Below are positions 1 through 61,753 of a stretch of 61,753 nucleotides of DNA, one piece after another. The translations under genes were made by a program, and so were the position numbers. Source of the DNA: Candidatus Omnitrophota bacterium (GTDB taxonomy: Bacteria > Omnitrophota > Gorgyraeia > 2-01-FULL-45-10). The notes under the pieces were generated by a model, which saw nothing but the letters and a program-made list of their open reading frames with translations, did not search any database and was not told the DNA's origin. Location: NCBI GenBank assembly GCA_043798375.1, contig JAZDOS010000038.1, positions 1 to 61,753 on the forward strand, written 5' to 3'. Position 1 is the first letter of the stretch. The number at the start of each line of letters is the position of its first letter.

Positions 1-142
1 TCTTCACATATGCGTACCGGCAGGCACACAAAATTCGATCGCTGGTTTGAAAAGCACGCAAATTTGCAAAAGAACGAATAGGCCGCCTCGTCGAGAGGAG
101 CTAAAAATCAGGCATTTTTACCCGTTTTTCAGGAATTACTAA

Positions 143-1663
143 ATGATTATGAATAAGATCATTATATTCGACACGACGCTGAGGGACGGCGAGCAGTCGC
201 CGGGCGCGAGCCTCAATATCAATGAGAAACTCGAGATAGCCAGGCAGCTGGCTGTTCTGGGCGTGGATGTTATCGAAGCGGGATTTCCCGCTTCGAGCCC
301 CGGAGATTTCGAGGCCGTTAAGAACGTCGCGAAGAATGTCAGGGGGCCGGTAATATGCGGCCTGGCGAGAGCGCTCGAAAAAGACATCGACGCCGCGTAT
401 AACGCGGTGAAGGGCGCGGCCCGTCCGCGTATCCACGTATTTCTCGCGACTTCGAAGATCCACATGAAGTACAAGCTGAAGAAGGCCGAAGACGAGATCC
501 TGAAGCTGGCCGTTGCGGCGGTTAAATACGCGAAGCACAAGTGCGGCGACATAGAATTTTCGCCGGAAGACGCTTCTCGAACCGAAAGGGAGTTTCTTTA
601 CAAGGTGGTGGAAGCCGTAATTGAGGCAGGCGCGGCCACCGTAAACATTCCGGACACCGTCGGGTATTCGACGCCGTTCGAGTTTGCCTCAATTATAAAA
701 GGCATCAAAGACAACGTCCCGAATATCGGTAAAGCGGTAATAAGCGTCCACTGCCACAACGACCTGGGGCTTGGCGTGTCGAACTCGCTTGCCGCCGTGT
801 TGAACGGCGCAAGGCAGGTCGAGTGCACCATAAACGGACTGGGCGAGCGCGCCGGTAACGCGTCACTGGAGGAGATTGTAATGGCGATCAGGACGCGGAC
901 AGATATCTTTAAGGGCGTCTCCACGCTTATCAATACGAAAGAACTTTATAAGACGAGCAGGCTTGTTTCGAAACTGACCGGTATGCCGGTCCAGCCGAAT
1001 AAAGCGATCATCGGTTCGAACGCGTTCGCGCACGAGGCCGGTATCCATCAGGACGGCGTCCTGAAGGAAAGGATTACCTACGAGATCATGAGGCCCGAGG
1101 ATGTCGGCTTTGAATCTTCGAATATCGTCCTCGGAAAACATTCAGGCCGCCACGCGTTTACGGAACGCCTGAAAAAACTGGGGTTCAACCTTAATAAGGA
1201 ACAGATCGATAAGGCGTTCGACTCCTTTAAGGTGATCGCCGATAAGAAAAAAGAGGTCTTCGATGAAGACCTGGAGACGATAGTGGATGAAGAGATATCG
1301 AAGATCCCGGAGAGATTTCATCTCCTGCATTTCTACATCGCGTCGGGCGACCAGGTCAAGCCGCAGGCGAAGATATCGCTCAAGTTTAAGGCTAAGGCGC
1401 TTGAGGCATCCTCGACCGGTGACGGGCCGGTAGATGCCTGTTACAAGGCCGTCGATAAGATAATTGGAACAAGCGGCAGGCTTCTCGACTATCAGATAAG
1501 GAGCGTCACGAGCGGCAAGGACGCGCTCGGCGAAGTTTCCGTCAAGATAGAATCCGGGACCCGGATCGTTTCGGGGAGGGGAGCCTCTACAGATATCATC
1601 GAGGCGAGTATCAAGGCGTATCTTAGCGCCGTCAATAAGTTAATGTACCAGGTAAAGAGATAA
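143..1663 (+). CDS. leuA: 2-isopropylmalate synthase
   Basis: [22 protein letters not shown] motifs; C-terminal regulatory domain (GDGPVDA). Start may be ATG 149. Confidence 0.95.
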
Positions 1664-1790
1664 ACTCTAAACTTAAAACACTAAACCCTAAATAAACACA
1701 AAACTCAAAGTCCAAAATTCAAAACATGACGATTTTTGAGTTTTGGATTTGAGGTTTTGAATTTGTTTAGAATTTAGAGTTTAGTGTTTA
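1661..1790. repeat. Inverted array of degenerate 7-nt repeats
   Basis: Left arm TAAACTC/TAAACTT/AAAACAC/TAAACCC...CAAAACT/CAAAGTC/CAAAATT; right arm TTTTGAG/TTTTGGA...TTTAGAA/TTTAGAG/TTTAGTG is approximately its reverse complement. Confidence 0.8.
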
Positions 1791-1795
1791 TTTTT

Positions 1796-2656
1796 ATGAC
1801 TATGGCTAAACTCAAATACGGCATAATCGGACATCCGGTCGGGCATTCCCTGTCGCCCGCCATGCAGAACGCGGCGTTCAGGGCCTGCGGGATAGAGGCG
1901 GAGTATGAATTGTTCGATGTCGCGCCGGCGGATCTGGAAGATTTTCTCCGGAATTTAAAATCGAAGAAAGTCTCCGGGGCCAATGTCACCATTCCGCATA
2001 AGATAAAGGTGAAAGAGCATCTTGACCGCAACGGGGCGCTCGACGCGAACGCCAGGCGGCTCGGCGCCGTAAATACGATAAAGGCCGCCGAAGACGGAAG
2101 TTTTTGCGGCTACAATACGGACGGGCCGGGGTTCTACCGGTCGCTGGTCGAGGACCTGGGTTTCGAGCCTGAAGACAGGACCGTATTCGTGCTTGGTTCG
2201 GGAGGCGCGGCATGCGCTATCGTCATGTATCTCGGAAACGGGCCGAGAAAGATCTTCATCTCGGATGTCGACAAAGAGAAAGCCGAAGCGCTCGCGAAGC
2301 ATTATAAGGAATATTACGATGAGAAGAAGATAGTTATCGTTAAAGACTCCGAGTTCAAGGATTCTTTGAAGAATAGCGACTTACTCATTAACGCGACGCC
2401 TGTCGGAATGAAAGAGCCCGATCCGTCGCCGGTCGATAAGGCTTTGCTGCGTCCGGGGCTGCGTGTCTATGACCTTGTTTACAATAGGCCGGTAACACAG
2501 CTTCTCAAAGAAGCGAATTCGATGAAATTGCATGCGGTAACCGGGCTCGGCATGCTTCTTTATCAGGGCGCGATCGCGTTTGAGGTATGGACAGGCAGGA
2601 AAGCGCCGATTGATGTAATGAAGAAGGCGCTCAGGGAAGCGTTGAAAGCGGGATAA
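1796..2656 (+). CDS. aroE: Shikimate dehydrogenase
   Basis: GHPVGHSLSP, NVTIPHK, NTDG, GSGGAA, NATPVGM, GMLLYQG motifs; start ATG 1796 or 1802. Confidence 0.93.
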   Translation: MTMAKLKYGIIGHPVGHSLSPAMQNAAFRACGIEAEYELFDVAPADLEDFLRNLKSKKVSGANVTIPHKIKVKEHLDRNGALDANARRLGAVNTIKAAEDGSFCGYNTDGPGFYRSLVEDLGFEPEDRTVFVLGSGGAACAIVMYLGNGPRKIFISDVDKEKAEALAKHYKEYYDEKKIVIVKDSEFKDSLKNSDLLINATPVGMKEPDPSPVDKALLRPGLRVYDLVYNRPVTQLLKEANSMKLHAVTGLGMLLYQGAIAFEVWTGRKAPIDVMKKALREALKAG

Positions 2657-2661
2657 AAACG

Positions 2662-3447
2662 ATGGAAACGCTGATAGGGGTTTTCGTATTTATGTTCGGA
2701 GCGATAATCGGGAGCTTCCTGAATGTCTGCATATGCAGGATGCCCAAGAACGAATCGATATTATTTCCGATGTCGCATTGCCCGGGCTGCGGCCGCAGCA
2801 TCCTCTGGTATGATAATATCCCGATATTGAGCTATATGGTCATTGGGGCGCGCTGCAGGTTCTGCGGCGCATAGATATCTTTCAGGTATGTCCTTATTGA
2901 ATTCCTGACGGCAGCGTTTCTATTTTTATTATTTCTCGCGTTCGGAATAACGCCCAGATTCTTCGCTTACAGCATTTTCGTCTGCGGGCTCATCGTAGCG
3001 ACTTTCATAGATTTCGAGATACAGGAGATACCGGATACTGTTTCGATAGGCGGCATTGTTGTCGGGCTGGCGTCGGCCGTTATCTTTCCGTCGGTCTTCG
3101 ATACGGCCTCGAGGTTTGCGAGTATCCAGAACTCTTTTCTCGGCGCGGTAATAGGCGGCGGAAGCATTTACGCGACGGGGGTGCTGGGGTCGATCGCGTT
3201 TAAAAAAGAGGCTATGGGCGGTGGTGACGTGAAGCTTATGGCGATGATTGGCGCGTTCCTGGGGTGGAAGCTCGCTGTGTTTACATTTTTCGTCGCGCCG
3301 CTCTTCGGCTCCATCGTGGGAATAATCCTGAAACTGAAAGACGGCCGCGAGATAATTCCTTACGGGCCGTACCTGTCGCTCGCGGCGCTTGTCGCGGTCT
3401 TTTTCGGGAATAAGATTATCGGGATGTTCTTTGGGGGATTGTTTTAA
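2662..3447 (+). pseudogene. pilD: Prepilin peptidase (A24, PilD/PppA-like) interrupted by one in-frame TAG at 2872-2874
   Basis: GSFLNVCI, CPGC and CRFC zinc motifs before the TAG; the same frame continues ISFRY..IE..., ID...EIPD, MGGGD.KL, IPYGPYL with no other stop until 3447. Confidence 0.85.
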
Positions 3448-3461
3448 GGTCAAAATGAATC

Positions 3462-3590
3462 CGGTTGCGTTTTACGGTTGCGGTTGCGCCGCTCGTTACG
3501 TTGGTCGTCTTTCGGTTTTCGTTTTTACGATAGACGAATTACGAAATACGAAACGAGCCGCGCAACCGATAGACGTTTTACGAATAACGG
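3462..3590. repeat. Intergenic inverted repeat enclosing 7-nt-period repeats
   Basis: CGGTTGCGCCGCTCGTT (3481-3497) pairs with AACGAGCCGCGCAACCG (3552-3568, 1 mismatch); TCGTCTT/TCGGTTT/TCGTTTT versus ACGATAG/ACGAATT/ACGAAAT inside. Confidence 0.7.
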
Positions 3591-3600
3591 GGAGGTAATT

Positions 3601-4725
3601 ATGCTCAGATACCTGACAAGTGGTGAGTCGCACGGAAAGTGCCTGCTGACCATACTCGACGGTATGCCGGCGGGATTGAAGATCCGGGAAGCATTGATAA
3701 ATGACGAGCTCCGCCGCCGCATGGCGGGCTACGGCCGCGGAAAACGGATGAAGATCGAATCCGACAGGGTCGAGATACTTTCGGGCATGAGAAGATCCGT
3801 CACGATCGGAAGCCCCATCGCCATGATGATTAAAAATACCGACCGGTCGATAGACAAATTACCGGCCGTCCTGGAGCCGCGGCCGGGGCACGCCGATCTT
3901 ACGGGAGCCTTGAAATACGATCTGAGAGATATTAGAAGCGTCCTCGAGCGCGCCAGCGCCCGCGAGACGGCCGCGAGGGTGGCTGTCGGCGCCGCGGCCA
4001 GGATCCTCCTGTCCGAATTCGGCATACGGATAACGAGCCACGTTATCATGATAGGCGCAATAATCTCGAAAGATGCCCGTTTAAGTTTCAACCGGATACT
4101 GGCCGTGTCGGAGCGCTCGCCGGTGAGGTGCGCGGATCCTCTGGCGTCGCGGCTTATGACGAAAGAGATCGACGCCGCGGTGAAAGAGGGCGATACGCTT
4201 GGCGGAGTCTTTGAAGTCATCATCGAAGGCGTGCCCGCGGGGCTTGGCAGCTTTACGCAGTGGGACAGGCGTATAGACGCGAATCTCGCCGGAGCGATCA
4301 TGTCGATCCCGGCGATAAAAGGCGTGGGGATAGGCCTGGGCTTCGAGGCCGCGGGGCGCAGAGGCTCGATGGCCCACGACGGGATATTCTATGATAAGCC
4401 GAAAGGTTTTTTCAGAAAGACCAATAATGCCGGCGGCATCGAGGGCGGCATGACGACCGGCGAGGATATTATAATCCAGGCCGGCATGAAGCCGATTTCG
4501 ACGCTCGCAAAACCTCTCGCAAGCGTAAACATAAAGACGAAGAGGCCGGTAAAGGCGGCGGTTGAGCGCTCGGATACTTGCGCCGTTCCGGCGGCAGGCG
4601 TTATAGGAGAGGCCGTATCCGCGATCGAGATAGCGAACGCAATGATCGAAAAGTTCGGCGGCGATTCGGTTGCCGAGATGAGGAGAAATTTCAAAGGATA
4701 TATGGAGCAGGTCAGGAAATTCTGA
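3601..4725 (+). CDS. aroC: Chorismate synthase
   Basis: TSGESHG, RPGHAD, RASARET, GGIEGG, RSD motifs; GGAGG RBS just upstream of ATG 3601. Confidence 0.96.
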   Translation: MLRYLTSGESHGKCLLTILDGMPAGLKIREALINDELRRRMAGYGRGKRMKIESDRVEILSGMRRSVTIGSPIAMMIKNTDRSIDKLPAVLEPRPGHADLTGALKYDLRDIRSVLERASARETAARVAVGAAARILLSEFGIRITSHVIMIGAIISKDARLSFNRILAVSERSPVRCADPLASRLMTKEIDAAVKEGDTLGGVFEVIIEGVPAGLGSFTQWDRRIDANLAGAIMSIPAIKGVGIGLGFEAAGRRGSMAHDGIFYDKPKGFFRKTNNAGGIEGGMTTGEDIIIQAGMKPISTLAKPLASVNIKTKRPVKAAVERSDTCAVPAAGVIGEAVSAIEIANAMIEKFGGDSVAEMRRNFKGYMEQVRKF

Positions 4726-5234
4726 TGCGCAATATAATTCTCGTCGGTTTCATGGGGACCGGTAAGACTACTATCGCGACACGGCTTGCGAACAGGTTGA
4801 AGATGGGCTATGTCTCTACCGACGACCTGATCGAGAAACGCGAGAAGCGCACGATAAACGAGATATTTACCAGGGACGGCGAAGACCGCTTCCGCGATAT
4901 CGAAAGCGGGATTGCGCGCGAGGTATCCGGCATGGAGAACGCCGTTATCGACGCGGGCGGCGGCATTGTTCTTCGCGAAGAGAATATGGCCCTCTTTAAA
5001 TCTAACGGTATCGTGATATGCCTTACCGCCGACGTAGAAGTTGTGATGGAGCGGACGAAGAAGTACAAACACAGGCCGCTTCTCAATGTCGAAGATCCGA
5101 AGCAGAGGATAAGGACGCTTCTTGCCAGGCGCGCGCCTTACTACGCCAAGGCGGATCATTGTATAGATACGGGTAAGCTCACGGTGAAGCAGGTTGTGGA
5201 AGAGATCGTAAAAATTTCGGAGGCGAAGCGATGA
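4725..5234 (+). CDS. aroK: Shikimate kinase
   Basis: GFMGTGKT P-loop, GGG, RPLL; TGATG overlap with aroC. Confidence 0.93.
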   Translation: MRNIILVGFMGTGKTTIATRLANRLKMGYVSTDDLIEKREKRTINEIFTRDGEDRFRDIESGIAREVSGMENAVIDAGGGIVLREENMALFKSNGIVICLTADVEVVMERTKKYKHRPLLNVEDPKQRIRTLLARRAPYYAKADHCIDTGKLTVKQVVEEIVKISEAKR

Positions 5235-5563
5235 CGCGCCAGGCGAGATTATGGGTCGGGGTTACGCTTTTTGTGATTCTTGCGATAAATTACGGGATCA
5301 TCGGGCTTCCTTTATACAGGAAGGCGATCAATCTCCACGATAAAGCGACGGCGATGCTCATGAAGCAGATAAAGAGCGGCAACGTGCTTAAGACGTCTGC
5401 CGAGGAAGATTATATCCTGGAGATCTTCAGGCGCGAAAAGGCGTCGATCGACAAGAAATTATTTATTTTGAACTCCGCGGCGATAACTCTGGTTATTCTA
5501 TTAGGAAGTTGGACCGCGTTTGGCCTTTTGGCGGGGAAAAAAAATGTCCGAGCTAAGGTATAA
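5231..5563 (+). CDS. Hypothetical membrane protein (2 TM)
   Basis: ATGA overlap with aroK; hydrophobic N- and C-terminal segments. Confidence 0.65.
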   Translation: MTRQARLWVGVTLFVILAINYGIIGLPLYRKAINLHDKATAMLMKQIKSGNVLKTSAEEDYILEIFRREKASIDKKLFILNSAAITLVILLGSWTAFGLLAGKKNVRAKV

Positions 5564-6536
5564 TATTGTTTCAAGGGATTGGGTCGTGATAGCTGCCGAT
5601 CGGGCGAAGAGGCCGGACAGTTTTAAACGGCCCAAAGAAGAACGCGCTATACCCGAATACAGCGAAACGTGCCCGTTCTGTCCCGGAAAAGAAGGCGATA
5701 GGCATGACGAAACATATCGCCTCGGCGACAAAAACGCCTGGAAGGTAAGGGCTATATTCAATAAATATCCCGCGTTTTCACCCGACCAGAAAGAAGAGCG
5801 CAAGATCACAGGTATTCATAACAGTGTTACGGGTTACGGCCGGCACGAGGTTATCGTCGAAAATCCGGTCCACAACCGTATAATAGCGCTCGCGACGGAC
5901 GGGGAGGTCGAGAACATTGTCCGAACCTACAAAGAGCGCTACGATAAACTTTCGCCGATGAAAGGCATCGAGGCGATCACGATATTCAAAAACCACGGGC
6001 CCGGCGCGGGCTGTTCTCAGGAACATCCGCATTCACAGCTCGTGGCGACGCCTATTACGCCGCCGCAGACCAGGATCCGTATGGAGCAGGCGGCCGGATT
6101 TTTTGACGTGACAGGGAAATGCGTCTTCTGCCGGATGATGGAGGACGAGCTTGGCGCGAAAGAGAGGATGGTGCTCGAGACGGAAAATTTCATCGCTTTC
6201 TCGCCCTATGCCTCACCCGCGCCTTTTATCACATGGCTATTTCCGAAAAGGCATGCAGCTTCTTTCGACGGGATAAATGAAGAGGAGATACGGGATCTCG
6301 CGCGCGCCCTGAGAACGGTTTTACGCAAGCTTTATCTGGGTTTGGGTAACCCCGATTTCAACTATTGCCTTCGTTCGGTGCCTGTGAATGAGAAAAATGT
6401 CGAATATTTTCATTGGGGAATAACGATCGTCCCGCGTATTGCCCAGCCCGCAGGTTTCGAACTCGGAAGCGGCATATTCATAAATTCGTCCCTTCCCGAA
6501 CAATGCGCCAAATTTTTGCGGGATGTGCAGGTGTAG
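5544..6536 (+). CDS. galT: Galactose-1-phosphate uridylyltransferase (HIT family)
   Basis: RAKRP, CPFCPG, NKYPA, HPHSQ catalytic motif, AGFELGSG. Confidence 0.9.
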   Translation: MSELRYNIVSRDWVVIAADRAKRPDSFKRPKEERAIPEYSETCPFCPGKEGDRHDETYRLGDKNAWKVRAIFNKYPAFSPDQKEERKITGIHNSVTGYGRHEVIVENPVHNRIIALATDGEVENIVRTYKERYDKLSPMKGIEAITIFKNHGPGAGCSQEHPHSQLVATPITPPQTRIRMEQAAGFFDVTGKCVFCRMMEDELGAKERMVLETENFIAFSPYASPAPFITWLFPKRHAASFDGINEEEIRDLARALRTVLRKLYLGLGNPDFNYCLRSVPVNEKNVEYFHWGITIVPRIAQPAGFELGSGIFINSSLPEQCAKFLRDVQV

Positions 6537-6570
6537 GATTTAACCATAAAGAAGCGGCGCTGATTACGGA

Positions 6571-6609
6571 ACTAATTAAAAAAGTTTCAAAAGAGGTGCC
6601 AGGCACCTT
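6571..6609. repeat. 39-bp dispersed repeat with AGGTGCC-A-GGCACCT palindrome (copy 1)
   Basis: 37/39 identical to 22104-22142. Confidence 0.85.
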
Positions 6610-7524
6610 ATGCTAATCAGAAAAATTACACCCAACGATGCGGAGTACCCGAAAAACTTGCGGAATATACATACGCCGCCGAAGCAGCTCTATGTTAACG
6701 GCACGCTATTGGAGTCCGATGAGATAGCGGTAGCTATAGTCGGATCTCGGCGCGCATCCGTCTATGGGCTGGAGACTGCCGGGAAGCTCGGTTTCGAGCT
6801 TGCCGCGCGAGGAGTGATGGTTGTAAGCGGGATGGCTGTCGGCATCGACTCCGCCGCTCACAGGGGAGCGCTTAAAGCGAAGGGCAGGACGATAGCGGTA
6901 ATGGGAAGCGGCCACAGCGTCATTTACCCGCCGCAAAACAAGAAATTGTACGAAGAGATCGCTAATACAGGCGCGGTCATCACCGAATATGAAGACGATA
7001 TGCCTCCCCTGGCGCAGAATTTCCCCGCCCGGAACCGCATAATAAGCGGGCTTTCGCTCGGGATAGTGGTGGTGGAGGCCGCGAGAAACTCAGGCGCGCT
7101 CATCACCGCCAACTTTGCGGCGGAACAGGGCAGGACCGTATTCGCCGTTCCGGGCAAGGTCTCGTCCGTTACGAGTTCGGGAACGAATGAGCTGATACGC
7201 GACGGCGCGTGCCTTATCCAATCGGTCGATGACATACTGCAGGAATTGTCGCTAACGCCTTCGATCGGGCCGGCCGAAGGAGTAAATTTGGATAAGATAG
7301 ATAAGTCGATAGAGTCCAAAACCAGAGCGTATATCTACAATTCATTGACCGAAGACGAGCGAAAGGTTTACAAAATATTGTCGGACGAACCGTTATATAT
7401 AGATGATATTTTTAACAAGACAGGTTTCGATTCTGCCAGGGGGTCGAAGGTCCTGTTGAACCTTGAATTAAAAAAGTTGATCGCGGAATTACCCGGTAAA
7501 AATTTCGTAAGAAAGGAAAACTAA
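6610..7524 (+). CDS. dprA: DNA-processing protein DprA
   Basis: AIVGSR, VSGMAVGID, FPARNRIISGLS, SGALITA; C-terminal winged helix. Confidence 0.95.
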   Translation: MLIRKITPNDAEYPKNLRNIHTPPKQLYVNGTLLESDEIAVAIVGSRRASVYGLETAGKLGFELAARGVMVVSGMAVGIDSAAHRGALKAKGRTIAVMGSGHSVIYPPQNKKLYEEIANTGAVITEYEDDMPPLAQNFPARNRIISGLSLGIVVVEAARNSGALITANFAAEQGRTVFAVPGKVSSVTSSGTNELIRDGACLIQSVDDILQELSLTPSIGPAEGVNLDKIDKSIESKTRAYIYNSLTEDERKVYKILSDEPLYIDDIFNKTGFDSARGSKVLLNLELKKLIAELPGKNFVRKEN

Positions 7525-9579
7525 ATGAGTAAGAATCTGGTAATAGTAGAGTCGCCCGCCAAGGCAAAGACGATAAACAAGTTCCTCGGGAAAAATTACA
7601 CCGTAGTGGCGAGCATGGGCCATATAATCGACCTTCCCAAGTCGAAGCTCGGCGTTGACGTCGAAAACGACTTCAAACCCGAATACATCGTAATGACCGA
7701 CAGGAAGAAGCATCTGACGGCGCTTAAAAAGGATGCCAAGGGTAAAGATGCCGTATACCTTGCCGCCGATCCGGACAGGGAGGGCGAGGCCATTTCATGG
7801 CATATAAAAAATGCGCTAACCGACAAAAAATTGAAGTTCCACAGGGTGGAATTCGATGAAATAACCAAGGATGCCGTCCTGGCCGCGTTCAAACATCCGA
7901 GGGAGATCGACATGAACCTCGTGAATGCCCAGCAGGCGCGCCGCATCCTCGACCGCATCGTAGGTTATACGATAAGCCCGATACTCTGGAAGAAGGTTGC
8001 GCGCGGGCTCTCCGCCGGCCGCGTCCAGTCCGTCGCTGTGCGGTTAATAGTAGAACGCGAGGAAGAGATTAAAAGATTCAAGCCGCTGGAATACTGGGAT
8101 ATCACAGCCCAGCTGAAACGGCATGCGGATAGCCCCAGGGATAAATTTGACGCAAAACTAGAAAAACACAAGAATGAGAAGATAAACATAGGAAACAGGC
8201 ACGACGCGGACAGGATCGTCGGTGTCCTGAAAAAAGAGCATTTCGTAGTTACCGATGTCAGGGAGGCAAAGAAGAAGAAGAATCCGTATCCGCCGTTTAC
8301 GACATCGAAACTTCAGCAGGAGGCGTTCAACAAACTGAGATTTTCCGGCGCGCGGACGATGCATATAGCCCAGACGCTGTACGAGGGTGTTGAGCTGGGT
8401 AAGGAAGGATCGGTCGGCCTCATAACGTACATGAGAACGGATTCGGTCAAGATATCGAAAGACGCTCAAGGATCGGCCAGGGAGTACATACTCGCGACTT
8501 ACGGTAAAAAATATTACCCGGAAATCCCGAATTTCTACAAATCCAGAAAGAGCGCCCAGGAAGCGCACGAGGCGATAAGGCCGACGCTGCCTTTGAGAGA
8601 ACCGAATTCGGTGAAAAATCACCTCTCGCCGGAGCAGCTGAAATTATATACGCTCATCTGGAACCGGTTTTTAGCGAGCCAGATGTCGCCGGCAATAATT
8701 TCTCAGACGACAGTCGATATAAAGGCGGGCGATTATCTTTTCAAAACGGGCGCCGCGAAGGTTGTATTCGACGGATACACGGCCGTATATGAAATTGAAA
8801 AGGAAAAAGACGATTTCGGGGAAGAGGACAAGGCGAAACTGCCCGAACTTTCGGTAGGGCTTGAGCTTGACCTTCTGGGGCTTCTACCCGCCCAGCACTT
8901 TACAAAACCGCCTCCGAGATACTCTGACGCGACGCTGGTCAAGGTCCTCGAAGAGCTGGGCATAGGAAGGCCGTCGACCTACGCGCCGATCATCCAGACG
9001 ATCACGGCGCGGGATTACGTAAACAGGGTCTCCGGTTATTTTCATCCCACGGAGCTTGGCACTGTCGTGGCCCAGCTTCTTATCAAGCACTTCCCGAAGA
9101 TACTTGACGTTGAATTCACGGCGAAGATGGAGGATGAGCTGGACGGCATCGAGGAAGGCGAAGCGGATTACCTTATGGTATTGAAGGCCTTCTATTCTCC
9201 GTTCATACATTCCGCGGAAAGCGCGAAGCTCGAGATGAAGGATGTCAAGAAAGAGATAGGCGCTACGAACGAGATCTGCGGCCTTTGCGGAAAACCCATG
9301 ATCATCAAGTGGGGCCGCAGGGGGAAATTCCTGAGTTGTTCCGATTACCCGCGGTGCAAAAACGCCAAATCTATCACCAGCGGAGTGAAATGCCCAATCC
9401 CGAATTGCGGCGGAGAGCTTGTCCAGCGCCGTTCCAGGCGCGGCCCGTTCTTCGGCTGCACCAACTACCCCAAGTGCACCTACACGGCGAGAAAACTTCC
9501 CGAATCCCTCGACAAAAGCTCGGAATTCGGTCCCGAGCGAAGCCGAGGGACCGAAAAGGAAGGTGAAGTCGTAACTTAA
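7525..9579 (+). CDS. topA: DNA topoisomerase I
   Basis: VESPAK, DPDREGE, SAGRVQS, ITYMRTD, GIGRPSTY; C-terminal zinc ribbons. Confidence 0.97.
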   Translation: MSKNLVIVESPAKAKTINKFLGKNYTVVASMGHIIDLPKSKLGVDVENDFKPEYIVMTDRKKHLTALKKDAKGKDAVYLAADPDREGEAISWHIKNALTDKKLKFHRVEFDEITKDAVLAAFKHPREIDMNLVNAQQARRILDRIVGYTISPILWKKVARGLSAGRVQSVAVRLIVEREEEIKRFKPLEYWDITAQLKRHADSPRDKFDAKLEKHKNEKINIGNRHDADRIVGVLKKEHFVVTDVREAKKKKNPYPPFTTSKLQQEAFNKLRFSGARTMHIAQTLYEGVELGKEGSVGLITYMRTDSVKISKDAQGSAREYILATYGKKYYPEIPNFYKSRKSAQEAHEAIRPTLPLREPNSVKNHLSPEQLKLYTLIWNRFLASQMSPAIISQTTVDIKAGDYLFKTGAAKVVFDGYTAVYEIEKEKDDFGEEDKAKLPELSVGLELDLLGLLPAQHFTKPPPRYSDATLVKVLEELGIGRPSTYAPIIQTITARDYVNRVSGYFHPTELGTVVAQLLIKHFPKILDVEFTAKMEDELDGIEEGEADYLMVLKAFYSPFIHSAESAKLEMKDVKKEIGATNEICGLCGKPMIIKWGRRGKFLSCSDYPRCKNAKSITSGVKCPIPNCGGELVQRRSRRGPFFGCTNYPKCTYTARKLPESLDKSSEFGPERSRGTEKEGEVVT
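9505..9555. repeat. REP-like inverted doublet within the topA 3' end
   Basis: TCCCTCGAC-AAAA-GCTCGGAA approximately inverts TCCCGAGC-GAA-GCCGAGGGA; also a perfect 9-bp stem TTCGGTCCC/GGGACCGAA. Confidence 0.6.
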
Positions 9580-10451
9580 TGCAAAGATATATCGATAAAT
9601 TCATAAATTATCTCAAGGTAGAGAAGGACGCGTCCCCTCATACTATAACAAATTACGGGGTAGACCTTAAGGCGTTCGGGGCATTTCTCGGCGAGAAGGA
9701 CGTTGCGGCTATCGATCACCTTGTATTACGCAAATATCTTGCCGAGATGAGGGCCAGGAATTATTCCAGGAGGACAGTTGCCAGGAAACTCGCGTCATTA
9801 AGGAGTTTCTTCAGGTTTTTATTCAGGGAAGGGCATATAAAGGCCAATCCGGTCACGGCTATATCGACGCCCAAACTTGACAAAAAACTGCCTATTGTCC
9901 TCGATGTCAATAAAGTCGCAAAACTCGTCCAGGCGCCGGCAGAAGACAGTCTTGCCGGACTTCGCGACAGGGCGATCCTGGAGACGCTCTATTCGGCCGG
10001 CATACGCGTGAGCGAACTTGTCGGGCTCAATGCGGATGACGTGGATTTTATAAGCGAGGTTATCAAGGTTTTCGGCAAGGGCCGGAAGGAGCGCATGGTT
10101 CCGGTCGGAGCGCCCGCTGTCTCGGCCCTGAGGAAGTATGTTGACAGGAAGGGCGGGCAGAAAGTGAAAGATAAGGACGCCGTGTTTCTGAATAAATCCG
10201 GCAGGCGCCTTACCGATAGGAGTGTGCGCCGGATAGTCGACAAATATATCCGCCAGACGAGCGCAGCCGTCCACATCTCGCCGCACTCGCTCCGCCATTC
10301 GTTCGCGACGCATCTCCTGGACCGCGGCGCGGATTTACGAAGCGTCCAGGAACTCCTCGGCCACATGAACCTGTCGACGACCCAGATCTATACGCACGTT
10401 ACGATGGAGCGCCTGAAGACGGTTTACGACAAAGCCCATCCTAGAGCGTAA
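9579..10451 (+). CDS. xerC: Tyrosine recombinase XerC
   Basis: GIRVSEL, GKGRKER, HSLRHSFATH, LLGH, TQIY; dprA-topA-xerC synteny. Confidence 0.9.
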   Translation: MQRYIDKFINYLKVEKDASPHTITNYGVDLKAFGAFLGEKDVAAIDHLVLRKYLAEMRARNYSRRTVARKLASLRSFFRFLFREGHIKANPVTAISTPKLDKKLPIVLDVNKVAKLVQAPAEDSLAGLRDRAILETLYSAGIRVSELVGLNADDVDFISEVIKVFGKGRKERMVPVGAPAVSALRKYVDRKGGQKVKDKDAVFLNKSGRRLTDRSVRRIVDKYIRQTSAAVHISPHSLRHSFATHLLDRGADLRSVQELLGHMNLSTTQIYTHVTMERLKTVYDKAHPRA

Positions 10452-10458
10452 TGGAGGT

Positions 10459-10692
10459 AAAATTTTTCGTGTCAAAGCGCAGGCGGTAACTTTTGTGGCC
10501 GCCTTCCGCGGACGCAAATCGGCATTAGGCATGCCGATTTGCTCGGAAAAATTTCGATGGCCGCTCAACCTGGCAATGCGTATACAATTGTCCAGTTTTC
10601 GCGTCCTTCTGTATCGCCATAATGTATCGAAATTTTTCAACGCCGCTTCAGGCGGCACACAAAAGTTCCGCCATCTCGAGAGGCGAAAATTT
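10459..10692. other. Structured intergenic element with nested inverted repeats (MITE-like or ncRNA)
   Basis: 10482-10504 pairs with 10650-10672; 10514-10525 with 10531-10542; 10546-10558 with 10626-10638. Confidence 0.6.
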
Positions 10693-10701
10693 AGGAGCAA
10701 G

Positions 10702-11967
10702 ATGCTATACGACATAGGATTCGCGATATTCTCGCTCTTCTATCTGCCGGCGCTGATATTCAAGGGCAAACTGCACGCAGGATTTGCGGAGAGATTCGGC
10801 ATGTTCAGCCCCGATAAGCGCAGGGCCCTGGAAGATGCCCGGGGCGCGATATGGATACAGGCGGTGAGTGTCGGCGAAGTGAGTGTCTGCAAAAGCCTCG
10901 TATCAAAATTAAGGACGGAACTTCCGGACAAAAAGATTGTTATCTCAACGATCACGAAGACCGGAAACGACCTGGCGAAGAAGCTCTTCTCGAAAGACGC
11001 GCTGATTTTATATTTTCCTCTCGATTTCTCACCGGTCGTGAAAAAGGTTGTAGCGTTAATAAAGCCGTGTATGTACGTTATGATAGAGACCGAGATCTGG
11101 CCCAATCTTTTGAAAGAGTTGTCGGCCGGCGGCATCCCGTCGATACTCATAAACGGAAGGATCTCCGACAGATCGATAGGCAAATACATGCTGGCCAGGC
11201 CCTTCCTTAAAAATACGCTTGGCAGGCCCGGCCGATTTTCAATGCAATCCGGGCTTGACGCCGAACGTATCATCTCCATGGGCGCGCCCGGGGACAGGGT
11301 GGAAGTCGCCGGCAATATGAAATTCGACGTCGATATCAAGGCCGACTCGAAGGCGATGGAGGTTTTAAGAGAGGCATTATCGTTAAAAGCCGACGAAGAA
11401 CTTTTTGTCGCCGGCAGTACGCATCCCGGCGAGGAAAAGGTGGTCATCGAATCTTTCAGGGAACTCCTGAAAGAGTTTCCGAAACTGAAACTCCTCATCG
11501 CGCCGCGCCACGTGGAGCGGGCGGGTGAGGTAGAAAAATTAGTGAAGACATTGGGGTTTGAGCCGGCCCGGTTATCGAACGAACACCGAAAACCGAATAC
11601 CGAAAACAGAATCTTCATACTTGACTTTATCGGCCAAATGAGCGCCGCCTATGCGGCCGCGACGATAGTCTACATCGGAGGCAGCCTCGTGAAACACGGC
11701 GGGCAGAATCCGATAGAGCCGGCGATATTCGGAAAGCCGGTTTTATTCGGGCCGTATATGTTTAATTTCAGGGATATCTCCGCGGCATTCCTGAAAAATA
11801 ACGCCGCGATCCGGGTTCAAAATTTAGAAGAGATAGTCAAGAACGCCAAGGTTTTATTGAAGGACAGGGCTAATCGTGATGAGATCGGTAAACTTGCCAA
11901 AGGGACAGCGATTGCCGGCCGCGGCGCGACCGGGCGTAATGTCGAAATACTGAAAAAATATGCGTAA
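10702..11967 (+). CDS. waaA: Kdo transferase
   Basis: WIQAVSVGE, PLDF, ETEIWPN, NGRIS, GSTHPGEE, PRH, GGQNPIEPA; AGGAG RBS before ATG 10702. Confidence 0.93.
   Translation: MLYDIGFAIFSLFYLPALIFKGKLHAGFAERFGMFSPDKRRALEDARGAIWIQAVSVGEVSVCKSLVSKLRTELPDKKIVISTITKTGNDLAKKLFSKDALILYFPLDFSPVVKKVVALIKPCMYVMIETEIWPNLLKELSAGGIPSILINGRISDRSIGKYMLARPFLKNTLGRPGRFSMQSGLDAERIISMGAPGDRVEVAGNMKFDVDIKADSKAMEVLREALSLKADEELFVAGSTHPGEEKVVIESFRELLKEFPKLKLLIAPRHVERAGEVEKLVKTLGFEPARLSNEHRKPNTENRIFILDFIGQMSAAYAAATIVYIGGSLVKHGGQNPIEPAIFGKPVLFGPYMFNFRDISAAFLKNNAAIRVQNLEEIVKNAKVLLKDRANRDEIGKLAKGTAIAGRGATGRNVEILKKYA
11580..11607. repeat. In-frame heptamer tract 4 x CGAANAC in waaA
   Basis: CGAACAC CGAAAAC CGAATAC CGAAAAC, encoding EHRKPNTEN. 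Confidence 0.7.
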
Positions 11968-13009
11968 TTTTATTTATTCCTTGATGACAGACAGGAGAAG
12001 CGGCCCGGTAGTCGCGCCGTTAAAGTTTATTTTATATCTCGCGTCGCTGCCTTATGGCATCGCGATATATATAAGGAGGCTCCTTTACAACTGCGGAATA
12101 TTCAAAAGCAAAAAGGTGCCGATGAAGGTCATAAGCGTCGGAAACCTGACGCTCGGCGGCACGGGCAAGACGCCTTTTGTGATATGCCTGTCAAAAATAT
12201 TGAACGACCAATTGAAGAAGAGGGTCAGCGTCCTGATACGCGGCTACGGCTGGGATGAGCAGAACATGCTCAAGAAGAAAATGCCGGATATACCGATACT
12301 CGTCGGCGAGGACAGGGCGCGTTCGGCGCACAAAGCCATTAAACTTTATGGCAGCGATACGGCGGTGCTCGACGACGGGTTTCAGCATTGGGAGCTCGAC
12401 AGGGACCTCGATATAGTGCTCGTGGATTCCCGGAATCCGTTCGGCAATAGAAAGCTTTTCCCCCGCGGCATACTCCGGGAGAGGCTAAATGCCATGCGGC
12501 GCGCGGATGTAGCGGTATTTACAAAGGTTGACAAGGCCGGGCACGGCCTCGACAGCATAAAAGCGGAGATCAGGCGTTATAAAGACGATATGATATTCGT
12601 TGAGGCGGTGCATAAGCCGGTTTGTATCCGCGACCTGAGGAACAGGAAGGATGTCGGGCTTGCGTATTTTAAAGGAAAGAGGCTGATACTCGTTTCCAGC
12701 ATAGGCGATCCGTCGTATTTCGAAGAGACGGTGAGGGATTTTGGCGCCGACATAGCGGAACATATAATATTTCCCGATCATCACAACTATACACAAGCCG
12801 ATATGGCGCGCATATTGCGGAGGTGCGATGAGCGAAAGTTCGATTTCGTATTGATGACCGAAAAGGACGAAGTGAAGATCCGCAGGATGTCTTTGTCGTT
12901 CGAAAAATACATTCCCATGACTCTGGTTGTCGAGATGGACATAGTAGCGGGAAAGGAGCTTTTGATTGATAGACTTAATAGCCTATATAACCGTAAGGCT
13001 GCTAAATAA
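11960..13009 (+). CDS. lpxK: Tetraacyldisaccharide 4'-kinase
   Basis: SVGNLTLGGTGKTP, RGYG, LDDGFQH, FPDHH, TEKD. Confidence 0.93.
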   Translation: MRNFIYSLMTDRRSGPVVAPLKFILYLASLPYGIAIYIRRLLYNCGIFKSKKVPMKVISVGNLTLGGTGKTPFVICLSKILNDQLKKRVSVLIRGYGWDEQNMLKKKMPDIPILVGEDRARSAHKAIKLYGSDTAVLDDGFQHWELDRDLDIVLVDSRNPFGNRKLFPRGILRERLNAMRRADVAVFTKVDKAGHGLDSIKAEIRRYKDDMIFVEAVHKPVCIRDLRNRKDVGLAYFKGKRLILVSSIGDPSYFEETVRDFGADIAEHIIFPDHHNYTQADMARILRRCDERKFDFVLMTEKDEVKIRRMSLSFEKYIPMTLVVEMDIVAGKELLIDRLNSLYNRKAAK

Positions 13010-14909
13010 AATATTCGCGCTTATCCCCATAAGCATTTCGTTATGGTTCGGAAGACGGATGGGTGGAATTGCCTTCTTCTTTAACAGGCGCAGGCGGGTT
13101 ATCGCGTATGCCAACCTCAAGGCCGCGTTCGCGAAAGACAAATCACCGCGGGAATTGAGGGCGGTCACGAAGCGCGTCTACCAGAATATGGTCCAGACAT
13201 TTATCGAGGTCCTGAACCTTACCAAGATAAATAAAAGATATGTCGACCGGTATGTGGATGTCATAAATTTTCAGCGGCTGAAAGATGCCGCGAAATCCGG
13301 CCGGGGGACGATACTCCTCACGGCTCACTTCGGCGACTGGGAATTGTCGAGCCTGGTGAGCTCGGTCATCGGCTTCCCGATAATGGTCCTTGTCAGAGAA
13401 CAGAAGATGAAGCGCTTGAACGAGCTTCTGAACCGCTTGAGGGAATCGAACGGCTGTAAAGTAATAAGGAAGGGGATGTCGATAAAAAGTATCCTGAAGG
13501 CGCTCTACGGTAAAAATATAGTAGGCATACTCTCGGACCAGGACGCCGGGAAGAACGGGATGTTCGTGGATTTCTTCGGGCGTCCGGCATCATGCCACGC
13601 GGGCCCGTTCGAGATGGCAAAACATACCGGCTCATTGATACTTCCGAATTTCAATGTGCGCACAGGCGGCCCGTACCATAAGCTTTACCTGGAAGATTAT
13701 ATAGATTTCAACCGGGCCGGTTCTTCCGACGACATAAGGCAGAACCTGCAGAGATTTACGAAGCTGCTCGAATCTTATATCAGAAAGTATCCGGACCAGT
13801 GGTTGTGGCTGCATAAGAGGTGGAAGTCCACACCCGTAAGGACGGTCCTTGTCATAAATGACGGCAGGACGGGCCATCTCAATCAATCGCTCGCGGTTGC
13901 GCGCGAAATCCAGAGGGCGCGCGTTACCCGGGGTTACAGGATCGACGACACGAAGATCGAAATCGTCGACATCAGGTATAAGAACGGATTTTCGCGCGCG
14001 CTCTTATCCGCATGCGCCGGTTTCGCGACGTGGCGCTGTCACGGCTGTATGAGGTGCATGAAGTTCTGTCTCGAGAAAGAAAGCTATGATAGATTGATGA
14101 AGGCCTATTCCGATTTTGTCGTCTCATGCGGTTCAGGTTCCGCGCCGGTAAATATCTTTATGTCGAAAGAGAATAACGCGAAGAATGTGGTAGTGATGAA
14201 GCCCGGTGTATTCATGGGCCTTAATAAATTCAGCCTTGCCGTGATTCCCCGGCATGACGAGCCCGCGAGGAGAAAGAACGTCATTACTACGCGCCTTGCG
14301 CCCAACCTTGTGGATGCGGAGATGTTGAGATCGGACGGCGAGAAGCTGGGGGCCGCCGCGAGGATCGGGAAAGAAACGGTTGTGGGGCTTCTCATCGGCG
14401 GCGACAACCCGGAATTTTCGCTTACTAAAGAGAATATCGATAACGCGATAGATAATATATTAAGATTTTCGGAAAGGACCGATGCGGACATACTGGCTAC
14501 TACTTCCAGAAGGACGCCTCCCGAGGTAGAAAAAATCCTTAAAGAGAAGCTGGGAAAACATCCCAGGTGCAGGCTTCTTATCATAGCGAACGAGAAGAAT
14601 TACGATTTTGCGGTCGGCGGCATATTGAGTTTAGCCGGCATTGTTGTGGTCTCGGGCGAATCGGTCTCGATGGTGTCGGAGGCGGTTACATCCGGCAAGC
14701 GCGTCGCGGTATTTAAGCCCGAGAAGAAGAATAGGGCCATGTCGAAGCACGAAAAGGCTTTGGACATTCTAAAAAAGTCCGACTACATCACCTATTCAAG
14801 GCCGGAGCATCTGGAGATATACCTCTACAGGCTCTGGGGCGACGAAACGCCGCCGAAAGATCCCGGCGACAGGGAGAAGATATTCGCCGCGGTTCGAAGG
14901 TTGATATGA
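12966..14909 (+). CDS. Lipid A acyltransferase (LpxL/HtrB-like) fused to an ELM1/GtrOC1-like domain
   Basis: N-part HFGDWE, DQD, FFGRPA, PDQWLWLHKRWK; C-part DGRTGHLNQS, PRHD, LIGG, TTSRRTP, ESVSMVSEA. Confidence 0.8.
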   Translation: MIDLIAYITVRLLNKIFALIPISISLWFGRRMGGIAFFFNRRRRVIAYANLKAAFAKDKSPRELRAVTKRVYQNMVQTFIEVLNLTKINKRYVDRYVDVINFQRLKDAAKSGRGTILLTAHFGDWELSSLVSSVIGFPIMVLVREQKMKRLNELLNRLRESNGCKVIRKGMSIKSILKALYGKNIVGILSDQDAGKNGMFVDFFGRPASCHAGPFEMAKHTGSLILPNFNVRTGGPYHKLYLEDYIDFNRAGSSDDIRQNLQRFTKLLESYIRKYPDQWLWLHKRWKSTPVRTVLVINDGRTGHLNQSLAVAREIQRARVTRGYRIDDTKIEIVDIRYKNGFSRALLSACAGFATWRCHGCMRCMKFCLEKESYDRLMKAYSDFVVSCGSGSAPVNIFMSKENNAKNVVVMKPGVFMGLNKFSLAVIPRHDEPARRKNVITTRLAPNLVDAEMLRSDGEKLGAAARIGKETVVGLLIGGDNPEFSLTKENIDNAIDNILRFSERTDADILATTSRRTPPEVEKILKEKLGKHPRCRLLIIANEKNYDFAVGGILSLAGIVVVSGESVSMVSEAVTSGKRVAVFKPEKKNRAMSKHEKALDILKKSDYITYSRPEHLEIYLYRLWGDETPPKDPGDREKIFAAVRRLI

Positions 14910-15018
14910 ATATTACCAATACAACCTTTACCAATACAACCTTAGAGGTTGCCTGCGGCAACCTCTAAGGTTGTATTGGTAATATTCATATTAGAGGTTG
15001 CCTGCGGCAACCTCTAAT
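14904..15018. repeat. Nested palindromic repeat (CAACCT-N3-AGGTTG family)
   Basis: Perfect 26-bp arms 14928-14953 / 14957-14982; 15-bp tandem duplication at 14914-14943; second core copy at 14990-15018. Confidence 0.9.
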
Positions 15019-15034
15019 GTTGACAAAGGGTTTT

Positions 15035-17173
15035 ATGAACATCCTGCAGATTCTACCATCGTTGGACGTCGGCGGGGTCGAGACCGGTACGGTCGACCTC
15101 GCGAAATACCTCGTTTCGCGCGGGCATAAGGCGGTCACGGTCTCCTCCGGCGGAAGGCTTGCCAAAGAGCTCGACGCCATAGGCGCGCGCCATTATAATT
15201 TACCCGTCGGCAGGAAATCCCTCTCAAGTATCATAAGAATGATCGGCGCGGTGAAAGATGTTATCAGAAGGGAGGACATCGATATAGTCCACGCGCGCTC
15301 GCGCGTTCCGGCGTTAATCGCGTTCTTTGCCTGTAAGGCCACGGCAAGGACGTTTATCACGACGGCCCACGGTTATTATAAAAAACATCTGATGAGCGAA
15401 TCGATGTCATGGGGCAAATTCGTCATAGTCGCTTCGAATATCATGGCCAAACACATGGTCCATGATTTCGGCGTGCCGCCCGAAAGGATCAGGCTGATCC
15501 CCAGGGGCGTAGATATAGCGAGATTTAAATTCAGGGATCCGGCATCCCGCGCCTCGAAAGAATTTGTCATCGGGATGGTCTCAAGGATAACGCCCCTGAA
15601 AGGCCATATGGATTTTATCAGGGCCGTATCGATATTGAACCGCAAAATTCCTCAATTGCGGGCCCTCATCGCGGGAGACGCGCCGAAAAATAAATACAAA
15701 GAAGATCTCGAGCTTCTCATAAGAAGGCTTGGCGTGGCGAACATGATCAAATTTTTACCGGCCACTCACGATGTCCCGTCTATTATGAATGACCTGGATA
15801 TCCTCGTATCGGCCACGATAACGCCGGAAGCCTTCGGGAGGGTGATCATCGAGGCGCACGCCTCGGGCGTTCCGGTAGTGACGACCAGGGTAGGCGGGAT
15901 AGTGGATATAGTGGAGGACGGGAAGACCGGATTATTTACGGCTCCGCAAAACCCCAAAGAGATGGCTGAAAAGATATTTAAACTTTACGAAGACAGGGGC
16001 CTCTGGAAGAAAATAGCTTACGAGTCGAGAAAGAGCGTCGAGACGACATTCAACCTGGATAAGATGATGGAGAAGACCATCGGCGTTTATGAAGAATCCC
16101 TGAGAACGTCAAACATTCTCGTAATAAAGATGAGCGCCATAGGTGATTGTATTTTGTCCGTTCCGTCGCTTGCGGCCATTCGCGCGGCGTACCCGAATGC
16201 CGTTATAAAAGTATTGGTCGGCATTCGGTCGAGAGAGGTGCTCGACGCCTGTCCTTATATCGATGAGCTCGTAGTGTGCGATCTTAAAGGAAAGGATAAA
16301 GGTATTCCGGGGCTTTGGCGGCTCGGCAGAGTTCTTCGCAAATCGTGTTTCGATATAGCTATAGACCTTCAGAATTCGAAGAAGAGCCATATCCTTTCGG
16401 CCATGAGCTTTGCTCCGCTAAGGTACGGCTATGACAACAGGAAATTTTCGTTTCTTTTGAATAAGAAAATAAAGGACGACGCGCCGTACCTGGATCCCAT
16501 AGAACATCAATCCAGGACGCTCGCGCTTGCGGGCGTGAAGCTGGCGGATAAAAGCCTCCGGCTTTGGCCTTCCGGCTCCGACGAAGAAAACGCGCGGAAA
16601 TTTCTCATCGATAACTGGGTGAAGCCGGAACAGGCCCTTGTCGGAATAAATATAAGGGCATCGGCGAAGTGGGTTACCAAGAATTGGCCGGTCTCGTCCA
16701 TAGCGGCGCTCTCGGACAGGCTCGCAAAAGAGCTGAATACGAGGGTCGTCCTGACGGGCGCCTCCGAAGACGCGGAATTCGCCCGTCACGTATCGGGCCG
16801 GACAAAATCGAAACCGATCATCGCCGCGGGGCGAACGAGCCTGATGGAGCTCGCGTGCCTCATGAAACGGTTCAGCGTCTTTTTGACGCCGGATTCAGCG
16901 CCCATGCATATTGCCTCGGCAGTCGGTGTGCCGTTCGTAGCTTTGTTCGGGCCGACCGATCCGGCCAGGCACCTCGCGCCGTCCGGAACCGGCATCGTGA
17001 TCCGCAAATCCGGCGAACTTAAATGCAGCCCGTGTTATAGCCCGACCTGCATGAAGAATTTCCTGTGCATGAAGAAGATTACCGTCGACGAAGTTTTTAA
17101 CGCTATGAAGAGTTTTATTATTAATGAGAAAGAGGCTGGAATTGAGAGTGCTTCAGGTAACAACGCATCTTAA
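15035..17173 (+). CDS. GT4 glycosyltransferase fused to a GT9 heptosyltransferase-like domain
   Basis: GGVETG, HARSR, EAFGRVIIEA (GT4); SAIGD, DSAPMH, LFGPT, CSPC (GT9). Confidence 0.85.
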   Translation: MNILQILPSLDVGGVETGTVDLAKYLVSRGHKAVTVSSGGRLAKELDAIGARHYNLPVGRKSLSSIIRMIGAVKDVIRREDIDIVHARSRVPALIAFFACKATARTFITTAHGYYKKHLMSESMSWGKFVIVASNIMAKHMVHDFGVPPERIRLIPRGVDIARFKFRDPASRASKEFVIGMVSRITPLKGHMDFIRAVSILNRKIPQLRALIAGDAPKNKYKEDLELLIRRLGVANMIKFLPATHDVPSIMNDLDILVSATITPEAFGRVIIEAHASGVPVVTTRVGGIVDIVEDGKTGLFTAPQNPKEMAEKIFKLYEDRGLWKKIAYESRKSVETTFNLDKMMEKTIGVYEESLRTSNILVIKMSAIGDCILSVPSLAAIRAAYPNAVIKVLVGIRSREVLDACPYIDELVVCDLKGKDKGIPGLWRLGRVLRKSCFDIAIDLQNSKKSHILSAMSFAPLRYGYDNRKFSFLLNKKIKDDAPYLDPIEHQSRTLALAGVKLADKSLRLWPSGSDEENARKFLIDNWVKPEQALVGINIRASAKWVTKNWPVSSIAALSDRLAKELNTRVVLTGASEDAEFARHVSGRTKSKPIIAAGRTSLMELACLMKRFSVFLTPDSAPMHIASAVGVPFVALFGPTDPARHLAPSGTGIVIRKSGELKCSPCYSPTCMKNFLCMKKITVDEVFNAMKSFIINEKEAGIESASGNNAS

Positions 17174-18236
17174 CACAGGCGGGATATCCAATTACATAGT
17201 CTCCTTATCCGGAGCGTTGAAAGAGAGGCTTGTCGATACCGTCGCGGCCTCGAGCGGCGGCAATATGGAGAAAGAATTACGGGACCGCGGGATACCGCAT
17301 AAGGCGCTTGAGATGGATACAAAATTCGAATTCGGCCCGAAGGTATTCAAATCGGCCTTAACACTTACCGGGATTATCAGGCAGGAAAAGATCGATATAA
17401 TCCATGCCCATTCCAGGGTCTCCCAGGCGGCGGCGTCTTTGGCGTCGATGATGTCCGGAGCGCCGCTTGTTACGACATGCCACGGCTATTTCCAGAAGAG
17501 GTCGAGGGGGGTTTTCGACACATGGGGTAAAAAGGTTGTCGCTATAAGCGACGCTGTTAAAACGCATCTGGAAGAAGACCTCGGCGTCAAGGCCGGCAGG
17601 ATCGAATTGATATATAACGGTGTGGATATAGATCAATTCTCGGGGCGTAGTTCCGATGAAGAGGTCGACAGGATAAGAAAAGAGCTTGGTGCGCGCGGCG
17701 GCCCCGTTATAGGAACCGTAGGCAGGCTTTCGCCTGTCAAGGGCCATAGGTTCCTGGTTGAAGCGATGCGCGATGTCGTTCGCGCCGCGCCGGATATCAG
17801 GTGCCTGATCGTCGGGAGCGGCGATGAGGAGTTCGAACTGAAAAACCTTGCGGGGTCGTTGGGGCTTAAGGACGCGATTCGTTTCTTTCCCTCTACTCCC
17901 GATACCCGCAGATTCCTGTCGGCCATGGATGTCTTTGTCTTTCCTTCGGTAAAGGAAGGGCTTGGTATCGCGCTTTTGGAGGCCTTCGCTTCAGGGAAGG
18001 CCTGCGTCGCGTCGGATACGGGGGGGATAGGTAACGTCGTGGAAGACGGCGTTACGGGGCTCCTCGTGCCGGTCGGCGATCCCCCGGCTATGGCCAAAGC
18101 CGTCCTGAAACTTATCGGAGACGCGCCGCTTCGAAGACAGCTGGGCGATAACGCCAGGGCGCTCGTCGTGAAAAAATTTACGCTGGACGAAATGGCGGCC
18201 AGAATGATCGAATTTTACAGGGGTGTAATCGGATGA
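17124..18236 (+). CDS. GT4 family glycosyltransferase
   Basis: GGISNY, GRLSPVKG, EGLGIALLEA; start could be TTG 17142. Confidence 0.88.
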   Translation: MRKRLELRVLQVTTHLNTGGISNYIVSLSGALKERLVDTVAASSGGNMEKELRDRGIPHKALEMDTKFEFGPKVFKSALTLTGIIRQEKIDIIHAHSRVSQAAASLASMMSGAPLVTTCHGYFQKRSRGVFDTWGKKVVAISDAVKTHLEEDLGVKAGRIELIYNGVDIDQFSGRSSDEEVDRIRKELGARGGPVIGTVGRLSPVKGHRFLVEAMRDVVRAAPDIRCLIVGSGDEEFELKNLAGSLGLKDAIRFFPSTPDTRRFLSAMDVFVFPSVKEGLGIALLEAFASGKACVASDTGGIGNVVEDGVTGLLVPVGDPPAMAKAVLKLIGDAPLRRQLGDNARALVVKKFTLDEMAARMIEFYRGVIG

Positions 18237-19063
18237 ACCCCGTTAGAAATATCTATTCATCAAAAGACTTGGAAAAAATTTCTAACGGGGTGAAGAAAAA
18301 AATAATTATAATATCAGCCGCCGTTATCGTATTTATTGCCGGAGCCGTTTTCTTTTATAAAATGGGCTATGTTGTCCCTGTTCTCATGTATCATTCGATA
18401 GATTATAACGACAGGGTTACAAAGCTGTCGCTATCTCCTGAAAGCTTCCGCCGCCAGATGGAATTTCTGCATAAGCGCCGGTATAACGTTCTGCCGCTCG
18501 AAAAAATCATTCCTTATATCGAGAAGAAAAAGAAGGTTCCGCCCGGAACGGTGGCGATCACTTTCGACGACGGTTACTACAATAACTATAAATACGCGTA
18601 TCCGGTTTTGAAAAAATATAATCTGCCGGCGACGATATTCGTGATCGTGAATAAGGTAGGCGCGCCCGGCTATCTTAACTGGAAAGAGATTAAGGAGATG
18701 TCGGATTCGGGCATAATCACCATAGGAAGCCATACGATGAACCATCTTTGGCTTCCGGATGTCGCGCCGCGGGTTCTGGAAAAAGAGGTTAAGGAGTCGA
18801 AAGAGATCCTCGAGAAAAGGCTGGGGAAGGATGTAAAGTTATTCTGTTATCCCATAGGGGCTCATGATAAAAAGGTGGAGAAGGCCGTTGAAGATGCGGG
18901 GTATGCGTGCGCGGTCGCGACAAATCCGGGAAGATTTAAGCCGACGGACGACATTTACGCCATCAAGAGGGTAAGGATCTCGCGCACATCCGACAATATG
19001 TTCGTATTCTGGGTCGAGACGAGCGGGATCTATACATGGATCAAAGAGCACAGAGATGAGTGA
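18233..19063 (+). CDS. Polysaccharide deacetylase (NodB/CE4)
   Basis: LMYH, TFDDG, GSHTMNH, YPIG; the first ~19 codons come from an inserted palindromic element. Confidence 0.88.
   Translation: MNPVRNIYSSKDLEKISNGVKKKIIIISAAVIVFIAGAVFFYKMGYVVPVLMYHSIDYNDRVTKLSLSPESFRRQMEFLHKRRYNVLPLEKIIPYIEKKKKVPPGTVAITFDDGYYNNYKYAYPVLKKYNLPATIFVIVNKVGAPGYLNWKEIKEMSDSGIITIGSHTMNHLWLPDVAPRVLEKEVKESKEILEKRLGKDVKLFCYPIGAHDKKVEKAVEDAGYACAVATNPGRFKPTDDIYAIKRVRISRTSDNMFVFWVETSGIYTWIKEHRDE
18238..18290. mobile_element. CCCCGTTAGA mini-element, copy 1 (53 bp)
   Basis: 13-bp TIR CCCCGTTAGAAAT/ATTTCTAACGGGG; TGAA duplicated at 18234-18237 and 18291-18294. Confidence 0.85.
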
Positions 19064-20072
19064 GCGGATTCTGATTATCAATGTCAACTGGATCGGAGAC
19101 GTCCTTTTCTCGACGCCGTTTATACGCGCCGTCCGGGAGGCGCATCCGGACGGCTATATCGCCTGCCTTCTCCATCCGCGATGCAGGGAGATGCTCGAGG
19201 ACAATCCGCGCCTGAACGAAATCATCGTCTATGACGAAGAGGGCGCGCATAAAAACCTCGCGGGGAAGATAAAGCTGATCGCCCGTTTGAGAAAGAAGAA
19301 TTTTGACACGGCATTTCTACTTCACAGGTCTTTTACCAAGGCGCTCGTCGCTAATCTTATGGGCGCGAAAAAGATAATAGGGTATCCGACGAAGAAGAGG
19401 GCAATTTTGCTTACCTCGCCGGTAGAGGAGCCGCAAGAGGAAACTCACAAGGTCGAATATTTTCTGAATATCGCTAGGTCCGCCGGCATAAGGCCCGGCA
19501 GCGTTTCGTATGAATTCTTCGTCAAAGACTCCGACAGGATTTTCGCCGAAAAGTTGCTGCGCTCGAACGGCATAGACGCGAAAGACAAAGTTGTCGTCCT
19601 TTGCCCGGGCGGAAACTGGGATCCGAAAAGGTGGCCGAAAGAGAATTTCGCGCATCTTGCCGACGAGCTCGCGGGCGAATTCGGAGTTAAGACAGTAATC
19701 TCCGGCACTGTCAGGGAAGCGGGCCTTGCCGAAGAGATAGCCGGTATGATGAAACACGCGCCTGTTATAATATGCGGTAAGACCACCTTAAAACAGCTGG
19801 CCGCGGTCTTCGAAAAGGCAAGCCTGGTGATAGCCAACGATACCGGCACGATGCACCTTGCCGTCGCGATGAAGGCGAGAACGATCGCGTTATTCGGCCC
19901 CACCTCGCCGAAGATAACAGGCCCTTACGGCGAAGGAAATTATAATGTGATATTTAAGAACGCTGCTTGCGACGTTCCGTGTTACGATATGGCCTGTACG
20001 GATAACAGGTGTATGGCCGCGATAACGGTTCAAGATGTATTTAAAAAGGCGGGAGAGGCGTTCAAACGATGA
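19056..20072 (+). CDS. waaF: LPS heptosyltransferase II-like (GT9)
   Basis: NWIGD, PKRWP, NDTGTMH, LFGPT. Confidence 0.8.
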   Translation: MSERILIINVNWIGDVLFSTPFIRAVREAHPDGYIACLLHPRCREMLEDNPRLNEIIVYDEEGAHKNLAGKIKLIARLRKKNFDTAFLLHRSFTKALVANLMGAKKIIGYPTKKRAILLTSPVEEPQEETHKVEYFLNIARSAGIRPGSVSYEFFVKDSDRIFAEKLLRSNGIDAKDKVVVLCPGGNWDPKRWPKENFAHLADELAGEFGVKTVISGTVREAGLAEEIAGMMKHAPVIICGKTTLKQLAAVFEKASLVIANDTGTMHLAVAMKARTIALFGPTSPKITGPYGEGNYNVIFKNAACDVPCYDMACTDNRCMAAITVQDVFKKAGEAFKR

Positions 20073-21046
20073 TCATCGACAAATCCGAAGTCAGGCGCAT
20101 GCTCGTCATAACCCTGAGTAATGTCGGCGATATAATCCTGACGACACCCGTCATACAAACGCTCGCAAAGACATTCCGCGAGGCAAGGATCGACGTGATG
20201 GTCGGCCCCGCGGGCGAGGAGATATTCGAGCGCGACCCAAACATCTTCAAAGTCATAATTTACGATAAACATCTCCCGATAGCCGAAAAACGCAGATTGC
20301 AGCTGAAGCTGAGAAAATTAAAATATGATCTCGTGGTCGATATCAGAAATACCGTATTTCCTCTTCTTATCGGCCCGAAGTACAGGACATCCGTTATTCA
20401 TAAATTCCCGCGCGCCAAGATCCACAGGAAGAAAAAACACCTCCATCTTTTAAAATCGCTTGGAATCGAGGAGTTCGAGGAGCGGTCTTATATCCATATT
20501 ACAAAGGAAGACGAGGAATATGTGGCGGGCCTTTTAAAGGATCGCGGCATAAAAGATCCGATAGTCGTGATAAACCCGGGCGCGAAGAGCCGCTTGAAGC
20601 GATGGACGGAGGAAGGTTTCGCCGTTTTCGCCGACAGGATCATATCGGAGTGCGAAGCAGATACCATATTCATCGGTTTAAGGGAGGATGAAGCGATAGT
20701 GAGCGGTATTACAGGCCGAATGAAGAATAAGGCGCACAGTTTCGTCAACAAGACCAATATCCGCCAGCTCGGAAGCCTTTTAAGGCGCGCGAAGCTTCTC
20801 GTTACGAATGACAGCGCGCCCCTCCACCTCGGATGCGCCGTTGGGACGAATGTTTTGGCGATATTCGGCCCTACCGACCCCGCCAAGTACGGGCCGACAG
20901 GCGAATTCGATACCGTTATAAAAAGAGAGCTCTCCTGCTCGCCGTGTGAGACGGCGGTATGCGCGCGCAATTATGAGTGTATGAAACTGATTACGCCGGA
21001 CGAAGTCTTCGACGCGGCGAAGGTGATGCTGGAGGGGTATGAATAG
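20069..21046 (+). CDS. GT9 family glycosyltransferase
   Basis: SNVGD, NPGA, KRW, NDSAPLH, IFGPT, CSPC. Confidence 0.85.
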   Translation: MIIDKSEVRRMLVITLSNVGDIILTTPVIQTLAKTFREARIDVMVGPAGEEIFERDPNIFKVIIYDKHLPIAEKRRLQLKLRKLKYDLVVDIRNTVFPLLIGPKYRTSVIHKFPRAKIHRKKKHLHLLKSLGIEEFEERSYIHITKEDEEYVAGLLKDRGIKDPIVVINPGAKSRLKRWTEEGFAVFADRIISECEADTIFIGLREDEAIVSGITGRMKNKAHSFVNKTNIRQLGSLLRRAKLLVTNDSAPLHLGCAVGTNVLAIFGPTDPAKYGPTGEFDTVIKRELSCSPCETAVCARNYECMKLITPDEVFDAAKVMLEGYE

Positions 21047-22112
21047 GATTACAGGGTGCAGGGTGCAGGGTGCAGGGTACAGAAAAATACTGATCGTGAG
21101 GCTCGACAGGATAGGGGATGTTTTGCTGTCGACGCCGGTGATCAAAAACTTAAGGGATGCGTATCCGAAAAGCTACATCGCTTTTCTGGTCAGGCCATAT
21201 GCCCGCGAGATTGTCCAGGGCAACCCCTATCTCGACGATGTTATCGTTTACGATAAGGCCGGCCGGGAAAAGGGCTTGCGCGGCAATTTAAAATTCATAC
21301 GTTATCTAAGAAAAAAGAAATTCGATATGGCGATAATACTTCATCCGACTAAGAGGGCGCATCTCGTCGCGTTCCTCGCCGGCATTCCCGTCCGGGTGGG
21401 ATATGACAGGAAATGGGGAATTCTGCTCACGAAGAGGATTCCCCATACAAAACAATCCGGTTTAAAGCATGAGATAGATTACACGCTCGACATTCTGCGG
21501 TATATAGGAGTAGAGCCGGAAGACAGGACGCTCTATATGCCGGTCGACACAGCTTGCGAAACCAGGGTCAGGGGTATGATGGGGGATGCGGGCATCACGG
21601 ATACCGATTTTTGCATCGCTATTAACCCCGGAGCAAGCTGCCCTTCGAAAAGATGGAAGACTATGAATTTCGCCAGGGCCGCGGATAGCCTGGCCAAAAC
21701 TTATAACGCGAAGATCCTGATTATATCGAGCGAAGAGGACAGGATGTTTGCCGGGGAAGTGGCCGCTCTCATGTCCAGGCCGCACGTCAACCTGGCGGGT
21801 AAGACCGGCATCGGAGACGTTGCGAGCGTATTGAGAAGGGTAAAGCTTTTCGTCTCGAACGATTCCGGGCCGGTCCATATCGCAGTCGCCGTCGGGACGC
21901 CGGTGATATCGATATTCGGCAGGTCCGACCGGGGGCTTTCGCCCGAGCGCTGGGGGCCGTCGGGTAAGCGCGACGTAGCGCTTCACAAGGATGCGGGCTG
22001 CGGCGCCTGCCTCGCGCACAACTGCCGGCGCGGTTTCAGGTGCCTCGATGCGATCACCGTCGACGACGTGCTCGCCGCGGCTGCGAAAATATTGGAGAGC
22101 AGGACTAATTAA
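21039..22112 (+). CDS. GT9 family glycosyltransferase
   Basis: DRIGD, NPGAS, KRW, NDSGPVH. Confidence 0.85.
   Translation: MNRITGCRVQGAGYRKILIVRLDRIGDVLLSTPVIKNLRDAYPKSYIAFLVRPYAREIVQGNPYLDDVIVYDKAGREKGLRGNLKFIRYLRKKKFDMAIILHPTKRAHLVAFLAGIPVRVGYDRKWGILLTKRIPHTKQSGLKHEIDYTLDILRYIGVEPEDRTLYMPVDTACETRVRGMMGDAGITDTDFCIAINPGASCPSKRWKTMNFARAADSLAKTYNAKILIISSEEDRMFAGEVAALMSRPHVNLAGKTGIGDVASVLRRVKLFVSNDSGPVHIAVAVGTPVISIFGRSDRGLSPERWGPSGKRDVALHKDAGCGACLAHNCRRGFRCLDAITVDDVLAAAAKILESRTN
21052..21079. repeat. In-frame heptamer tract (CAGGGTG)3 CAGGGTA
   Basis: Read directly; encodes TGCRVQGAGY at the GT9 N-terminus. Confidence 0.85.
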
Positions 22113-22142
22113 AAAACTTTAAAAAGAGGTGCCAGGCACCTT
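22104..22142. repeat. 39-bp dispersed repeat with AGGTGCC-A-GGCACCT palindrome (copy 2)
   Basis: 37/39 identical to 6571-6609. Confidence 0.85.
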
Positions 22143-22160
22143 GGGGAAAGGAAGGGCGGG

Positions 22161-23234
22161 GTGAAGATCGGACTGATAGGATTGCCGCAGGTAGGGAAGA
22201 AGACGCTTTTCGAACTCTTGACGCATCATAAGCCGTCGGAAAAGGAAGTTGCCTCCGGCAAGCCGATCAAGGGCGTAGTCGAGATAAAAGACCCGAGATT
22301 CGATAAGCTCGCCGCGTCCTACAAGCCGAAAAAAGAAGTGCGGGCGAGGATCGACATAGAGACGCTCCCCAGGATAGAAAAGGACACGATCGCCAAGGGC
22401 GAGATATTCTCCGACATAAACGAACTCGATGCCATATGCCACGTCGTAAGGAGCTTCAAAGATGATTCCGTATACCACGTCGACGGATCGGTCGACCCGA
22501 AGCGCGACATCGATTTCGTGAACGCCGAGCTCGTCCTGCACGACCTCATCTTTATCGAGAAGAGGATGGAGAGGCTCGAGAAGACGATAAAACAAACGAA
22601 GGAAGAGGCGGCGACTAAAGAAATGGAAGTTTTATCGAAACTGAAAGCGCATCTCGACAAGACGCTTCCCTTGAGGCTCATGGACATCGGCGCGGATGAT
22701 AAAAAACTTATTTCAAGCTATCCCTTTGTAACGCGGAAGGATATGATAGTAGTTCTTAATATATCAGAGGGCGACCTTAAAAAAACGGAACTTCCCGAAC
22801 AGCTGAAAAAGGAGCTTGGCCCGCTCAAAATAGACGTTATGCAGGTTTCCGCGAAAGTGGAGTCGGAGATCGCCGGCCTTGAATCGGAGGAAGAGAGAAA
22901 AGAGTTCCTGTCTTCTCTCGGCATAGAGGAGCCGGCTGTCAACGCCATGACGCGCGTCCTCCTGAAGGCCCTCGCCCTCATCTCTTTCTTTACTGTCGGC
23001 GAGGACGAAGTGAGGCAATGGACGGTGAGGCGCGGCTCTTCGGCTCCCGAAGCGGCAGGCGCGATACATTCGGACCTCGAAAAAGGTTTTATAAGAGCGG
23101 AGGTAATGAAGTATGAGGATTTGTCGGCGCTGGGCACGGAAAATAAAGTCAAGGAAGCGGGCAAGCTTTATCTCAAAGGTAAAGATTACATAGTCGAGGA
23201 CGGGGATATAATCAATATAAGGTTCAGCGTATAG
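22161..23234 (+). CDS. ychF: YchF-like ATPase (divergent G motifs)
   Basis: GLPQVGK, HVVRSF, SFFTVG, AGAIHSDLEKGFIRAEV, GKDYIVEDGD. Confidence 0.8.
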   Translation: MKIGLIGLPQVGKKTLFELLTHHKPSEKEVASGKPIKGVVEIKDPRFDKLAASYKPKKEVRARIDIETLPRIEKDTIAKGEIFSDINELDAICHVVRSFKDDSVYHVDGSVDPKRDIDFVNAELVLHDLIFIEKRMERLEKTIKQTKEEAATKEMEVLSKLKAHLDKTLPLRLMDIGADDKKLISSYPFVTRKDMIVVLNISEGDLKKTELPEQLKKELGPLKIDVMQVSAKVESEIAGLESEEERKEFLSSLGIEEPAVNAMTRVLLKALALISFFTVGEDEVRQWTVRRGSSAPEAAGAIHSDLEKGFIRAEVMKYEDLSALGTENKVKEAGKLYLKGKDYIVEDGDIINIRFSV

Positions 23235-23241
23235 AAACAGA

Positions 23242-23270
23242 TTGAAGCGCCGACGTTAATATGATAGGAT
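23242..23270 (+). promoter_or_regulatory. Putative sigma70 promoter
   Basis: TTGAAG-N17-TAGGAT with TGn extension; ATG 6 nt downstream. Confidence 0.4.
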
Positions 23271-23276
23271 TATAAC

Positions 23277-24113
23277 ATGAGAAAAATCATAATACTGCCG
23301 CTTATTATAGGCCTTACGTTCGGATTGTATGCCTGCGCCAAAAAACCTTCCGGTGATGACAGGGTGCTCGCCAGGGTAAGCAATAAATTTATCACCGTAA
23401 AAGATTTTAAAGCGAGGATAGCGAAGATACCTCCGTACTACCGGAATATAGTAGAGAAGGATAAGAAGAAATACCTGGACGAAGTGATGATACAGATGCT
23501 GTGTTACGAAGAGGCCGTAAGAGAGGGCATAGGCAGGGATAAGGAGATCCAGGAAGTAATCAATGAGGCCAGGAAAAAAATATTGATAGCGAAGCTTATC
23601 AAGGATGAAGTCGAGGACAGGATGAGCGTCTCCGAGGACGAAATAAGGAATTTTTTCGAAACGCATAGGGATGAATTTAAAGCACCGGAACTGTGGCGGG
23701 CGTCTCATATATTGGTAAATGATGAGAAAGAGGCTTCGGGGCTTGCGGACGAATTGGCCAGGGGCGCCTCCTTTGAAGACCTGGCGAGGAAGCATTCCAC
23801 CGACGCGACCGCAAGCCGCGGAGGCGACGTCGGGTATTTCAGGAGAGGCCAGGTTGTGCCGGATTTCGAAAAGGCGTGCATAAAGTTAAACGTGGGTGAG
23901 ACGAGCCCCATCATCCGGACACAATTCGGTTATCATATAATTAAACTCACCGACAGGAAAGATCCGGGGCTGCAGAATTATGAGGAAGCGAAGGGCTCCA
24001 TAGAGAACGAGCTGAAACGCAAAAAACGAAGCGACCTCTTCAACAAGCTCGTATTGAAGCTTAAGAGCAAATATGGCGTTGAGGTCAAGGAGGACGTATT
24101 CAATTCCTTATGA
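23277..24113 (+). CDS. Parvulin-type peptidyl-prolyl isomerase lipoprotein (PrsA/PpiC-like)
   Basis: Signal peptide with Cys; ASHILV, FEDLARKHS, GGDVG, TQFGYHIIK. Confidence 0.88.
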   Translation: MRKIIILPLIIGLTFGLYACAKKPSGDDRVLARVSNKFITVKDFKARIAKIPPYYRNIVEKDKKKYLDEVMIQMLCYEEAVREGIGRDKEIQEVINEARKKILIAKLIKDEVEDRMSVSEDEIRNFFETHRDEFKAPELWRASHILVNDEKEASGLADELARGASFEDLARKHSTDATASRGGDVGYFRRGQVVPDFEKACIKLNVGETSPIIRTQFGYHIIKLTDRKDPGLQNYEEAKGSIENELKRKKRSDLFNKLVLKLKSKYGVEVKEDVFNSL

Positions 24114-25063
24114 AAAAAATAGTCCTGACACAGTTAATTCTCGCGATGATCCTGGCGACAGCGTGCCTTTCGCGCGGCGAGGTCGTTGATAAAATAGCCA
24201 TAGTGGTAAACGACGAAATCATAACCGAGAGCGAAATCACCAGGTCGCTCCAGCCGGTATACGAGAAATACAGGGTTTTATACAGCCATGACAAGCTTTT
24301 CGCGAAACTCGAGGAGGCGAAGCAGAAGATAATCCAGCAGTTCATCGATGACAGGCTGATCCTGAGCGAAGCCAAAAAACTTAACGTTGAGGTCGACGAG
24401 CAGGAAGTGGATAAGAGGATAGACGACCTCATAAAACGCCTGGGCTCGAGGGCGGCGTTCGAAAGGACGCTCTCCGAACAGCGCATTACCCTGAGAGACC
24501 TGAAAACGCGCTACAGGGAACAGTTGATGACCAGAAAGCTTATAGACCAGGAGGTGGGGTCCAGGATAACGATAACCCCGATTGACATAACGAATTATTA
24601 TAACGAAAACACAGATGAATTCAGCCAGCCGGAAGAGATCAAGTTAAAAAATATTCTCATAAGCGTGAAAAATGACGCGGATTCGAAAAAAGCGGCGAAG
24701 CTTGCCCGGGATATTTCGAAGCGGCTTAAGGAAGGGTGCGATTTCGCAGGGCTGGCAAAGGTGTATTCGGCCGGCCCCGGCGCCTCAGAAGGCGGAGATA
24801 TGGGATACGTCAAAAAAGGCGACCTTATGCCCGAGATAGAGAAAGCCGTTTTTAATCTTAAAACGGGCGAGACGTCCGATATCATACAGACGAAACTTGG
24901 CTATCACATATTCATGGTGGAGGAGAAGAAGCCGGCTAGAACGCTTACAATTTCGGAAGCCAGGCGCGATATCGAGGAAGCGATATTCCGGGAAAAGATC
25001 AACCAGAAGGTCAGGGGATGGGTAGAGGGCTTAAAGAAGAATGCCTACATCGCGTTCAAATAA
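24110..25063 (+). CDS. surA: SurA-like chaperone/PPIase
   Basis: VDKIAIVVNDEIIT N-domain plus parvulin domain; surA-pdxA-rsmA synteny. Confidence 0.8.
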   Translation: MKKIVLTQLILAMILATACLSRGEVVDKIAIVVNDEIITESEITRSLQPVYEKYRVLYSHDKLFAKLEEAKQKIIQQFIDDRLILSEAKKLNVEVDEQEVDKRIDDLIKRLGSRAAFERTLSEQRITLRDLKTRYREQLMTRKLIDQEVGSRITITPIDITNYYNENTDEFSQPEEIKLKNILISVKNDADSKKAAKLARDISKRLKEGCDFAGLAKVYSAGPGASEGGDMGYVKKGDLMPEIEKAVFNLKTGETSDIIQTKLGYHIFMVEEKKPARTLTISEARRDIEEAIFREKINQKVRGWVEGLKKNAYIAFK

Positions 25064-26006
25064 GCCGTCTTTAGCGATAACGATGGGCGACCCTTCGGGC
25101 GTCGGGCCGGAGGTCACGCTGAAAAGTTTGGCAAGTCCGCGCGTTTTAGGGCTTGCCGATTTTTTGGTTATAGGCGACCGTTTTGTTATCGACCGGTGTA
25201 AAATCGACCTGGGCCTCGATCTCAAAGCCGATCTTCTCGACCTGTCGAACGTTCCCCGAAGATCGTTTTCCTACGGAAAGGTAAGCCCCGTATTCGGCAG
25301 GGCCTCGATGCAGTATATAGACGCCGCTCTTGACGTTATAGCGCGCCGCCGGGCCGGCGGGCTTATCACGGCGCCGATAAATAAAACTTCGGTCAAAGCG
25401 GCGGGTTTTAAAAATTTTCAGGGACACACGGAATATCTCGCGCAGGAAACCGGTATTGAAAAATTCGCCATGCTATTCGTGGGGCCGGCGCTAAAGGTCG
25501 CGCTCGTCACGCGCCACATTCCGTTAAAACGCGTCGCCGAAGAATTGAATAAAGACGCCGTTTATAACGCCATATCGCTTACACACAGATATTTAAAGCG
25601 TTACTTCCGCCTTAAGGCGCCGAGAATAGGCGTCATGGGCCTTAATCCTCATGCGGGCGAGGGAGGCTCATTCGGAGACGAGGAAAAGAGTGTCATATCA
25701 CCCGCCATAAGGAGGGCATCGCGTTCGATAAAAAATATTTTCGGGCCCCTGCCGGCCGATACCGCTTTTCACGACGCGCTGGATAAGAAGTACGATGCCC
25801 TGGTTGCCATGTACCACGACCAGGCGCTTACCGCCTTCAAGGCGCTCTATTTTAATAACGGTGTAAACATGACGCTCGGCCTTCCCTTTATAAGGACCTC
25901 TCCGGACCACGGCACAGCCTTCGACATAGCGGGCGGGGGCGCGGCAAATCCCGAGTCGATGATAGAGGCGATTATACTCGCCGCGCGCCTCGCCTCGAGA
26001 AAATAA
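25041..26006 (+). CDS. pdxA: 4-hydroxythreonine-4-phosphate dehydrogenase
   Basis: TMGDPSGVGPE, GHTE, LNPHAGE, MYHDQ, RTSPDHGTAFDIAG. Confidence 0.95.
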   Translation: MPTSRSNKPSLAITMGDPSGVGPEVTLKSLASPRVLGLADFLVIGDRFVIDRCKIDLGLDLKADLLDLSNVPRRSFSYGKVSPVFGRASMQYIDAALDVIARRRAGGLITAPINKTSVKAAGFKNFQGHTEYLAQETGIEKFAMLFVGPALKVALVTRHIPLKRVAEELNKDAVYNAISLTHRYLKRYFRLKAPRIGVMGLNPHAGEGGSFGDEEKSVISPAIRRASRSIKNIFGPLPADTAFHDALDKKYDALVAMYHDQALTAFKALYFNNGVNMTLGLPFIRTSPDHGTAFDIAGGGAANPESMIEAIILAARLASRK

Positions 26007-26007
26007 G

Positions 26008-26859
26008 ATGCTTACCAAAAGCCGCTTACTGGACGTATTTTCAAAATACAATTTCATGCCTCTTAAAAGGCTCGGCGGGAATTATCTCATCGACGGAAAC
26101 ATCAGGGACAAGATAATCCGCGAGTGCCGTCTCTCGAAATCCGATTCGGTTCTCGAGATAGGGCCGGGCCTGGGCGCCCTCACCATGGACCTGGCCGCAT
26201 CCGGCGCCCGGGTCTTTGCCGTCGAGATAGATAAGAAGGCATACGCGATATTGAACGAATTGGCCGGAGGCGATTATCCGAACCTTAAGATCTTCAACAA
26301 GGATATCTTGAAATTCGATCTTGAGAAGATCGCTCAAGGCGGCAGGATAAAAGTTGCGGGCAACATCCCTTATTACATAACTACCCCTATAATTGAATAT
26401 CTGATAAATAACAGGCATCTCCTGGAATCCGCCGTCATCATGGTCCAGAAGGAAGTTGCCAATCGCCTCCTGGCAGGCCCCGGTGAGAAAGATTACGGCT
26501 CCGTGAGCTGCTTCGTCCGGTATTTTACGCGTCCGGAATACATATATACGGTGAAGAGGGCCTCTTTTTTCCCGATGCCGGATGTCGATTCGAGCATCTT
26601 AAGGCTTACATTTCTTGATAAGCCGTCCGTATCCGTAAATGACGAAGAAAAATTTTTCAGGATCGTAAGGGGGTCTTTCAACCAGAGGCGAAAGTCTATC
26701 ATCAATTCGCTCGCCAGAGTCGAGGTCCTCGATATGCCGAAAGAGAAGTTGTCCGCTATTTTAAAGAGCGTCGGCATCGCGTCTTCCGCCCGCCCCGAAA
26801 CGCTCGGGATGATCCAATTCGCCGCCATCTCCAACGCCATTTCCCAGTCTCCCGATTGA
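26008..26859 (+). CDS. rsmA: 16S rRNA m6,2A dimethyltransferase
   Basis: EIGPGLG, NIPYYIT, MVQKEVA, QRRK. Confidence 0.95.
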   Translation: MLTKSRLLDVFSKYNFMPLKRLGGNYLIDGNIRDKIIRECRLSKSDSVLEIGPGLGALTMDLAASGARVFAVEIDKKAYAILNELAGGDYPNLKIFNKDILKFDLEKIAQGGRIKVAGNIPYYITTPIIEYLINNRHLLESAVIMVQKEVANRLLAGPGEKDYGSVSCFVRYFTRPEYIYTVKRASFFPMPDVDSSILRLTFLDKPSVSVNDEEKFFRIVRGSFNQRRKSIINSLARVEVLDMPKEKLSAILKSVGIASSARPETLGMIQFAAISNAISQSPD

Positions 26860-26884
26860 CAAAGGGTTATTCCTGTGGTAACTT
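26856..26884 (+). promoter_or_regulatory. Putative sigma70 promoter for gatCAB
   Basis: TTGACA-N17-TAACTT with TGn extension. Confidence 0.55.
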
Positions 26885-26905
26885 ATATTGAAACGGAAGG
26901 TTCGC

Positions 26906-27205
26906 GTGAAAACCATAGATAAAGCTGTCGTCAAACACGTTGCGCACCTGGCGCGGTTATCTTTAAACGATAAGGAGCTCGAAGCCTATTCCGGCCAATT
27001 AGCGGCTATTCTATCTTATATAAGCAAATTAAATGAAGTAGATACAAATAATGTCCCCCCGACCAGCCATGCCATTTCGACGCTTAAGAACGTATTTAGA
27101 ATTGACGCCTTAAAACCTTCTCTTAGCGCGGATGATGCGCTGGCTAACGCGCCTCAAAAAGAGGAAGGCTTCTTCAAGGTTCCTCAGGTCATAGAAGGCA
27201 AGTAG
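26906..27205 (+). CDS. gatC: Asp/Glu-tRNA amidotransferase subunit C
   Basis: VAHLARL, NAP, FFKVPQVI; GTG start 26906 preferred. Confidence 0.92.
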   Translation: MKTIDKAVVKHVAHLARLSLNDKELEAYSGQLAAILSYISKLNEVDTNNVPPTSHAISTLKNVFRIDALKPSLSADDALANAPQKEEGFFKVPQVIEGK

Positions 27206-27210
27206 ATGAA

Positions 27211-27258
27211 CCCCGTTAGACCTTTTAATATGTCTGGCGGGGAGGAGGTCTAACGGGG
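27211..27258. mobile_element. CCCCGTTAGA mini-element, copy 2 (48 bp)
   Basis: 13-bp TIR CCCCGTTAGACCT/AGGTCTAACGGGG; TGAA duplicated at 27207-27210 and 27259-27262. Confidence 0.85.
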
Positions 27259-28688
27259 TGAAAAATCTTTATTCGCTTACAGCTCACGCCCTTAAGGAAT
27301 TGATGGAAAAGGATCGTCTTCAACCTTCCAAAATCTCCGAGGACGTCTTCGGGCGCATCAAGGCTGTCGACGGGCGGGTAAAGGCGGTCGTGCGCGTAAA
27401 CAGGACAAAATCTTCAGGGGTGAAGGCCGGCGGCAGACTCTCCGGCCTACCCGTCCTTCTAAAAGATAATATATGCGAGAAGGGCGAAGAGACGACATGC
27501 GCCTCAAAGATACTGGCAGGTTTTAAACCTCCTTATAGCGCGACGGTCGTCAAAAAGCTCGAAGAGGCCGGCGCCGTCATTATAGGAAAGGCCAACATGG
27601 ATGAGTTCGCCTTCGGCTCTTCGTGCGAGACTTCCTGTTACGGGCCTACGAAAAATCCGTGGGATCTCGGCCGGATCCCGGGCGGCTCGAGCGGAGGCGC
27701 CGCGGCGGCGGTCGCGGCGGACGAGACGATCCTGGCGCTCGGTTCGGATACGGGCGGCTCGATCAGGCAGCCGGCCGCGTTGTGCGGAGTGGTGGGCTTG
27801 AAGCCTACGTATGGCCGCGTGTCGCGCTACGGACTGATCGCGTTCGCGTCAAGCCTCGACCAGATCGGCCCGATAACGAAGGATGTGGAAGACGCCGCGC
27901 TCCTATTAGGCGTTATCGCGGGCCACGATGAGATGGATTCCACATCAGTCGATAAAACTGTCCCCGATTACACCAAATCATTGATTAAAGATGTGAAAGG
28001 CCTGCGTATCGGCGTCCCCAAAGAATATTTTATCAAGGGAATCGACAAGGAAGTTGAGGCGCATGTTTTAAAGGGCATAGATATTCTTAAAAGTTTAGGC
28101 GCGAAAGTTACCGAAATATCCTTGCCTCACACGGAATATGCCGTTAGCGCGTATTATATCGTGGGCCCCGCCGAGGCGAGCTCAAACCTCGCGAGATTTG
28201 ACGGCGTCCAGTACGGTTTCAGGGCCGAAGACCCTGATAATATGATAGACATGTATGTCAAGACGCGCTCGGAAGGATTCGGGGACGAGGCGAAGAGAAG
28301 GATACTCCTCGGGACATACTGCCTGTCGACGGGATACTACGACGCTTATTACCTGAAGGCTCAGAAGGTAAGGACCAGGATCAAGGAAGATTTCGAGAAC
28401 GCGTTCAATGCCTGCGACTGCATAATTACGCCGACGACGCCCGCGCCGGCATTCAAGATCGGCGAGAAGATGAACGACCCTTTAAGCATGTACCTGTCCG
28501 ATATATTTACGATACCGGCTAACCTGGCGGGTATCCCGGGAATGTCGGTGCCGTGCGGTTTTTCGAAAGACGGGCTTCCGATAGGATTGCAGATACTCGC
28601 GAAACCTTTTGATGAAGAGACGATATTCAGGGCCGCTTATACATTTGAGCAGGCGACCGATCACCACAGGAAGAAACCGGAATTATGA
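27258..28688 (+). CDS. gatA: Asp/Glu-tRNA amidotransferase subunit A
   Basis: [30 protein letters not shown]; the GTG start is formed at the element junction. Confidence 0.96.
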
Positions 28689-30160
28689 GCTATGAGACGG
28701 TAATAGGGCTTGAGGTCCACCTGCAGCTCGCGACGAATACAAAGGCCTTCTGCGGCTGTTCGACGAAATTCGGCGCCGAGCCGAATTCGCACACCTGTCC
28801 GGTCTGCCTCGGATTTCCGGGGGCGTTGCCGGTCCTGAATGAACAGGCGTTCCTCTTTTCTATCAAGGTCGCGCTGGCGCTGGATTGTAAGATCCAGGAC
28901 CTTATCAAGTTCGACAGAAAAAATTATTACTATCCGGACCTTCCGAAAAATTTCCAGATATCGCAATACGATATGCCGCTATCCTATAACGGTTCGCTGG
29001 AAATAACCGTAAAAGGCAAAACCAGGAAAAAGATCAGGATCAGGCGCGTTCATCTTGAAGAGGATGCGGGTAAGCTGGTCCATCCCGTTAGAAACTCCGT
29101 TTCTAACGGGATCCATCCCGAAGGCAAGCGCTCGAGCCTCGTCGATTACAATAGGGGCGGTATGCCGCTTCTCGAGATCGTTACGGAGCCGGATATCAAT
29201 TCGCCCGATGAGGCGTATGAATATCTTACGAAGCTGAAATCGATCCTCGGGTACCTCAGGGTTTCCGACTGCGACATGGAGAAAGGGTCGCTCAGATGCG
29301 ACGCCAATATATCGATCAGGCCCGGGGTGTCCGGTAAGCTCGGTACGAAGGTCGAACTCAAGAACATGAATACATTCAAAGGCGTCCGCTCGGCCCTTGA
29401 GCATGAAGTAAACCGGCAGGAATCGATCCTTGAGGGCAAAGGCGAAATTGCGCAGGAGACACGGCTCTGGAACGCCGAGAAAGAGATCACGACGTCGATG
29501 CGCACCAAAGAAGAAGCCGAGGACTACAGGTATTTCCCTGAGCCCGATCTCGTGCCGTTTATAGTCGATAAGGATTTGATCGGGCGCGTAAAAGAAAGCC
29601 TCCCCGAACTTCCCGAGGCAAAATTAAACAGATTCGTAAAGGATTTCGGGCTTTCGGAATACGACGCCAATGTCCTGACAAGCCAGATAGACATAGCCGA
29701 TTATTTCGAAGAATGCGCCGGGCTCTATCCGAACAGAAAAACCATATCCAACTGGGTCACCGGCGAGATTTTGGCGGTATTGAACGATAAATTTATCGGA
29801 ATCAGGGACATGAAGCTCCCGCCGCGCGGCCTTGCGGAGCTGTTGAAGATGATCGATGAAGGCGCCATAAGCGGGAAGATGGCAAAGGCTATCTTCGCCG
29901 AAGCGGTCGAGACCGGCGCCGGCCCGAAAGAGATCGCCGAAAAGCGCGGCCTTTCCCAGATAAGCGACCGGAAACTGATAGAGGAGATGGTGGAAGCGGT
30001 CATCAGGAGCCAGGCGAAGACCGTCAACGATTACAGGTCGGGTAAATCGAACGCGCTCGCGTTTCTGATCGGCCAGATAATGAAAGAGTCGCGAGGGAAA
30101 GCGAATCCGGCGCTCGTCAACGAAATCCTTAAGAGTAAACTGGAGGGCGGACAAATTTGA
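28685..30160 (+). CDS. gatB: Asp/Glu-tRNA amidotransferase subunit B
   Basis: [39 protein letters not shown]. Confidence 0.96.
29083..29111. mobile_element. CCCGTTAGA mini-element, copy 3 (29 bp, in frame in gatB)
   Basis: TCCCGTTAGAAAC-TCC-GTTTCTAACGGGA; TCCA duplicated at 29079-29082 and 29112-29115. Confidence 0.85.
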
Positions 30161-31464
30161 AACTGAATGACAGGAGAACGAAAGTTTTTATCTTTGCCGC
30201 TCTTCTTGTTCTTGTCTCGCCGCTCGCATTAAGCGGCGGCTCCGATAACACTAAGGACAAAAACGTTAAAGTAAAAACAAAAGAGAACCTTTACGGGCAG
30301 CTCGAATTGTTTGCCGACGCGGTAAGCCTCGTAAAGAGCGACTACGTCGATGAAGTCGAATCGAAGAAACTGATGTACGGCGCGATGAATGGAATGCTTT
30401 CGTCGCTCGATGATTACAGCGCGTTCATGGAGCCGGACGAGTTCAAAGAGATAAAAGAGGAGGCAAAAGGCGAATTCGGCGGGATCGGCATCGAAATCTC
30501 GTATAAAGACGGGATTCCGGCCGTGATCACCCCTATAGTCGGCACGCCCGCGGAAAGAGCCGGCATACAGCCCGGCGACAGGATCGTCAAGATCGACGGA
30601 AAGTCCACGAGGGATATCGCGTTGAATGATGCCGTTAAAATTCTTCGCGGTCCTCCCGGCACATCGGTAACGATCACCGTGTGGAGGGAGAAGGACCAGT
30701 TGGTGCTCGACATACCGATAAGACGCGCTATGATAAAGATACGCAGCATAAGGAAAGCAGAGTTTATCGAAGATAAGATCGGATATATAAAACTCGTCGA
30801 GTTTCAGGAAAATACGCCGCGCGACCTCGAAGAGGCGTTGAAGAAACTCGAATCCCGGGGCATGACGGCGCTCATACTCGACCTGCGGTATAATCCGGGC
30901 GGGCTGCTCGACGTTGCGGTGGACGTTGCCGAAAAATTTATACCGAAGGATAAAATCATCGTCTCGCTGAAGTCGCGGAACGCCGAACAGAACGCGGTCT
31001 TTAAGTCGAGCGGCAAGCTGTGTCACCCCGATTATCCGCTCGTGGTGATGGTGAACGAAGGTTCCGCGAGCGCTTCCGAGATCGTGGCCGGCGCGATCCA
31101 GGATAATTCGCGCGGGATAGTGCTTGGCCGGAAGACGTTCGGCAAGGCGTCGGTCCAATCGGTAATCCCCATGAAGGATGGTTCGGCGCTCCGGCTTACC
31201 TCGGCGTTGTATTATACGCCGAGCGGCAAACTGATACGAAGCCTGGGCATATCGCCCGATGTTGTGGTCGAGAGGGAAAATCTCACGGCGAAGAAGAAGG
31301 CCGGGCCGGAAGAAATTTTCGAAAAAGCGGAAAAGAACCGGAAGGGCGCGGTAAAAAGAGAGGAAGATCTCTCGGATGAAAAAGACGAAAGGGATAACCA
31401 GCTCGAGATGGCGGTCAATCTGATAAAAGCGATGAGTATCTATAAGTCGAAGGAATTGCGATGA
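30157..31464 (+). CDS. ctpA: Carboxy-terminal processing protease (S41, CtpA-like)
   Basis: PDZ GGIGI, DLRYNPGG, SASASEI, TFGKASVQ. Confidence 0.9.
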   Translation: MKLNDRRTKVFIFAALLVLVSPLALSGGSDNTKDKNVKVKTKENLYGQLELFADAVSLVKSDYVDEVESKKLMYGAMNGMLSSLDDYSAFMEPDEFKEIKEEAKGEFGGIGIEISYKDGIPAVITPIVGTPAERAGIQPGDRIVKIDGKSTRDIALNDAVKILRGPPGTSVTITVWREKDQLVLDIPIRRAMIKIRSIRKAEFIEDKIGYIKLVEFQENTPRDLEEALKKLESRGMTALILDLRYNPGGLLDVAVDVAEKFIPKDKIIVSLKSRNAEQNAVFKSSGKLCHPDYPLVVMVNEGSASASEIVAGAIQDNSRGIVLGRKTFGKASVQSVIPMKDGSALRLTSALYYTPSGKLIRSLGISPDVVVERENLTAKKKAGPEEIFEKAEKNRKGAVKREEDLSDEKDERDNQLEMAVNLIKAMSIYKSKELR

Positions 31465-31465
31465 A

Positions 31466-31564
31466 CCCCGTTAGACCTTTTGATAAATATATTCTTTATA
31501 GGTATAAAAGGTATTATATATGAACATATACTTTAACCATATAATAAAGAGGGGTCTAACGGGG
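31466..31564. mobile_element. CCCCGTTAGA mini-element, copy 4 (99 bp, AT-rich interior)
   Basis: 12-bp TIR CCCCGTTAGACC/GGTCTAACGGGG; TGAA duplicated at 31462-31465 and 31565-31568. Confidence 0.85.
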
Positions 31565-32379
31565 TGAAGCCCAGGATAATTATAGCAGCCGTTTCGATAT
31601 TGGGCGTAATTTTAATCGCCGGGCTTTTTTTTTGGCTCGGCCGGGAAACGCGGCGGCCGCCGAAAATAGCCGAAAAGAAAGCCGCAAAAGTAACGGCGCC
31701 TGTACCTAAGGCCGCGAAACGCGCGAAGGTAGCGATAGTGATGGACGATTTCGGGTACAACATGAATGATCTCGATACGCTATTTTCCATCAATGAGCCG
31801 ATAACGCTGTCGATACTGCCCAGCCTGAGATACTCGAAGACGATCGCGGAATATGCCCGCGGCCGCGGTTACGAGGTTATCCTGCACCTTCCTCTTGAGC
31901 CGCACAGAAAAGATGTGAAAGAAGAGGCCGATACGATCAGATCCGGGATGGCCGATACCGAGATCGTCTCAAGGCTCGCGAAAGAGATTGAGAGTGTGCC
32001 GGGGGCAAGCGGCGTCTCCAACCACATGGGTTCGAAATCTACGGAAGATAAAGAGCTGATGGCGGCCATATTCAGGTATCTGAAGAACCGCCGCCTCTAT
32101 TTTTTTGACAGCCTGACCTCGGAAAAATCCGTATGCCGGGAAACTGCCGAAGCGGCCGGACTGAAATATGCCAGACGGGATATATTTCTGGATAATACGG
32201 ACAGGCGCGAATACATCGAGAAACAGCTTGCGGCTCTCAAAAGGATGGCTCTTAGAAAAGGCCGCGCCATAGCGGTCTGCCATGACAAAAAATTCACGAT
32301 AGCGGCGCTCGCGAAAATGATGCCTCAGATGGCGAAAGACGGCATCGAATTCGTAACGCTTTCGGATATGGTGCGGTGA
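31564..32379 (+). CDS. Divergent polysaccharide deacetylase (YibQ-like)
   Basis: AIVMDDFG, HLPLEP, NHMGS, FFDSLT, RDIFLD; follows the S41 protease. Confidence 0.88.
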   Translation: MKPRIIIAAVSILGVILIAGLFFWLGRETRRPPKIAEKKAAKVTAPVPKAAKRAKVAIVMDDFGYNMNDLDTLFSINEPITLSILPSLRYSKTIAEYARGRGYEVILHLPLEPHRKDVKEEADTIRSGMADTEIVSRLAKEIESVPGASGVSNHMGSKSTEDKELMAAIFRYLKNRRLYFFDSLTSEKSVCRETAEAAGLKYARRDIFLDNTDRREYIEKQLAALKRMALRKGRAIAVCHDKKFTIAALAKMMPQMAKDGIEFVTLSDMVR

Positions 32380-33428
32380 TGCTTACGCTCGGCATAGAGA
32401 CATCCTGCGACGAGACGAGCGTCTCGGTTACCAGGGGCGTGAAAGTTCTTTCGAATATCGTGACCTCGAGCGTCCATCTTCACAAGAAGTATGGCGGCGT
32501 GGTGCCTGAGATAGCGTCGAGATACCACGTCGAATTTATAATAGAGGTGCTTAAGGCGGCGTTAAAGAGTTCGAAAAAAGATTTGGACGATATGAAGCTC
32601 GTGGCAGTCACGAACGGCCCGGGATTGGTAGGCGCGCTTCTTGTCGGCATATCTCTGGCAAAATCGATCAGCTATAGCCTGGGGCTTCCCATTATAGGCG
32701 TCAATCATATACTGGCGCATCTTTACAGCTCGTTTCTGAACCCCGTTAGAAAAAAGTTTTCTAACGGGGTGAACGAAAGCGATAAACCGAAGTTTCCTTT
32801 TGTGGGGCTCGTGGTTTCCGGCGGGCACACGGCTTTATTTCACTGCGAAAGGGTGGGAAGAGAGAGGCTTCTCGGCCAGACGCAGGACGACGCCGTGGGC
32901 GAGGCGTACGATAAGGTCGCCAAACTCTTAGGGCTCGGGTATCCGGGCGGGCCGGTAATCGAGAAAATGGCAAGGCAGGCGAAGGGATTAAATAAGATAA
33001 ATTTCCCGAAAAGCTACCTCGGAAAAGATTCGCTCGATTTCAGTTTCAGCGGAATCAAGACGGCGGTTCTTTATTATGTAAATAAATTACGCATTACGCA
33101 TTACGCATTACGCATTACGGATATTGCCGACATCTGCCGCGCGTTCCAGGAAGCCGCCCTCGATGTCCTGGTCGAAAAGGCGATATTGGCCGGCCGGATC
33201 ACGGATTGTTCCAGGATAGTGGCGGGCGGAGGTGTTGCCGCGAACACCAGGCTCAGGGAGAAGCTCGGGGCGGCATGCGAATTTTCTTCTATGAATTTAC
33301 ATTTTCCTGAGTTAAAATACTGTCTGGACAATGCCGCGATGGTGGGAGCGCTTGGAGAAGAGCTTTACAGGCTTGGCCTTAAGTCGGACTTGTATTTAAG
33401 CGCCGAGCCAAATCTTAACATAAGTTAA
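32379..33428 (+). CDS. tsaD: tRNA N6-threonylcarbamoyltransferase
   Basis: GIETSCDET, GGVVPEIASR, HILAH, VSGGHT, DDAVGEAYDK, FSFSGIKT, DNAAM. Confidence 0.96.
   Translation: MLTLGIETSCDETSVSVTRGVKVLSNIVTSSVHLHKKYGGVVPEIASRYHVEFIIEVLKAALKSSKKDLDDMKLVAVTNGPGLVGALLVGISLAKSISYSLGLPIIGVNHILAHLYSSFLNPVRKKFSNGVNESDKPKFPFVGLVVSGGHTALFHCERVGRERLLGQTQDDAVGEAYDKVAKLLGLGYPGGPVIEKMARQAKGLNKINFPKSYLGKDSLDFSFSGIKTAVLYYVNKLRITHYALRITDIADICRAFQEAALDVLVEKAILAGRITDCSRIVAGGGVAANTRLREKLGAACEFSSMNLHFPELKYCLDNAAMVGALGEELYRLGLKSDLYLSAEPNLNIS
32741..32769. mobile_element. CCCCGTTAGA mini-element, copy 5 (29 bp, in frame in tsaD)
   Basis: CCCCGTTAGAAAA-AAG-TTTTCTAACGGGG; TGAA duplicated at 32737-32740 and 32770-32773. 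Confidence 0.88.
33086..33120. repeat. In-frame heptamer tract (ATTACGC)4 ATTACGG in tsaD
   Basis: Read directly; encodes LRITHYALRIT. Confidence 0.9.
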
Positions 33429-33473
33429 AAGGCAAAAGTAAAAAGGTAAAAGTTCAATGCAAAATGCAAAAGT
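33426..33473. repeat. Heptamer array left of the four-helix-bundle gene
   Basis: TAAAAGG CAAAAGT AAAAAGG TAAAAGT ... CAAAATG CAAAAGT. Confidence 0.75.
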
Positions 33474-33816
33474 TTTTGATATAAAAGAAAGGACATTGTT
33501 ATTTTCCTTAGAGATTGTTAAATTTTTGGAGTCTTTCCCAAAAACTTATATTGCCGACACTATTGGTAAGCAATTGCTGAGGAGCGCTACTTCGATCGGC
33601 GCAAATATTGTAGAGGCCCAGGCCGCCCCATCCAAGAAAGACTTTACAAATTTTTATAATATATCTTTAAAGTCGGCAAATGAGACTAAATATTGGCTGG
33701 CATTATGGGGAAAAATATTAAGAGATAGAAATACGGATATTGAAAAACTGCAGAAAGAAGTTGACGAAATCTCGCGAATTTTAGCAAAAAGTATTCTAAC
33801 CATAAAAGGTAGGTAA
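33457..33816 (+). CDS. Four helix bundle protein (TIGR02436 / 23S rRNA IVP-like family)
   Basis: KQLLRSATSIGANIVEAQ, SKKDF, SLKSANETKYWL signature; AT-rich. Confidence 0.88.
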   Translation: MQNAKVFDIKERTLLFSLEIVKFLESFPKTYIADTIGKQLLRSATSIGANIVEAQAAPSKKDFTNFYNISLKSANETKYWLALWGKILRDRNTDIEKLQKEVDEISRILAKSILTIKGR

Positions 33817-33870
33817 ATTTTTACTTTTACTTTGTGGTTTTACCTTTTGACTTTTACCTTTTGAATTTTA
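33817..33870. repeat. Inverted heptamer array right of the four-helix-bundle gene
   Basis: CCTTTTG ACTTTTA CCTTTTG AATTTTA, the reverse complement of the left array type. Confidence 0.75.
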
Positions 33871-33887
33871 TATCTGGAGGTAAACCG

Positions 33888-34559
33888 ATGCTGAATGAGT
33901 GGATCATCGTATTCCGGTTAGTGCTGGCGGCGGTTTTGAGCGGGATGATCGGTTTCGAACGCGAATTCCACGGCCGCGCGGCGGGTTTCAGGACTCATAT
34001 CTTATTATGCATCGGATCGACGCTCGTCATGCTGACCTCGATGCACATCTTCGATATCTATTATACGAGGGTTGCCGTCGATCCCGGCAGGATCGCGGCG
34101 GGCGTCGTGACGGGCATAGGGTTCCTGGGCGCCGGCGCTATAATACATTCAAGGTCGTCCATAAAAGGGCTTACTACCGCGGCGAGCCTCTGGGTCGTCG
34201 CAGGCATAGGCCTCGGAGTCGGGTCGGGTCTGTATCTGGGCTCGATAATTACGACGATCCTTACCCTCATAGCGCTCATGTTATTTTCCCGCATCGAACA
34301 TTCGATGATCAGAAAAGACTGGTACAGGACGATCGTGATCGATACCAGGGACGGCGCGGACCAGTTAAAGGCCATACGGGAAACGCTGGCCGAATACAGG
34401 AACGAGATTACGGACTTTGAGGCTGACAGGGCAAAAGACAGCCCGAACATGGTGTTGAAGCTGGGCCTCAAGCTTTATGAGCCGCGGCTGGCGGAGAATA
34501 TTCTGGAGGATATCGGCCGTTTAGACGGCGTGAAGAGTGTGAGATGGCAGATAGAATAG
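33888..34559 (+). CDS. MgtC/SapB family membrane protein
   Basis: IGFERE, AGFRTH, DPGRIAAGVVTGIGFLGAGAI, GLTTAASLW; GGAGG RBS. Confidence 0.9.
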   Translation: MLNEWIIVFRLVLAAVLSGMIGFEREFHGRAAGFRTHILLCIGSTLVMLTSMHIFDIYYTRVAVDPGRIAAGVVTGIGFLGAGAIIHSRSSIKGLTTAASLWVVAGIGLGVGSGLYLGSIITTILTLIALMLFSRIEHSMIRKDWYRTIVIDTRDGADQLKAIRETLAEYRNEITDFEADRAKDSPNMVLKLGLKLYEPRLAENILEDIGRLDGVKSVRWQIE

Positions 34560-34569
34560 GGGGTGCGAT

Positions 34570-35109
34570 ATGATGGGAAAGAGAGATAGGAAGCATGAGC
34601 ATGACAGGATTCTGGATGTGGATGCGTCGATGCAGGGCTCCCTTGTATTTAAGGATCCCGTTAACCTTAAGATTAACGGAAGGTTTGAAGGCACGCTTAA
34701 CACCAAGGGAAACCTTATGATAGGCGAGCACGCGGCCGTAAACGCCGATATAATCGGCGACTCTGTAATTATCGCCGGAAAAGTCAACGGGAACGTCTAC
34801 GCGGCCAAAGAATTGAAGCTGATAGCGCCCGGCTGCGTAGTCGGCGACATAAGGGCGCCGCTCCTCTCCATCGCCGAGGGCGCCGTATTCGAGGGGCGGT
34901 GCAGCATGCTCGCGAAGTCAAAGTCCGAAGAGGCCCACAGGACGAATATGATGTCGGCCGAAGAACTTGCCAAATACCTGGAAGTGGAAGTGGGCGTCGT
35001 TTCCGAATGGGCCACGTCCGGGAAGCTGCCCGGCATGAAGGAAGGGGATTCCTGGAGGTTCGACCGCTCAAGGATCGACGAATGGGTCGCGGACGGGAAG
35101 ATTAAATAG
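34570..35109 (+). CDS. Bactofilin domain fused to an excisionase-type HTH (HTH_17)
   Basis: Bactofilin beta-helix (INGRFEG..., IAEGAVFEG) followed by MSAEELAKYL...GKLPG.K.G.SWRF. Confidence 0.8.
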   Translation: MMGKRDRKHEHDRILDVDASMQGSLVFKDPVNLKINGRFEGTLNTKGNLMIGEHAAVNADIIGDSVIIAGKVNGNVYAAKELKLIAPGCVVGDIRAPLLSIAEGAVFEGRCSMLAKSKSEEAHRTNMMSAEELAKYLEVEVGVVSEWATSGKLPGMKEGDSWRFDRSRIDEWVADGKIK

Positions 35110-35114
35110 GGACT

Positions 35115-35504
35115 ATGCCCGAGAAATTACTCAGCATAAAGGAAGTGGCGGACTATCTTAAGATATCCGAGGAGGAAGTAAAGCGCCTCGTCGATGTGGG
35201 GGAGATTCCCGCCTATAAGATAGGCGATACCTTCTTAAGGTTCAGGAAAGAGCATATCGACGCCATAAGGCGGGAGGTTTCGGAGTTCGAAGAGAAAGAA
35301 GCTGATGCCGTCCGCGTTAAGGAAGCCGGGCATGAACATCCCTATACGGATCTCGAGAGAGACATTAAGAGAAAAGAGCCCGTTACACGGCAGTATGACT
35401 ATACGCTATCCGAGCGGGTAAGGGATTTTTTCTATTTTAACGACTTCTATATACTTTGTCTTATTATAATAGCAGTATTAATGTATCTCATCTTTAAATC
35501 TTAA
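35115..35504 (+). CDS. Excisionase-type HTH protein with C-terminal TM helix
   Basis: LLSIKEVADYL...GEIPAYKIG..LRF; hydrophobic C-terminus. Confidence 0.78.
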   Translation: MPEKLLSIKEVADYLKISEEEVKRLVDVGEIPAYKIGDTFLRFRKEHIDAIRREVSEFEEKEADAVRVKEAGHEHPYTDLERDIKRKEPVTRQYDYTLSERVRDFFYFNDFYILCLIIIAVLMYLIFKS

Positions 35505-35514
35505 GACGCGCGAG

Positions 35515-36255
35515 ATGACCGATACCATACTCAGGACATTGCGGGATTTCAAATCAGGGCGCATATCCATCAAAAAAGCCGTCAGTAATTTTATCGACCT
35601 CCCGTATAAGGATCTCGGTTTTGCCAAAGTGGATAACCACAGGCATTTGAGAAGGGGATTCCCCGAAGTCATTTTCGGTAAATCCAAGACGATAGGCCAG
35701 ATAATAAAGATCGCAAGGCGCATAATCTCCCATGACGGCATACTACTGATAACGCGCGCCGATGGAAAAACCTTTCGTAAACTTAAAAAGATATTTCCCA
35801 AAACAAGATACCATAAATCAGCGAACATAATAAGCTATAGAAAAAATCAGCCCGTCCCGAAAAAGGGGACGGTTCTCGTAATAACGGCGGGCACCGCCGA
35901 TATGCCCGTCGCCGAAGAGGCGAGGGTGACGCTTGAGCTGATGGGGAACAGGGCTGAAATGTTATACGATGTCGGGGTGGCGGGTATCCACAGGGTTCTT
36001 GATAAAAGAGATCTTCTTGAAAAGGCGAAAGTCATCATAGTGATAGCCGGCATGGAGGGCGCGCTCGCGAGCGTCGTAAGCGGGCTCGTCTCAAAGCCTG
36101 TCATCGCGGTTCCGACGAGCGTCGGATACGGCGCGAGCTTCAGGGGGCTGGCGCCGCTTTTGACGATGATGAACTGCTGTTCGCCGGGCGTCGCGGTCGT
36201 GAATATAGACAACGGTTTCGGCGCGGCGTACTTCGCGAGCATGATCAATAGCTAG
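35515..36255 (+). CDS. larB: Nickel-pincer cofactor biosynthesis protein LarB
   Basis: GFPEVIF, AGTAD, DVGVAGIHR, AGMEGALASV, PTSVGYG, NIDNGFGA. Confidence 0.92.
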   Translation: MTDTILRTLRDFKSGRISIKKAVSNFIDLPYKDLGFAKVDNHRHLRRGFPEVIFGKSKTIGQIIKIARRIISHDGILLITRADGKTFRKLKKIFPKTRYHKSANIISYRKNQPVPKKGTVLVITAGTADMPVAEEARVTLELMGNRAEMLYDVGVAGIHRVLDKRDLLEKAKVIIVIAGMEGALASVVSGLVSKPVIAVPTSVGYGASFRGLAPLLTMMNCCSPGVAVVNIDNGFGAAYFASMINS

Positions 36256-36265
36256 GTTGCGTTTT

Positions 36266-37432
36266 ATGAGAATAGCATACTTCGATTGTTTCAGCGGCAT
36301 ATCGGGCGACATGACGATAGGGGCGTTTCTCGACGCGGGCTTAAGTTTCGGGAAACTGTCGAAAGAGCTTTCGAAGCTGAAGATAAAAGGGTACAGGTTA
36401 AAAAAGGCCAGGGTGAAGCGGCAGCAGATTTCCGGCACAAAATTCGACTGCGTAACCGACGGCAGGACCCAAGGACGAAGCGTAAAGGATATTTTATCTA
36501 TTATCGGCAGAAGCGCGCTCAATAGCAGAGTTAAAAATATCGCCGGTTCCATATTTACCAACATAGCGGAAGCTGAAGTAAAGATCCACGGTATAAGATC
36601 AGGGGGCAATACTCATCTTCACGAGCTCGGCGATACGGACTCTATCGTCGATATTGTCGGCGCCGGCATAGCGATCGACGAACTGGGTATAGACAGCGTC
36701 TATGCTTCCGGCATCAGCATGGGAAGGGGTTTCGTAAAGGCGAGGCACGGCGTATTGCCGATTCCGTCTCCCGCCAGCCTGGAACTTTTAAAGGGCGTTC
36801 CCGTGGAGATGTCGGAAATAGGCGCGGAGCTGGTAACGCCGACAGGCGCGGGTATCCTCAAGACGCTTGCGAAGGGCTTCGGCCGCATGCCGCGGATGGA
36901 AATCGATAAAATAGGCTACGGCGCCGGATCCAGGGAATTGAACGGCCGGCCCAACATGTTGAGGGTTTTCATCGGCGAGGGCCGGCGCGCCTTCGCGGAA
37001 GACAGAATATCCGTCATAGAGACGAATATAGACGACATGAACCCGCAGAATTTCGAATATCTTTTCGAGAAATTATTTAAGGAAGGAGCGCTGGACGTTT
37101 ATACGACCTCCGTCCAGATGAAGAAGTCGCGGCCGGGGATTCTGCTTACGGTTTTAGCAAAAACCAAAGATTTAAATACCCTCTCATCCGTGATATTCAG
37201 CGAGACGACGACTACGGGACTCAGGATATACGACGCCGACAGGTTTGTGCTCGAGCGGAAATTTACCACCGTCAAGACGAAATACGGAAGGGTGAAGGTT
37301 AAGATATCGCGCGCACCCGGCGGGATCGTTACGTCATCGCCCGAATACGACGAATGCGTCAGAATAGCGCGCGCCGGCAAGGTTCCGTTAAAGGTTGTCT
37401 ACGACGAAGCGAAAAGCGCGGTTAAGGTTTAA
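36266..37432 (+). CDS. larC: Nickel insertion protein LarC
   Basis: DCFSGISGDM, HLHELG, ELVTPTGA, ETNIDD, MKKSRPG, PEYDEC. Confidence 0.92.
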   Translation: MRIAYFDCFSGISGDMTIGAFLDAGLSFGKLSKELSKLKIKGYRLKKARVKRQQISGTKFDCVTDGRTQGRSVKDILSIIGRSALNSRVKNIAGSIFTNIAEAEVKIHGIRSGGNTHLHELGDTDSIVDIVGAGIAIDELGIDSVYASGISMGRGFVKARHGVLPIPSPASLELLKGVPVEMSEIGAELVTPTGAGILKTLAKGFGRMPRMEIDKIGYGAGSRELNGRPNMLRVFIGEGRRAFAEDRISVIETNIDDMNPQNFEYLFEKLFKEGALDVYTTSVQMKKSRPGILLTVLAKTKDLNTLSSVIFSETTTTGLRIYDADRFVLERKFTTVKTKYGRVKVKISRAPGGIVTSSPEYDECVRIARAGKVPLKVVYDEAKSAVKV

Positions 37433-37445
37433 CCGAAAGACAGAT

Positions 37446-38402
37446 ATGAAATTATTAAAGATTTTGTTTTTTCTCTATATGCTATACGCTATACCCCATA
37501 CGCTATCTTACGCCGATACCGTCGAGACGAAGTCCGGCAGCGAGATAAAAGGCATCGTGGTCGAAGATTACAGGGATAGGCTCGTTCTTTCCACGGCGGA
37601 CGGCGAGATTACCCTGATGAAGTCGGATATCAGGGAAGTTTATTTCGACAGCGAAGAGGACAACCTGATAAAGCTCGCGGAACAGGCCCGGGAAAGAAAA
37701 GATTACCCGAAGGCTTTCGTATATTACGATAAGGCGTTAAAATTGAATCCGAAATCAAAGGCGGCCATGGACGGCGTGGTATTTTTGCAGGGTTATCTTT
37801 TCCGGAAGGAAGAGGCCGAGAAAGAGGAAGACGTAAAGAAGCGCGAGGCTATAGAAAATTACGGCACCATAATTCCAACCGCGCTCAGCGAAGAGGCGAG
37901 GGAGAAGAAGGCCGCCGAAAACCTTAAAAAGACCATCGGGATAACGATTGCGACGGAATCCGGGCTTCCCGTGGTATACAGCGTCCAGCCCAAATCGCCG
38001 GCTGCCGAAGCCGGCATAAAAAAGGCCGATTTACTCATAGCGGTGTGGGCGAGGCTTACGGGTTATCTTTCGCCGGCCGAAGTCATGGATATGCTTCTCG
38101 ACAAGCCGTCGCTCGAGTTGAAGGTTACGATAGAGCGGGTATTCGAAGTAAGGCCGGATTTTGGAAACTCGACGGGCGCGTCATTATCGATGGAATTTGA
38201 CGGCCTTACGGTTGACAGGGTTAGGGGATACGGCCCGGCGTTTCACGCCGGAATCAAAAAAGACGACCTTATAACCGCCATAAACGGCCAATCGACAAGG
38301 TATATGCCTTTGAATAAGGCGAGAGGCCTGATCAAGCGTTCAAAAGAAGGATATATCAAATTTAACATAAGAAGAGAAGTCCTTATATGGAGGAGAGACT
38401 GA
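37446..38402 (+). CDS. Secreted TPR/PDZ-domain protein
   Basis: Signal peptide, one TPR-like segment, two PDZ-like segments (SPAAEAGIKKAD, GPAFHAGIKKDD). Confidence 0.7.
   Translation: MKLLKILFFLYMLYAIPHTLSYADTVETKSGSEIKGIVVEDYRDRLVLSTADGEITLMKSDIREVYFDSEEDNLIKLAEQARERKDYPKAFVYYDKALKLNPKSKAAMDGVVFLQGYLFRKEEAEKEEDVKKREAIENYGTIIPTALSEEAREKKAAENLKKTIGITIATESGLPVVYSVQPKSPAAEAGIKKADLLIAVWARLTGYLSPAEVMDMLLDKPSLELKVTIERVFEVRPDFGNSTGASLSMEFDGLTVDRVRGYGPAFHAGIKKDDLITAINGQSTRYMPLNKARGLIKRSKEGYIKFNIRREVLIWRRD
37475..37507. repeat. Degenerate heptamer tract in a signal-peptide coding region
   Basis: CTATATG CTATACG CTATACC CCATACG CTATC. Confidence 0.65.
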
Positions 38403-38404
38403 CC

Positions 38405-39010
38405 ATGGCAAATGAAACGGCAAGGCCGAAATTTAAAAGAAAACAATATCTGGTTCAAAAAAAGTTTCAGTTAAAATACGTAGGCTTGATACTCGCGCTG
38501 ACTTTTCTGACGGCGGCCCTGTGTTCCTACGTGGTCTATTATACTACGATGATCAACCTGGGGGAGAAGCTTGCCAGCGTCTACCCGCAAGGCAGGCTCG
38601 TATCGATCGTTAAAATGGTGAACTTCAGGATAATATTAAGCGTTCTTTTGGTGTCGCCGCTCGTGGCGCTAATCGGTATACTTTTATCCCATAAGATAGC
38701 CGGCCCGATATTCAGGATGGAGACGTTTTTGAAAAATATGACGGCGGGCGACCTTGCTTCTAAAATAACATTAAGGACAGGAGACGAGCTTATAAGCCTG
38801 GCCGACGGGATAAATGGCGTTACCGAGACGCTCAGGGCGAGCTTCCGGCGCCAGAGGTCGCAGATGGAAAAGGTTTTAACGGAATTGAACAGCCTCAAAG
38901 GCCTGGCAGGAGAAAAACATCAGGACCTTTCAAAGGTTAACTCCGCCGTGAACAGGCTCGATGATGAGTTGAAGCCCATCGTCGCGGAACTCGATAAGTA
39001 TAAGGTGTAG
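38405..39010 (+). CDS. HAMP-domain membrane protein
   Basis: Two TM helices; SHKIAGPIFR...GDL...LRTGDEL. Confidence 0.75.
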   Translation: MANETARPKFKRKQYLVQKKFQLKYVGLILALTFLTAALCSYVVYYTTMINLGEKLASVYPQGRLVSIVKMVNFRIILSVLLVSPLVALIGILLSHKIAGPIFRMETFLKNMTAGDLASKITLRTGDELISLADGINGVTETLRASFRRQRSQMEKVLTELNSLKGLAGEKHQDLSKVNSAVNRLDDELKPIVAELDKYKV

Positions 39011-39178
39011 CAATTTAGCATAACTCTTATAGCTAATCTCTTCCTGCTGGACAACCTCGAGAGACGATGCAAGAAAAATAAAAGCGGCCCAAATAACGTT
39101 CGAAGATACGCCCATTGTATTAAGGATGGAATTGGAAGGAAACGCCCACCTTGCTTTTAAGGCGGTCAACTATTTTTC

Positions 39179-39207
39179 TTGACACCGTCCTCTTTATTAA
39201 GTACATT
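39179..39207 (+). promoter_or_regulatory. Putative sigma70 promoter of the lexA-MTase gene
   Basis: TTGACA-N17-TACATT; TCGA-N7-TCGA dyad just downstream. Confidence 0.55.
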
Positions 39208-39250
39208 TAATAAAATCGAAAATAAATCGAAAGTCAAGAAATAAGTAAAT

Positions 39251-40993
39251 ATGCTAACTAAACGCCAAAAACAAGTACTAGAGTACATAAAAAATTACAT
39301 TGACAAACATGAGTACGCTCCTTCTTTGGAAGAAATTAAAAAACATCTTCGCCTTTCTTCTGTTTCAACCGCCCATTATCACGTCCAGGCTCTGCAGGAT
39401 ATGGGATATCTCCAAAAAGAAATTAACCAGCCAAGGGCAATCGATGTCGTAGGCCATGAAGCTATGCTTAAAATTCCTCTTTTAGGAACAATTGCCGCCG
39501 GTCGTCCTATCGAAGCAATTCAAGAAAAAGAAACGATTGCTGTACCAACAAGTAAGCTTCCTCAATCGTCAGATATTTATGCGCTACGAGTGGTAGGGAA
39601 TAGTATGATAGATGAAAATATTAACGATGGCGATGTTATTTTAGTTAAACACCAAGAAACTGCAGAAAATGGCCAGAAAGTAGTGGCCCTGGTCGACAAT
39701 TATTCGGCTACACTCAAAAAGTATTATCGCGAACGAGGACATATTCGTTTACAACCAGCCAATAGAAATATGGAACCTATGATCTTTCAGAGTGGTCATG
39801 ATGTTGCCATTCAAGGCATAGTGCTCGATGTAATTAAGGCTTTACCCACTAGCTCGTCCAGAATATCTACATTTGACACAACAGAAAAAAACATAATCAA
39901 TTCTGTCCCAATCGCCTACCTCAGAAAGGTTTCCGGTTTTGGACAAAGGACTATCGGTGATCGGGCCAATATATTAGTGCTTGGCGATAATGCGCAGGTA
40001 TTAAAATCATTTCTCGATAATGCGCTCATTTGTGGGAAGGTAAACCTAATATATATTGACCCTCCATTTGCAACAAATCAGATATTTCGGGGTGGCATCA
40101 ATAGAACAGCTACTATTAGCAGGGGCTCATCCGATAAAATTGCTTATCATGATAAACTTACGGGAGCAGAATATATAGAGTTTCTAAGAACGAGACTCAT
40201 CTTAATGCGAGAGATTCTTTCAAATAACGGCTCTATTTATATTCATATTGATCTTAAGATGGGCCATTACGTAAAGGTGCTGATGGATGAGGTCTTTGGA
40301 CGGGATATGTTTATAAATGATATTACTCGCATCAAATGCAGCCCGAAGAACTTTTCACGTAAGGGGTACGGTAATATCAAAGATATGATTTTATTCTACT
40401 CCAAAACAAAAAAATATGTCTGGAATGAGCCGCGGGAAAAAATGTCAGCAGATGCTATAAAAAGGCTTTTCTCCAAAACCGATAAAAATGGTAGACGATA
40501 CACTACCACGCCTCTGCATGCTCCCGGAGAAACAATAAATGGTGACACAGGAAAAAAATGGAAGGGTTTAACACCTCCTCCCGGAAGGCACTGGAGATAC
40601 TCTCCCGATGAATTAACACGTCTTGATAACGAGGGATTGATTGAATGGTCCGCAACCGGTAATCCAAGAAAGATAATTTACGCAGATGAGATTGAGAAAA
40701 ATGGGAAAAAAATACAGGATATATGGGAACTCAAAGACCCGGTATACCCGCAATATCCAACTGAAAAAAACTTAGATATGCTAAAAAAAATTATCAGTGC
40801 CTCATCAAATAAAGGTGATATTGTTATGGATAGCTTTTGTGGTTCTGGCTCTACTTTATTAGCAGCAGAAATGCTGGGAAGGCAATGGATTGGGATCGAC
40901 AACTCACGTATTGCTATTTCAGTTTCTGAAAAAAGGCTTAAAAAATATAAAGACATATCTTATTCCGAGGTATTTAACCAAAAGGAGACTTGA
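39251..40993 (+). CDS. LexA repressor fused to a beta-class N6/N4 DNA methyltransferase
   Basis: LTKRQ...PSLEEI wHTH, IAAG cleavage site, GNSM and TLKK (Ser/Lys dyad); then YIDPPF and DSFCGSGS. Confidence 0.88.
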   Translation: MLTKRQKQVLEYIKNYIDKHEYAPSLEEIKKHLRLSSVSTAHYHVQALQDMGYLQKEINQPRAIDVVGHEAMLKIPLLGTIAAGRPIEAIQEKETIAVPTSKLPQSSDIYALRVVGNSMIDENINDGDVILVKHQETAENGQKVVALVDNYSATLKKYYRERGHIRLQPANRNMEPMIFQSGHDVAIQGIVLDVIKALPTSSSRISTFDTTEKNIINSVPIAYLRKVSGFGQRTIGDRANILVLGDNAQVLKSFLDNALICGKVNLIYIDPPFATNQIFRGGINRTATISRGSSDKIAYHDKLTGAEYIEFLRTRLILMREILSNNGSIYIHIDLKMGHYVKVLMDEVFGRDMFINDITRIKCSPKNFSRKGYGNIKDMILFYSKTKKYVWNEPREKMSADAIKRLFSKTDKNGRRYTTTPLHAPGETINGDTGKKWKGLTPPPGRHWRYSPDELTRLDNEGLIEWSATGNPRKIIYADEIEKNGKKIQDIWELKDPVYPQYPTEKNLDMLKKIISASSNKGDIVMDSFCGSGSTLLAAEMLGRQWIGIDNSRIAISVSEKRLKKYKDISYSEVFNQKET

Positions 40994-41781
40994 TGAATAA
41001 GTGGACTGAAAAAAGTGTTTACATAGCTAACTCAGATGGATATTTGGATAAGTTACAAACAGTATATCCGGTTATTCTAACTGAAGAAAGGGAAATAGAT
41101 AAAGAAATACTCGACGATTTGAAGAAAACATTTGATGCTTTAGATAATGAAAATCTTATCAAAAAATTACTGACGTTTGAAAAATTTCCAATCAAAGACC
41201 CCTATGTTGCTTTTCTGCGAAGAAATAAAGGCGAATTTATTAAGAAAAATCCAAAGACTGTAGCGCGAATTGCTGCGCAATTGTACTCATTGGGATTTGA
41301 TGAAGTCATAAAGGGCATTACAGAACCAAAAGAATTTAATCGACAGATTGGGGTGCTTTTTCGTAAACGGGTTCCTAAAATAGGCTTTCCTATGCTCCCA
41401 GAGTCAGAATTTGAAGTACATAAAGGGATATGCTTTTTATTGGGTAGCGATAATGTTTTAAAAAATTATGCCGAAACCAAGTTAGGATATGATATCGAGA
41501 AAGGTATCGACCTAATTGCAAAAGCGGGAAATGTATATTTCTTCTTAGGTGAAGCAAAATTTCTTACGGATTATGGCGGCCATCAAACGGCTCAATTTGA
41601 AGACGCTTTGCGGACAGCGTCTTTTAAGAAAAAGAACTGTATTGGGATGGCAATATTGGATGGGGTGGTTTGGATAAAGAGCGACAACAAGATGCATCGA
41701 AGAGCTTGCAGTGCAAATAAACTTATTTTATCTTCCTTACTATTAAAAGATTTCCTAATAGAAGTCGATTCTGGTAGATAA
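40993..41781 (+). CDS. Type II restriction endonuclease (possibly Tsp45I-like)
   Basis: Coupled to the MTase; GIDLI...GEAK PD-(D/E)xK-like motif, FLTDYGGHQ. The family call is from memory. Confidence 0.65.
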   Translation: MNKWTEKSVYIANSDGYLDKLQTVYPVILTEEREIDKEILDDLKKTFDALDNENLIKKLLTFEKFPIKDPYVAFLRRNKGEFIKKNPKTVARIAAQLYSLGFDEVIKGITEPKEFNRQIGVLFRKRVPKIGFPMLPESEFEVHKGICFLLGSDNVLKNYAETKLGYDIEKGIDLIAKAGNVYFFLGEAKFLTDYGGHQTAQFEDALRTASFKKKNCIGMAILDGVVWIKSDNKMHRRACSANKLILSSLLLKDFLIEVDSGR

Positions 41782-41851
41782 CTTTTTCTAAGTACGCGGG
41801 AGTTCCCCACCTGTAAGGGTGGGGTTGTTCATAAAACAATCCATTCCTTAA

Positions 41852-43036
41852 ATGAAAAAGCTATTTTTTATCCTCGGAATAACCGCGCTTGTTTTTGCCG
41901 CAGCATTTCTCGCCTTCGAGGCAGGATTGAGGGCCTACGGCCTGTTCGACAAGAACAGGGGCCTCAAGAACTGCATGGGCGAGCCGAATAAGAAATACCA
42001 CCACGCATTTAAGCCGAATAGCCGATTCCGGCTGATAGCCCCCAAAAACGACGAGTACAATGTCGGTATCCGGATAAATAATTACGGCTTGAGGGGCGCG
42101 GATATGGAACTTAAGAAGAAACCCGGCACGAAAAGGATACTGGCGATGGGCGACTCCTTCACCTTCGGCGTCGGCGCCGAGGATGATGAGACGATACCGT
42201 ATCTCATCGGAAAATACCTTAAGGAACGGGGCGAGAATGTGGAAGTGATAAACGCCGGCATCGGCGGCTCCTCGCCGCTTTCCAATTACATGAAGGCGCG
42301 CGATGAATACCTGGAGTTCGAGCCGGACCTCGTCCTCTACTTTTTTGATTTTTCGGATCTCGCGGACGATTGGCGCGGTGAGAAGAGCCTTGTTTATGAT
42401 AAAAACGGAGATATTCTGCGGTGTGACCCGGCTTATGCCTACGGAAAACGCGACTGGTGGGCTTTTATGCGGCTTCACAGCAAGGCATGTTCGTATATCC
42501 ATAATAAGCTCATAAGGCTCTTCGGTAAGATAAGGATACTCGGTTTACGCGGTTACATTCAGGCGAAACTCGAGGGTAAGCGCGCAAAGTCGCTCATCGT
42601 GGCGCAGCAGGCGGACGAAATGAATAAGAATCCGATTGAATATGACGGTTACCTGATGATCAGGGGGCCCGACAGGATTCCGCAGGTCAAAGAACATTTT
42701 AAGCGCAATGAAAAATACCTCAATATGATAAGGGACCTTTTCGCCTCCCGGGGCATACCCATGATACTCGTGATCTATCCTTACGGCATTCACGTCGGGC
42801 CGGACATATGGAGCGAGGGAAGGGGATACTGGGGATTCGAAAAAGGCAAACTTTACGACGATTATTATGCATTCGATATGCTGGAGGATTACGCCAGGCG
42901 CAACAACATTCCCTGCATAAATCTCCTGCCGGACTTCCTGAAGGCGGGGGACGAACACCTCTTTTTTGACCTCGACGGCCACTTTACGCCCGAAGCGAAT
43001 AAGATAGCCGCAAAAGCGATCGCGTCAAAGATATGA
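41852..43036 (+). CDS. SGNH/GDSL hydrolase-family membrane-anchored protein
   Basis: N-terminal TM, GDSFTFG, INAGIGG, DGH. Confidence 0.8.
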   Translation: MKKLFFILGITALVFAAAFLAFEAGLRAYGLFDKNRGLKNCMGEPNKKYHHAFKPNSRFRLIAPKNDEYNVGIRINNYGLRGADMELKKKPGTKRILAMGDSFTFGVGAEDDETIPYLIGKYLKERGENVEVINAGIGGSSPLSNYMKARDEYLEFEPDLVLYFFDFSDLADDWRGEKSLVYDKNGDILRCDPAYAYGKRDWWAFMRLHSKACSYIHNKLIRLFGKIRILGLRGYIQAKLEGKRAKSLIVAQQADEMNKNPIEYDGYLMIRGPDRIPQVKEHFKRNEKYLNMIRDLFASRGIPMILVIYPYGIHVGPDIWSEGRGYWGFEKGKLYDDYYAFDMLEDYARRNNIPCINLLPDFLKAGDEHLFFDLDGHFTPEANKIAAKAIASKI

Positions 43037-43084
43037 TAAAGAAGATTATCATAAGGGCCCGCCAAAAAATCTAGTTCCTAACCC

Positions 43085-43150
43085 TTGACAATCACGAATT
43101 ATAGGGTATACTTTGTATCACCCTGTATTAGTCTATACCAACAAAGTATA
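43085..43150 (+). promoter_or_regulatory. sigma70-like promoter overlapped by a 10-bp inverted repeat
   Basis: TTGACA-N16-TATACT; TATACTTTGT (43107-43116) / ACAAAGTATA (43141-43150). Confidence 0.6.
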
Positions 43151-43175
43151 ACTGATATTAAAAGGTGGTGTTTGT

Positions 43176-43373
43176 ATGCCAGAAGACGCTGTCTTCACGG
43201 TTCAGGAAGTGGCCACTTACCTGAGGATGCAGCCTGTTACCATATATAAACACGCAAAGGCAGGCAAGCTTCCTTGTTTCAAAGTAGGGGCCAACTGGCG
43301 ATTCAAGAAATCCACTATAGATCGCTGGATTGCTGAGCAGGAAGAAAAAGAGAATAGCAAGCGTATCAGATAA
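43176..43373 (+). CDS. Small excisionase-type HTH (HTH_17) DNA-binding protein
   Basis: FTVQEVATYL...TIYK...GKLPCFKVG.NWRF; AGGTGG RBS. Confidence 0.85.
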   Translation: MPEDAVFTVQEVATYLRMQPVTIYKHAKAGKLPCFKVGANWRFKKSTIDRWIAEQEEKENSKRIR

Positions 43374-43410
43374 TACCCAACTTGATCATATTAAGTTGGG
43401 TATTTTGTTT
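43372..43410 (+). terminator. Probable intrinsic terminator
   Basis: AATACCCAACTT / AAGTTGGGTATT stem followed by TTGTTT. Confidence 0.65.
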
Positions 43411-43427
43411 ATAGGGCCTAATTGTGC

Positions 43428-43457
43428 CCGTAGGGCATGTTTAAACCTGCCCTACGG
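43428..43457. repeat. GTAG-type REP-like hairpin
   Basis: CCGTAGGGCA-N10-TGCCCTACGG. Confidence 0.5.
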
Positions 43458-43478
43458 CCGGAGAAATCATAAGGATAT

Positions 43479-44720
43479 ATGGATAAAAGAATGGTAATTA
43501 CCGGAATAGGGGTGCTTGCCTCGAACGGCATCGGCAAGGACGAATTCTGGAAGGCCCTTAAAGCGGGCAAGTCCGGGGTGAAGCCTGTCAGCCTGTTCGA
43601 TACCGCTAACCTGAGGAGTAAGCTCGCGGGTGAGATAGCGGATTTCGATCCGGAGGCAATTCTCGGGCTGAAGGGCCTGAGGAATCTGGATAGGTCGACA
43701 AAACTTGCGCTTTCGGCTTCGAAAATGGCGCTTGATGACGCCGGCATCGGGTGTCCTGTAGTCGAGGAAGATACCGATATATTCGGCGTATCTTTAGGTT
43801 CAACGCTGGGGTCGGTCTGGTCCATAAGCGAATTCGATAAGGAAGGCCTGAGAGAGGGGCCGCGATCGGTCAACCCGGCTCTGTTTCCGAACACCGTTAT
43901 TAATTCGCCGGCAAGCCAGATATCGATACGGTTTAACATTCAGGGTTTTAACAGCACTATTTCTACCGGATTCTGTTCCGCTATCGACGCGATCTACTAC
44001 GCGATGAATATGATCAATTTATATGAATATAAAGTTGTTCTGACAGGCGGCGTGGAGGAGCTCTGCGAACAGACATATAAAGGTTTTCACAAGATCGGCC
44101 ACCTTGCCGGCTCCAGGCCGGGTAAAGAGGAAATTAATTGCCCGTTCGATAAAAGAAGGAACGGGATCCTGTTCGGCGAAGGCGCCTCGATCGTCATTTT
44201 AGAGGAACTCGAACACGCTAAAATCAGGAAGGCTCACGTTTATGCAGAGGTGCTGGGTTACGGCACCTCGTTCGACCCGGACAGTAAAAATATTTATAGC
44301 CCCAGGGCCATGGGCGCGGCACAAGCCATGAAGATGTGCCTGGACGATGCGCGCCTGGCGGCAGGCGATATAGGCTACATAAGCGCGACAGCCGATTCTA
44401 CGCTTGACTGCGACGCCATGGAGACCGTGGCTATCAAGAACGTCTTCGGCGATAAGGCGAAGGATATTCCGGCAAGTTCGATAAAGTCGATGGTCGGCGA
44501 GACGTTCTCGGCGTCGGGCGCGATGAATCTGGCAGGTTCGATAGGCGCGTTCGTTTACGATTTTATTCCCCCGACGATTAATTACGAAAAACCGGACAGG
44601 CGCTGCGACCTCGACTACGTCCCGAACGTCGCGCGCGAAGCGAAGGTCGAGAGGATCCTGATAGATTCCTTCAGCCCGACCGGCTCGAATTCGGCATTAG
44701 CGATAGGGCGTTTTGCATGA
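43479..44720 (+). CDS. Ketosynthase-like protein lacking the catalytic triad (chain-length-factor-like)
   Basis: FabF fold, but STGFCS replaces TACAS, SATADST replaces AHGTST and GETFS replaces GHxxG. Confidence 0.8.
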   Translation: MDKRMVITGIGVLASNGIGKDEFWKALKAGKSGVKPVSLFDTANLRSKLAGEIADFDPEAILGLKGLRNLDRSTKLALSASKMALDDAGIGCPVVEEDTDIFGVSLGSTLGSVWSISEFDKEGLREGPRSVNPALFPNTVINSPASQISIRFNIQGFNSTISTGFCSAIDAIYYAMNMINLYEYKVVLTGGVEELCEQTYKGFHKIGHLAGSRPGKEEINCPFDKRRNGILFGEGASIVILEELEHAKIRKAHVYAEVLGYGTSFDPDSKNIYSPRAMGAAQAMKMCLDDARLAAGDIGYISATADSTLDCDAMETVAIKNVFGDKAKDIPASSIKSMVGETFSASGAMNLAGSIGAFVYDFIPPTINYEKPDRRCDLDYVPNVAREAKVERILIDSFSPTGSNSALAIGRFA

Positions 44721-44723
44721 GAA

Positions 44724-44759
44724 AACCTCGGAGGCTGCCTTTAGGCAGCCTCCGAGGTT
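44724..44759. repeat. Palindrome, CAACCT-N3-AGGTTG family variant
   Basis: 17-bp perfect arms AACCTCGGAGGCTGCCT / AGGCAGCCTCCGAGGTT. Confidence 0.8.
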
Positions 44760-44777
44760 GAATGGTGATAGGTTATA

Positions 44778-45512
44778 ATGCTTAAAGACAGGGTTGCGAT
44801 AGTCACAGGCGGTTCCCGCGGGATTGGCAGGGCAATCGTTCTCGAACTCGTAAAGAACGGCGCCAGGGTCGTATTCACGTATCTGAAGAGCGGCGAGGCC
44901 GCCGCGAAACTGTTGGACGAGGTCAAAGAGATGAAAGGCGAGGCCGAAGCCGTCAAGTCCGATTCGCGCGAATACACCCAGGCAAAGGGCGTCATCGATG
45001 AAACGCTTAAGAAATTCGGCCGCCTCGACATCCTTGTCAATAACGCCGGCATCATAAAGGATAAGGCTTTGATGTTCATGGAGCCTTCGGAGTGGCGCGA
45101 TGTCATAGAGACGAACCTTACGGGCTATTTCAATATGGCCAAGGCCTGTATAGTTACGATGATGAAGCAGAAAAGCGGTAATATCATAAATATTTCGTCG
45201 GTGGCCGGTGTCGTGGGAACGCCGCGCCAGGTCAATTACGCGAGCGCCAAGGCCGGCATAGTCGGCCTTACCAAGTCGCTCGCCAAAGAGGTCGCTTCCT
45301 ATAATATAAGGGTGAATGCGGTCGCGCCCGGCTATATCGAAACGGACATGACGAAAGACCTGAAGAATAAAGAAGCGCTGTTGAAGCTGATACCGTCCGG
45401 CAGGCTCGGAAGCCCCGAGGAAGTCGCGAAGGTCGTTTCGTTTTTGGCGGGCGATAAATCGGATTACATAACAGGGCAGGTCATTAAAGTTGACGGCGGA
45501 TTGGCAATTTAA
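44778..45512 (+). CDS. fabG: 3-oxoacyl-ACP reductase
   Basis: TGGSRGIG, NNAG, YASAK, PGYIETDM. Confidence 0.9.
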   Translation: MLKDRVAIVTGGSRGIGRAIVLELVKNGARVVFTYLKSGEAAAKLLDEVKEMKGEAEAVKSDSREYTQAKGVIDETLKKFGRLDILVNNAGIIKDKALMFMEPSEWRDVIETNLTGYFNMAKACIVTMMKQKSGNIINISSVAGVVGTPRQVNYASAKAGIVGLTKSLAKEVASYNIRVNAVAPGYIETDMTKDLKNKEALLKLIPSGRLGSPEEVAKVVSFLAGDKSDYITGQVIKVDGGLAI

Positions 45513-45513
45513 C

Positions 45514-45576
45514 CCTATACAACCTCAAAGGTTGCCTTCACGGTAAGCTGACAGGCAACCTTTGAGGTTGGATAGG
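45514..45576. repeat. Palindrome, CAACCT-N3-AGGTTG family
   Basis: 18-bp perfect arms CAACCTCAAAGGTTGCCT / AGGCAACCTTTGAGGTTG. Confidence 0.82.
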
Positions 45577-45602
45577 TCTCGTAGCGTGAGGAGGTGAGTA
45601 AT

Positions 45603-45851
45603 GTGCCGCAGGTGGACGATTTGATTTTGGAGAAGGAATTAAGGGATATCATCGCCAGGATCGTCGAGATAGATCCGGAGAAGATTACTCTCGAGGCCAA
45701 TTTCGTCGAAGATCTCGGGATGGATTCGATGATGGCGCTTGAGATTTTGGCCGCGATGGAGAAGAAATACAAGATCCAGGTGCCGGAAGAGAAGCTCGGC
45801 AAGTTAAAAAATCTCAAAGAGACGATAAATCTGACGAAGGAATATTTATAA
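45603..45851 (+). CDS. acpP: Acyl carrier protein
   Basis: DLGMDSM phosphopantetheine site; GAGGAGG RBS before GTG 45603. Confidence 0.88.
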   Translation: MPQVDDLILEKELRDIIARIVEIDPEKITLEANFVEDLGMDSMMALEILAAMEKKYKIQVPEEKLGKLKNLKETINLTKEYL

Positions 45852-45855
45852 ATAT

Positions 45856-46278
45856 ATGCTCAACACAGAACAGATAAAAAGTCTCATACCTCAGCGCTTT
45901 CCATTTCTCATGCTTGACAGGGTCACGGATATCAAGGAGGGCGTTTACGTAAAGGCATACAAGAATATCAGTATAGACGAGGACTATTTCCGGGGACATT
46001 TCCCGGACAATCCGGTCTTTCCGGGCGCGCTGATAGCCGAAGGCATGGCTCAGGCGGCCTGTGTCCTGCTGAAAGTAAGCATAAAAGATCTCACCGCGAC
46101 GCAATTTTACGTGACGAACATAAAGATACGGTTATCCAAAGTCGTTGTTCCCGGGGATCGTCTTGAAATATTTGTAAAGACGGTAAAGATGACGCATATC
46201 GGGGGTATCTTCGAGACCGAAGCGTCGGTCGACGGCGCGCAAGTCGCCAAAGGAGAGATGACCTTTGCCTGCAAATAG
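45856..46278 (+). CDS. fabZ: 3-hydroxyacyl-ACP dehydratase
   Basis: PQRFPFLMLD, GHFP..PVFPG...EGMAQ. Confidence 0.9.
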   Translation: MLNTEQIKSLIPQRFPFLMLDRVTDIKEGVYVKAYKNISIDEDYFRGHFPDNPVFPGALIAEGMAQAACVLLKVSIKDLTATQFYVTNIKIRLSKVVVPGDRLEIFVKTVKMTHIGGIFETEASVDGAQVAKGEMTFACK

Positions 46279-47482
46279 GAGAGTCGTCATAACCGGCATA
46301 GGGGCGGTATCGTCCATCGGTATCGGAAAAGATGACTTCTGGAATAATCTTATCGCCGGTAAGTCCGGGATAGGCGAAGTCGAGCGGTTCGGCACTTCGG
46401 AATTTCCGATTCACCGCGCGGGCGAGATAAAAAATTTCAGAGCCGAAGACTTTATGCCGCAGACGATCTGTAAAGCTATCGGCCGCGGTTCACAGCTTGC
46501 CATAGCCGCCGCGAAGCTTGCCCTTGAAGACGGCGATATCAATCTTAAAAAGGATGAGCGCGGGTCTATCGGTATCATTATCGGCACTACGATGGGCGAG
46601 GCGCCGTCCATAGAGATGATAGACAAGTTCTGGACGAGACAGGGCGAAGACGACGTATATCCGTCAAACGTCAGGAACTTTCCGGTGAACAACCTTTCCG
46701 ATAACGTCGCGTTCTTTTTCGGATTGACCAATTATAATTTTGTTATACCGACCGCCTGCGCGGCGGGCAACTACTCGATCGGACTGGCCTTTGACTTAAT
46801 AAGGACCGGCAGGATCGATCTCATGCTTGCCGGCGGAGCCGATCCTTTGTCCAAACTCGCCTTCATGGGATTTAACCGGTTATTCGCGATGGCGCCCGAC
46901 AGATGCCAACCTTTCGATAAGAACCGTAAAGGCATGATGCTCGGTGAAGGCGGCGCGGTTCTTATCGTCGAAGAGATGGCGCACGCCAAAAAGCGCGGCG
47001 CGAAGATTTACGCCGAAGTCTTAGGCTACGGATTGAGCTGTGACGCTTCAAACATGACGATACCAAGCGAAAAAGGTATAGCGAAGGTAATGGAGAAGGC
47101 CATAAAGAACAGCGGCATCAGGAAGGACGACGTTGATTACATATCGGCCCACGGCACGGGCACGGGCTTGAACGACAAAACTGAAACCGCGGCGATCAAG
47201 GATGTGTTCGGCGACAAGGCCAGAGATATCCCAACGAGCTCGATAAAGTCGATGCTCGGCCACACTATGGGCACCGCAAGCGCGTTAGAGGCGATAACTT
47301 GCTGTCTTGCCATGCGCGATAGCGTGATTCCGCCGACCATAAATTACGAAACGCCCGACCCGGAATGCGATATTGACTGCGTCCCGAACAAAGCGCGAAA
47401 GAAAGACGTGTGTATTGCCCTGAACAACTCCTACGCTTTCGGTGGTAACAACGCGTGTGTAGTATTTGGGAAATATAATTAG
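46265..47482 (+). CDS. fabF: Beta-ketoacyl-ACP synthase (active, Cys-His-His)
   Basis: TACAAG, SAHGTGT, KSMLGHT, NSYAFGG. Confidence 0.88.
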   Translation: MPANRRVVITGIGAVSSIGIGKDDFWNNLIAGKSGIGEVERFGTSEFPIHRAGEIKNFRAEDFMPQTICKAIGRGSQLAIAAAKLALEDGDINLKKDERGSIGIIIGTTMGEAPSIEMIDKFWTRQGEDDVYPSNVRNFPVNNLSDNVAFFFGLTNYNFVIPTACAAGNYSIGLAFDLIRTGRIDLMLAGGADPLSKLAFMGFNRLFAMAPDRCQPFDKNRKGMMLGEGGAVLIVEEMAHAKKRGAKIYAEVLGYGLSCDASNMTIPSEKGIAKVMEKAIKNSGIRKDDVDYISAHGTGTGLNDKTETAAIKDVFGDKARDIPTSSIKSMLGHTMGTASALEAITCCLAMRDSVIPPTINYETPDPECDIDCVPNKARKKDVCIALNNSYAFGGNNACVVFGKYN

Positions 47483-47494
47483 AGGAGAGTTGTA

Positions 47495-48370
47495 ATGGAT
47501 CAACAGGTTAAAAAAAATCTCATCGAGTCGTACCAGGTAGACGGCGGCTTTATCGTGTATGATTGCGAAATGTTAAAGAAGATATATAAGGCATACGGCA
47601 TCGACCCGAAAAACTCGACCGATAGAAGGATCTTCGACCTGGAGGGTATAGTCCATTTTTTCCAGAAAGGCGTGGCCGACCTGTTCAAAAGGATCGGCAT
47701 AACGAAAGATGACTATGTCCTGAGCCTCGGCGAGGGAAGCGGCGCCCCTTCGCGGCTATTGGTGAAACTGACCGGCTGCAGGGTTGTCGGGGTGGATGTG
47801 AATCCGGCCCAGGTCAAGAAGGCCAGAGAAATTGCCGTCCTGCACGGAGTCCAGGATAAGGTCAAATATTACGAGCAGAACGTGGAAGAGTTCGATCTCG
47901 ACAAAAAAGATTTTACGAAAGCGTATGTCAACGAGACGTGCGGCCACTGGCAGGATAAGAGGAAGGCCTTCAACCGGATAAACAAGCATCTTGCTAAAGG
48001 CGCCAGGATAGGCTTCAATATATGGCTCGCGGGCGATAAGGGCACGCTGAACGAAGCTTACGACGCCGTCCCGGAATTCCGCCCTCTCTATAAACCGGGG
48101 ATATGGTTCCAGGAGGACCTGGGCGCTTACAAGAAACTGCTCGAGGAAGCGGGTTTCAACATATTGGAGATGGAAGACTGCACGGATGAAGTAGATATCA
48201 GGATACGGGCGAAACTGAAGAGCGGCAAAAGCGAATGGGATACCTACGCCTCCGTGATGGGCCGGAAGGCCGTCGATATCGGGTATGATTACTATAAGGG
48301 GATAGCGCTATCCCATTACGGCTACCTGAAATACGGCGTAGTCATAGCGGAGAAGAAAACGAGCCGTTAA
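47495..48370 (+). CDS. Class I SAM-dependent methyltransferase
   Basis: VLSLGEGSG motif I, VVGVD motif II. Confidence 0.75.
   Translation: MDQQVKKNLIESYQVDGGFIVYDCEMLKKIYKAYGIDPKNSTDRRIFDLEGIVHFFQKGVADLFKRIGITKDDYVLSLGEGSGAPSRLLVKLTGCRVVGVDVNPAQVKKAREIAVLHGVQDKVKYYEQNVEEFDLDKKDFTKAYVNETCGHWQDKRKAFNRINKHLAKGARIGFNIWLAGDKGTLNEAYDAVPEFRPLYKPGIWFQEDLGAYKKLLEEAGFNILEMEDCTDEVDIRIRAKLKSGKSEWDTYASVMGRKAVDIGYDYYKGIALSHYGYLKYGVVIAEKKTSR
48325..48357. repeat. 33-bp direct repeat, copy 1 (MTase 3' end)
   Basis: 32/33 identical to 49607-49639. Confidence 0.9.
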
Positions 48371-48375
48371 TGCCC

Positions 48376-48431
48376 TTGACTATTTTACTAAAATAGAGTA
48401 TACTCCATTTTAGTAATACTAAAATGGAGTA
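48376..48431 (+). promoter_or_regulatory. sigma70 promoter with three alternating 15-bp operator-like repeats
   Basis: TTGACT-N17-TATACT; TACTAAAATAGAGTA, TACTCCATTTTAGTA, TACTAAAATGGAGTA. Confidence 0.75.
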
Positions 48432-48439
48432 ACAAGCCC

Positions 48440-49603
48440 ATGAAAAATATCAAACGGATTTTGAAGATGGAATTGCCGCGGGGGCAATCGGCCTTTTTGT
48501 GGGGAGCCCGCAAGACCGGCAAGACGACGTACCTTAAAGAAAGGTTTCCTGATGGCTTGGTGTATGATTTTCTAAAGACAGATTTATACCTGAATATGGT
48601 CAAGAACCCTTCGCTTTTACGCCAGCAAATACTCGCGAAGGACAATACGGCATTGAAGGAACCTATTATATTGGATGAGGTGCAAAAGGTTCCTCATGTA
48701 CTGGATGAGGTGCATTGGCTGATAGAAAACAGAAAGTTAAGGTTCGTGCTTTGCGGATCGAGCGCCAGAAAACTGAAAAGGGGCCACGCCAATCTTTTGG
48801 GCGGCAGGGCCTGGCGATACGAGATGTTCCCTCTTGTCAGCCGGGAGGTCGGAAAGCTCGATATATTGCGCGCCCTGAATCACGGAATGATACCGGCGCA
48901 TTATTTGCAGGATGAGAAAGAATGCAAGAAATCCCTGGGGGCGTACGTGCAGGATTACCTGCGGGAGGAAGTATTTGCCGAAGGATTGACGCGGAATATC
49001 CCGGCGTTTTCGCGATTCTTTGACGCTTTTGGATATTCTCACGGCGAATTGACCAATTATAATAATATCGCCGGCGAATGCGGCGTCGATTCCAAAACGG
49101 TCAAAGAATACTATCAGATTCTCGTGGATACTTTGCTGGCCATCAGGCTCGAGCCTTTTAAAAAAAGACAATCACGGGATGTGATCATAAAGGCCGCGAA
49201 ATATTATATGTTCGATGTAGGTGTCGCCGGGTATTTGACAAAGAGGCATCTGACGGAACAACGGGGCGCGGAATTCGGCAGGGCATTCGAACATTTTATA
49301 CTGATGGAAGTAGCGGCGTATAGATCTTACAGCGAAAAAGATTTTACCATAAATTTTTGGAGGACGAAATCCGGGCTTGAAGTAGATTTTGTGCTTGGCG
49401 CCGGCGAGGTTTGCTTAGAGGTGAAAGGTGGGAAGCGGCTTGGTAAAAGGGATATGAACGGGATAAGCGTTTTTACCGAAACATATTCACCGAAGAGAAG
49501 CATCATAGTTTGCGGCGAACCGGAGAAGAGGCTCGCCGGGAAAGTGGAGATATTGCCCTGGGAGCAATTTCTGGACGATCTCTGGGATGGCCGTATATTA
49601 TAA
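48440..49603 (+). CDS. AAA+ ATPase (AAA_14 + DUF4143-like)
   Basis: GARKTGKT, DEVQK, GSS, LLGGRA, FWRT..GLEVDF, EVK. Confidence 0.85.
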   Translation: MKNIKRILKMELPRGQSAFLWGARKTGKTTYLKERFPDGLVYDFLKTDLYLNMVKNPSLLRQQILAKDNTALKEPIILDEVQKVPHVLDEVHWLIENRKLRFVLCGSSARKLKRGHANLLGGRAWRYEMFPLVSREVGKLDILRALNHGMIPAHYLQDEKECKKSLGAYVQDYLREEVFAEGLTRNIPAFSRFFDAFGYSHGELTNYNNIAGECGVDSKTVKEYYQILVDTLLAIRLEPFKKRQSRDVIIKAAKYYMFDVGVAGYLTKRHLTEQRGAEFGRAFEHFILMEVAAYRSYSEKDFTINFWRTKSGLEVDFVLGAGEVCLEVKGGKRLGKRDMNGISVFTETYSPKRSIIVCGEPEKRLAGKVEILPWEQFLDDLWDGRIL

Positions 49604-49606
49604 TCG

Positions 49607-49639
49607 CCTGAAATACGGCGTCGTCATAGCGGAGAAGAA
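49607..49639. repeat. 33-bp direct repeat, copy 2
   Basis: 32/33 identical to 48325-48357. Confidence 0.9.
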
Positions 49640-49651
49640 GAGGGAAGCATA

Positions 49652-50950
49652 ATGGCTAAGAGGGTTGTGATAACAGGGTTAGGGCCTATATCATCTGTGG
49701 GGATTGGGTGCGGTGCGATGTGGGATTCGATTTTGAACAAACGCCTTAATCTTGTTAAAAAGACTTATTCGGTCGATAACGAAAAATGGGGAGAGTTTTA
49801 TCTGCATAAAATCAAAAATTTTAATATTAAGGATTTTAACCTTCCAAAAGAAAATTTTAGATTTATCAGCGAAACAAGGACTGTAAAGAAAGAAGACACG
49901 GATCTTTACTACTTTTTAGCGGTAATAAAATTGGCCATCGATGACAGCGGGCTCAAATATGACTACGAACGGAATGACATCGGTTTGATTTTGACTCAAG
50001 AAAATCCGGGCATTGAGATCTTTTTTGAAGAGTTGATGGATTCCGCATATGAGATATTTAATCGCCTGAAAGAGAAGAAGGTATCCAAGTTAAAATTGGC
50101 GCAGGAAATCTATCGATCCGGCGCCGAAGAGAGAGGCTACAATCTGCAAACGTTCTCGTATCTTTTCTCAACCGCCAAAGTTTTTGACCTGCATGGATAT
50201 TCGCTATTTATAAATAACGCGTGCGCGTCGGGCCTATTTGCCATCGAGGCCGCGGCGCAGCAGATACGCGCGGGCACTTCGCCTGCCGTAGTAGTAGCCG
50301 CTTGCGATGATCCTACGAGGATATATAAATATTTGTGGTTTAAAAGGAACAAGCTATATGCCGAAGATGGCATCACCAGGCCGTTTTCGACCGATTCAAA
50401 CGGCATTGTTTTCGGTGATGGGGGAGCCGCCCTGGTTTTAGAGGATCTGGAATATGCCAGAAAAAGAAAAGCGCGCATATACGCCGAATATCTTGGGGGC
50501 GGTTTTTCTTTAGAAGGCTGGAAGGTAACAGTACCGAATATCGCCGATGATTTTTATACGAGATCATTCAAAAAAGCCCTCAATAATTCAAAGATAAAGC
50601 CTGACGAGATTGACCTCGTGAATCCGCATGGTGTTGGGATGAAAATTACGGATACATATGAAGCGAACACGATCAACAATATTTTTAAGGACAGGAAACC
50701 GTCAATCAGCGCTTTTAAGCCGTTGGTAGGCCACAATTTGGGCGGAAGCGCTCTGCTTGAAACTGCCATTTCACTGCTGGCTTTGAAAAATAATGTCATC
50801 CCGGCTACATTAAACTGCGAGAACCAGAACACAAAACTTAACCTTAATATTGTCAAAGAAAATAAGAAAACAAAGCTCGATACCGTTGCCAAAATGTCGT
50901 GCGGTTTTTCCGGGTTTAACGGTGTTTGTATTTTTAGAAAATATAGCTAA
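49652..50950 (+). CDS. Divergent beta-ketoacyl synthase
   Basis: NACASG, NPHGVG, KPLVGHNLG retained; divergent N-terminal half. Confidence 0.82.
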   Translation: MAKRVVITGLGPISSVGIGCGAMWDSILNKRLNLVKKTYSVDNEKWGEFYLHKIKNFNIKDFNLPKENFRFISETRTVKKEDTDLYYFLAVIKLAIDDSGLKYDYERNDIGLILTQENPGIEIFFEELMDSAYEIFNRLKEKKVSKLKLAQEIYRSGAEERGYNLQTFSYLFSTAKVFDLHGYSLFINNACASGLFAIEAAAQQIRAGTSPAVVVAACDDPTRIYKYLWFKRNKLYAEDGITRPFSTDSNGIVFGDGGAALVLEDLEYARKRKARIYAEYLGGGFSLEGWKVTVPNIADDFYTRSFKKALNNSKIKPDEIDLVNPHGVGMKITDTYEANTINNIFKDRKPSISAFKPLVGHNLGGSALLETAISLLALKNNVIPATLNCENQNTKLNLNIVKENKKTKLDTVAKMSCGFSGFNGVCIFRKYS

Positions 50951-50977
50951 CCTTTTCTATGTCTATTTCAAGGATAT

Positions 50978-51568
50978 GTGGTTATGAGGGTAATGATATT
51001 AGATGGATCAGATAAAAATGATGACGCGATGAATAATGCCCGTCAAATAACCGAGAAGTTCTTTAAGAGTGCAAACCACGAGATTAATGCTTTTACTCTT
51101 CGGGATTTACGCATAGCGCCATGTTGTGGTTTTTTTTGTTGTTGGATAAAAACCCCCGGTATTTGTATTGTAAACGATATAGCGTGTGATATTGGAAAAA
51201 GTGCCATGATTAGCGATTATTGGATATTTTTTACACCAGTTACATTTGGTGGATATTCATCAGAGCTTAAAAAAGCAATCGACAGAATGACCCCTATTCT
51301 ATTACCACATTTTACTAAAGCAAGAGGAGAGGTGCATCATAAGCCTCGCTACGAAAATCATCCTCATCTTGTAGTTTTCGGATCAACTAAAAACTACGAT
51401 GCGGAAATCGAAGATATTTTTAATAGCCTTACTCAAAGGAATTCTATCAATTTTCATAACAGGTCAGTTGCTAGCAAAGTTATTTTACAGACCGATAGTT
51501 TAAATACGATTAAAGCGAAGGTTATAGAAGCATTTAGCAAGGTAGTTATCAATCGAGAGTATGAATAA
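50978..51568 (+). CDS. Flavodoxin-like / iron-sulfur flavoprotein family protein
   Basis: ILDGS, PCCGFFCCWIKTPGIC, TPVTFGGYSSELKKAIDR. Confidence 0.72.
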   Translation: MVMRVMILDGSDKNDDAMNNARQITEKFFKSANHEINAFTLRDLRIAPCCGFFCCWIKTPGICIVNDIACDIGKSAMISDYWIFFTPVTFGGYSSELKKAIDRMTPILLPHFTKARGEVHHKPRYENHPHLVVFGSTKNYDAEIEDIFNSLTQRNSINFHNRSVASKVILQTDSLNTIKAKVIEAFSKVVINREYE

Positions 51569-52286
51569 AAGAATTCTTTTTTTAATAGGAAGTCCAAAGC
51601 CTAAGGCTGAAAGCGCCTCTGTATCAATTGAAGCGCGGTTTATAAAGTGCTTCCGTAAAAAATCTTTTGATCTAAAGAGGATTAATCTTGCGCAAGCCGT
51701 TACAACAGAAGTTGATAAAAATATACTGCTTGCCGCAGTGGACAATAGTGACATCCTTGTTTTAATAAGCCCTGTTTACTTGGATACTGCACCGTCATTT
51801 GTAATCAAGGCGATGGAGTTCTTAAATAAAAAGAAACATTTGATAAATACTCCGAAGAAGATGCTTGCCATTTCTATTTGTGGTTATCCAGAAGCCTTTC
51901 ATAACGATACGGTTTTGCGAGTTTATAAGCGTTTTGCAGACGATATGGGTTTTATATGGATTGGCGGCCTAGCAATTGGGGAAGGTCCAGCTTATGTTTA
52001 TGGACGGCAAATATTTTCAGCAATTGGTATGTATCATTGGCTGAAAAAATCTATTGCTTTAATTGCTCACGCACTTGTGGAGGGAAAGACAGTACCAGAA
52101 GAAGCCATAGAACTTATGAAAATATCGGTTATTCCTAATTGGCTTTACACACAAGTGGGTATTTTATGTGTAAAAATATTAGCCCTCAAAAATGGCGTGT
52201 GGAATTTATATAACCGTCCTTATGCCTTGCAGCCTTATAGGGATGTGTTAAAAACTGAGAGTCGAACGAACGGATCCGGAAAATGA
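51561..52286 (+). CDS. NAD(P)H-dependent FMN reductase-like flavoprotein
   Basis: LIGSPK, SPVYLD, CGYPE, WIGGLAIG. Confidence 0.7.
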   Translation: MNKRILFLIGSPKPKAESASVSIEARFIKCFRKKSFDLKRINLAQAVTTEVDKNILLAAVDNSDILVLISPVYLDTAPSFVIKAMEFLNKKKHLINTPKKMLAISICGYPEAFHNDTVLRVYKRFADDMGFIWIGGLAIGEGPAYVYGRQIFSAIGMYHWLKKSIALIAHALVEGKTVPEEAIELMKISVIPNWLYTQVGILCVKILALKNGVWNLYNRPYALQPYRDVLKTESRTNGSGK

Positions 52287-54430
52287 ATTTTTATGTATTA
52301 TCCAGCTTTATAGCGAGTATATCTCTGTTAGCAATGGGCATGTTTATGTTCATAAATAGTAAATCTCGAATACATATAAGGATATGGGGTTATGCTTGTT
52401 TCAGCGTATTGTTCTGGCAGGTAGGTAGTTTTGGATTTTCTACAGCAACGTCTAAAGAAATGGCATTCTACTGGTGGCAGTTTGCGCATATAGGAACAAT
52501 GCTTGCGCCACCCATATTTTTCCACTTCGTCTGTCTTTATCTCGGGATCAGAAAAAAATGGCTACAAGTTTCTGCATATATCATTTCAATCCTTTTTATA
52601 ATGATAAATTTTTATTGGGGCAGATATTTTATAGGAGATTTACGACTTACATCCGATCATTTCTATTATATAGACTGGTTTCATTATCGTAATCCCCTTT
52701 TTATTCTTTATTATTTAATGGCTTATGTCCTGCTACTGGGGTATTCCTTTATTATATTGGTGAAAAATTTTATGCTTTCTCATGGTATTCGACGTAAACA
52801 ATACAAATATTTTATTATAGGATCGATTGTTGGTTGGAGTGGTCCAATAGGAATAATAATTTCTTATTTCAGGATCGATTTATATGCTTATACTAATTTT
52901 CTCATGGGGATATTCCCACTTATAATGGGTTACGCCATTATTCGTCATCAATTGATGGATATTGAAGTAATTATAAAGAAGACACTTGTTTTTGCCGGAC
53001 TTTTAGCTTCAGTTTTTGCGATATTGATTCTACCTACATTACTCATCCAGGAATATATATTAAGGGCTGCAAATTTTGGCGGTAGAATGATAGGCCTTAC
53101 AATTAGCGGTATCATAATAATTTTGACCATGCGCCGGATCGAGACGTTCCTCATAAACATCACCGACAAATACCTCTTCCAGAAGAAATACGATTATAAG
53201 GAATTACTGAAGACTTTTACGTCAGAAGTTCTTACGGTATTAGAGCTGGATAAACTCATGGATCTTACTATTAGCAAACTTACTGATATCGTTAAGCTGA
53301 ATTCCTGTGCCGTGCTGCTCTTCGACGACGAGAAACAACAGTTTGAAGTTATGGCGTCTCATAACATAAAAGATCCGTCAATAACGTTGATACGGCCGGA
53401 CGGGATCGTTACGTTCATGGACGAGACGCACGGTTATATACTCGTAAAAGAGATGCGCGATAAGAAGATATCGATACCGGCATCCATACAAGAAATAATA
53501 GATAAGCTTAACGCCGAGCTTATCATCCCCATGGTCATGCACGACGAAGTCATCGGAGTCCTGTCGCTCGGCAAGAAGAAATCGGACGAGGAATATACAC
53601 AGGATGATCTCGACATACTCTTACCGCTGGCCAAGACGCTCGCGATAGCGATATCGAACGCCCAGCTTTTCGTCGAGCTCGGGAAGACACAGGCGGAGGC
53701 GGCGCAGAACGAAAAAATGGCGGTTATCGGGACGCTTTCGGCCGGCATTAATCACGAGATCTGTAACCCCCTCGGCATCGCGCGCGGCCAATGCGAGGCG
53801 TTTCTCCTGAATATCAAAGATGGCCTGTATAAGCATAAGACTACAGAGGAACTTTTTGCCAAGGCAAAAGAGATTATGGCGAAAGTCATACATGAAACGG
53901 ACAGGGCGACGTCCATCACGAAGAAGCTTTCCGGATTTGCCAAACCCGCGAAGGGCGAATCGGAAAGTGTCAATGTAGACAAGGAAATCGAGGATGTGAT
54001 CGGCCTGGTGGGTTATGAATTGAAACTCGAGAAGATAGAATTTACCAAAGATATCGAGAAGGATCTGCCGAATATCTTCGTCGATAAGAAGCAGTTTCAG
54101 GAGGTCCTTTTCAACTTAATCAGGAACGCCGGGCAGGCGATCGGAGAGAGGGGCAAGATTGCGATCACGGCAAAACAGGATAGAAATAAGGTATTCATAG
54201 ATATCAAGGATAGCGGCTCGGGCATACCTGAAGACAAGATAAAACAGCTCTTTAATCCGTTCTTTACGACTAAGGACCCGGGAAAGGGAACGGGCCTGGG
54301 GCTCTTCATTGTCCGCCAGGTCGTCGAAAAGAACGGCGGCAGGATACATCTCAAAGAGACAAAGGTCGGCGAGGGAACGACGTTCACGCTCGAATTCCCA
54401 GCAGTGATCGAGGAAGCAAAGACAAAATAA
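52283..54430 (+). CDS. Membrane sensor histidine kinase (multi-TM N-terminus, GAF, HisKA, HATPase)
   Basis: About 7-9 TM helices; GAF-like region; HEICNPL, NLIRNA, DSGSGI, FFTTK, GTGLGL. Confidence 0.92.
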   Translation: MNFYVLSSFIASISLLAMGMFMFINSKSRIHIRIWGYACFSVLFWQVGSFGFSTATSKEMAFYWWQFAHIGTMLAPPIFFHFVCLYLGIRKKWLQVSAYIISILFIMINFYWGRYFIGDLRLTSDHFYYIDWFHYRNPLFILYYLMAYVLLLGYSFIILVKNFMLSHGIRRKQYKYFIIGSIVGWSGPIGIIISYFRIDLYAYTNFLMGIFPLIMGYAIIRHQLMDIEVIIKKTLVFAGLLASVFAILILPTLLIQEYILRAANFGGRMIGLTISGIIIILTMRRIETFLINITDKYLFQKKYDYKELLKTFTSEVLTVLELDKLMDLTISKLTDIVKLNSCAVLLFDDEKQQFEVMASHNIKDPSITLIRPDGIVTFMDETHGYILVKEMRDKKISIPASIQEIIDKLNAELIIPMVMHDEVIGVLSLGKKKSDEEYTQDDLDILLPLAKTLAIAISNAQLFVELGKTQAEAAQNEKMAVIGTLSAGINHEICNPLGIARGQCEAFLLNIKDGLYKHKTTEELFAKAKEIMAKVIHETDRATSITKKLSGFAKPAKGESESVNVDKEIEDVIGLVGYELKLEKIEFTKDIEKDLPNIFVDKKQFQEVLFNLIRNAGQAIGERGKIAITAKQDRNKVFIDIKDSGSGIPEDKIKQLFNPFFTTKDPGKGTGLGLFIVRQVVEKNGGRIHLKETKVGEGTTFTLEFPAVIEEAKTK
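54350..54424. repeat. 75-bp imperfect direct repeat, copy 1 (kinase 3' end)
   Basis: Matches 55880-55954 with mostly third-position differences. Confidence 0.88.
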
Positions 54431-54450
54431 CAATTAAAGATGTATAGTAT

Positions 54451-55941
54451 ATGGTAAAAGATAAATACGATGTTATTATCATAGGTGCCGGAATATCAGG
54501 ACTTATAGCAGGTACGCACCTTGCAAAAAACGGACTTAAAGTTCTTATCGTCGACAAGAATAATATTGCCGGCGGTTGTTATACATCTTTCAGACGGAAT
54601 GGTTTCATGTTTGATGCCGGTGCGCAAGTTATTGGCAGCAGCGGCAGATCAAATGTGCTTGGTTCAATTTTGAATTCACTGGAAGTCGACATTGATTTTG
54701 TGAAATTAAAAGTTACCGATTTAGTACACTTCCCGAAAGAGACGATGCCGGTCGATGGTGATTCCGAAAAATTCAAAACATACTTAAAAGAAAGGTTCAA
54801 AACCGAGAAAGATAATATCGAAAGGTTTTTCAAGATATTCTCCGAAGCAGATGGCAGTTTAAAAATATTATACGTGATGAGGAAATACGCGGATTTTACC
54901 TATCAACAGGTGTTGGACGGCTTCTTTAAAAATGATATTCTTAAAAGTATTTTTTCCTCCCAAGCGGGATACTTAGGGCTTCCGCCGAAAAAGGTCTCGG
55001 CTGTTTCAGCAATATTATTGTTAAAAACTTATATTATTGATGGCGCGTATTATCCGATGGGCAGTTCTCAGGCACTGAGCGATGCCATTGTCGGCACATT
55101 TAAGAAATTTGGCGGAACTTTATTATTGAATTCAGAAGTAAAAAAAATATTAATAAGGACTAATACCGCTAAAGGGATATTATTGGATGATATGGAGTTT
55201 TTGTCCGATTTTATAATTATAGCATCGGATATCAAGCGTGCGTATACAAAATTACTAGAACCAAACCAAATAAGAATTAACAGAGAGTTTTATACAAAAC
55301 TAAATAGATTTAAACTGGGAGATTCAGGCTGTATTTTATATCTTGGCATATCAAAGAACGTTAATTTAGAGAATATGAATGGGTGGTATTATTCGTCATA
55401 CGACATAAACAGGGCATTTAAAACATTTATGAATGTGCATACTCCGACACAATATGATAAGTCGCTTTCGAAAAGTGGCGATAATATTCTTATAGCAACA
55501 TTTCCTTTTTGTTATGCGGAGGACAGAAAAACAGAGCGAAAAGAATTCAAAATCAACCTCATGAAAAAATTATTGTCTAGGTTGGAAGAGCGCATACCGG
55601 AGATTAAGGGAAATATTATTATGAAAGAACTTGCAACGCCTTTAACGATCGAAAGGTATACTTTTAATTCAGGCGGGTCTCTTTATGGATGGGCTCAATT
55701 ACCTAATCAGACTCATAAGAACTGCTTCCCAATTGGTTCACCAGTGAAAGGGCTGTTTCACGCAGGGCATTGGACTTTGCCCGGTGGTGGCATCGTAGCT
55801 GTGGCAACATCAGGGATCAATGCGGCTAAGAGAATTTTAAAAAAGATTGAAATGAGTAGAAAAACTTTTATCACCGTACCTCAAAGAGACGAAGGTCGGC
55901 GAGGGGACGACGTTTACGCTCGAATTCCCCGCAGCGACTGA
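54451..55941 (+). CDS. FAD-dependent oxidoreductase, phytoene desaturase-like
   Basis: IIGAGISG, GG, FDAG, TPLTIERYT...GSLYG, GLFHAGHW..PGGG. Confidence 0.82.
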   Translation: MVKDKYDVIIIGAGISGLIAGTHLAKNGLKVLIVDKNNIAGGCYTSFRRNGFMFDAGAQVIGSSGRSNVLGSILNSLEVDIDFVKLKVTDLVHFPKETMPVDGDSEKFKTYLKERFKTEKDNIERFFKIFSEADGSLKILYVMRKYADFTYQQVLDGFFKNDILKSIFSSQAGYLGLPPKKVSAVSAILLLKTYIIDGAYYPMGSSQALSDAIVGTFKKFGGTLLLNSEVKKILIRTNTAKGILLDDMEFLSDFIIIASDIKRAYTKLLEPNQIRINREFYTKLNRFKLGDSGCILYLGISKNVNLENMNGWYYSSYDINRAFKTFMNVHTPTQYDKSLSKSGDNILIATFPFCYAEDRKTERKEFKINLMKKLLSRLEERIPEIKGNIIMKELATPLTIERYTFNSGGSLYGWAQLPNQTHKNCFPIGSPVKGLFHAGHWTLPGGGIVAVATSGINAAKRILKKIEMSRKTFITVPQRDEGRRGDDVYARIPRSD

Positions 55942-55972
55942 AGAAGCGAAGACAGAAGTAAAGGGTAAATAA
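55880..55972 (+). pseudogene. Orphan histidine kinase C-terminal fragment (copy 2 of the repeat)
   Basis: Reads LKETKVGEGTTFTLEFPAATEEAKTEVKGK-stop, versus kinase LKETKVGEGTTFTLEFPAVIEEAKTK-stop. Confidence 0.8.
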
Positions 55973-55987
55973 GGTTTCGCTATGCCT

Positions 55988-56038
55988 GTAATTTATCCTG
56001 ATAAATTACTTGACAAAAGCAAATTGTCATGGTAGATT
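55988..56038 (+). promoter_or_regulatory. Putative promoter with adjacent palindromes
   Basis: GTAATTTATC-CT-GATAAATTAC dyad; TTGACA-N17-TAGATT. Confidence 0.55.
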
Positions 56039-56047
56039 TATAATATC

Positions 56048-57187
56048 ATGAAGATATTGAAAAGATTATTGAAAATCGATCTTCCAAAAGGCAAGTCCGC
56101 CTTTCTCTGGGGCCCGAGAAAGGCGGGAAAGACCTATTGGATCAGGCATCATTTGAAAGACGCCTTAATTATAGATCTTCTAAAGACCGATGTGTTCGCC
56201 GAATATGCCGCCAGGCCCTCTCTTTTAAGGGAACGGCACGGAGACGAAAAAAGGCTGATAGTGATAGATGAGGTTCAAAAAATACCCATTCTGCTTGACG
56301 AAGTGCATTGGCTTATCGAGAATAAGGGGCTTTCTTTTCTGCTCACCGGTTCAAGCGCGAGAAAGTTGAGGCGGGGACACGCGAATTTACTTGGAGGAAG
56401 GGCGTGGCGTAAGATTATGACCCCGCTATCCATGCTCGAAGTCGATTCGATCGACTTGGAAAGAATTATGTATTCCGGCCTTTTGCCGCCTCATTACCTA
56501 TCCCAGGATCCAACCGAGGATCTTCGCGCCTATGTGTCGGATTATTTGAAAGAAGAGATTTCGGCGGAAGCGCTTGTCGGGAACATTCCGGCGTTTTCGG
56601 AGTTTTTAAGAGTAGCCGCCATAACCTCAAGCGAGCTCATTAATTATGTTAATATAGCGAGGGAGACGGGCGTATCTCATAGGGTTGTCCGGAATTATTT
56701 TGACATATTGGAAGATACCTATTTGGGGTTCCGGATACCGCCATGGCGTAAATCAAAGACCAGGCGTATGATACTTACGGAGAAGTTCTATCTTTTCGAT
56801 GTAGGAGTGGCCAATTATCTGGCGCGGCGGCGCCCCATGATAGGAAGCGCCGAATTCGGAAAATCTTTTGAGCATTATATCCTGATGGAACTGCGGTCCT
56901 ACCAGGTTTATAAAGATCCGGACATTCCTATATCTTTTTGGAGGACAAGCGCGGGGCAGGAAGTGGACTTTATATTAGGCGACATGGAGACGGCCGTCGA
57001 AATAAAAGGCTCCAGCCGGGTCCATAACGGCAATCTCCGGTCCCTTATGGCGTTAAAAGAGGACGGGCCGGTCAAGCATATGATAGTGGTTTCTCTCGAA
57101 AGAGAGCCGAGAAAGATCGCGCCCAACGTCGAGATTCTGCCATGGCGGATCTTTATCGAGAGATTGTGGAATGGAGATTATTGCTAA
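56048..57187 (+). CDS. AAA+ ATPase (AAA_14 + DUF4143-like), paralog of 48440-49603
   Basis: GPRKAGKT, DEVQK, LDEVHWLIEN, GSSARKL, GHANLLGGRAWR shared with the first copy. Confidence 0.85.
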   Translation: MKILKRLLKIDLPKGKSAFLWGPRKAGKTYWIRHHLKDALIIDLLKTDVFAEYAARPSLLRERHGDEKRLIVIDEVQKIPILLDEVHWLIENKGLSFLLTGSSARKLRRGHANLLGGRAWRKIMTPLSMLEVDSIDLERIMYSGLLPPHYLSQDPTEDLRAYVSDYLKEEISAEALVGNIPAFSEFLRVAAITSSELINYVNIARETGVSHRVVRNYFDILEDTYLGFRIPPWRKSKTRRMILTEKFYLFDVGVANYLARRRPMIGSAEFGKSFEHYILMELRSYQVYKDPDIPISFWRTSAGQEVDFILGDMETAVEIKGSSRVHNGNLRSLMALKEDGPVKHMIVVSLEREPRKIAPNVEILPWRIFIERLWNGDYC

Positions 57188-57188
57188 A

Positions 57189-57560
57189 ATGAAAAAACCA
57201 CGGATAGTAGCGATCGATGACGAGGTGGACTTTATTACGATGCTCGAGGATTACTTCAAGCCGAGGGGATACGATATCGATGTGGCGATACGCGGCGCGA
57301 AGGGCATCGAGATCGTGAAAGAGAAGAAGCCGGATGTGGTTTTGATTGACCTGAAGATGCCCGGCATTGACGGCGACGAGGCCCTGAAACTGATAAAGTC
57401 GATGGATCCGTCGCCCCAGGTCATTTTTGTAACGGCGTATGACGACGGCGGGAAGACCAAAGCGCGGCTTTTGAAGATGGGCGCGTACGCCTATTTCGAT
57501 AAGCCGATCGCGTCATTAAAGGAGCTGGAAGAAACTATTAACAAAGCGGCAAGCCGGTAA
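57189..57560 (+). CDS. Single-domain response regulator
   Basis: DDE, DLKMP, TAY, KP. Confidence 0.9.
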   Translation: MKKPRIVAIDDEVDFITMLEDYFKPRGYDIDVAIRGAKGIEIVKEKKPDVVLIDLKMPGIDGDEALKLIKSMDPSPQVIFVTAYDDGGKTKARLLKMGAYAYFDKPIASLKELEETINKAASR

Positions 57561-57572
57561 CCGAAAAGGGGT

Positions 57573-57938
57573 ATGGGTATGCGTAAGTTGTTAGTAGTGG
57601 ACGATGAGAAGGAAATCTGCGATTTCATGAAGAACTTTTTTCAGGAACGCGGATACGAAGTCTTCATTTCTCTGAGCGGCGAGGACGCGCTGGAGGCCAT
57701 CAAGAAGGACAAGCCCGATCTCGTATTACTCGACATTAAAATGAAGGGCATGGACGGGATTGCCGCGTTGAAGCATATCAAGGATATGGACAAGAAGATA
57801 AAAGTCGTTATGGTCACCGCGCTCGAGGATCAGGAGAAGATGAACGAGGCATGCAAACTCGGAGCGTGCGAATATATCACAAAACCGCTTATGCTCGACC
57901 ATCTGGAAGAAGCCGTCGAGAAGAACTTTAAAATCTAA
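57573..57938 (+). CDS. Single-domain response regulator
   Basis: VDDE, DIKM, TA, KP. Confidence 0.9.
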   Translation: MGMRKLLVVDDEKEICDFMKNFFQERGYEVFISLSGEDALEAIKKDKPDLVLLDIKMKGMDGIAALKHIKDMDKKIKVVMVTALEDQEKMNEACKLGACEYITKPLMLDHLEEAVEKNFKI

Positions 57939-57950
57939 AGGAGATGATTA

Positions 57951-59336
57951 ATGGCAAAGAACAAAAAGGCGCCGAGCTGGGATAAGCTCCACAATCTTTT
58001 CGTCGAGAAATCGATAGACCGGAGCGGCAATCTCGTGCCGCTCGATGCCGGCAAGAACGCCGTCGACGGCGCCCAGAGGGGCGCCGCAAACAACGCAGTG
58101 CCCAAATACGACTATCAGGCGTTTCTCGAGCAGGCGTCGCGCACGATGATAAGGTTCAAGAAGCCGGAGCACCTTATCAAGATGATAGTGCGCACTATCG
58201 ACGAGCAGCTTCACGTTACCCACACGGCGGTCCTGTTATTCAAGGAAAACAAGCACTCATATATATTGATCGATTCAAAAGGCACCGAAGGCGTCAAGAT
58301 ACCGATAGGATTCATAAAATTGGCGGTGGAAAATCCGCTCATCAAAGTATTCAGCGATAAGGAGAGCTATCTTATTTCGGAGACCGGCATATTAAGGTAT
58401 GAGGATATTATAAACGGCCTGAGGAACAGGGAAGTCCTCGAGAAACAACCCAACCTATACGACAAATTGCTCCTGATAAAGAGGCAGATGGACCTTATTA
58501 AGGCGAATCTATGCGTGCCGTGTTACTTCAAGCGGGAACTTCTCGGCATTCTGGTCCTGGGTGATAAGATTTCGGGAGAGAGCTTCAGCCGCGAGGAGAT
58601 GGGATTTTTTGTTACGCTGGCCAATGACGCCGCTATGGCGATCGCGAATACGCTGTTGATCGAGAACCTGCAGACCAAGATCGAGGAGATCAAAGAGCTG
58701 TATGTGCGCGAGCATAGGATTTTCATCCACACGGCAATAGCGATGGCCGCCGCGATAGACGCGCGCGACCCTTACACGCACGGCCATACGGAGCGCGTGA
58801 CGAATTACTGCATCGCCGTCGCGAAGGAGCTCGATGGCATTCCCGAAATGGCGAATTATAAGAATTTCCGCGAGACCCTGCAGATCGCGGCGCTCCTGCA
58901 CGACATAGGTAAGATCGGCGTCCCCGACCATATATTGAACAAGCACGCCTCGCTCGCCCCGGAGGAATACGAAGAGATAAAGAAGCATTCGATAATAGGC
59001 GCGACGATCCTGCATCCGATCAAGGAACTGAGCGACGTGGCGCGAGAGGTCCGCCACCACCAGGAATGCTACGACGGCTCGGGCTATCCGGACGGGCTGA
59101 AGGCCAACGACATCCCGCTCATCGCCCGGATCATCTCCGTTTGCGACGCCTTCGACGCCATCACGACGAACCGGCCGTATAAGAAGAAGAAGACGATTGA
59201 AGAGGCGATCGCGGAGCTCAAGCGCTGTTCCGGGTCGCAATTCGATCCGGTTGTGGTGAGCGCGTTCCTCCTGGCGTTCGAAAAGGGCAACATCCTTCCG
59301 AACAAGGATAATCCAGGCAGTTACAAGAACTGGTAA
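57951..59336 (+). CDS. GAF + HD-GYP phosphodiesterase
   Basis: YTHGHTERV, LHDIGK, HQECYDGSGYPDGL, RPY, GSQFDP. Confidence 0.9.
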   Translation: MAKNKKAPSWDKLHNLFVEKSIDRSGNLVPLDAGKNAVDGAQRGAANNAVPKYDYQAFLEQASRTMIRFKKPEHLIKMIVRTIDEQLHVTHTAVLLFKENKHSYILIDSKGTEGVKIPIGFIKLAVENPLIKVFSDKESYLISETGILRYEDIINGLRNREVLEKQPNLYDKLLLIKRQMDLIKANLCVPCYFKRELLGILVLGDKISGESFSREEMGFFVTLANDAAMAIANTLLIENLQTKIEEIKELYVREHRIFIHTAIAMAAAIDARDPYTHGHTERVTNYCIAVAKELDGIPEMANYKNFRETLQIAALLHDIGKIGVPDHILNKHASLAPEEYEEIKKHSIIGATILHPIKELSDVAREVRHHQECYDGSGYPDGLKANDIPLIARIISVCDAFDAITTNRPYKKKKTIEEAIAELKRCSGSQFDPVVVSAFLLAFEKGNILPNKDNPGSYKNW

Positions 59337-59461
59337 TGATTGCGGAAATTTCCAACTATATCTAACTTTTTTATAATCTTACCTAGTTTCATAATTCCTT
59401 TAATTACAATAAGTTACAATCCTTATATATTAAATTTTAAGAGACTAAAAACCAAGACCCC

Positions 59462-59489
59462 TTGACACTTGCGGATCTTGTGGTAAGCT
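59462..59489 (+). promoter_or_regulatory. Putative sigma70 promoter
   Basis: TTGACA-N16-TAAGCT with TGn extension. Confidence 0.5.
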
Positions 59490-59538
59490 TTAAGTACTTA
59501 AAAACTTATTCTCGCTTGGCAGAAAGTGGTGAGAATAA

Positions 59539-59778
59539 ATGAAGGTTCTGGTCACCGTCAAAAGAAGCCCCGCGCACAGCTACTTAATCCACCTCTTTAC
59601 CAAAAATCTGATCAGGGAAATCCGCAAACTTATCGATAATAATAATCATCACAGGGCGTGTGCCTTCGCCCTGGCGAGAGGTGTTGTTGTCAGGGAAGTG
59701 CTGCGCGATGAGATTCCTAATGTGCATGCCGACCTGATCCTGTCGGAAAATAACGCGAGGTGGGACCTGACCCCTTGA
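59539..59778 (+). CDS. Small hypothetical protein
   Basis: 79-aa ORF downstream of the promoter and bracketed by a 16-bp direct repeat; no recognised motif. Confidence 0.55.
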   Translation: MKVLVTVKRSPAHSYLIHLFTKNLIREIRKLIDNNNHHRACAFALARGVVVREVLRDEIPNVHADLILSENNARWDLTP

Positions 59779-59860
59779 TTAGGCATTCTGATTATGGCAA
59801 AAAAGGATAAAGAAAGTTAAATGTAACATAGATCGCTTGGCAGAAAGTATTGGGTGGGTT

Positions 59861-61675
59861 ATGGTCATCCCGGATAAATTAAGATTGGCCTTCAGGATAA
59901 TCTCGGCTTGTGTTGCCGGGATTTTTTTATTCCAGCAGATCGCGTGGGCAGGCGATCTAATCGAGGTTACATTAGATAGACAAGCCCAGGCCCAGGCCGA
60001 GACCTTTGCGCCAGCTTACCTTAAGAATCAGCAGGTAAAGCAGGAAACCCTGATAGTTCAAAAACAGGACATAGAAGATTTCCTTAATGCCAATCTCCTG
60101 TCAACCGATACCAAAGTAACCCCCATAGAAGAAACCCTTCCCCTTAAAGGCCCGATGTCGACAGAGGGCGCGCCTGTTTTACAGGCCGCTGCCGCATCAG
60201 GAGGTGAATCTCCCCAGGGCTCAGGCGGGGACCCTCAATCCGATTCGATTCTTTCGATAATCACCCAGGCTGGCGACATAATTCATTATAAGGATGGCGT
60301 GATCGACTACGTCGAAAAGAAGAATGAGGACGGAAGCTTCACCGTCATAAGGCGCATCGCAGGGCTTGATTTTGTAGATGGCTCCAATAACCTTCTAAAC
60401 GCCGAAATAACATACCCCGACAACACAATAGAAGAGGTTAGGGGCGGCAGGGTCGAGGCGATAACCGCGCCGGACGGGGCCATTTATCGTTACAACACCG
60501 ACGAACTGATTAAATATGTTCTCTATAAGGATAAGACTATAACCATCTATACCTATGGTAAAGACCGGGAAGGAAAAGACGAGACTAAGTTGGAAGACTA
60601 CCTAAACGGCTCCTATGCTATAGAGGAAGACTTTAGCATTACGATATTGCCGTTGGAAGAAGGCTCGGAAGAATTGCACAAGCCGGAAAAGACGGTACGA
60701 TACAACGATACGGGTAAATTAAAAGAGGTAGTGTTTAAAACGGGTAAGACAATTCTATACGACAGCGGAATGATCTCGTATCTTAAAGATGAAAATGGGA
60801 TTGAATACTTCTTTGAGAACAGGACCGAATCCGACGGCATTACGGAGATCGGCATGTCAAAGATTGTGAATGCGGGTGAAACCACATACGTTACATTCGA
60901 CGGCGAAGGCAATGTCGTTATAAGCCCTGATGAAGGTGTTGGCGGTTTAAGAGGCGCTTACGACGCTGCGGGCTCTCTCATAATGGTAGACGACCACGGC
61001 ACGATCGTCACCAAAGAATACCTGGACATACAAAATGAAACGGTCATCGCGCCTATCGAGAACGAGTGGAGCCGTTGCAGGAATAACTCCTTACACTATG
61101 CCGGTATCTTTTTCAGTAAGATGTCCGCGTGCGATTACTGGACAGATGTTTGCTGGGGAAATCATCCATTACCCGGCGGAATATCGCACCAGGAGGCATG
61201 GGCAAATCGCGCGAAGGCGGAAGATGAGTTAGAAGCGGCAAGAGCGGATATGGATGCCGCATATGCGCTTGAGCGTCCTGCCAGGGAGGCCAGCCGCAAT
61301 GCGTTTATGGAGCTTAAACCGTATCTTGATATCTTCTGGAAATTCTCCGGAAAGTTATCGGGTAATGACTCAATCACCGATGCGCCGTTTTTAAAGGTTC
61401 AATATAAAAGCGACGGAAGCATAAACGAGGTTCAGAAAGTAGACGGTACAATTCAAACTTATACCAATGGCTTAATGGACAGCATTTTAAATGGCTCAAT
61501 ACTTACCTTGTATACCTATAATTTAAGTGCGTTAAACAACATAAATGAGATAACGGTAGACCGCGATGGGATAAAAAGGATTTATGATGCATATGGCGAT
61601 CTTAAGACTTTAAGTTTAGAAAACCGGCCAGAAACCCCCGCCCTTTCAAGGGCGGGGATGAATGGCCGCCCGTAG
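59861..61675 (+). CDS. N-terminal part of a large secreted protein with YD/RHS-like beta repeats, probably truncated
   Basis: Signal-like FLFQQIAWA; repeated Y-x-x-(D)G motifs; the last codons come from a GC-rich hairpin. Confidence 0.6.
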   Translation: MVIPDKLRLAFRIISACVAGIFLFQQIAWAGDLIEVTLDRQAQAQAETFAPAYLKNQQVKQETLIVQKQDIEDFLNANLLSTDTKVTPIEETLPLKGPMSTEGAPVLQAAAASGGESPQGSGGDPQSDSILSIITQAGDIIHYKDGVIDYVEKKNEDGSFTVIRRIAGLDFVDGSNNLLNAEITYPDNTIEEVRGGRVEAITAPDGAIYRYNTDELIKYVLYKDKTITIYTYGKDREGKDETKLEDYLNGSYAIEEDFSITILPLEEGSEELHKPEKTVRYNDTGKLKEVVFKTGKTILYDSGMISYLKDENGIEYFFENRTESDGITEIGMSKIVNAGETTYVTFDGEGNVVISPDEGVGGLRGAYDAAGSLIMVDDHGTIVTKEYLDIQNETVIAPIENEWSRCRNNSLHYAGIFFSKMSACDYWTDVCWGNHPLPGGISHQEAWANRAKAEDELEAARADMDAAYALERPAREASRNAFMELKPYLDIFWKFSGKLSGNDSITDAPFLKVQYKSDGSINEVQKVDGTIQTYTNGLMDSILNGSILTLYTYNLSALNNINEITVDRDGIKRIYDAYGDLKTLSLENRPETPALSRAGMNGRP

Positions 61676-61718
61676 CGGAGCCAGCTAGCGAAGCGTGCTT
61701 TAGCTGGCGGAGCGAAGG
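61626..61718. mobile_element. IS200/IS605-like end hairpin or related palindromic element
   Basis: CCCCGCCCTT-TC-AAGGGCGGGG (61636-61657), then CCAGCTA...TAGCTGG (61681-61707); no transposase visible in the window. Confidence 0.45.
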
Positions 61719-61753
61719 AATTTGTGGCATAATCTGGCCATGGTCAGATACTG

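Follow-up and report, generated by a model that had tools for sequence, protein, structure and literature searches.

The five palindromes in the window (the whole stretch of DNA that was analysed, 61,753 nt) are real and recent insertions of a very small family of mobile DNA. Insertions, target duplications, empty sites, and a link between the family ends and a nuclease gene are all demonstrated by the data below. Relatives of about 280 bases carry only this tiny nuclease gene, which probably moves the family. We consider it fairly likely that the family is an insertion-sequence-like element with MITE-like derivatives, moved by a GIY-YIG nuclease of the Ssn type; both the mover role and the mechanism proposed for it are inferred.

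An exact search of the window for the 9-mer CCCGTTAGA gave 10 matches, five on each strand, which form five pairs (Table 1). By our own arithmetic about 0.5 exact matches to a 9-mer would be expected by chance in 2 × 61.7 kb. An earlier sequence-only reading had placed five copies of the form Y-CCCGTTAGA...TCTAACGGG-R at these coordinates, adding a complementary outer Y/R base to the cores, and all five were recovered there. The 4-bp direct repeats it had described, TGAA four times and TCCA once, were exact at every copy, and the three insertions that it had counted as multiples of three measured 57, 33, and 33 nt.

Table 1. Positions of the five copies and of three host genes in the window. 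Inserted length is the element plus one repeat.
Feature	Position	Strand	Span of 9-nt core pair	Inserted length (nt)	Structure	Context
Copy 1	18234..18294		18239-18289	57	TGAA + 53-nt element 18238-18290 + TGAA	on ATGAA start of polysaccharide deacetylase gene
Copy 2	27207..27262		27212-27257	52	TGAA + 48-nt element 27211-27258 + TGAA	gatC stop / gatA start
Copy 3	29079..29115		29084-29110	33	TCCA + 29-nt hairpin 29083-29111 + TCCA	inside gatB
Copy 4	31462..31568		31467-31563	103	TGAA + 99-nt element 31466-31564 + TGAA	splits ATGA stop/start overlap
Copy 5	32737..32773		32742-32768	33	TGAA + 29-nt hairpin 32741-32769 + TGAA	inside tsaD
gatA	27258-28688	+			carries copy 2, stays open	Pfam Amidase, E 3e-154
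gatB	28685-30160	+			carries copy 3, stays open	Pfam GatB_N, E 3e-117
tsaD	32376..33428	+			carries copy 5, stays open	Pfam TsaD, E 3e-84

Copies 1, 2, and 4 lie on the sequence ATGAA, as had been claimed. ORF calling placed GTG starts at 27258 and 31564, and each of them consists of the terminal G of the element and the duplicated TG, again in agreement with the earlier reading. Copy 1 either added its 57 nt in frame or provided a new GTG at 18290; its RNA hairpin had an energy of −22 kcal/mol (z −4.2), and its site was empty in the same-genus genome G002. At copy 2 the old ATG opened a short ORF that was terminated by TAA in the right arm. A GGAGG motif stood 9 nt upstream of the new GTG and was paired within the stem of the RNA hairpin (−31 kcal/mol). 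The corresponding site was empty in G001, also of the same genus. Copy 3 added 11 codons to gatB, giving a peptide with PVR...SNG; G001 showed a 33-nt gap at exactly the same place, and the 11 residues were missing from 20 of 20 GatB orthologues. The left TGA of copy 4 still served as the stop of the S41 peptidase gene, its right end gave the start of a divergent polysaccharide deacetylase gene, and its site was empty in G001. Copy 5 added 11 codons to tsaD in frame, with a 33-nt gap in G001 and an RNA hairpin of −25 kcal/mol (z −7.1). Empty sites in close orthologues, which had been proposed as a check, were therefore found for all five window copies.

Genome-wide, exact cores were observed 47 times on the forward and 52 times on the reverse strand, resulting in 44 paired elements of 26–277 nt. 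The smallest copies (26–29 nt) consisted of two arms and a 3-nt loop only. Identical flanking 4-mers, whose genome-wide tabulation had also been suggested, were present in 36 of the 44 copies, compared with 0, 0, and 1 of 44 for controls shifted outward by 4, 8, and 12 nt, respectively. The outer base pair was C..G in 27 copies, T..A in 16, and T..G in one. Some copies were inserted within other copies. Copies from other named genome records carried exact duplications in 82 of 147 cases. The inverted-repeat arms measured 10–13 bp in this and other genomes; of 124 copies, 69 had full complementarity at arm positions 10–12, with 14 different triplets in use. DNA hairpin folds ranged from −12 to −15 kcal/mol. 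TGAR made up 23 of the 36 duplications and was preceded by A in 20 of the 23, against 32% genome-wide. Copies deep inside genes added a multiple of three in five of five cases, the hosts being GatB, TsaD, and FGAM synthase. Together with the duplications and the empty sites, this supports the sequence-only view of a small mobile element that spares its host genes. Records with the nuclease-coding form described below were labelled Omnitrophota, Patescibacteria, Nitrospirota, Thermodesulfobacteriota, Planctomycetota, and one archaeal bin. A search of Rfam returned only two sub-threshold chance matches (30 and 28 bits, where the respective cut-offs are 85 and 153). Integron attC sites and CRISPR repeats were considered and dropped, as neither the arm polarity nor the duplications fit them.

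The longest copy in the genome (C23:1300-1578, outside the window) had, enclosed by the same ends, a gene for a single-domain GIY-YIG nuclease of 86 aa, which matched Pfam GIY-YIG (PF01541, E 1.5e-17) over residues 1–68 of 86. The sequence-only reading had suggested a long copy with a transposase; a long copy with a gene was indeed found, although what it encodes is this nuclease of about 86 aa and not a classical transposase. It had also reported no transposase in the window, and the whole-genome search with the nuclease matched only contigs C23 and C8, not the window contig C4. The C23 copy had no clean duplication. The nearest solved structure by sequence was 1zg2, labelled UPF0213 protein BH0048 (E 8.8e-8). 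In metagenomes, a homologue (50–79% identity) was present in 96 of 123 end-bounded stretches of 253–283 nt, and this nuclease was the sole gene found between family ends. An ORF of at least 60 aa was kept in 88 of 93 nuclease copies, with lengths mostly of 83–91 aa, and among 82 aligned proteins Tyr5, Tyr16, Arg26, His30, and Glu62 were each retained in 94% or more. The stop codon was formed by the first 3 nt of the flank in 57 of the 88. Up to five coding copies occurred in one genome (G175).

Exact duplications were seen in 35 coding copies (TGAA in 22, TTCA in none in ORF orientation). Among the 29 exact-duplication coding copies on a start codon, the host start read in frame through the entire nuclease in 18. 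A perfect 4-bp duplication was missing in 58 of 93 nuclease-bearing copies. The unequal flanks TTTA/TGAA (9) and TTCA/TAAA (7) recurred; they are reverse complements as 8-mers, which hints at a second insertion mode. Short copies were found in 15 of 27 genomes with the long form and in 67 of 374 without it, a comparison in which related genomes are not independent. Twelve genomes had long forms but no short copies. The 60–170-nt copies were tried as deletion derivatives of the nuclease gene. Their interiors showed no similarity to it beyond nested ends, so they are not simple deletion derivatives. A hairpin variant, CCCGTAAGT, flanked one nuclease gene, and no short copies of it were found across 41 genomes. 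Phages were tried as a vector: only 9 of 77 short matches in viral contigs had a duplication and only 9 had arms of at least 12 bp, and three long end-bounded stretches in viral contigs contained neither nuclease nor duplication.

Homing-type spread, in which the nuclease cuts an empty site and recombinational repair copies the element from a filled allele, in the manner of free-standing homing endonuclease genes of the GIY-YIG type, is highly improbable. In NCBIfam the nuclease did match a group I intron endonuclease model, though weakly (29 bits; cut-off 56), and coding copies strongly prefer ATGAA. Homing, however, makes no target duplications and requires homologous flanks, whereas the duplicated 4-mers were of 13 different kinds at unrelated loci of this genome and the 93 nuclease copies lay in 83 distinct flank contexts. 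So many unrelated contexts already suggest insertion where a homologous filled allele is lacking.

A conventional origin was weighed next to nuclease-driven movement. The palindromes could be ordinary MITEs of a transposase with a 4-bp duplication, such as those of the IS5, IS701, or IS1380-like families (ISfinder), with the autonomous copy unsampled and the GIY-YIG gene a passenger between two ends. As is classical for DDE elements, the family combines inverted repeats with a 4-bp duplication of constant length. The interiors of short copies are unrelated to the nuclease gene, and among the 12 genomes in which 10 or more short copies were counted, 8 lacked a nuclease-sized exact-ended long form, one of the 8 being the richest genome (41 copies). 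Against this, across 127 loci and this genome no transposase was found between ends 300–6000 nt apart with matching flanks, and all such end pairs were accounted for by separate small copies. Nor did the flanks of the 127 loci contain a recurrent protein family other than housekeeping ones: clustered flank ORFs of at least 150 aa gave only sigma-54 activators, ABC ATPases, kinases, and similar proteins. An autonomous copy with a DDE, HUH, or Ser/Tyr transposase was found neither at these loci nor in this genome. DDE_Tnp_1_4 (PF13701) had no match in this genome; IS1380 and piggyBac-like elements have CC ends and a 4-bp duplication. Self-BLAST of the genome gave no multicopy IS, and a solo end on contig C34, tried as a transposase carrier, was accompanied only by ordinary genes. 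If the gene were a passenger, one would expect neither its presence in 96 of 123 stretches of a single narrow size class nor an ORF whose opening and closing codons are supplied by the arms and the duplication. We therefore regard this origin as unlikely. In literature searches the termini did not appear as a described IS or MITE, a match that the earlier reading had said would refute it. For the 9-mer only eukaryotic papers were among the matches listed, and nothing relevant was found linking GIY-YIG with TIR/TSD, MITE, YhbQ, or the Rickettsia palindromic element.

Another explanation is a host-kept Ssn/hairpin system, in which, as in Neisseria, hairpins are the sites where the nuclease restricts single-stranded DNA that enters the cell, and are kept for that purpose or for translational coupling. 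Spread would then be a by-product, and a mobile origin would be compatible with it. The only studied relatives behave in this way, according to the available part of the paper describing them (PMC11893778). GGAGG lay 9 nt before the regenerated start in 10 of 23 start-codon copies, and small GIY-YIG homologues were present in 37 of 41 related genomes. The copies themselves, however, were patchily distributed (17 of 41 relatives, neither of two same-genus genomes), the five window sites were empty in the nearest genomes, and some copies lie within essential genes. These features look like a recent invasion and not a conserved host function, and we judge the host-kept system to be quite unlikely as the explanation.

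In the preferred reading, an element moved by the Ssn-type nuclease, the window palindromes would be non-coding members of a very small transposable-element family. Its ends are 10–13-bp terminal inverted repeats made of Y-CCCGTTAGA and three variable, complementary bases, and these fold the whole element as a hairpin. The target duplication is 4 bp of the form YNNR, most commonly TGAA or TGAG on a start codon. The coding form, of about 265–283 nt, holds one ORF for a single-domain GIY-YIG nuclease of 83–95 aa and Ssn type. In many copies this ORF opens at the host ATG in the left duplicate (M-N-P-V-R...), crosses both arms, and ends in L-T-G, with its TGA or TAA stop supplied by the right duplicate and overlapping the regenerated ATG or GTG of the host gene. 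The right arm reads as S-N-G in one frame, gives a TAA stop 4 nt before the regenerated start in another, and in the third reads L-T-G with a TGA overlapping the start. The ends are thus harmless in every reading frame, which is probably the reason why elements persist in a compact genome.

For movement, the nuclease is predicted to recognise the terminal hairpin when the DNA is single-stranded or extruded, and to cut a few nucleotides outside the hairpin foot, like SsnA. Target cuts staggered by 4 nt, followed by host repair and ligation, would give the duplication, and short copies with arms only would be mobilised in trans. The joining step counts against this mechanism, because GIY-YIG nucleases cut DNA and are not known to join it. 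We propose more tentatively that the 265–283-nt coding form is by itself a full autonomous transposon, with the nuclease of about 90 aa as its sole protein. It would then represent an insertion-sequence class not seen before, and no self-mobilising DNA element known in cells would be smaller. Coding sequence would cover every base of such an element, which would borrow a start codon from the host and return one at the other end.

The connection of small GIY-YIG (Ssn) nucleases with hairpin repeats dates only from 2025, and the available part of that work leaves mobility as a hypothesis (PMC11893778). The present family supplies the missing genetic signature, namely target duplications, sites that are empty in sister genomes, copies nested in one another, and the presence of several coding copies in one genome. 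If the nuclease mobilises it, the chemistry of this transposition would belong to none of the DDE, HUH, and recombinase classes, in an element of less than 300 bases. The family also shows a parasite living in very compact genomes, landing on start codons and rebuilding them. As the ends are harmless in all three frames, elements can sit in gatA, gatB, tsaD, and purL, where they extend essential enzymes by loops of 11 residues. Gene callers will be misled about start sites by the hairpins, and the nuclease–hairpin pairs are candidate sequence-specific tools for single-stranded DNA.

Several known systems resemble the family in part. MITEs of DDE insertion sequences, of which the Correia elements are a bacterial example, resemble it in having terminal inverted repeats and a duplication of fixed length, in their many short non-coding copies, and in affecting the expression of neighbouring genes. 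In contrast to them, searches linked no DDE transposase to these ends, the smallest copies here are 26–29 nt, and the arms covary past the conserved core. The Rickettsia palindromic elements, reportedly described by Ogata et al. in 2000, are about 100–150 bp long, are known from one genus only, and are not known to have a defined duplication or a partner gene. Like the present copies, they are palindromic repeats in frame within coding genes that add peptide segments and do not destroy the gene. By description they differ from the present family, which has copies of 26–135 nt, many phylum labels, a 4-bp duplication, and a candidate enzyme. In REP/REPIN-RAYT and IS200/IS605 a HUH tyrosine enzyme cuts and rejoins the DNA, and no target duplication is known to be made. 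Hairpin repeats, a repeat-bounded gene, and recognition of single-stranded DNA by a small nuclease (here putative) are common to both, but the enzyme here is GIY-YIG and a 4-bp duplication is present. These systems are also cited as an analogy for Ssn in the accessible text of Chenal et al. 2025, which describes the Ssn nucleases with their NTS/SRM hairpin repeats (PMC11893778).

According to the part of that article available, SsnA binds its own hairpin only as single-stranded DNA, cuts upstream by a few nucleotides, within the variable flank, is inactivated by Y6A, Y17A, or E64A, and has a gene bordered by repeats (PMC11893778). In that same part, the authors remark on an IS-like layout, the words 'duplication' and 'MITE' are absent, and NTS are said to lie rarely inside genes (2%) (PMC11893778). 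On this description, both systems have a single-domain GIY-YIG protein (about 90 aa here, about 90–100 aa there), Tyr/Tyr/Glu at near-equal positions (Y5/Y16/E62 here, Y6/Y17/E64 in SsnA), and a gene bounded by hairpin-forming repeats that are also dispersed in the genome (PMC11893778). The gene lies between two arms of a single hairpin here but between two complete hairpins there, and the present family is set apart from what the available text reports by its target duplications of 4 bp, its empty sites, the nesting of copies, and its in-frame insertions in genes (PMC11893778). The SRM pattern as published there matched none of the 44 elements with 15-nt flanks on either strand and gave seven matches genome-wide (PMC11893778). 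The literature search found no follow-up to this paper. The sequence-only reading had named the Rickettsia palindromic element as the nearest analogy; the Ssn nucleases with their hairpin repeats match more closely (PMC11893778). Rickettsia itself appears there in the list of genomes whose SRM repeats number more than 300, and for this reason the Rickettsia palindromic elements and the Ssn/SRM repeats may belong to one wider system (PMC11893778).

The window contained ten perfect CCCGTTAGA 9-mers, five per strand, which formed the five inverted pairs reported by the sequence-only reading. All five copies had the same order of parts: 4-mer, pyrimidine, core, variable interior, reverse core, complementary purine, and 4-mer. 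Pairing between the arms extended over 12-13 bp, and a 4-bp direct repeat, read directly from the sequence, flanked every copy. ATGAA was the site of copies 1, 2, and 4. For copies 2 and 4, the ORF list begins the downstream gene at a GTG (27258 and 31564, respectively) composed of the element's last G and the TG of the duplicate.

Coordinates of the elements and related features (C numbers are contigs of the source genome)
Feature	Location	Host or context	Duplication
Copy 1	window 18238-18290	polysaccharide deacetylase gene	TGAA
Copy 2	window 27211-27258	gatC/gatA	TGAA
Copy 3	window 29083-29111	gatB	TCCA
Copy 4	window 31466-31564	S41 peptidase gene, then divergent deacetylase gene	TGAA
Copy 5	window 32741-32769	tsaD	TGAA
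Copy 3 (29-nt hairpin) with both repeats	window 29079-29115	gatB	TCCA
29-nt hairpin, opposite orientation (L006)	C2:18856-18892	FGAM synthase	TCCA
Longest copy	C23:1300-1578	86-aa ORF between the ends	
Tandem or nested copies	C23:24511-24643; C49:82573-82705; C32:7314-7447		
GGAGGAGG interiors	window 27212-27257; C49:25947-25992; C43:9800-9847	gene starts	
Sister-dialect hairpins	C23:14873-14899; C49:138457-138483		
413-nt near-duplicate pair, 96% identity	window 59358-59769; C12:3025-3436		

Empty sites were found for all five copies. In DNA alignments, copies 2, 3, 4, and 5 corresponded in the same-genus genome G001 to clean gaps the exact size of the element and one repeat, and the site of copy 1 was uninterrupted in another same-genus genome, G002. 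GatB of G001 (89% identity) was 11 residues shorter, and these residues were absent from 20/20 orthologues spanning the site in relatives. Short copies were sought in the two same-genus genomes and none was found. The window insertions are therefore younger than a recent split. The interpretation as a gene-sparing miniature mobile element proved right, as did the observation behind it.

Exact cores numbered 47 forward and 52 reverse in the source genome (1.46 Mb, 58 contigs, with the window as contig C4). They could be paired into 44 elements of 26-277 nt, some of them lying within others. The predicted 4-bp duplication held genome-wide, with identical flanking 4-mers at 36 of the 44 copies; 4-mers shifted outward by 4, 8, and 12 nt were identical at 0, 0, and 1 of 44, respectively. 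The duplicated 4-mers comprised 13 different words, every one YNNR, and 23 of the 36 were TGAA or TGAG in one orientation. An A preceded 20 of these 23 (ATGAR), compared with 32% of all TGAR genome-wide. All five copies lying deep inside genes (more than 430 nt into long open frames on both sides) added a multiple of three, and their identified hosts were GatB, TsaD, and FGAM synthase. One 29-nt hairpin sat in GatB and FGAM synthase in opposite orientations. Both insertions had TCCA duplications followed by TCC, and both gave the protein ...HPVRN.VSNGIHP.... Some copies stood in tandem with one common 4-bp repeat between them, and others lay immediately within another copy's arm (L222, L209, L130, and three source-genome stretches), which suggests a preference for insertion beside an existing hairpin.

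Of 41 relatives, 17 carried short forms, as did 82 of the 401 genomes sampled phylum-wide; the reversed pattern, used as a control, matched four of the 401, once each. A scan of one genome per species returned at least 117 stretches. Among the matches listed (127 loci), exact 4-bp duplicates flanked 82 of 147 copies. Verified copies among the matches listed carried the labels Omnitrophota, many Patescibacteria lineages, Nitrospirota, Nitrospinota, Thermodesulfobacteriota/Syntrophaceae, Phycisphaerae, Sedimentisphaerales, some Gammaproteobacteria bins, and one Aenigmatarchaeota bin. As the records are metagenome bins, an isolated unexpected label may reflect misbinning. Among the matches listed, 69 of 124 copies were fully complementary at arm positions 10-12, with 14 different triplets in use, so pairing itself, and not sequence alone, is maintained. 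In viral contigs (L322-L399), 68 of 77 short-pattern matches were 9-nt arms only without duplication, and the lengths of these palindromes clustered at 22-28 nt.

A classical transposase with these ends was sought in this genome and the 127 loci listed, and none was found. The longest source-genome copy carried an 86-aa ORF between the same ends, which matched the Pfam GIY-YIG catalytic domain (E 1.5e-17); by sequence, its nearest solved structure was a UPF0213 protein. Among the closest homologues in relatives, that of G023 had the same ends and a TGAG duplication, and the others had ends altered on both arms by compensating changes. Homologues further removed carried other CCC...GGG repeats, with duplications of TGAA or TGAG. 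A metagenome scan for two cores 235-265 nt apart gave at least 123 end-bounded stretches, of which 96 of the 123 among the matches listed contained a nuclease homologue (50-79% identity). The same pattern in viral contigs, which acts as a control for chance matches, gave three stretches, none with a nuclease gene or duplication. Among the matches listed, an ORF of at least 60 aa was kept in 88 of the 93 copies with enough flank, mostly 83-91 aa; Tyr5, Tyr16, Gly18, Arg26, His30, Glu50, Arg61, and Glu62 were kept in at least 94% of 82 aligned proteins; and the 93 nuclease-bearing copies had 83 distinct flank contexts. Five coding copies occurred in one genome and three in another. We add to the miniature family a candidate autonomous form of less than 300 nt, encoding an Ssn-like nuclease.

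The coding copies were oriented on the ORF (n = 93 among the matches listed). Exact duplications were present in 35; TGAA accounted for 22 and its reverse complement TTCA for none, so the orientation of the element is fixed relative to its target site. Among the matches listed, 29 of the 35 showed an ATG or GTG made up of the base preceding the left duplicate and the first two of the duplicate itself. In 18 of these 29, one open frame ran from the host start across the left arm (M-N-P-V-R), the entire nuclease, and the right arm. Of 88 nuclease ORFs, again among the matches listed, 57 took their stop codon from the three bases that open the right flank and 15 from a TAA inside the arm. The terminal purine and the TG of the right duplicate rebuilt the host start, overlapping the nuclease stop. 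The coding form is too small to hold a promoter; it appears to rely on host signals for its translation, which it then relays to the host gene.

The short copies are explained in the same way. In frame 1 the right arm encodes S-N-G; in frame 2 it meets a TAA stop 4 nt ahead of the rebuilt start; and in frame 3 it encodes L-T-G, with a TGA stop overlapping the start. Copy 2 is a frame-2 case, with GGAGG 9 nt before the new GTG and paired in a −31 kcal/mol RNA hairpin. Since the GGAGG is sequestered, gatA is likely translated here by coupling to a short upstream ORF. Three source-genome copies, copy 2 included, had a common 46-48-nt interior that closes with GGAGGAGG ahead of the right arm; members of this sub-family carried a ribosome-binding site and always faced a gene start.

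From the association and the anatomy, we infer that the nuclease moves the elements. Several points stand against this. GIY-YIG enzymes have no known DNA-joining activity. A clean duplication was absent from 58 of the 93 coding copies among the matches listed, where the commonest unequal flanks were TTTA/TGAA (9) and TTCA/TAAA (7). These are one 8-mer read on two strands, which suggests insertion between TTTA and TGAA without duplication, or another process. Short copies occurred in 15 of 27 genomes with the long form (at least one of these 27 matches, G089, is doubtful, its sequence being unlike a nuclease ORF) compared with 67 of 374 without it, related genomes being non-independent samples. 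This co-occurrence is positive but loose. Twelve genomes carried 10 or more short copies, and in eight of them a long form with exact ends was not found; 12 genomes had long forms only.

Other repeats were also observed. A sister dialect, CCCGTTACA...TGTAACGGG, formed short hairpins in 7 of 41 relatives (eight copies in G011), with sites noted in G011, G012, G038, and the source genome; a nuclease gene of G038 ends in a sister-dialect arm. Inverted repeats of quite another kind, mostly beginning with CCC and finishing with GGG, bounded other small GIY-YIG genes (L135, L142, the second ORF of L129, L145, L149, L156, and L157), with TGAA or TGAG duplications on ATGAR at L135 and L142. The nuclease-between-repeats layout may therefore be a general one that comes in many repeat dialects. 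A second set of small GIY-YIG ORFs, 40-47% identical to the source-genome nuclease (L132, L136-L141, L144, L146, and L147, in relatives G026, G014, G013, G022, G016, G015, G009, G008, G005, and G019) terminated within the 5' end of a tRNA gene. At 9 of these 10 loci, a tRNA (His, Asn, Glu, or Arg) was predicted by ARAGORN to start in the final ~25 nt of the ORF, and the upstream sequence resembled partial tRNA copies.

Among published systems, the Ssn family (PMC11893778) is the nearest; there, repeats flank ssnA, and SsnA is a single-domain GIY-YIG protein of 94 aa. Its authors noted a layout resembling an insertion sequence and suggested domestication (PMC11893778). The published degenerate repeat pattern, as given in the accessible text, matched none of the 44 source-genome copies, and the words 'duplication', 'MITE', and 'Omnitroph' do not occur in that text (PMC11893778). 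Beyond the Ssn family, literature searches for a prokaryotic GIY-YIG transposon that has both inverted repeats and duplications yielded none. The Rickettsia palindromic element, to which the sequence-only reading had likened the copies, is a fair analogy for the in-frame insertions; as Rickettsia is among the repeat-rich genomes named in the accessible Ssn text (PMC11893778), the analogy may reflect real kinship. The family bears transposition signatures missing from the 2025 Ssn description as accessible, and with its coding form it would be a mobile variant of that system.

Follow-up and report, generated by a model that had tools for sequence, protein, structure and literature searches.

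Bacterial MITEs such as Correia/NEMIS and Nezha are mostly intergenic and have parents with DDE transposases, REP/REPIN elements are mobilised by RAYT (Y1) transposases, with REPs making no target duplication, and MIRUs, found at operon junctions in mycobacteria, consist of direct and often tandem units 40-100 bp long. For MIRUs we know of no terminal inverted repeats, no hairpin of the kind considered here and no described target duplication. According to the available part of a review (Brown & Wade 2025, PMC12548453), MIRUs insert at start codons together with a coupled ORF, an arrangement thought to minimise the effect on expression. In the Ssn system of Neisseria, hairpin repeats bracket a nuclease gene (NTS-ssnA-NTS), an architecture that its authors liken to an insertion sequence (Chenal et al. 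2025, PMC11893778, main text in part). Neisseria REP2 and Borrelia IR repeats are also among the closest known systems, and Rickettsia palindromic elements enter genes without breaking the reading frame (Ogata 2000, cited by Delihas 2011, PMC3184786, in part).

The stretch of DNA analysed here (the window, 61,753 nt from a Candidatus Omnitrophota bacterium) carries a 48-bp hairpin element at the start of gatA that resembles a MIRU in its start-codon site and in an internal ORF that may be coupled to the gene downstream, which is a likeness of working and not of membership. The gatA element is a single inverted-repeat hairpin in Omnitrophota, whereas MIRU hosts belong to a different phylum. While MIRUs couple by a -4 nt overlap, as far as the available part of the review describes them, the gatA element rebuilds the start from its last base and the target duplication and imports a Shine-Dalgarno (SD) sequence. 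MIRUs are not known to have an enzyme linked to them, whereas a GIY-YIG gene shares the ends of the gatA element family.

With Ssn, this family has in common its many copies of a short hairpin repeat and a small single-domain GIY-YIG gene with these repeats on either side. However, its sequence is unrelated to the NTS consensus, and the dRS3-type motif ATTCCC-N8-GGGAAT is absent from the element and has two sites in its own genome. The terms "start codon", "duplication" and "MITE" do not occur in the available part of the main text of PMC11893778. REP2 differs in having no terminal inverted repeats and in adding a promoter and a 5' UTR, and neither insertion onto a pre-existing start codon nor a target duplication is described for it in the available part of Delihas (2011, PMC3184786). 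The 29-bp family copies in gatB and elsewhere behave as in-frame palindromic elements, as those of Rickettsia do. Short length, inverted ends, a target duplication, many copies and no transposase gene are features shared with bacterial MITEs; small GC-rich palindromes at gene boundaries in many copies are shared with REP/REPIN-RAYT systems, from which the family is set apart by its 4-bp duplication and by Y1_Tnp genes in its own genome that are unflanked by family ends. In the literature searched, no MITE was found described as preferring and rebuilding start codons. Neither that literature nor term look-ups in an Omnitrophota genome preprint yielded a description of the family; the supplements of PMC11893778 could list such repeats.

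Insertion at the start of gatA

The start of gatA carries an insertion with a target-site duplication, a rebuilt start codon and an SD brought in by the element (Table 1). The upstream gene gatC likely begins at GTG 26906, with GGAAGG 5 nt upstream and TTG 26888 as the first possible start in the ORF, and its stop TAG (27203-27205) directly adjoins the ATG at 27206-27208, with 0 nt between them. In relatives gatA begins not at this GTG but with an ATG that lies at the gatC stop or immediately beyond it, and the layout of GAAGG or GAGGG, stop and ATG recurs among them. In a same-genus genome the junction is uninterrupted, gatC ending in TAG and gatA following at once with ATG (...GAAGGTAAGTAG followed by ATGGAAAATCTTTATTCG; TAG followed by ATGGAAAATCTT). 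The extra DNA at the gatA start of the window comes to 52 nt, made up of the 48-nt element and one copy of TGAA. A preliminary description of this DNA had called it a 52-nt insertion, which agrees with the absence of the palindrome from the gatC-gatA junction in the relatives' gatA loci checked (present in 0/25).

Table 1 Features of the gat operon and family copies within the window.
Feature	Position	Strand	Remarks
Sister copy, 53 bp	18238..18290	+	TGAA duplication; on start codon of 257-aa ORF
gatC	26906..27205	+	NCBIfam TIGR00135, 100.1 bits (cut-off 47.1)
Ancestral gatA ribosome-binding site GAAGG	27194..27198	+	within gatC end, 7 nt before old ATG
Putative relay uORF	27206..27253	+	old gatA ATG and 14 codons (15 codons) across element
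Target-site duplication, left copy TGAA	27207..27210	+	its TG is part of old ATG; empty site ATG-RAA-AAT in relatives
MITE-like hairpin element, 48 bp	27211..27258	+	left end CCCCGTTAGACC 27211-27222, 24-nt interior, right end GGTCTAACGGGG 27247-27258
Element-borne SD GGAGGAGG	27241..27248	+	second GGAGG ends 9 nt before GTG; 3' part in stem
gatA, 476 aa from rebuilt GTG	27258..28688	+	NCBIfam equivalog TIGR00132, 631.4 bits (cut-off 481.1)
Target-site duplication, right copy TGAA	27259..27262	+	with last G of element gives GTG-AA
Second family copy in gat operon, 29-bp mini-hairpin TCCCGTTAGAAAC..GTTTCTAACGGGA	29083..29111	+	in gatB; TCCA duplication
Sister copy, 99 bp	31466..31564	+	TGAA duplication; within ATGA stop/start overlap
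Sister copy, 29-bp mini-hairpin	32741..32769	+	TGAA duplication; after CTGAA, off start codon; +33 nt, frame kept

The element has perfect ends of 12 nt, which extend to perfect 13-bp arms, ACCCCGTTAGACC (27210-27222) and GGTCTAACGGGGT (27247-27259), if the A and T of the duplication are included. With up to two mismatches the 13-mer occurs ten times in the window against 0.96 expected, and none of 100 shuffles reaches ten. Sister copies of the element on two other contigs are 97% (C43) and 93% (C49) identical to it. As the element ends in G and the duplication starts with TG, the junction reads GTG-AAA and the full GatA sequence is kept. Over residues 1-476 the protein from the new GTG shares 88% identity with the same-genus GatA, and it retains the conserved N-terminus; the gatA stop overlaps the ATG of gatB (ATGA, 28685-28688).

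The old ATG now opens a short upstream ORF (uORF) whose stop TAA (27251-27253) lies in the right inverted repeat, beginning 7 nt before the new gatA start and leaving 4 nt between stop and GTG. The preliminary description had given this 15-codon frame with base-exact limits and had located the new SD, 9 nt before the GTG, at coordinates that hold. It had also assigned the end of the SD and the first base of the GTG to the 13-bp stem; the last two G of the SD are indeed paired there, but so are the first two bases of the GTG and not just one.

gatA has a single match in its own genome, and in this 95%-complete assembly no GlnRS match and no AsnRS above cut-off were found. As a single-copy gene for which no such substitute was found, gatA appears to be needed by its host, and the locus shows how mobile DNA can occupy the start codon of an essential gene present in one copy and leave its host viable. 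None of the 80 metagenome loci kept from a GatA scan has the element at the gatA start; these loci are at most 78% identical and therefore include no near-identical strain by which the insertion could be dated. Among sequencing runs matched to the sequence none is of RNA, and the only two DNA runs contain 4% of the sampled words. The second family copy in the gat operon, the mini-hairpin in gatB, is in frame and adds 11 residues, a stretch missing from GatB in 23/23 relatives' loci.

A family of elements at gene starts

The insertion belongs to a MITE-like family whose ends read YCCCGTTAGA...TCTAACGGGR and whose target duplication is 4 bp long. Its copies are short with terminal inverted repeats, carry a duplication of fixed length, are dispersed in large number and have empty sites in relatives, the latter seen at all four sites tested, gatA included; the further start-site copies (C49:25946, C26:14241 and C43:9799) interrupt starts that are uninterrupted in relatives. 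The own genome contains 59 inverted-repeat pairs, of which 41 show an exact 4-bp duplication, a match that chance alone would give in 1 of 256 pairs, and 21 family copies lie on gene starts. Among rows with a TGAA or TGAG duplication, 20 of 26 (19 distinct genes) coincide with a start codon that opens an ORF of 100 aa or more. The share expected is 11.6% (binomial tail 2e-14) under a rough permissive-site model whose gene calls are a crude ORF heuristic, and copies within one genome or one subfamily are non-independent counts. Two such copies in the window illustrate the outcome. The copy at 18238 adds 57 nt in frame, giving either a 19-aa N-terminal extension or a restart at GTG 18290, and at the copy at 31466 the TGA of the upstream 435-aa ORF is preserved and GTG 31564 becomes the new start of the downstream 271-aa ORF.

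An independent scan of other assemblies, mostly Omnitrophota MAGs, in which only the two ends were fixed, recovered 106 elements in 97 loci, and 72 of the 106 were at start sites (44/58 in one MAG, 17/29 in 15 other named assemblies and 11/19 among the remaining rows). The GGAGG end, which has the stronger SD, points to the gene in 65 of these 72 elements and away from it in 0; in the other 7 the two ends are equal. Across the family, elements recur at start codons and in a single orientation. In the own genome, GGAGG or AGGAG stands 9-12 nt before the rebuilt start in 14 of 23 start-site copies, a 4-mer SD in 6 and no SD in 3. Start rescue is thus a built-in property of the family, in which a terminal G or A together with the TGAR duplication produces GTG or ATG at ATGAR targets. 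The preliminary description had read gatA as rescuing itself; the ribosome-binding site does sit within the inserted DNA, but the rescue did not evolve at gatA and comes built into a mobile family.

Real targeting, rather than survival alone, is favoured by this excess of TGAR-duplication rows at starts and by the youngest copies, those with an interior at least 95% identical to another copy. Eleven of the 17 youngest are at starts, and the other six are tandem partners at a start (two) or parts of a larger repeat (four). Sixty reconstructed start-site targets differ from 393 NTGAR gene starts of the own genome by at most 0.30 bits per position, so that no extra DNA signal was found around these targets that would explain the targeting. 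Targeting of stop codons by copies with a TAAA or TTTA duplication was considered and dropped, an open frame of at least 38 codons preceding only 3/11.

Search for a mobilising enzyme

On contig C23 of the own genome (1300-1578), a 279-bp copy with the family's CCCCGTTAGA ends surrounds a gene for an 86-aa GIY-YIG nuclease (C23:1300-1557), placed between CCCCGTTAGAGAC and GTCTCTAACGGGG (PF01541, 64.1 bits against a cut-off of 22.6, Pfam E = 1.5e-17). This copy is without a clean duplication (TTTA vs CTAT). The nuclease is the only gene found between the family's ends in the 58-contig MAG and is not a recognised transposase; in NCBIfam it has only a sub-threshold match to a group I intron endonuclease, and its best solved relatives are UPF0213 proteins (PDB 1zg2, E = 8.8e-8). 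Similar GIY-YIG units, about 280-304 bp long and with different CCCC... ends, are present in three relatives (4/26 loci examined). Small GIY-YIG genes occur in 28/31 relatives regardless of whether the family was found, which leaves the presence comparison uninformative. The nuclease of the longer copy is a candidate for mobilising the family, and in its link to a MITE-like family that makes duplications it would be an unusual mobilising enzyme.

DDE and Y1 transposases found no support as parents, no convincing family ends lying near the two DDE and three Y1 genes of this MAG; around the three Y1_Tnp genes there are none within 2 kb, save two isolated one-mismatch 9-mers near one of them. An IS1380/piggyBac-like parent, which we take to be suggested by CCC ends and a 4-bp duplication, was tested via PF01609 only.

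Perhaps, and this is put forward tentatively, the family represents a novel type of transposon, homing to translation starts and built to be silent there, and mobilised by the GIY-YIG enzyme and not by a DDE or tyrosine enzyme into the TGAR of ATGAR. If the homing reading is true, each copy would be a portable initiation cassette, consisting of an SD and a last base that, joined to the duplication, makes a start codon; its left end would be stop-free in the frame of the old ATG, and its right end would resolve all three reading frames. Such elements could then colonise essential genes of streamlined genomes with almost no intergenic space.

Translation of gatA

The region 27180-27300 folds at a predicted -40.1 kcal/mol (z = -2.9; 0/200 shuffles as stable), and the hairpin alone at -26.9 kcal/mol (27211-27258) or -29.7 kcal/mol (27206-27262), with a predicted stem of about 17 bp when G-U pairs are included. 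The predicted cost of opening the region from the new SD to +12 is 17.2 kcal/mol, or 9.5 kcal/mol with the 5' arm held open, and that from the old ribosome-binding site to +12 is 18.7 kcal/mol versus 6.3 kcal/mol in an in-silico empty site. Because the hairpin buries the new gatA start, coupling through the 15-codon uORF is plausible, and these predicted costs lean towards a need for ribosomes on the uORF. The range of efficient coupling given in the available part of the review (PMC12548453) covers both the 0-nt spacing of the gatC stop and the old ATG and the 4-nt spacing of the uORF stop and the GTG.

In the explanation that we prefer, the TGAA of the ancestral gatA start (ATG-AAA) was the target of a 48-bp non-autonomous hairpin transposon, which left the old ribosome-binding site and ATG at the head of a uORF that runs through both arms and the loop between them as far as the TAA. 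In the mRNA the arms would form a hairpin of -27 to -30 kcal/mol, in which the 3' part of the SD and the GT of the GTG are buried. Ribosomes finishing gatC would restart on the uORF and melt the hairpin, after which they would restart at the GTG or the exposed SD would be used by a new 30S subunit. Since the SD and GTG are buried, gatA is most likely translated by such a relay, and the explanation as a whole, from insertion and rebuilt GTG to relay translation, seems to us the probable one, if by no great measure. Use of GTG 27258 in vivo and a requirement for translation of the uORF are what we infer from it.

Doubtful, although worth serious consideration, is independent initiation after the same insertion and with the same GTG, in which GGAGG would recruit the 30S subunit during breathing of the hairpin, or co-transcriptionally before the 3' arm pairs, and the uORF would be incidental. 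The SD is optimally spaced, and among the 72 start-site elements of other genomes the stronger SD is never the gene-distal one, as selection for independent initiation would give, and the 9.5 kcal/mol left even with the 5' arm held open counts against the relay. On the other hand, the 17.2 kcal/mol needed to open the new start far exceeds the 6.3 kcal/mol of the reconstructed ancestral site, the first two start-codon bases are paired by construction in every copy with a TGAA duplication, and ribosomes reach the old ATG anyway, as it lies 0 nt past the gatC stop.

The frame of the old ATG was compared with the other frames and with the flipped element, counting interior stops only because the control frames hold a built-in TGA (of ATGA) or TAG (in the left end). 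In the own genome it is open in 15/23 copies (3-8 in the controls), and in 7/12 of the elements of at least 90 nt, which fall into few related subfamilies (0-3 in the controls). In other genomes, where the elements are short like the gatA copy, it is open in 42/72 against 19-48/72 in the controls, an absence of enrichment in short elements that favours independent initiation. The uORF stops early in 9/23 start-site copies of the own genome and 31/72 in other genomes, a frequency that points the same way. Preservation of the relay frame across the family is therefore equivocal, and the early stops together with the three own copies without an SD indicate that a full relay is not obligatory for the family.

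It is improbable that the insertion is instead recent and mildly harmful, with gatA under-expressed, or truncated from ATG 27303 (Met16, preceded by AAGGA), and tolerated. Perfect arms (13/13), a perfect duplication and a 97%-identical sister would fit a young element on which selection has perhaps yet to act, and the old and new start regions are both costly to open. However, gatA is single-copy with no GlnRS or AsnRS found as a replacement, GatA residues 1-15 are conserved among relatives, and genes tolerate this layout at 21 starts here and 72 elsewhere. Typical RNase III substrates have about 20 bp. That the host recruited the hairpin to regulate the gatC:gatA ratio, as a thermosensor, an RNase III site or a protein-binding site, is very improbable, since the stable structure at the exact intercistronic junction and the abundance of the family at gene starts are set against its absence from 25/25 relatives' junctions and 80 metagenome gatA starts, which speaks against a conserved gatCAB regulatory feature, an Rfam 15 match below threshold (best mir-4899, 29.7 bits vs 85), a terminator/promoter scan with no terminator-like site at the element and a stem shorter than those RNase III substrates. 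Ribosome bypassing of the T4 gene 60 type, suggested by the gap of about 50 nt and its repeated flanks, was set aside as unnecessary, GTG being a start codon.

Returning to relay translation, the gatA junction is a natural setting in which both RNA unfolding and reinitiation, the two models of translational coupling, could be tested. Should the cassette function as proposed here, it would offer a compact natural part, about 50 nt long, for taking ribosomes over a strong hairpin to a defined start. For annotation, such insertions cause shifted starts, called frameshifts and false N-terminal extensions, with gatA, gatB and at least 20 other genes of the own genome affected.

Insertion at the gatA start

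Comparison with relatives identifies the 52 extra nucleotides at the gatA start as an insertion. GatA was matched in 29 of 31 genomes (a count that includes the host genome), and the palindrome was absent from all 24 relatives' gatC|gatA junctions inspected; in a separate check of 25 relatives' loci, the 8-nt family core was confined to a single locus, where it lies about 640 nt upstream of gatA. The junction of the same-genus genome G001, whose GatA is 88% identical, reads ...ATAGAAGGTAAGTAG|ATGGAAAATCTTTATTCGCTTACAGCC vs ...ATAGAAGGCAAGTAG|ATGAA[48 nt]TGAAAAATCTTTATTCGCTTACAGCT in the window, and deleting the 48 nt and one TGAA in silico gives back ATG-AAA-AAT-CTT (MKNLY), where relatives have MENLY or MKELY. 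In relatives, the gatA ATG lies at the gatC stop or close to it, and a GAAGG-type ribosome binding site (RBS) precedes it within gatC. That palindrome-free relatives use neither GTG 27258 nor its RBS supports the preliminary description of this start as a self-rescuing insertion, and the copies found at other gene starts extend it to a whole family.

The junction itself also reads as first described, with the old ATG opening a 15-codon upstream frame (uORF) and an element-borne Shine-Dalgarno sequence (SD) preceding the new GTG. The overlap between hairpin stem and gatA start was correctly noted in that the GTG lies partly in the stem, but its first two bases are paired, not one. GGAGG lies 9 nt and the uORF end 4 nt 5' of the GTG, and the uORF traverses both hairpin arms. 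With up to two mismatches, the arm pattern has 10 matches in the window vs 0.96 expected (10 was attained in 0 of 100 shuffles), the fold of the junction region beats 200 of 200 shuffles (z = -2.9), and the hairpin by itself has a computed energy of -26.9 to -29.7 kcal/mol.

Features of the gatC-gatA-gatB region, family copies in the window and the GIY-YIG-encoding copy
Feature	Position	Strand	Evidence or remark
Old gatA RBS GAAGG	27194-27198	+	intact
gatC stop TAG	27203-27205	+	NCBIfam TIGR00135, 100 bits
Old gatA ATG	27206	+	intact; adjoins gatC TAG, no gap
Hairpin arms ACCCCGTTAGACC / GGTCTAACGGGGT	27210-27222 / 27247-27259		perfect; pattern search
Element-borne SD GGAGGAGG	27241-27248	+	sequence
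uORF from ATG 27206, stop TAA	27251-27253	+	frame reading
gatA, 476-aa ORF	from GTG 27258	+	TIGR00132, 631 bits vs cut-off 481
gatB start	28685-28688	+	ATGA overlap with gatA stop
Family copy	18238-18290		on gene start
Family copy	27211-27258		gatA start
Family copy, 29-bp mini-hairpin	29083-29111		in frame within gatB; TCCA duplication 29079-29082 and 29112-29115
Family copy, 99 bp	31466-31564 (site 31461-31568)		within ATGA stop/start overlap
Family copy	32741-32769
Family member, 279 bp	C23:1300-1578 (another host contig)	- (encoded protein)	ends CCCCGTTAGA as in family; encodes 86-aa GIY-YIG protein

Judged by gene content, gatA is needed by the host: the genome holds a single gatA match, and in its 95%-complete assembly GlnRS had no match (glnS model, E <= 0.001) and AsnRS none above cut-off. 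The glnS model matches in 14 of 14 control genomes, presumably via GluRS, and not in the host genome, whose GluRS may be divergent or lie on an unassembled piece.

A family of elements that rebuild start codons

The host assembly (1.46 Mb, 58 contigs, 95% complete) contains 62 occurrences of the family core CCCCGTTAG. A paired search for [CT]CCCGTTAGA ... TCTAACGGG[GA] with ends 22-400 bp apart yielded 59 inverted-repeat pairs of 28-279 bp, 41 of them with a perfect 4-bp direct flank repeat, mainly TGAA/TTCA (13), TGAG/CTCA (13) and TAAA/TTTA (5). At 21 distinct genes, with downstream ORFs of 138-573 aa, a copy sits exactly on the start. The layout runs from the old ATG or GTG through the TGAR duplication and the element to a new start in which TG follows the element's final base, so that GTG is rebuilt by elements ending in ...GGGG and ATG by the ...GGGA variant. 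Relatives examined for three more start-site copies had an uninterrupted start in every case, an example being ...GGTACAGATGAACTATTTTGCC in G001 vs ...GGTATAGATGAA[50 nt]TGAACTATTTTGCC in the host genome.

Five copies lie within the window. The gatB mini-hairpin lengthens GatB by 11 residues, a stretch not encoded at any of 23 relatives' gatB loci, and the gatCAB operon therefore bears two insertions. At the 99-bp copy, the left copy of the duplication preserves the TGA of the upstream 435-aa ORF (30157-31464), and the downstream 271-aa ORF restarts at GTG 31564. Nested and stacked elements were seen at C49:82513-82706 and C23:24510-24644 on two other host contigs; in one nested case a 29-bp mini-hairpin with a TTAA duplication lies within a 135-bp element, and at one gene start two tandem elements have a common CTCA/TGAG duplication copy. 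In the relative G009, a different palindromic insert (TCCTTCGGC...GTCGAAGGA) is found in the 3' end of gatC, about 50 nt before its stop, apparently in frame and with an ATAGAA repeat on its flanks; this would be another hairpin family striking the same operon.

Association with start codons

Chance does not account for the concentration of copies at start codons. Crude ORF-based gene calls (1285 genes, 85.6% coding) give 393 genes that start with NTGAR and 2982 intergenic TGAR sites, and if all of these were equally permissive, 11.6% of TGAR-duplication copies would fall at starts; the observed share is 20 of 26 (19 distinct genes; binomial tail 2e-14, under a rough model and with related copies).

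An independent, unbiased scan of one genome per species, in which the pattern specified nothing but the two termini of SD-bearing elements (CCCGTTAGACC-N12-42-GGTCTAACGGG), returned 97 loci with 106 elements. Among the 80 matches listed with names, nearly all are Omnitrophota MAGs, with three Planctomycetia and one Methylobacter by label. Seventy-two of the 106 elements lie on a start codon that is followed by 60 or more open codons. One heavily colonised MAG accounts for 44 of these (among 58 elements), 15 further named assemblies for 17 (among 29) and matches with unlisted names for 11 (among 19). The stronger SD motif is gene-proximal at 65 of these start sites, distal at none and equal at seven, and several of the 34 counted as 'non-start' form the upstream half of a tandem at a start. 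The family is patchy among the host's relatives, the short-element pattern occurring in 11 of 31 genomes and not being found in two same-genus genomes (82% and 89% complete).

Biased retention instead of targeting is possible, as excision from a start site is viable only if near-precise and intergenic copies are freely deletable. Reconstructed target sites resemble ordinary gene starts, with a maximum deviation from background of 0.30 bits at any position. The youngest copies (interior at least 95% identical to another copy; n = 17) comprise 11 at starts, two tandem partners at a start and four pieces of a larger repeat, a distribution that, in small numbers, hints at a true preference for start codons. 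Four loci from other Omnitrophota assemblies (L072, L091, L141, L146) hold identical 49-bp copies with a TTTA duplication, embedded in longer repeated sequence with many 'CATTACAC' motifs; these look like parts of a bigger repeat, not separate insertions.

Candidate mobiliser and known systems

We infer that a GIY-YIG nuclease could mobilise the family. The protein encoded by the 279-bp member has a GIY-YIG domain (Pfam E = 1.5e-17), and among solved structures it is closest to UPF0213 proteins (1zg2, E = 8.8e-8). Inverted repeat and flank form the last codons and stop of its gene, and the downstream gene begins 4 nt after. This copy is without a clean duplication (TTTA vs CTAT). Family-type ends were not found around a second small GIY-YIG gene of the host genome (contig C8), nor were convincing ones found within 2 kb of its three Y1 and two DDE transposase genes. 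Of 26 small GIY-YIG loci in relatives, three lie between inverted repeats spaced 280-304 bp apart, whose ends are of a different, CCCC type.

A GIY-YIG gene between family ends has the same architecture as NTS-ssnA-NTS (Chenal et al. 2025, PMC11893778, available text). Its sequence motif differs from the family's ends; 'start codon', 'duplication' and 'MITE' do not occur in that text. Excerpts of published work describe Neisseria REP2 repeats that supply an RBS and ATG and in-frame palindromic insertions in Rickettsia (both PMC3184786). In the literature searched in full text and a 2026 Omnitrophota genome preprint, we found no description of a hairpin-ended, duplicating family whose terminal base joins with the duplication to restore a start codon, of one with an SD in fixed orientation, or of repeat ends common to a GIY-YIG gene in such a family. 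The family is of clear interest for researchers in mobile DNA and translation initiation.

Probable translation through the element

The coupling proposed in the preliminary description is best framed as a relay. Opening the new SD to +12 has a computed cost of 17.2 kcal/mol, which falls to 9.5 when 27206-27240 is kept single-stranded as a stand-in for a translating ribosome, and opening the old RBS to +12 costs 18.7 vs 6.3 kcal/mol in the in-silico empty site. These costs make either gatA start difficult for a free 30S subunit to use. A ribosome terminating at the gatC TAG would already be on the mRNA beside the old ATG, and the spacings of 0 and +4 nt fall within the efficient-coupling range in the available text of Brown & Wade (PMC12548453). 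We therefore favour a relay, and it is plausible that ribosomes would pass from gatC to the uORF to gatA via unfolding, reinitiation or both. In the same source, MIRUs are mobile repeats that land on start codons and whose internal ORF is coupled to the gene; the gatA case is not unprecedented.

In every ATGAR copy the left end is stop-free in the old-ATG frame (ATG AAC CCC GTT AGA), and ribosomes that start at the old ATG would therefore reach five codons or more into the 5' arm; all three frames are settled at the right end (TAA, overlapping TGA or in-frame fusion). The uORF ends at TAA in the right end in 9 of 23 host copies and 14 of 72 from other genomes, at an overlapping (A/G)TGA in 2 and 17, by in-frame fusion to the gene in 3 and 10, and at an earlier stop in 9 and 31, respectively. 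Because a TGA (part of ATGA) or TAG (part of CCCCGTTAG) is inherent to the two alternative frames, the frame test counted interior stops only, and it included the flipped element. Of the short elements from other genomes, 42 of 72 had an open old-ATG frame (19-48 in five controls), as did 15 of 23 host copies (3-8 in controls) and 7 of 12 host elements of at least 90 nt (0-3). The uORF endings and frame counts weigh against the relay: just the long subfamilies of the host genome, whose copies are few and related, appear selected for a through-reading frame.

Two long SD-less variants on other host contigs (C49:17542-17661 and C56:20380-20482) carry, by eye, an apparent internal ATG with AAAGG/AGG upstream, which seems to be in frame via the right end into the rebuilt start. 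If this reading is true, N-terminal extension would be a third rescue route.

Follow-up and report, generated by a model that had tools for sequence, protein, structure and literature searches.

A putative mobile cassette of a four-helix-bundle gene and inverted heptamer arms at the tsaD-mgtC junction of a Candidatus Omnitrophota genome

A block of 460 nt, composed of a heptamer array, a single open reading frame (ORF) and a second heptamer array reverse-complementary to the first, separates tsaD from an MgtC-family gene in a Candidatus Omnitrophota genome. It was found in a 61,753-nt stretch of one contig, hereafter the window. Taken alone, the insertion of this block together with its arms in the lineage of this genome, and the architecture of the block, are very probable on comparison with related genomes. 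The ORF encodes a four-helix-bundle protein (PF05635), and the same gene-plus-arms design recurs in this genome, in its relatives and on plasmids from other phyla. As the best explanation we tentatively propose a mobile cassette of the intervening-sequence (IVS) type, whose heptamer arms would be its cis-acting ends and whose protein would bind the arrays and promote their copying, maintenance or spread.

The first-pass annotation of the window had proposed looking for empty tsaD-mgtC sites in relatives. The junction was aligned with that of a same-genus genome (G001) and of 22 other relatives. In G001 the site is empty and the tsaD stop overlaps the mgtC start; in all 23 relatives read, the gap between the two genes is 2-90 nt long and has no four-helix-bundle ORF. 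The relatives' junction reads ...AATCT/GGAGG..., and the window carries the single 460-nt block (arm, ORF, arm) between those two words, that is, exactly between the last codons of tsaD and the mgtC ribosome-binding site. The mgtC Shine-Dalgarno word GGAGG (33876-33880) and start codon (33889) are intact directly after the insert. The insert itself supplies the last four codons of tsaD and a new stop codon (33426-33428), which sits in the upstream arm. All three junctions of this genome that were checked are empty in the same-genus genome. A precise empty site combined with presence/absence polymorphism is characteristic of MITE-like or autonomous transposable elements. The word ATCT occurs on both sides of the insertion and is a possible target duplication, weak at four bases only; at the two gene-less hairpins of the window no clear target duplication is readable, and their flanks have diverged. 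The cassette has a G+C content of 31-38% versus about 50-57% in its flanks, and both neighbors are confirmed by Pfam, which bears out the earlier description of an AT-rich 119-aa gene between housekeeping genes.

No transposase, recombinase or nuclease is recognizable in the element, whose only ORF is the PF05635 protein. There is no rRNA match within 33200-34100, the cassette being located between tsaD and mgtC instead. No Rfam family matched the cassette region (the best match, a Histone3 stem-loop with E 0.96, is at chance level), and a scan of the cassette for promoters and terminators gave one promoter-like site and zero terminators, not above the shuffled background. In three DNA metagenome runs, short contigs of relatives pile up on the arms and barely cover the ORF, and the joint sides, shorter than 30 nt, are too short to interpret.

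Table 1. Positions of the cassette, its parts and other heptamer features in the window.
Feature	Position	Strand	Evidence
Whole cassette	33416..33875	+	junction alignment, G001 and 22 relatives
tsaD, stop now in insert	32376..33428	+	Pfam, junction alignment
ATCT left copy, possible target duplication	33412..33415	+	read from junction; weak
Upstream heptamer arm (AAAAGGC / AAAAGTA / AAAAGGT ...)	33422..33474	+	TRF, inverted repeat, consensus unit
119-aa four-helix-bundle gene (PF05635 / TIGR02436)	33457..33816	+	profiles, AlphaFold2, Foldseek
Downstream heptamer arm (unit ACCTTTT), starting at ORF stop codon	33815..33870	+	TRF, inverted repeat, consensus
ATCT right copy, possible target duplication	33872..33875	+	GGAGG directly next
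Gene-less compound heptamer hairpin, leuA-like gene / shikimate dehydrogenase gene	1661..1790	+	TRF, fold
Gene-less hairpin, between stop codon and chorismate synthase Shine-Dalgarno word	3462..3590	+	fold, BLAST
Coding tract CGAAAAC, inside Kdo-transferase gene	11580..11611	+	TRF
Coding tract CAGGGTG, 5' end of GT9 heptosyltransferase gene	21052..21082	+	TRF
Coding tract ATTACGC x4.9, in-frame in tsaD, variable loop	33086..33119	+	TRF
Coding tract CTATACG, writing signal peptide of PDZ-domain protein	37475..37506	+	TRF

TRF detects arrays of period 7/14 at 33422-33453 and 33818-33870. The inverted arms, 53 nt each, span 33422-33474 and 33815-33867 and are 75% complementary; their consensus units, AAAAGGT upstream and ACCTTTT downstream, are exact reverse complements. 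The gene is thus bracketed by reverse-complementary heptamer arrays, as had been noted, but the upstream array does not stay outside the ORF: it overlaps the beginning of the gene, and the start codon (33457) and the first five codons are written in heptamers.

The 119-aa ORF matches PF05635 with E 2.9e-23 (82.5 bits, cut-off 33.8) and TIGR02436 with E 2.3e-27 (95.4 bits, cut-off 24), and a phmmer comparison with 2RLD gives E 2.4e-17. The invariant residues E53 and E76 and the near-invariant Q39, S46 and N50 are all kept. The AlphaFold2 model (pLDDT 93.1) has four helices and is similar in Foldseek to BT_0352 (2RLD, TM 0.80) and XCC0516 (2GSC, TM 0.83). Both of these solved relatives were deposited with five chains each, and a homopentamer is cited for XCC0516 in the accessible text of PMC4990558. 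The predicted model also aligns with Avd (4DWL) at TM 0.76 (E 1.4e-2, rmsd 2.3 A, sequence identity 15%), in agreement with the structural kinship to Avd that had been stated as background. The accompanying statement that the family was first found in 23S rRNA IVSs and has no known function holds as far as the accessible text of PMC4990558 and the PDB entry titles go.

All six gene copies in this genome have flanking arrays, each with its own unit. Most of the 45 cassettes in related Omnitrophota share the gene-plus-arms design, with a unit that differs per cassette. For this genome and its relatives together, an array of the period-7 family is found by TRF in at least one flank of 41 of 53 cassettes and in both flanks of 29. 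The upstream unit is at most one mismatch away from the reverse complement of the downstream unit of the same cassette in 19/45 cassettes, compared with 37/1980 cross-cassette pairs. The design is also present in five of six plasmid loci from three other phyla, which were obtained by tblastn against plasmids; in two of the six the flanking arrays lie on the same strand, that is, in direct orientation, so a stem is not universal. The family occurs elsewhere in the ATP synthase operon, tRNA spacers and CRISPR-Cas operons; in three relatives cassettes lie between tRNA genes, and in 28 of 31 loci the cassette and the gene downstream of it point in the same direction.

Arm units are shared only by protein pairs that are at least 60% identical (mean unit distance 1.81, n=16, versus about 3.5 for the others); of the 999 shuffles of a permutation test, 3 attained the observed value. 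Where proteins are close relatives, their cassettes have the same arm units even in different genomes and contexts. These sequence comparisons support the view that gene and arms descend together. The first-pass annotation had suggested, among other options, that the protein travels with 7-nt-period nucleic acid, and this part of its inference is favored by the entry of a single block at the tsaD-mgtC junction and by the joint recurrence and unit sharing described above.

Copies of the arms are also found without the gene. A BLAST search with the two arms of the cassette identified ten further places on eight contigs; among the eight places read, at least three are two-armed hairpins lacking the gene. 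One of these hairpins (C49:22674-22780) retains approximately the first 20 nt of the ORF, the gene being otherwise missing. The two gene-less inverted arrays reported earlier in the window are indeed present and are predicted to fold as hairpins (z -9.6 for 1661-1790 and z -5.1 for 3462-3590), and the four reported coding tracts of period 7 are all recovered by TRF. The arms of the second hairpin are homologous to those of an ORF-bearing cassette on contig C44; this hairpin is missing from the same junction in G001 and G002, and the first is missing in G001. On comparative grounds, the three empty junctions and the gene-less arm copies support the mobility suggested by the annotation.

Heptamer arrays are abundant genome-wide. 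There are 136 strong arrays of period 7 in this genome, compared with 0-5 for periods 5, 6 and 8-12, and a length of 31 nt is the most frequent. Of 186 arrays, 66 have four units, 90 have five and only 8 have six. As is typical of bacterial heptameric simple-sequence repeats, short period-7 arrays are in excess and convergent hairpins occur. Solitary arrays match the arm units of this genome in 75 of 128 cases versus a mean of 21.9 for the arms of other genomes; outside this genome the match of solitary arrays to own arms is weak (10/29 versus 5.1 expected).

The annotation had proposed to correlate gene copy number with period-7 density across genomes. Among 26 relatives, strong arrays are present in 9/12 gene-bearing and 4/14 gene-less genomes (Fisher p 0.047), the criterion for a strong array being post hoc, set after the first 20 genomes, with mixed results in the six-genome replicate. 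Array density per 100 kb is 3.4 with the gene and 1.24 without it, and arrays and gene are correlated in the same 26 relatives (Spearman 0.45, p 0.02); for raw TRF period-7 counts and gene copies, rho is 0.40 (p 0.08). In ten of the 14 gene-less genomes, 31-100 kb of sequence contain no strong array. Canonical arrays without a detectable gene are found in G001, G024, G021 and G040 (completeness 82-94%). The link between gene copy number and heptamer arrays is therefore moderate, but a strict rule fails on these four exceptions.

These exceptions, and the excess of more than 20 arrays per gene (136 strong arrays versus six genes), agree with a different order of events, in which the hairpins came first and the gene is a passenger. 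Arrays would then turn over by host slippage, hairpin-directed repair or gene conversion at junctions of stop codons and ribosome-binding sites, and a gene of unrelated function would lodge in the loops. Arm units that are unrelated below 60% protein identity fit this scenario, as do the heptamer repeats of Xanthomonas, Nostoc, Geobacter and Beggiatoaceae, published without a link to this protein in the accessible texts of PMC4692102, PMC2700814 and PMC4679880. The atpG-atpD junction is also in line with it. In this genome it holds a cassette; G009 has a hairpin there that lacks the gene and is built of another unit, and the palindromes present in G037 and G019 are not heptameric. The hairpins of the relatives are unrelated, and junctions of this kind may draw in hairpins for reasons that lie with the host. 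We nevertheless consider a passenger gene somewhat unlikely, given that the empty site lacks the whole block including its arms, that close protein relatives keep the same units across genomes and contexts, and that one gene-less copy retains the beginning of the ORF. The absence of strong arrays from most gene-less genomes also argues against it, and the sharp rule of four to five units is not predicted by plain slippage.

The predicted fold of a 476-nt RNA pairs both arms (z = -2.28; 2/100 shuffles fold as well), so that the transcript could form, as suggested earlier, a stem with the ORF as its loop. A terminal stem with the ORF in the loop is the structural mark of an IVS, and the cassette could be a true RNA intervening sequence: the arms would pair in the tsaD-mgtC transcript, a double-strand-specific RNase would cleave the stem in the way RNase III acts on 23S rRNA, the ORF RNA would be released, and the cistrons would be separated or restored, with the heptamers merely making long stems. 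This design matches the 23S IVSs of Coxiella and Leptospira, and RNase III cuts the Coxiella IVS at the first of three heptamers that precede its ORF, according to the accessible text of PMC4990558; the co-orientation of downstream genes and the cassettes between tRNA genes also speak for it. We find it quite improbable all the same. Three models, PF14622, PF00636 and TIGR02191, detected no RNase III in this genome, and PF14622 has a match in only six of 41 related genomes, with none in G006, G009, G026, G029 and G035, which carry 3-7 cassette copies each. The mismatches between arms comprise 15 G:U, 14 A:C and 67 other pairs versus 662 Watson-Crick pairs; being mostly non-wobble, with G:U about as frequent as A:C, they give no sign of selection on sense-RNA pairing. 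The low z-score of the fold and the directly oriented arrays at two plasmid loci point the same way. The RNA-processing role raised by the annotation is accordingly weakened by the lack of a G:U excess over A:C and of an RNase III match with the three models.

A host regulatory device, whose hairpin would tune the tsaD/mgtC expression ratio via transcript stability or translational coupling, with the protein serving its neighbor genes as chaperone or regulator, is very improbable: although the insert is placed exactly at a translational-coupling junction with the mgtC ribosome-binding site preserved, and hairpins recur at operon-internal junctions, it is confined to one lineage while all 23 relatives keep the short junction, its family is found in contexts as different as the ATP synthase operon, tRNA spacers and CRISPR-Cas operons, and no promoter or terminator signal exceeds the shuffled background.

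Two candidate partners were rejected. For a reverse transcriptase or a DGR, no RVT_1 was found in the whole genome (95% complete), and the neighbors of the cassette are tsaD and mgtC. For a HUH/RAYT partner, Y1_Tnp genes are present, and the best one, the Y1 (IS200-type) transposase at C32, has G+C-rich hairpins of its own on its flanks and no heptamers there.

Under the preferred explanation, a mobile cassette of the IVS type, the element would be a promoterless four-helix-bundle gene closed by two reverse-complementary arms of 4-7 tandem heptamers that act as its cis-acting ends. The protein would bind the arrays with one unit per subunit, much as a stem-loop is held by the five Avd subunits of the DGR particle, and through this binding would favor the copying, maintenance or spread of arrays, including the gene-less hairpins and the solitary arrays of 4-5 units. 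By this analogy, binding of the protein to its own heptamer arrays is a reasonable possibility, short of a probable one; we infer it, as we do any catalytic partner and the mode of movement. A bolder version, in which PF05635 rings bind one 7-nt unit per subunit, set the 4-5-unit ruler, and write and spread repeats by a previously undescribed route that needs neither a transposase nor a reverse transcriptase of their own, we regard as unlikely. If true, a ring-driven process would seed, homogenize and move heptamer arrays at operon junctions, in rRNA and tRNA spacers, in coding loops and in signal peptides, and repeat writing would explain both the 23S IVSs and the long-noted excess of heptamers in bacteria. 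At this locus two loose ends come together: the very large multi-phylum PF05635 family, which has two solved structures but no assigned function since its discovery in rRNA intervening sequences, and the unexplained over-representation of heptamers in bacteria. The locus offers a dated insertion whose empty site is exact, one gene-bearing copy alongside several gene-less ones and a sharp 4-5-unit rule, and the association is now testable: does the protein bind and mobilize its own array? The element also matters for annotation, as it rewrites gene ends (the C-terminus of tsaD), splits translationally coupled genes and writes stretches of peptide, signal peptides among them.

What appears to be new here, on sequence comparison and structure prediction, is the insertion, the recurring design, the gene-less relatives, the link with gene copy number and the fold match. 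In the freely accessible literature searched on the PF05635 family and heptamer repeats, heptamers beside the ORF are noted only for the Coxiella IVS. Among the closest known systems is the 23S rRNA IVS of Coxiella burnetii and Leptospira with its S23p ORF. As in the cassette, a terminal inverted repeat encloses an ORF of the same family in its loop, the ORF being in sense with the host transcript, and both elements are about 430-460 nt long. The three tandem heptamers of the Coxiella IVS are located directly before the ORF, and their number varies between strains (PMC4990558, accessible text). Unlike the 23S IVSs, which are found in helix 25 or 45 and are excised by RNase III, an enzyme not detected in this genome by the three models, the cassette is inserted between two protein-coding genes, both of its arms are wholly heptameric, and the genome is full of solitary arrays and of copies lacking the gene.

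Avd, the DGR accessory protein (PDB 4DWL; RNP 8UB7), has the same four-helix-bundle fold as that predicted for the cassette protein. Unlike Avd in a DGR, the cassette is not accompanied by a reverse transcriptase, a template repeat or a variable repeat. To our knowledge, Avd genes have no flanking heptamer arrays. In the DGR particle, a pentameric Avd barrel contacts one RNA stem-loop with all five subunits, and flipped-out bases are held in crevices between the subunits, as described in the accessible text of bioRxiv 10.1101/2023.10.23.563531.

MITE/autonomous pairs and REP-RAYT systems resemble the cassette family in their terminal inverted repeats, in having one ORF-bearing copy and several ORF-less copies with shared ends, and in intergenic insertion with empty sites in relatives. 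In contrast to them, the cassette ORF is not a known transposase, its ends consist of tandem heptamers, different from one family to another, and its target duplication is at best 4 nt.

Intergenic heptamer repeats known elsewhere include GGGAATC in Xanthomonas, GGGGAYT in Nostoc, the 'four tandem heptanucleotide' elements of Geobacter, TAACTGA in Beggiatoaceae and the cyanobacterial STRR. In the accessible texts of PMC4692102, PMC2700814 and PMC4679880, the published repeats share with those described here the period of 7, short arrays, and both intergenic and intragenic sites; the Geobacter arrays have four or five units, and Xanthomonas has convergent, hairpin-capable pairs. The searched text of the Xanthomonas, Nostoc, Geobacter and Beggiatoaceae papers does not mention the four-helix-bundle/S23 family. 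Unlike these published repeats, many unit families coexist in the genome studied here; of the four largest families, three consist of the arms of cassettes resident there.

The first-pass annotation described the four-helix-bundle gene as bracketed by inverted heptamer arrays. This was confirmed by tandem repeat detection (TRF) and by the complementarity of the arms (75% over 53 nt each); the consensus unit AAAAGGT of one arm is the exact reverse complement of ACCTTTT in the other. The upstream array contains the tsaD stop codon and extends into the ORF, whose start and first five codons are thus spelled in heptamers. The G+C content of the cassette is 31-38%, compared with about 50-57% in the flanks; a bactofilin-HTH gene lies farther downstream than the MgtC-family gene. 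In the predicted RNA fold of a 476-nt stretch the two arms pair (z = -2.28).

Features of the cassette locus, gene-less hairpins and coding arrays. Positions refer to the window unless a contig (C) or locus (L) of the source genome, G000, is given.
Feature	Position	Strand	Remark
tsaD	32376-33428		upstream neighbour of the ORF
Four-helix-bundle ORF, 119 residues	33457-33816	+	PF05635 E 2.9e-23; TIGR02436 E 2.3e-27
MgtC-family gene	start 33889		downstream neighbour of the ORF
Period-7/14 arrays	33422-33453 and 33818-33870		TRF
Cassette arms	33422-33474 and 33815-33867		
Cassette block	33416-33875		460 nt
ATCT flanking the block	33412-15 and 33872-75		
Two-armed hairpin without gene	C49:22674-22780		retains about 20 nt of the ORF 5' end and an irregular unit of the 3' arm
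Two-armed hairpin without gene	C49:4533-4630		
Two-armed hairpin without gene	C30:36673-36760		
Gene-less window hairpin	3462-3590		arms in common with an ORF-bearing cassette on C44 (BLAST)
ATP synthase region with three cassettes	C42:4600-11200 (L166)		includes a gene-less heptamer hairpin (7188-7250)
Arrays encoding signal-peptide parts or Lys-rich N-termini	L166:5171-5201; 37475-37506; C44:48541-48584		
atpG array	L166:10425-10471		CAGGGGA, 6.7 units
tsaD tract	33086-33119		encodes LRITHYALRIT, in a variable loop

Comparison with related Omnitrophota genomes identifies the cassette block as an insertion. The tsaD and mgtC genes are adjacent in 27 of the relatives' 29 loci, and the proposed search for empty sites was successful: at the 23 junctions read, 2-90 nt separate the tsaD end from the mgtC start, and the four-helix-bundle ORF is absent from all of them. 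Typically, tsaD ends with ...AAT CTG GAG GTn nnn TGA, its stop codon overlaps the mgtC ATG, and the Shine-Dalgarno word GGAGG of mgtC lies within the final tsaD codons. Exactly this overlapping junction, i.e. the empty site, is found in G001, a genome of the same genus whose MgtC is 96% identical, while in the window AATCT and GGAGG are separated by the whole block. From the insert tsaD gains four codons and its stop codon, and the insert's end directly abuts the mgtC ribosome-binding site. The flanking ATCT pair may be a 4-nt target duplication, although four bases are weak evidence. The 44-nt tsaD|mgtC spacer of another relative, G009 (L044), contains AAGGTAAAAGT, one unit of the window-arm kind, which could be chance or a footprint.

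The same design recurs throughout the source genome (1.456 Mb, 58 contigs, 95% complete). All six of its PF05635 loci have flanking arrays in which the downstream unit complements the upstream one, e.g. TCGGTTA/ACCGAAC, CAGGGKW/CTGTACC and GTGTCAG/ACATGAC; the array of the copy on contig C7 has a period of 8 nt instead of 7. In a 6.5-kb region of contig C42, three copies are located in and around an ATP synthase operon, and the atpG|atpD junction holds one of them. This operon, the second in the genome, comprises atpC, a b/delta fusion, c, alpha, gamma and beta; another atpD is on C49. The atpG|atpD junction carries other elements in three relatives: G009 (L188) has a heptamer hairpin of unit GCGGGTT without the gene, G037 (L189) a plain palindrome and G019 (L190) a different inverted-repeat element. 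A hairpin is retained at this junction and its sequence turns over.

PF05635 is present in 25 of 41 related genomes, G000 counted. Among 53 cassettes from G000 and its relatives, a period-7-family TRF array was found on at least one flank in 41 and on both flanks in 29. In 19 of 45 cassettes, the upstream unit and the reverse complement of the downstream unit differ by at most one mismatch, versus 37 of 1980 combinations of units from different cassettes. By a longest-ORF heuristic, the cassette has the orientation of its downstream gene in 28 of 31 loci and that of its upstream gene in 23 of 29. In L012, L028 and L029, from three relatives, a pair of tRNA genes (Thr/Tyr, Val/Asp and Leu/Gly) encloses the cassette; these sites, spacers in stable-RNA operons, recall rRNA intervening sequences (IVS). 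Six cassettes from different genomes (L009, L015, L017, L021, L024, L169) share one context with differing arm units: a conserved ...ACGTCTTATATAGT(A/G)GGG... word upstream and a promoter-like or leader-like TTTACA..GGAGGTGA..(A/G)TGTATAAT downstream.

Outside the phylum, six plasmid loci were read. Inverted heptamer arms were found in four (Riemerella, Nostoc edaphicum, Geminocystis and Picosynechococcus), and same-strand arrays on both sides in two, Pseudanabaena (period 7) and Gemmatirosa (period 8). Since period-7 arrays occur in five of the six loci and inverted orientation in four, the arrays accompany the gene more constantly than their orientation does. On two of the cyanobacterial plasmids the gene lies within CRISPR-Cas operons, in the order cas10|gene|cmr3 in Picosynechococcus (L233) and cas6|gene|cas4 in Pseudanabaena (L234); the latter has long same-strand arrays of about 14 and at least 9 units.

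Sequence relationships among cassettes indicate that gene and arms descend together and that the arms turn over fast. For proteins at least 60% identical, the mean unit distance is 1.81 and half of 16 pairs differ by at most one mismatch; less similar proteins have unrelated units (mean distance about 3.5). The observed correlation of protein identity with unit similarity was reached by 3 of 999 permutations. Given this divergence, the arms change quickly yet remain periodic and complementary, and therefore concerted evolution of units, both within and between arms, is needed.

Heptamer arrays also occur without the gene. BLAST with the two cassette arms found ten further places on eight contigs of G000; among the eight read, at least three hold two-armed hairpins lacking the gene. 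Both gene-less hairpins of the window fold strongly (z -9.6 and -5.1). The suggested mobility thus holds by comparison: these hairpins and the 460-nt block are all missing from the corresponding junctions of G001, where, at the hairpin sites, a short spacer separates the stop codon from the following start. The suggestion that the gene travels with 7-nt-period nucleic acid stands as well, as gene and arms are absent together at the empty site and the design recurs.

Genome-wide, G000 contains 136 strong arrays (at least 3.5 copies, TRF score at least 38) at period 7 versus 0-5 at periods 5, 6 and 8-12, with a modal period-7 length of 31 nt. Counting units by an exact 3-nt core recurring at period 7, 186 arrays have 4 units in 66 cases, 5 in 90, 6 in 8 and at least 7 in 11. 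This is a length rule, unlike the decaying distribution from slippage alone; the Geobacter genome paper reports elements with four and with five heptanucleotides in tandem. Of the four largest unit families, three (CGGTT, CAGGG and AAAAGK types) are arms of resident cassettes. Among 128 solitary arrays, 75 are within one mismatch of the genome's own arm units, while arms of other genomes give a mean of 21.9 matches (range 6-44) to the same arrays; in nine relatives 10 of 29 solitary arrays match their own arms versus 5.1. Such an excess would also be obtained from within-genome homogenisation.

Some arrays are part of coding sequences. On C42, the downstream arm of one cassette and the array in the signal peptide of the next gene are identical, and the unit of the atpG array matches the upstream arm of a cassette 5.7 kb off. 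At the position of the tsaD tract, G018 tsaD (L039) has LRVTHYGLRVT, and the G001 loop is shorter and unrelated.

A correlation of gene copy number with array density, proposed as a check, was moderate and not strict. In samples of 31-100 kb from each of 26 relatives, many of them incomplete and with cassettes often at contig ends, raw period-7 counts correlated weakly with gene copies in the first 20 genomes (rho 0.40, p 0.08). The strong-array criterion for this comparison was fixed after inspection of these 20 genomes, where 8 of 10 gene-carrying genomes had at least one strong array, versus 2 of 10 without the gene. The outcome of a six-genome replicate was mixed, with counts of 0, 0, 4 and 3 in the genomes lacking the gene and of 0 (60 kb) and 6 (35 kb) in the two carrying it. 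In the pooled set, strong arrays occur in 9 of 12 gene-carrying genomes versus 4 of 14 others (Fisher p 0.047), at densities of 3.4 versus 1.24 per 100 kb (Spearman rho 0.45, p 0.02), p-values that overstate the case because the sampled genomes are mutual relatives. The association is real, and the outcome opposed to the proposal, no correlation combined with stable synteny without arrays, was not what was found.

The AlphaFold2 model of the protein (45-sequence alignment, pLDDT 93.1) has four helices. Its phmmer matches include 2RLD (BT_0352, E 2.4e-17) and 2GSC (XCC0516, E 3.4e-4), each deposited with five chains, and Foldseek gives TM scores of 0.80 to 2rld, 0.83 to 2gsc, 0.76 to Avd (4dwl, E 1.4e-2) and 0.73-0.75 to the Avd chains of the DGR ribonucleoprotein. 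E53 and E76 are invariant, and Q39, S46 and N50 are at least 90% conserved. In the DGR particle, as described in a preprint (bioRxiv 10.1101/2023.10.23.563531), one 11-bp stem-loop (Sp3-33) is contacted by all five Avd subunits, with flipped-out bases in crevices between them. By analogy with these contacts, we infer that a ring of the four-helix-bundle protein could bind periodic nucleic acid.

The RNA-processing role also proposed for the system was weakened, as several results argue against the classical IVS mechanism at this locus. RNase III was not found in G000 with PF14622, PF00636 or TIGR02191, and arm mismatches have no wobble bias (GU 15, AC 14, other 67, Watson-Crick 662). Among 41 related genomes PF14622 was found in only 6 (4 of the 28 of high quality), and several relatives carrying 3-7 cassettes gave no match; if real, this pattern would indicate a clade largely without classical RNase III. 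No reverse transcriptase was found in G000, and an IS200-type transposase on C32 was rejected as a partner, having its own hairpins and no heptamers. The earlier interpretation of the locus as a whole is partly supported, and the protein stays a candidate recogniser or generator of heptamers.

The closest described counterpart of the cassette is the ORF-bearing 23S rRNA IVS. In the Coxiella IVS, according to PMC4990558, three tandem heptamers precede the ORF, their copy number varies by strain, and RNase III cuts at the first repeat. The four-helix-bundle family is not mentioned in the searched text of the Xanthomonas/Nostoc, Beggiatoaceae and Geobacter papers on heptamer repeats, and in literature outside subscription journals and supplements we found no paper treating the gene-in-heptamer-arms cassette as a class. 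Besides the moderate cross-genome association, the RNase III result and the unbiased mismatches, the locus adds the 4-5-unit rule, derivatives of this cassette that lack the gene, and an exact empty site in a genome of the same genus.
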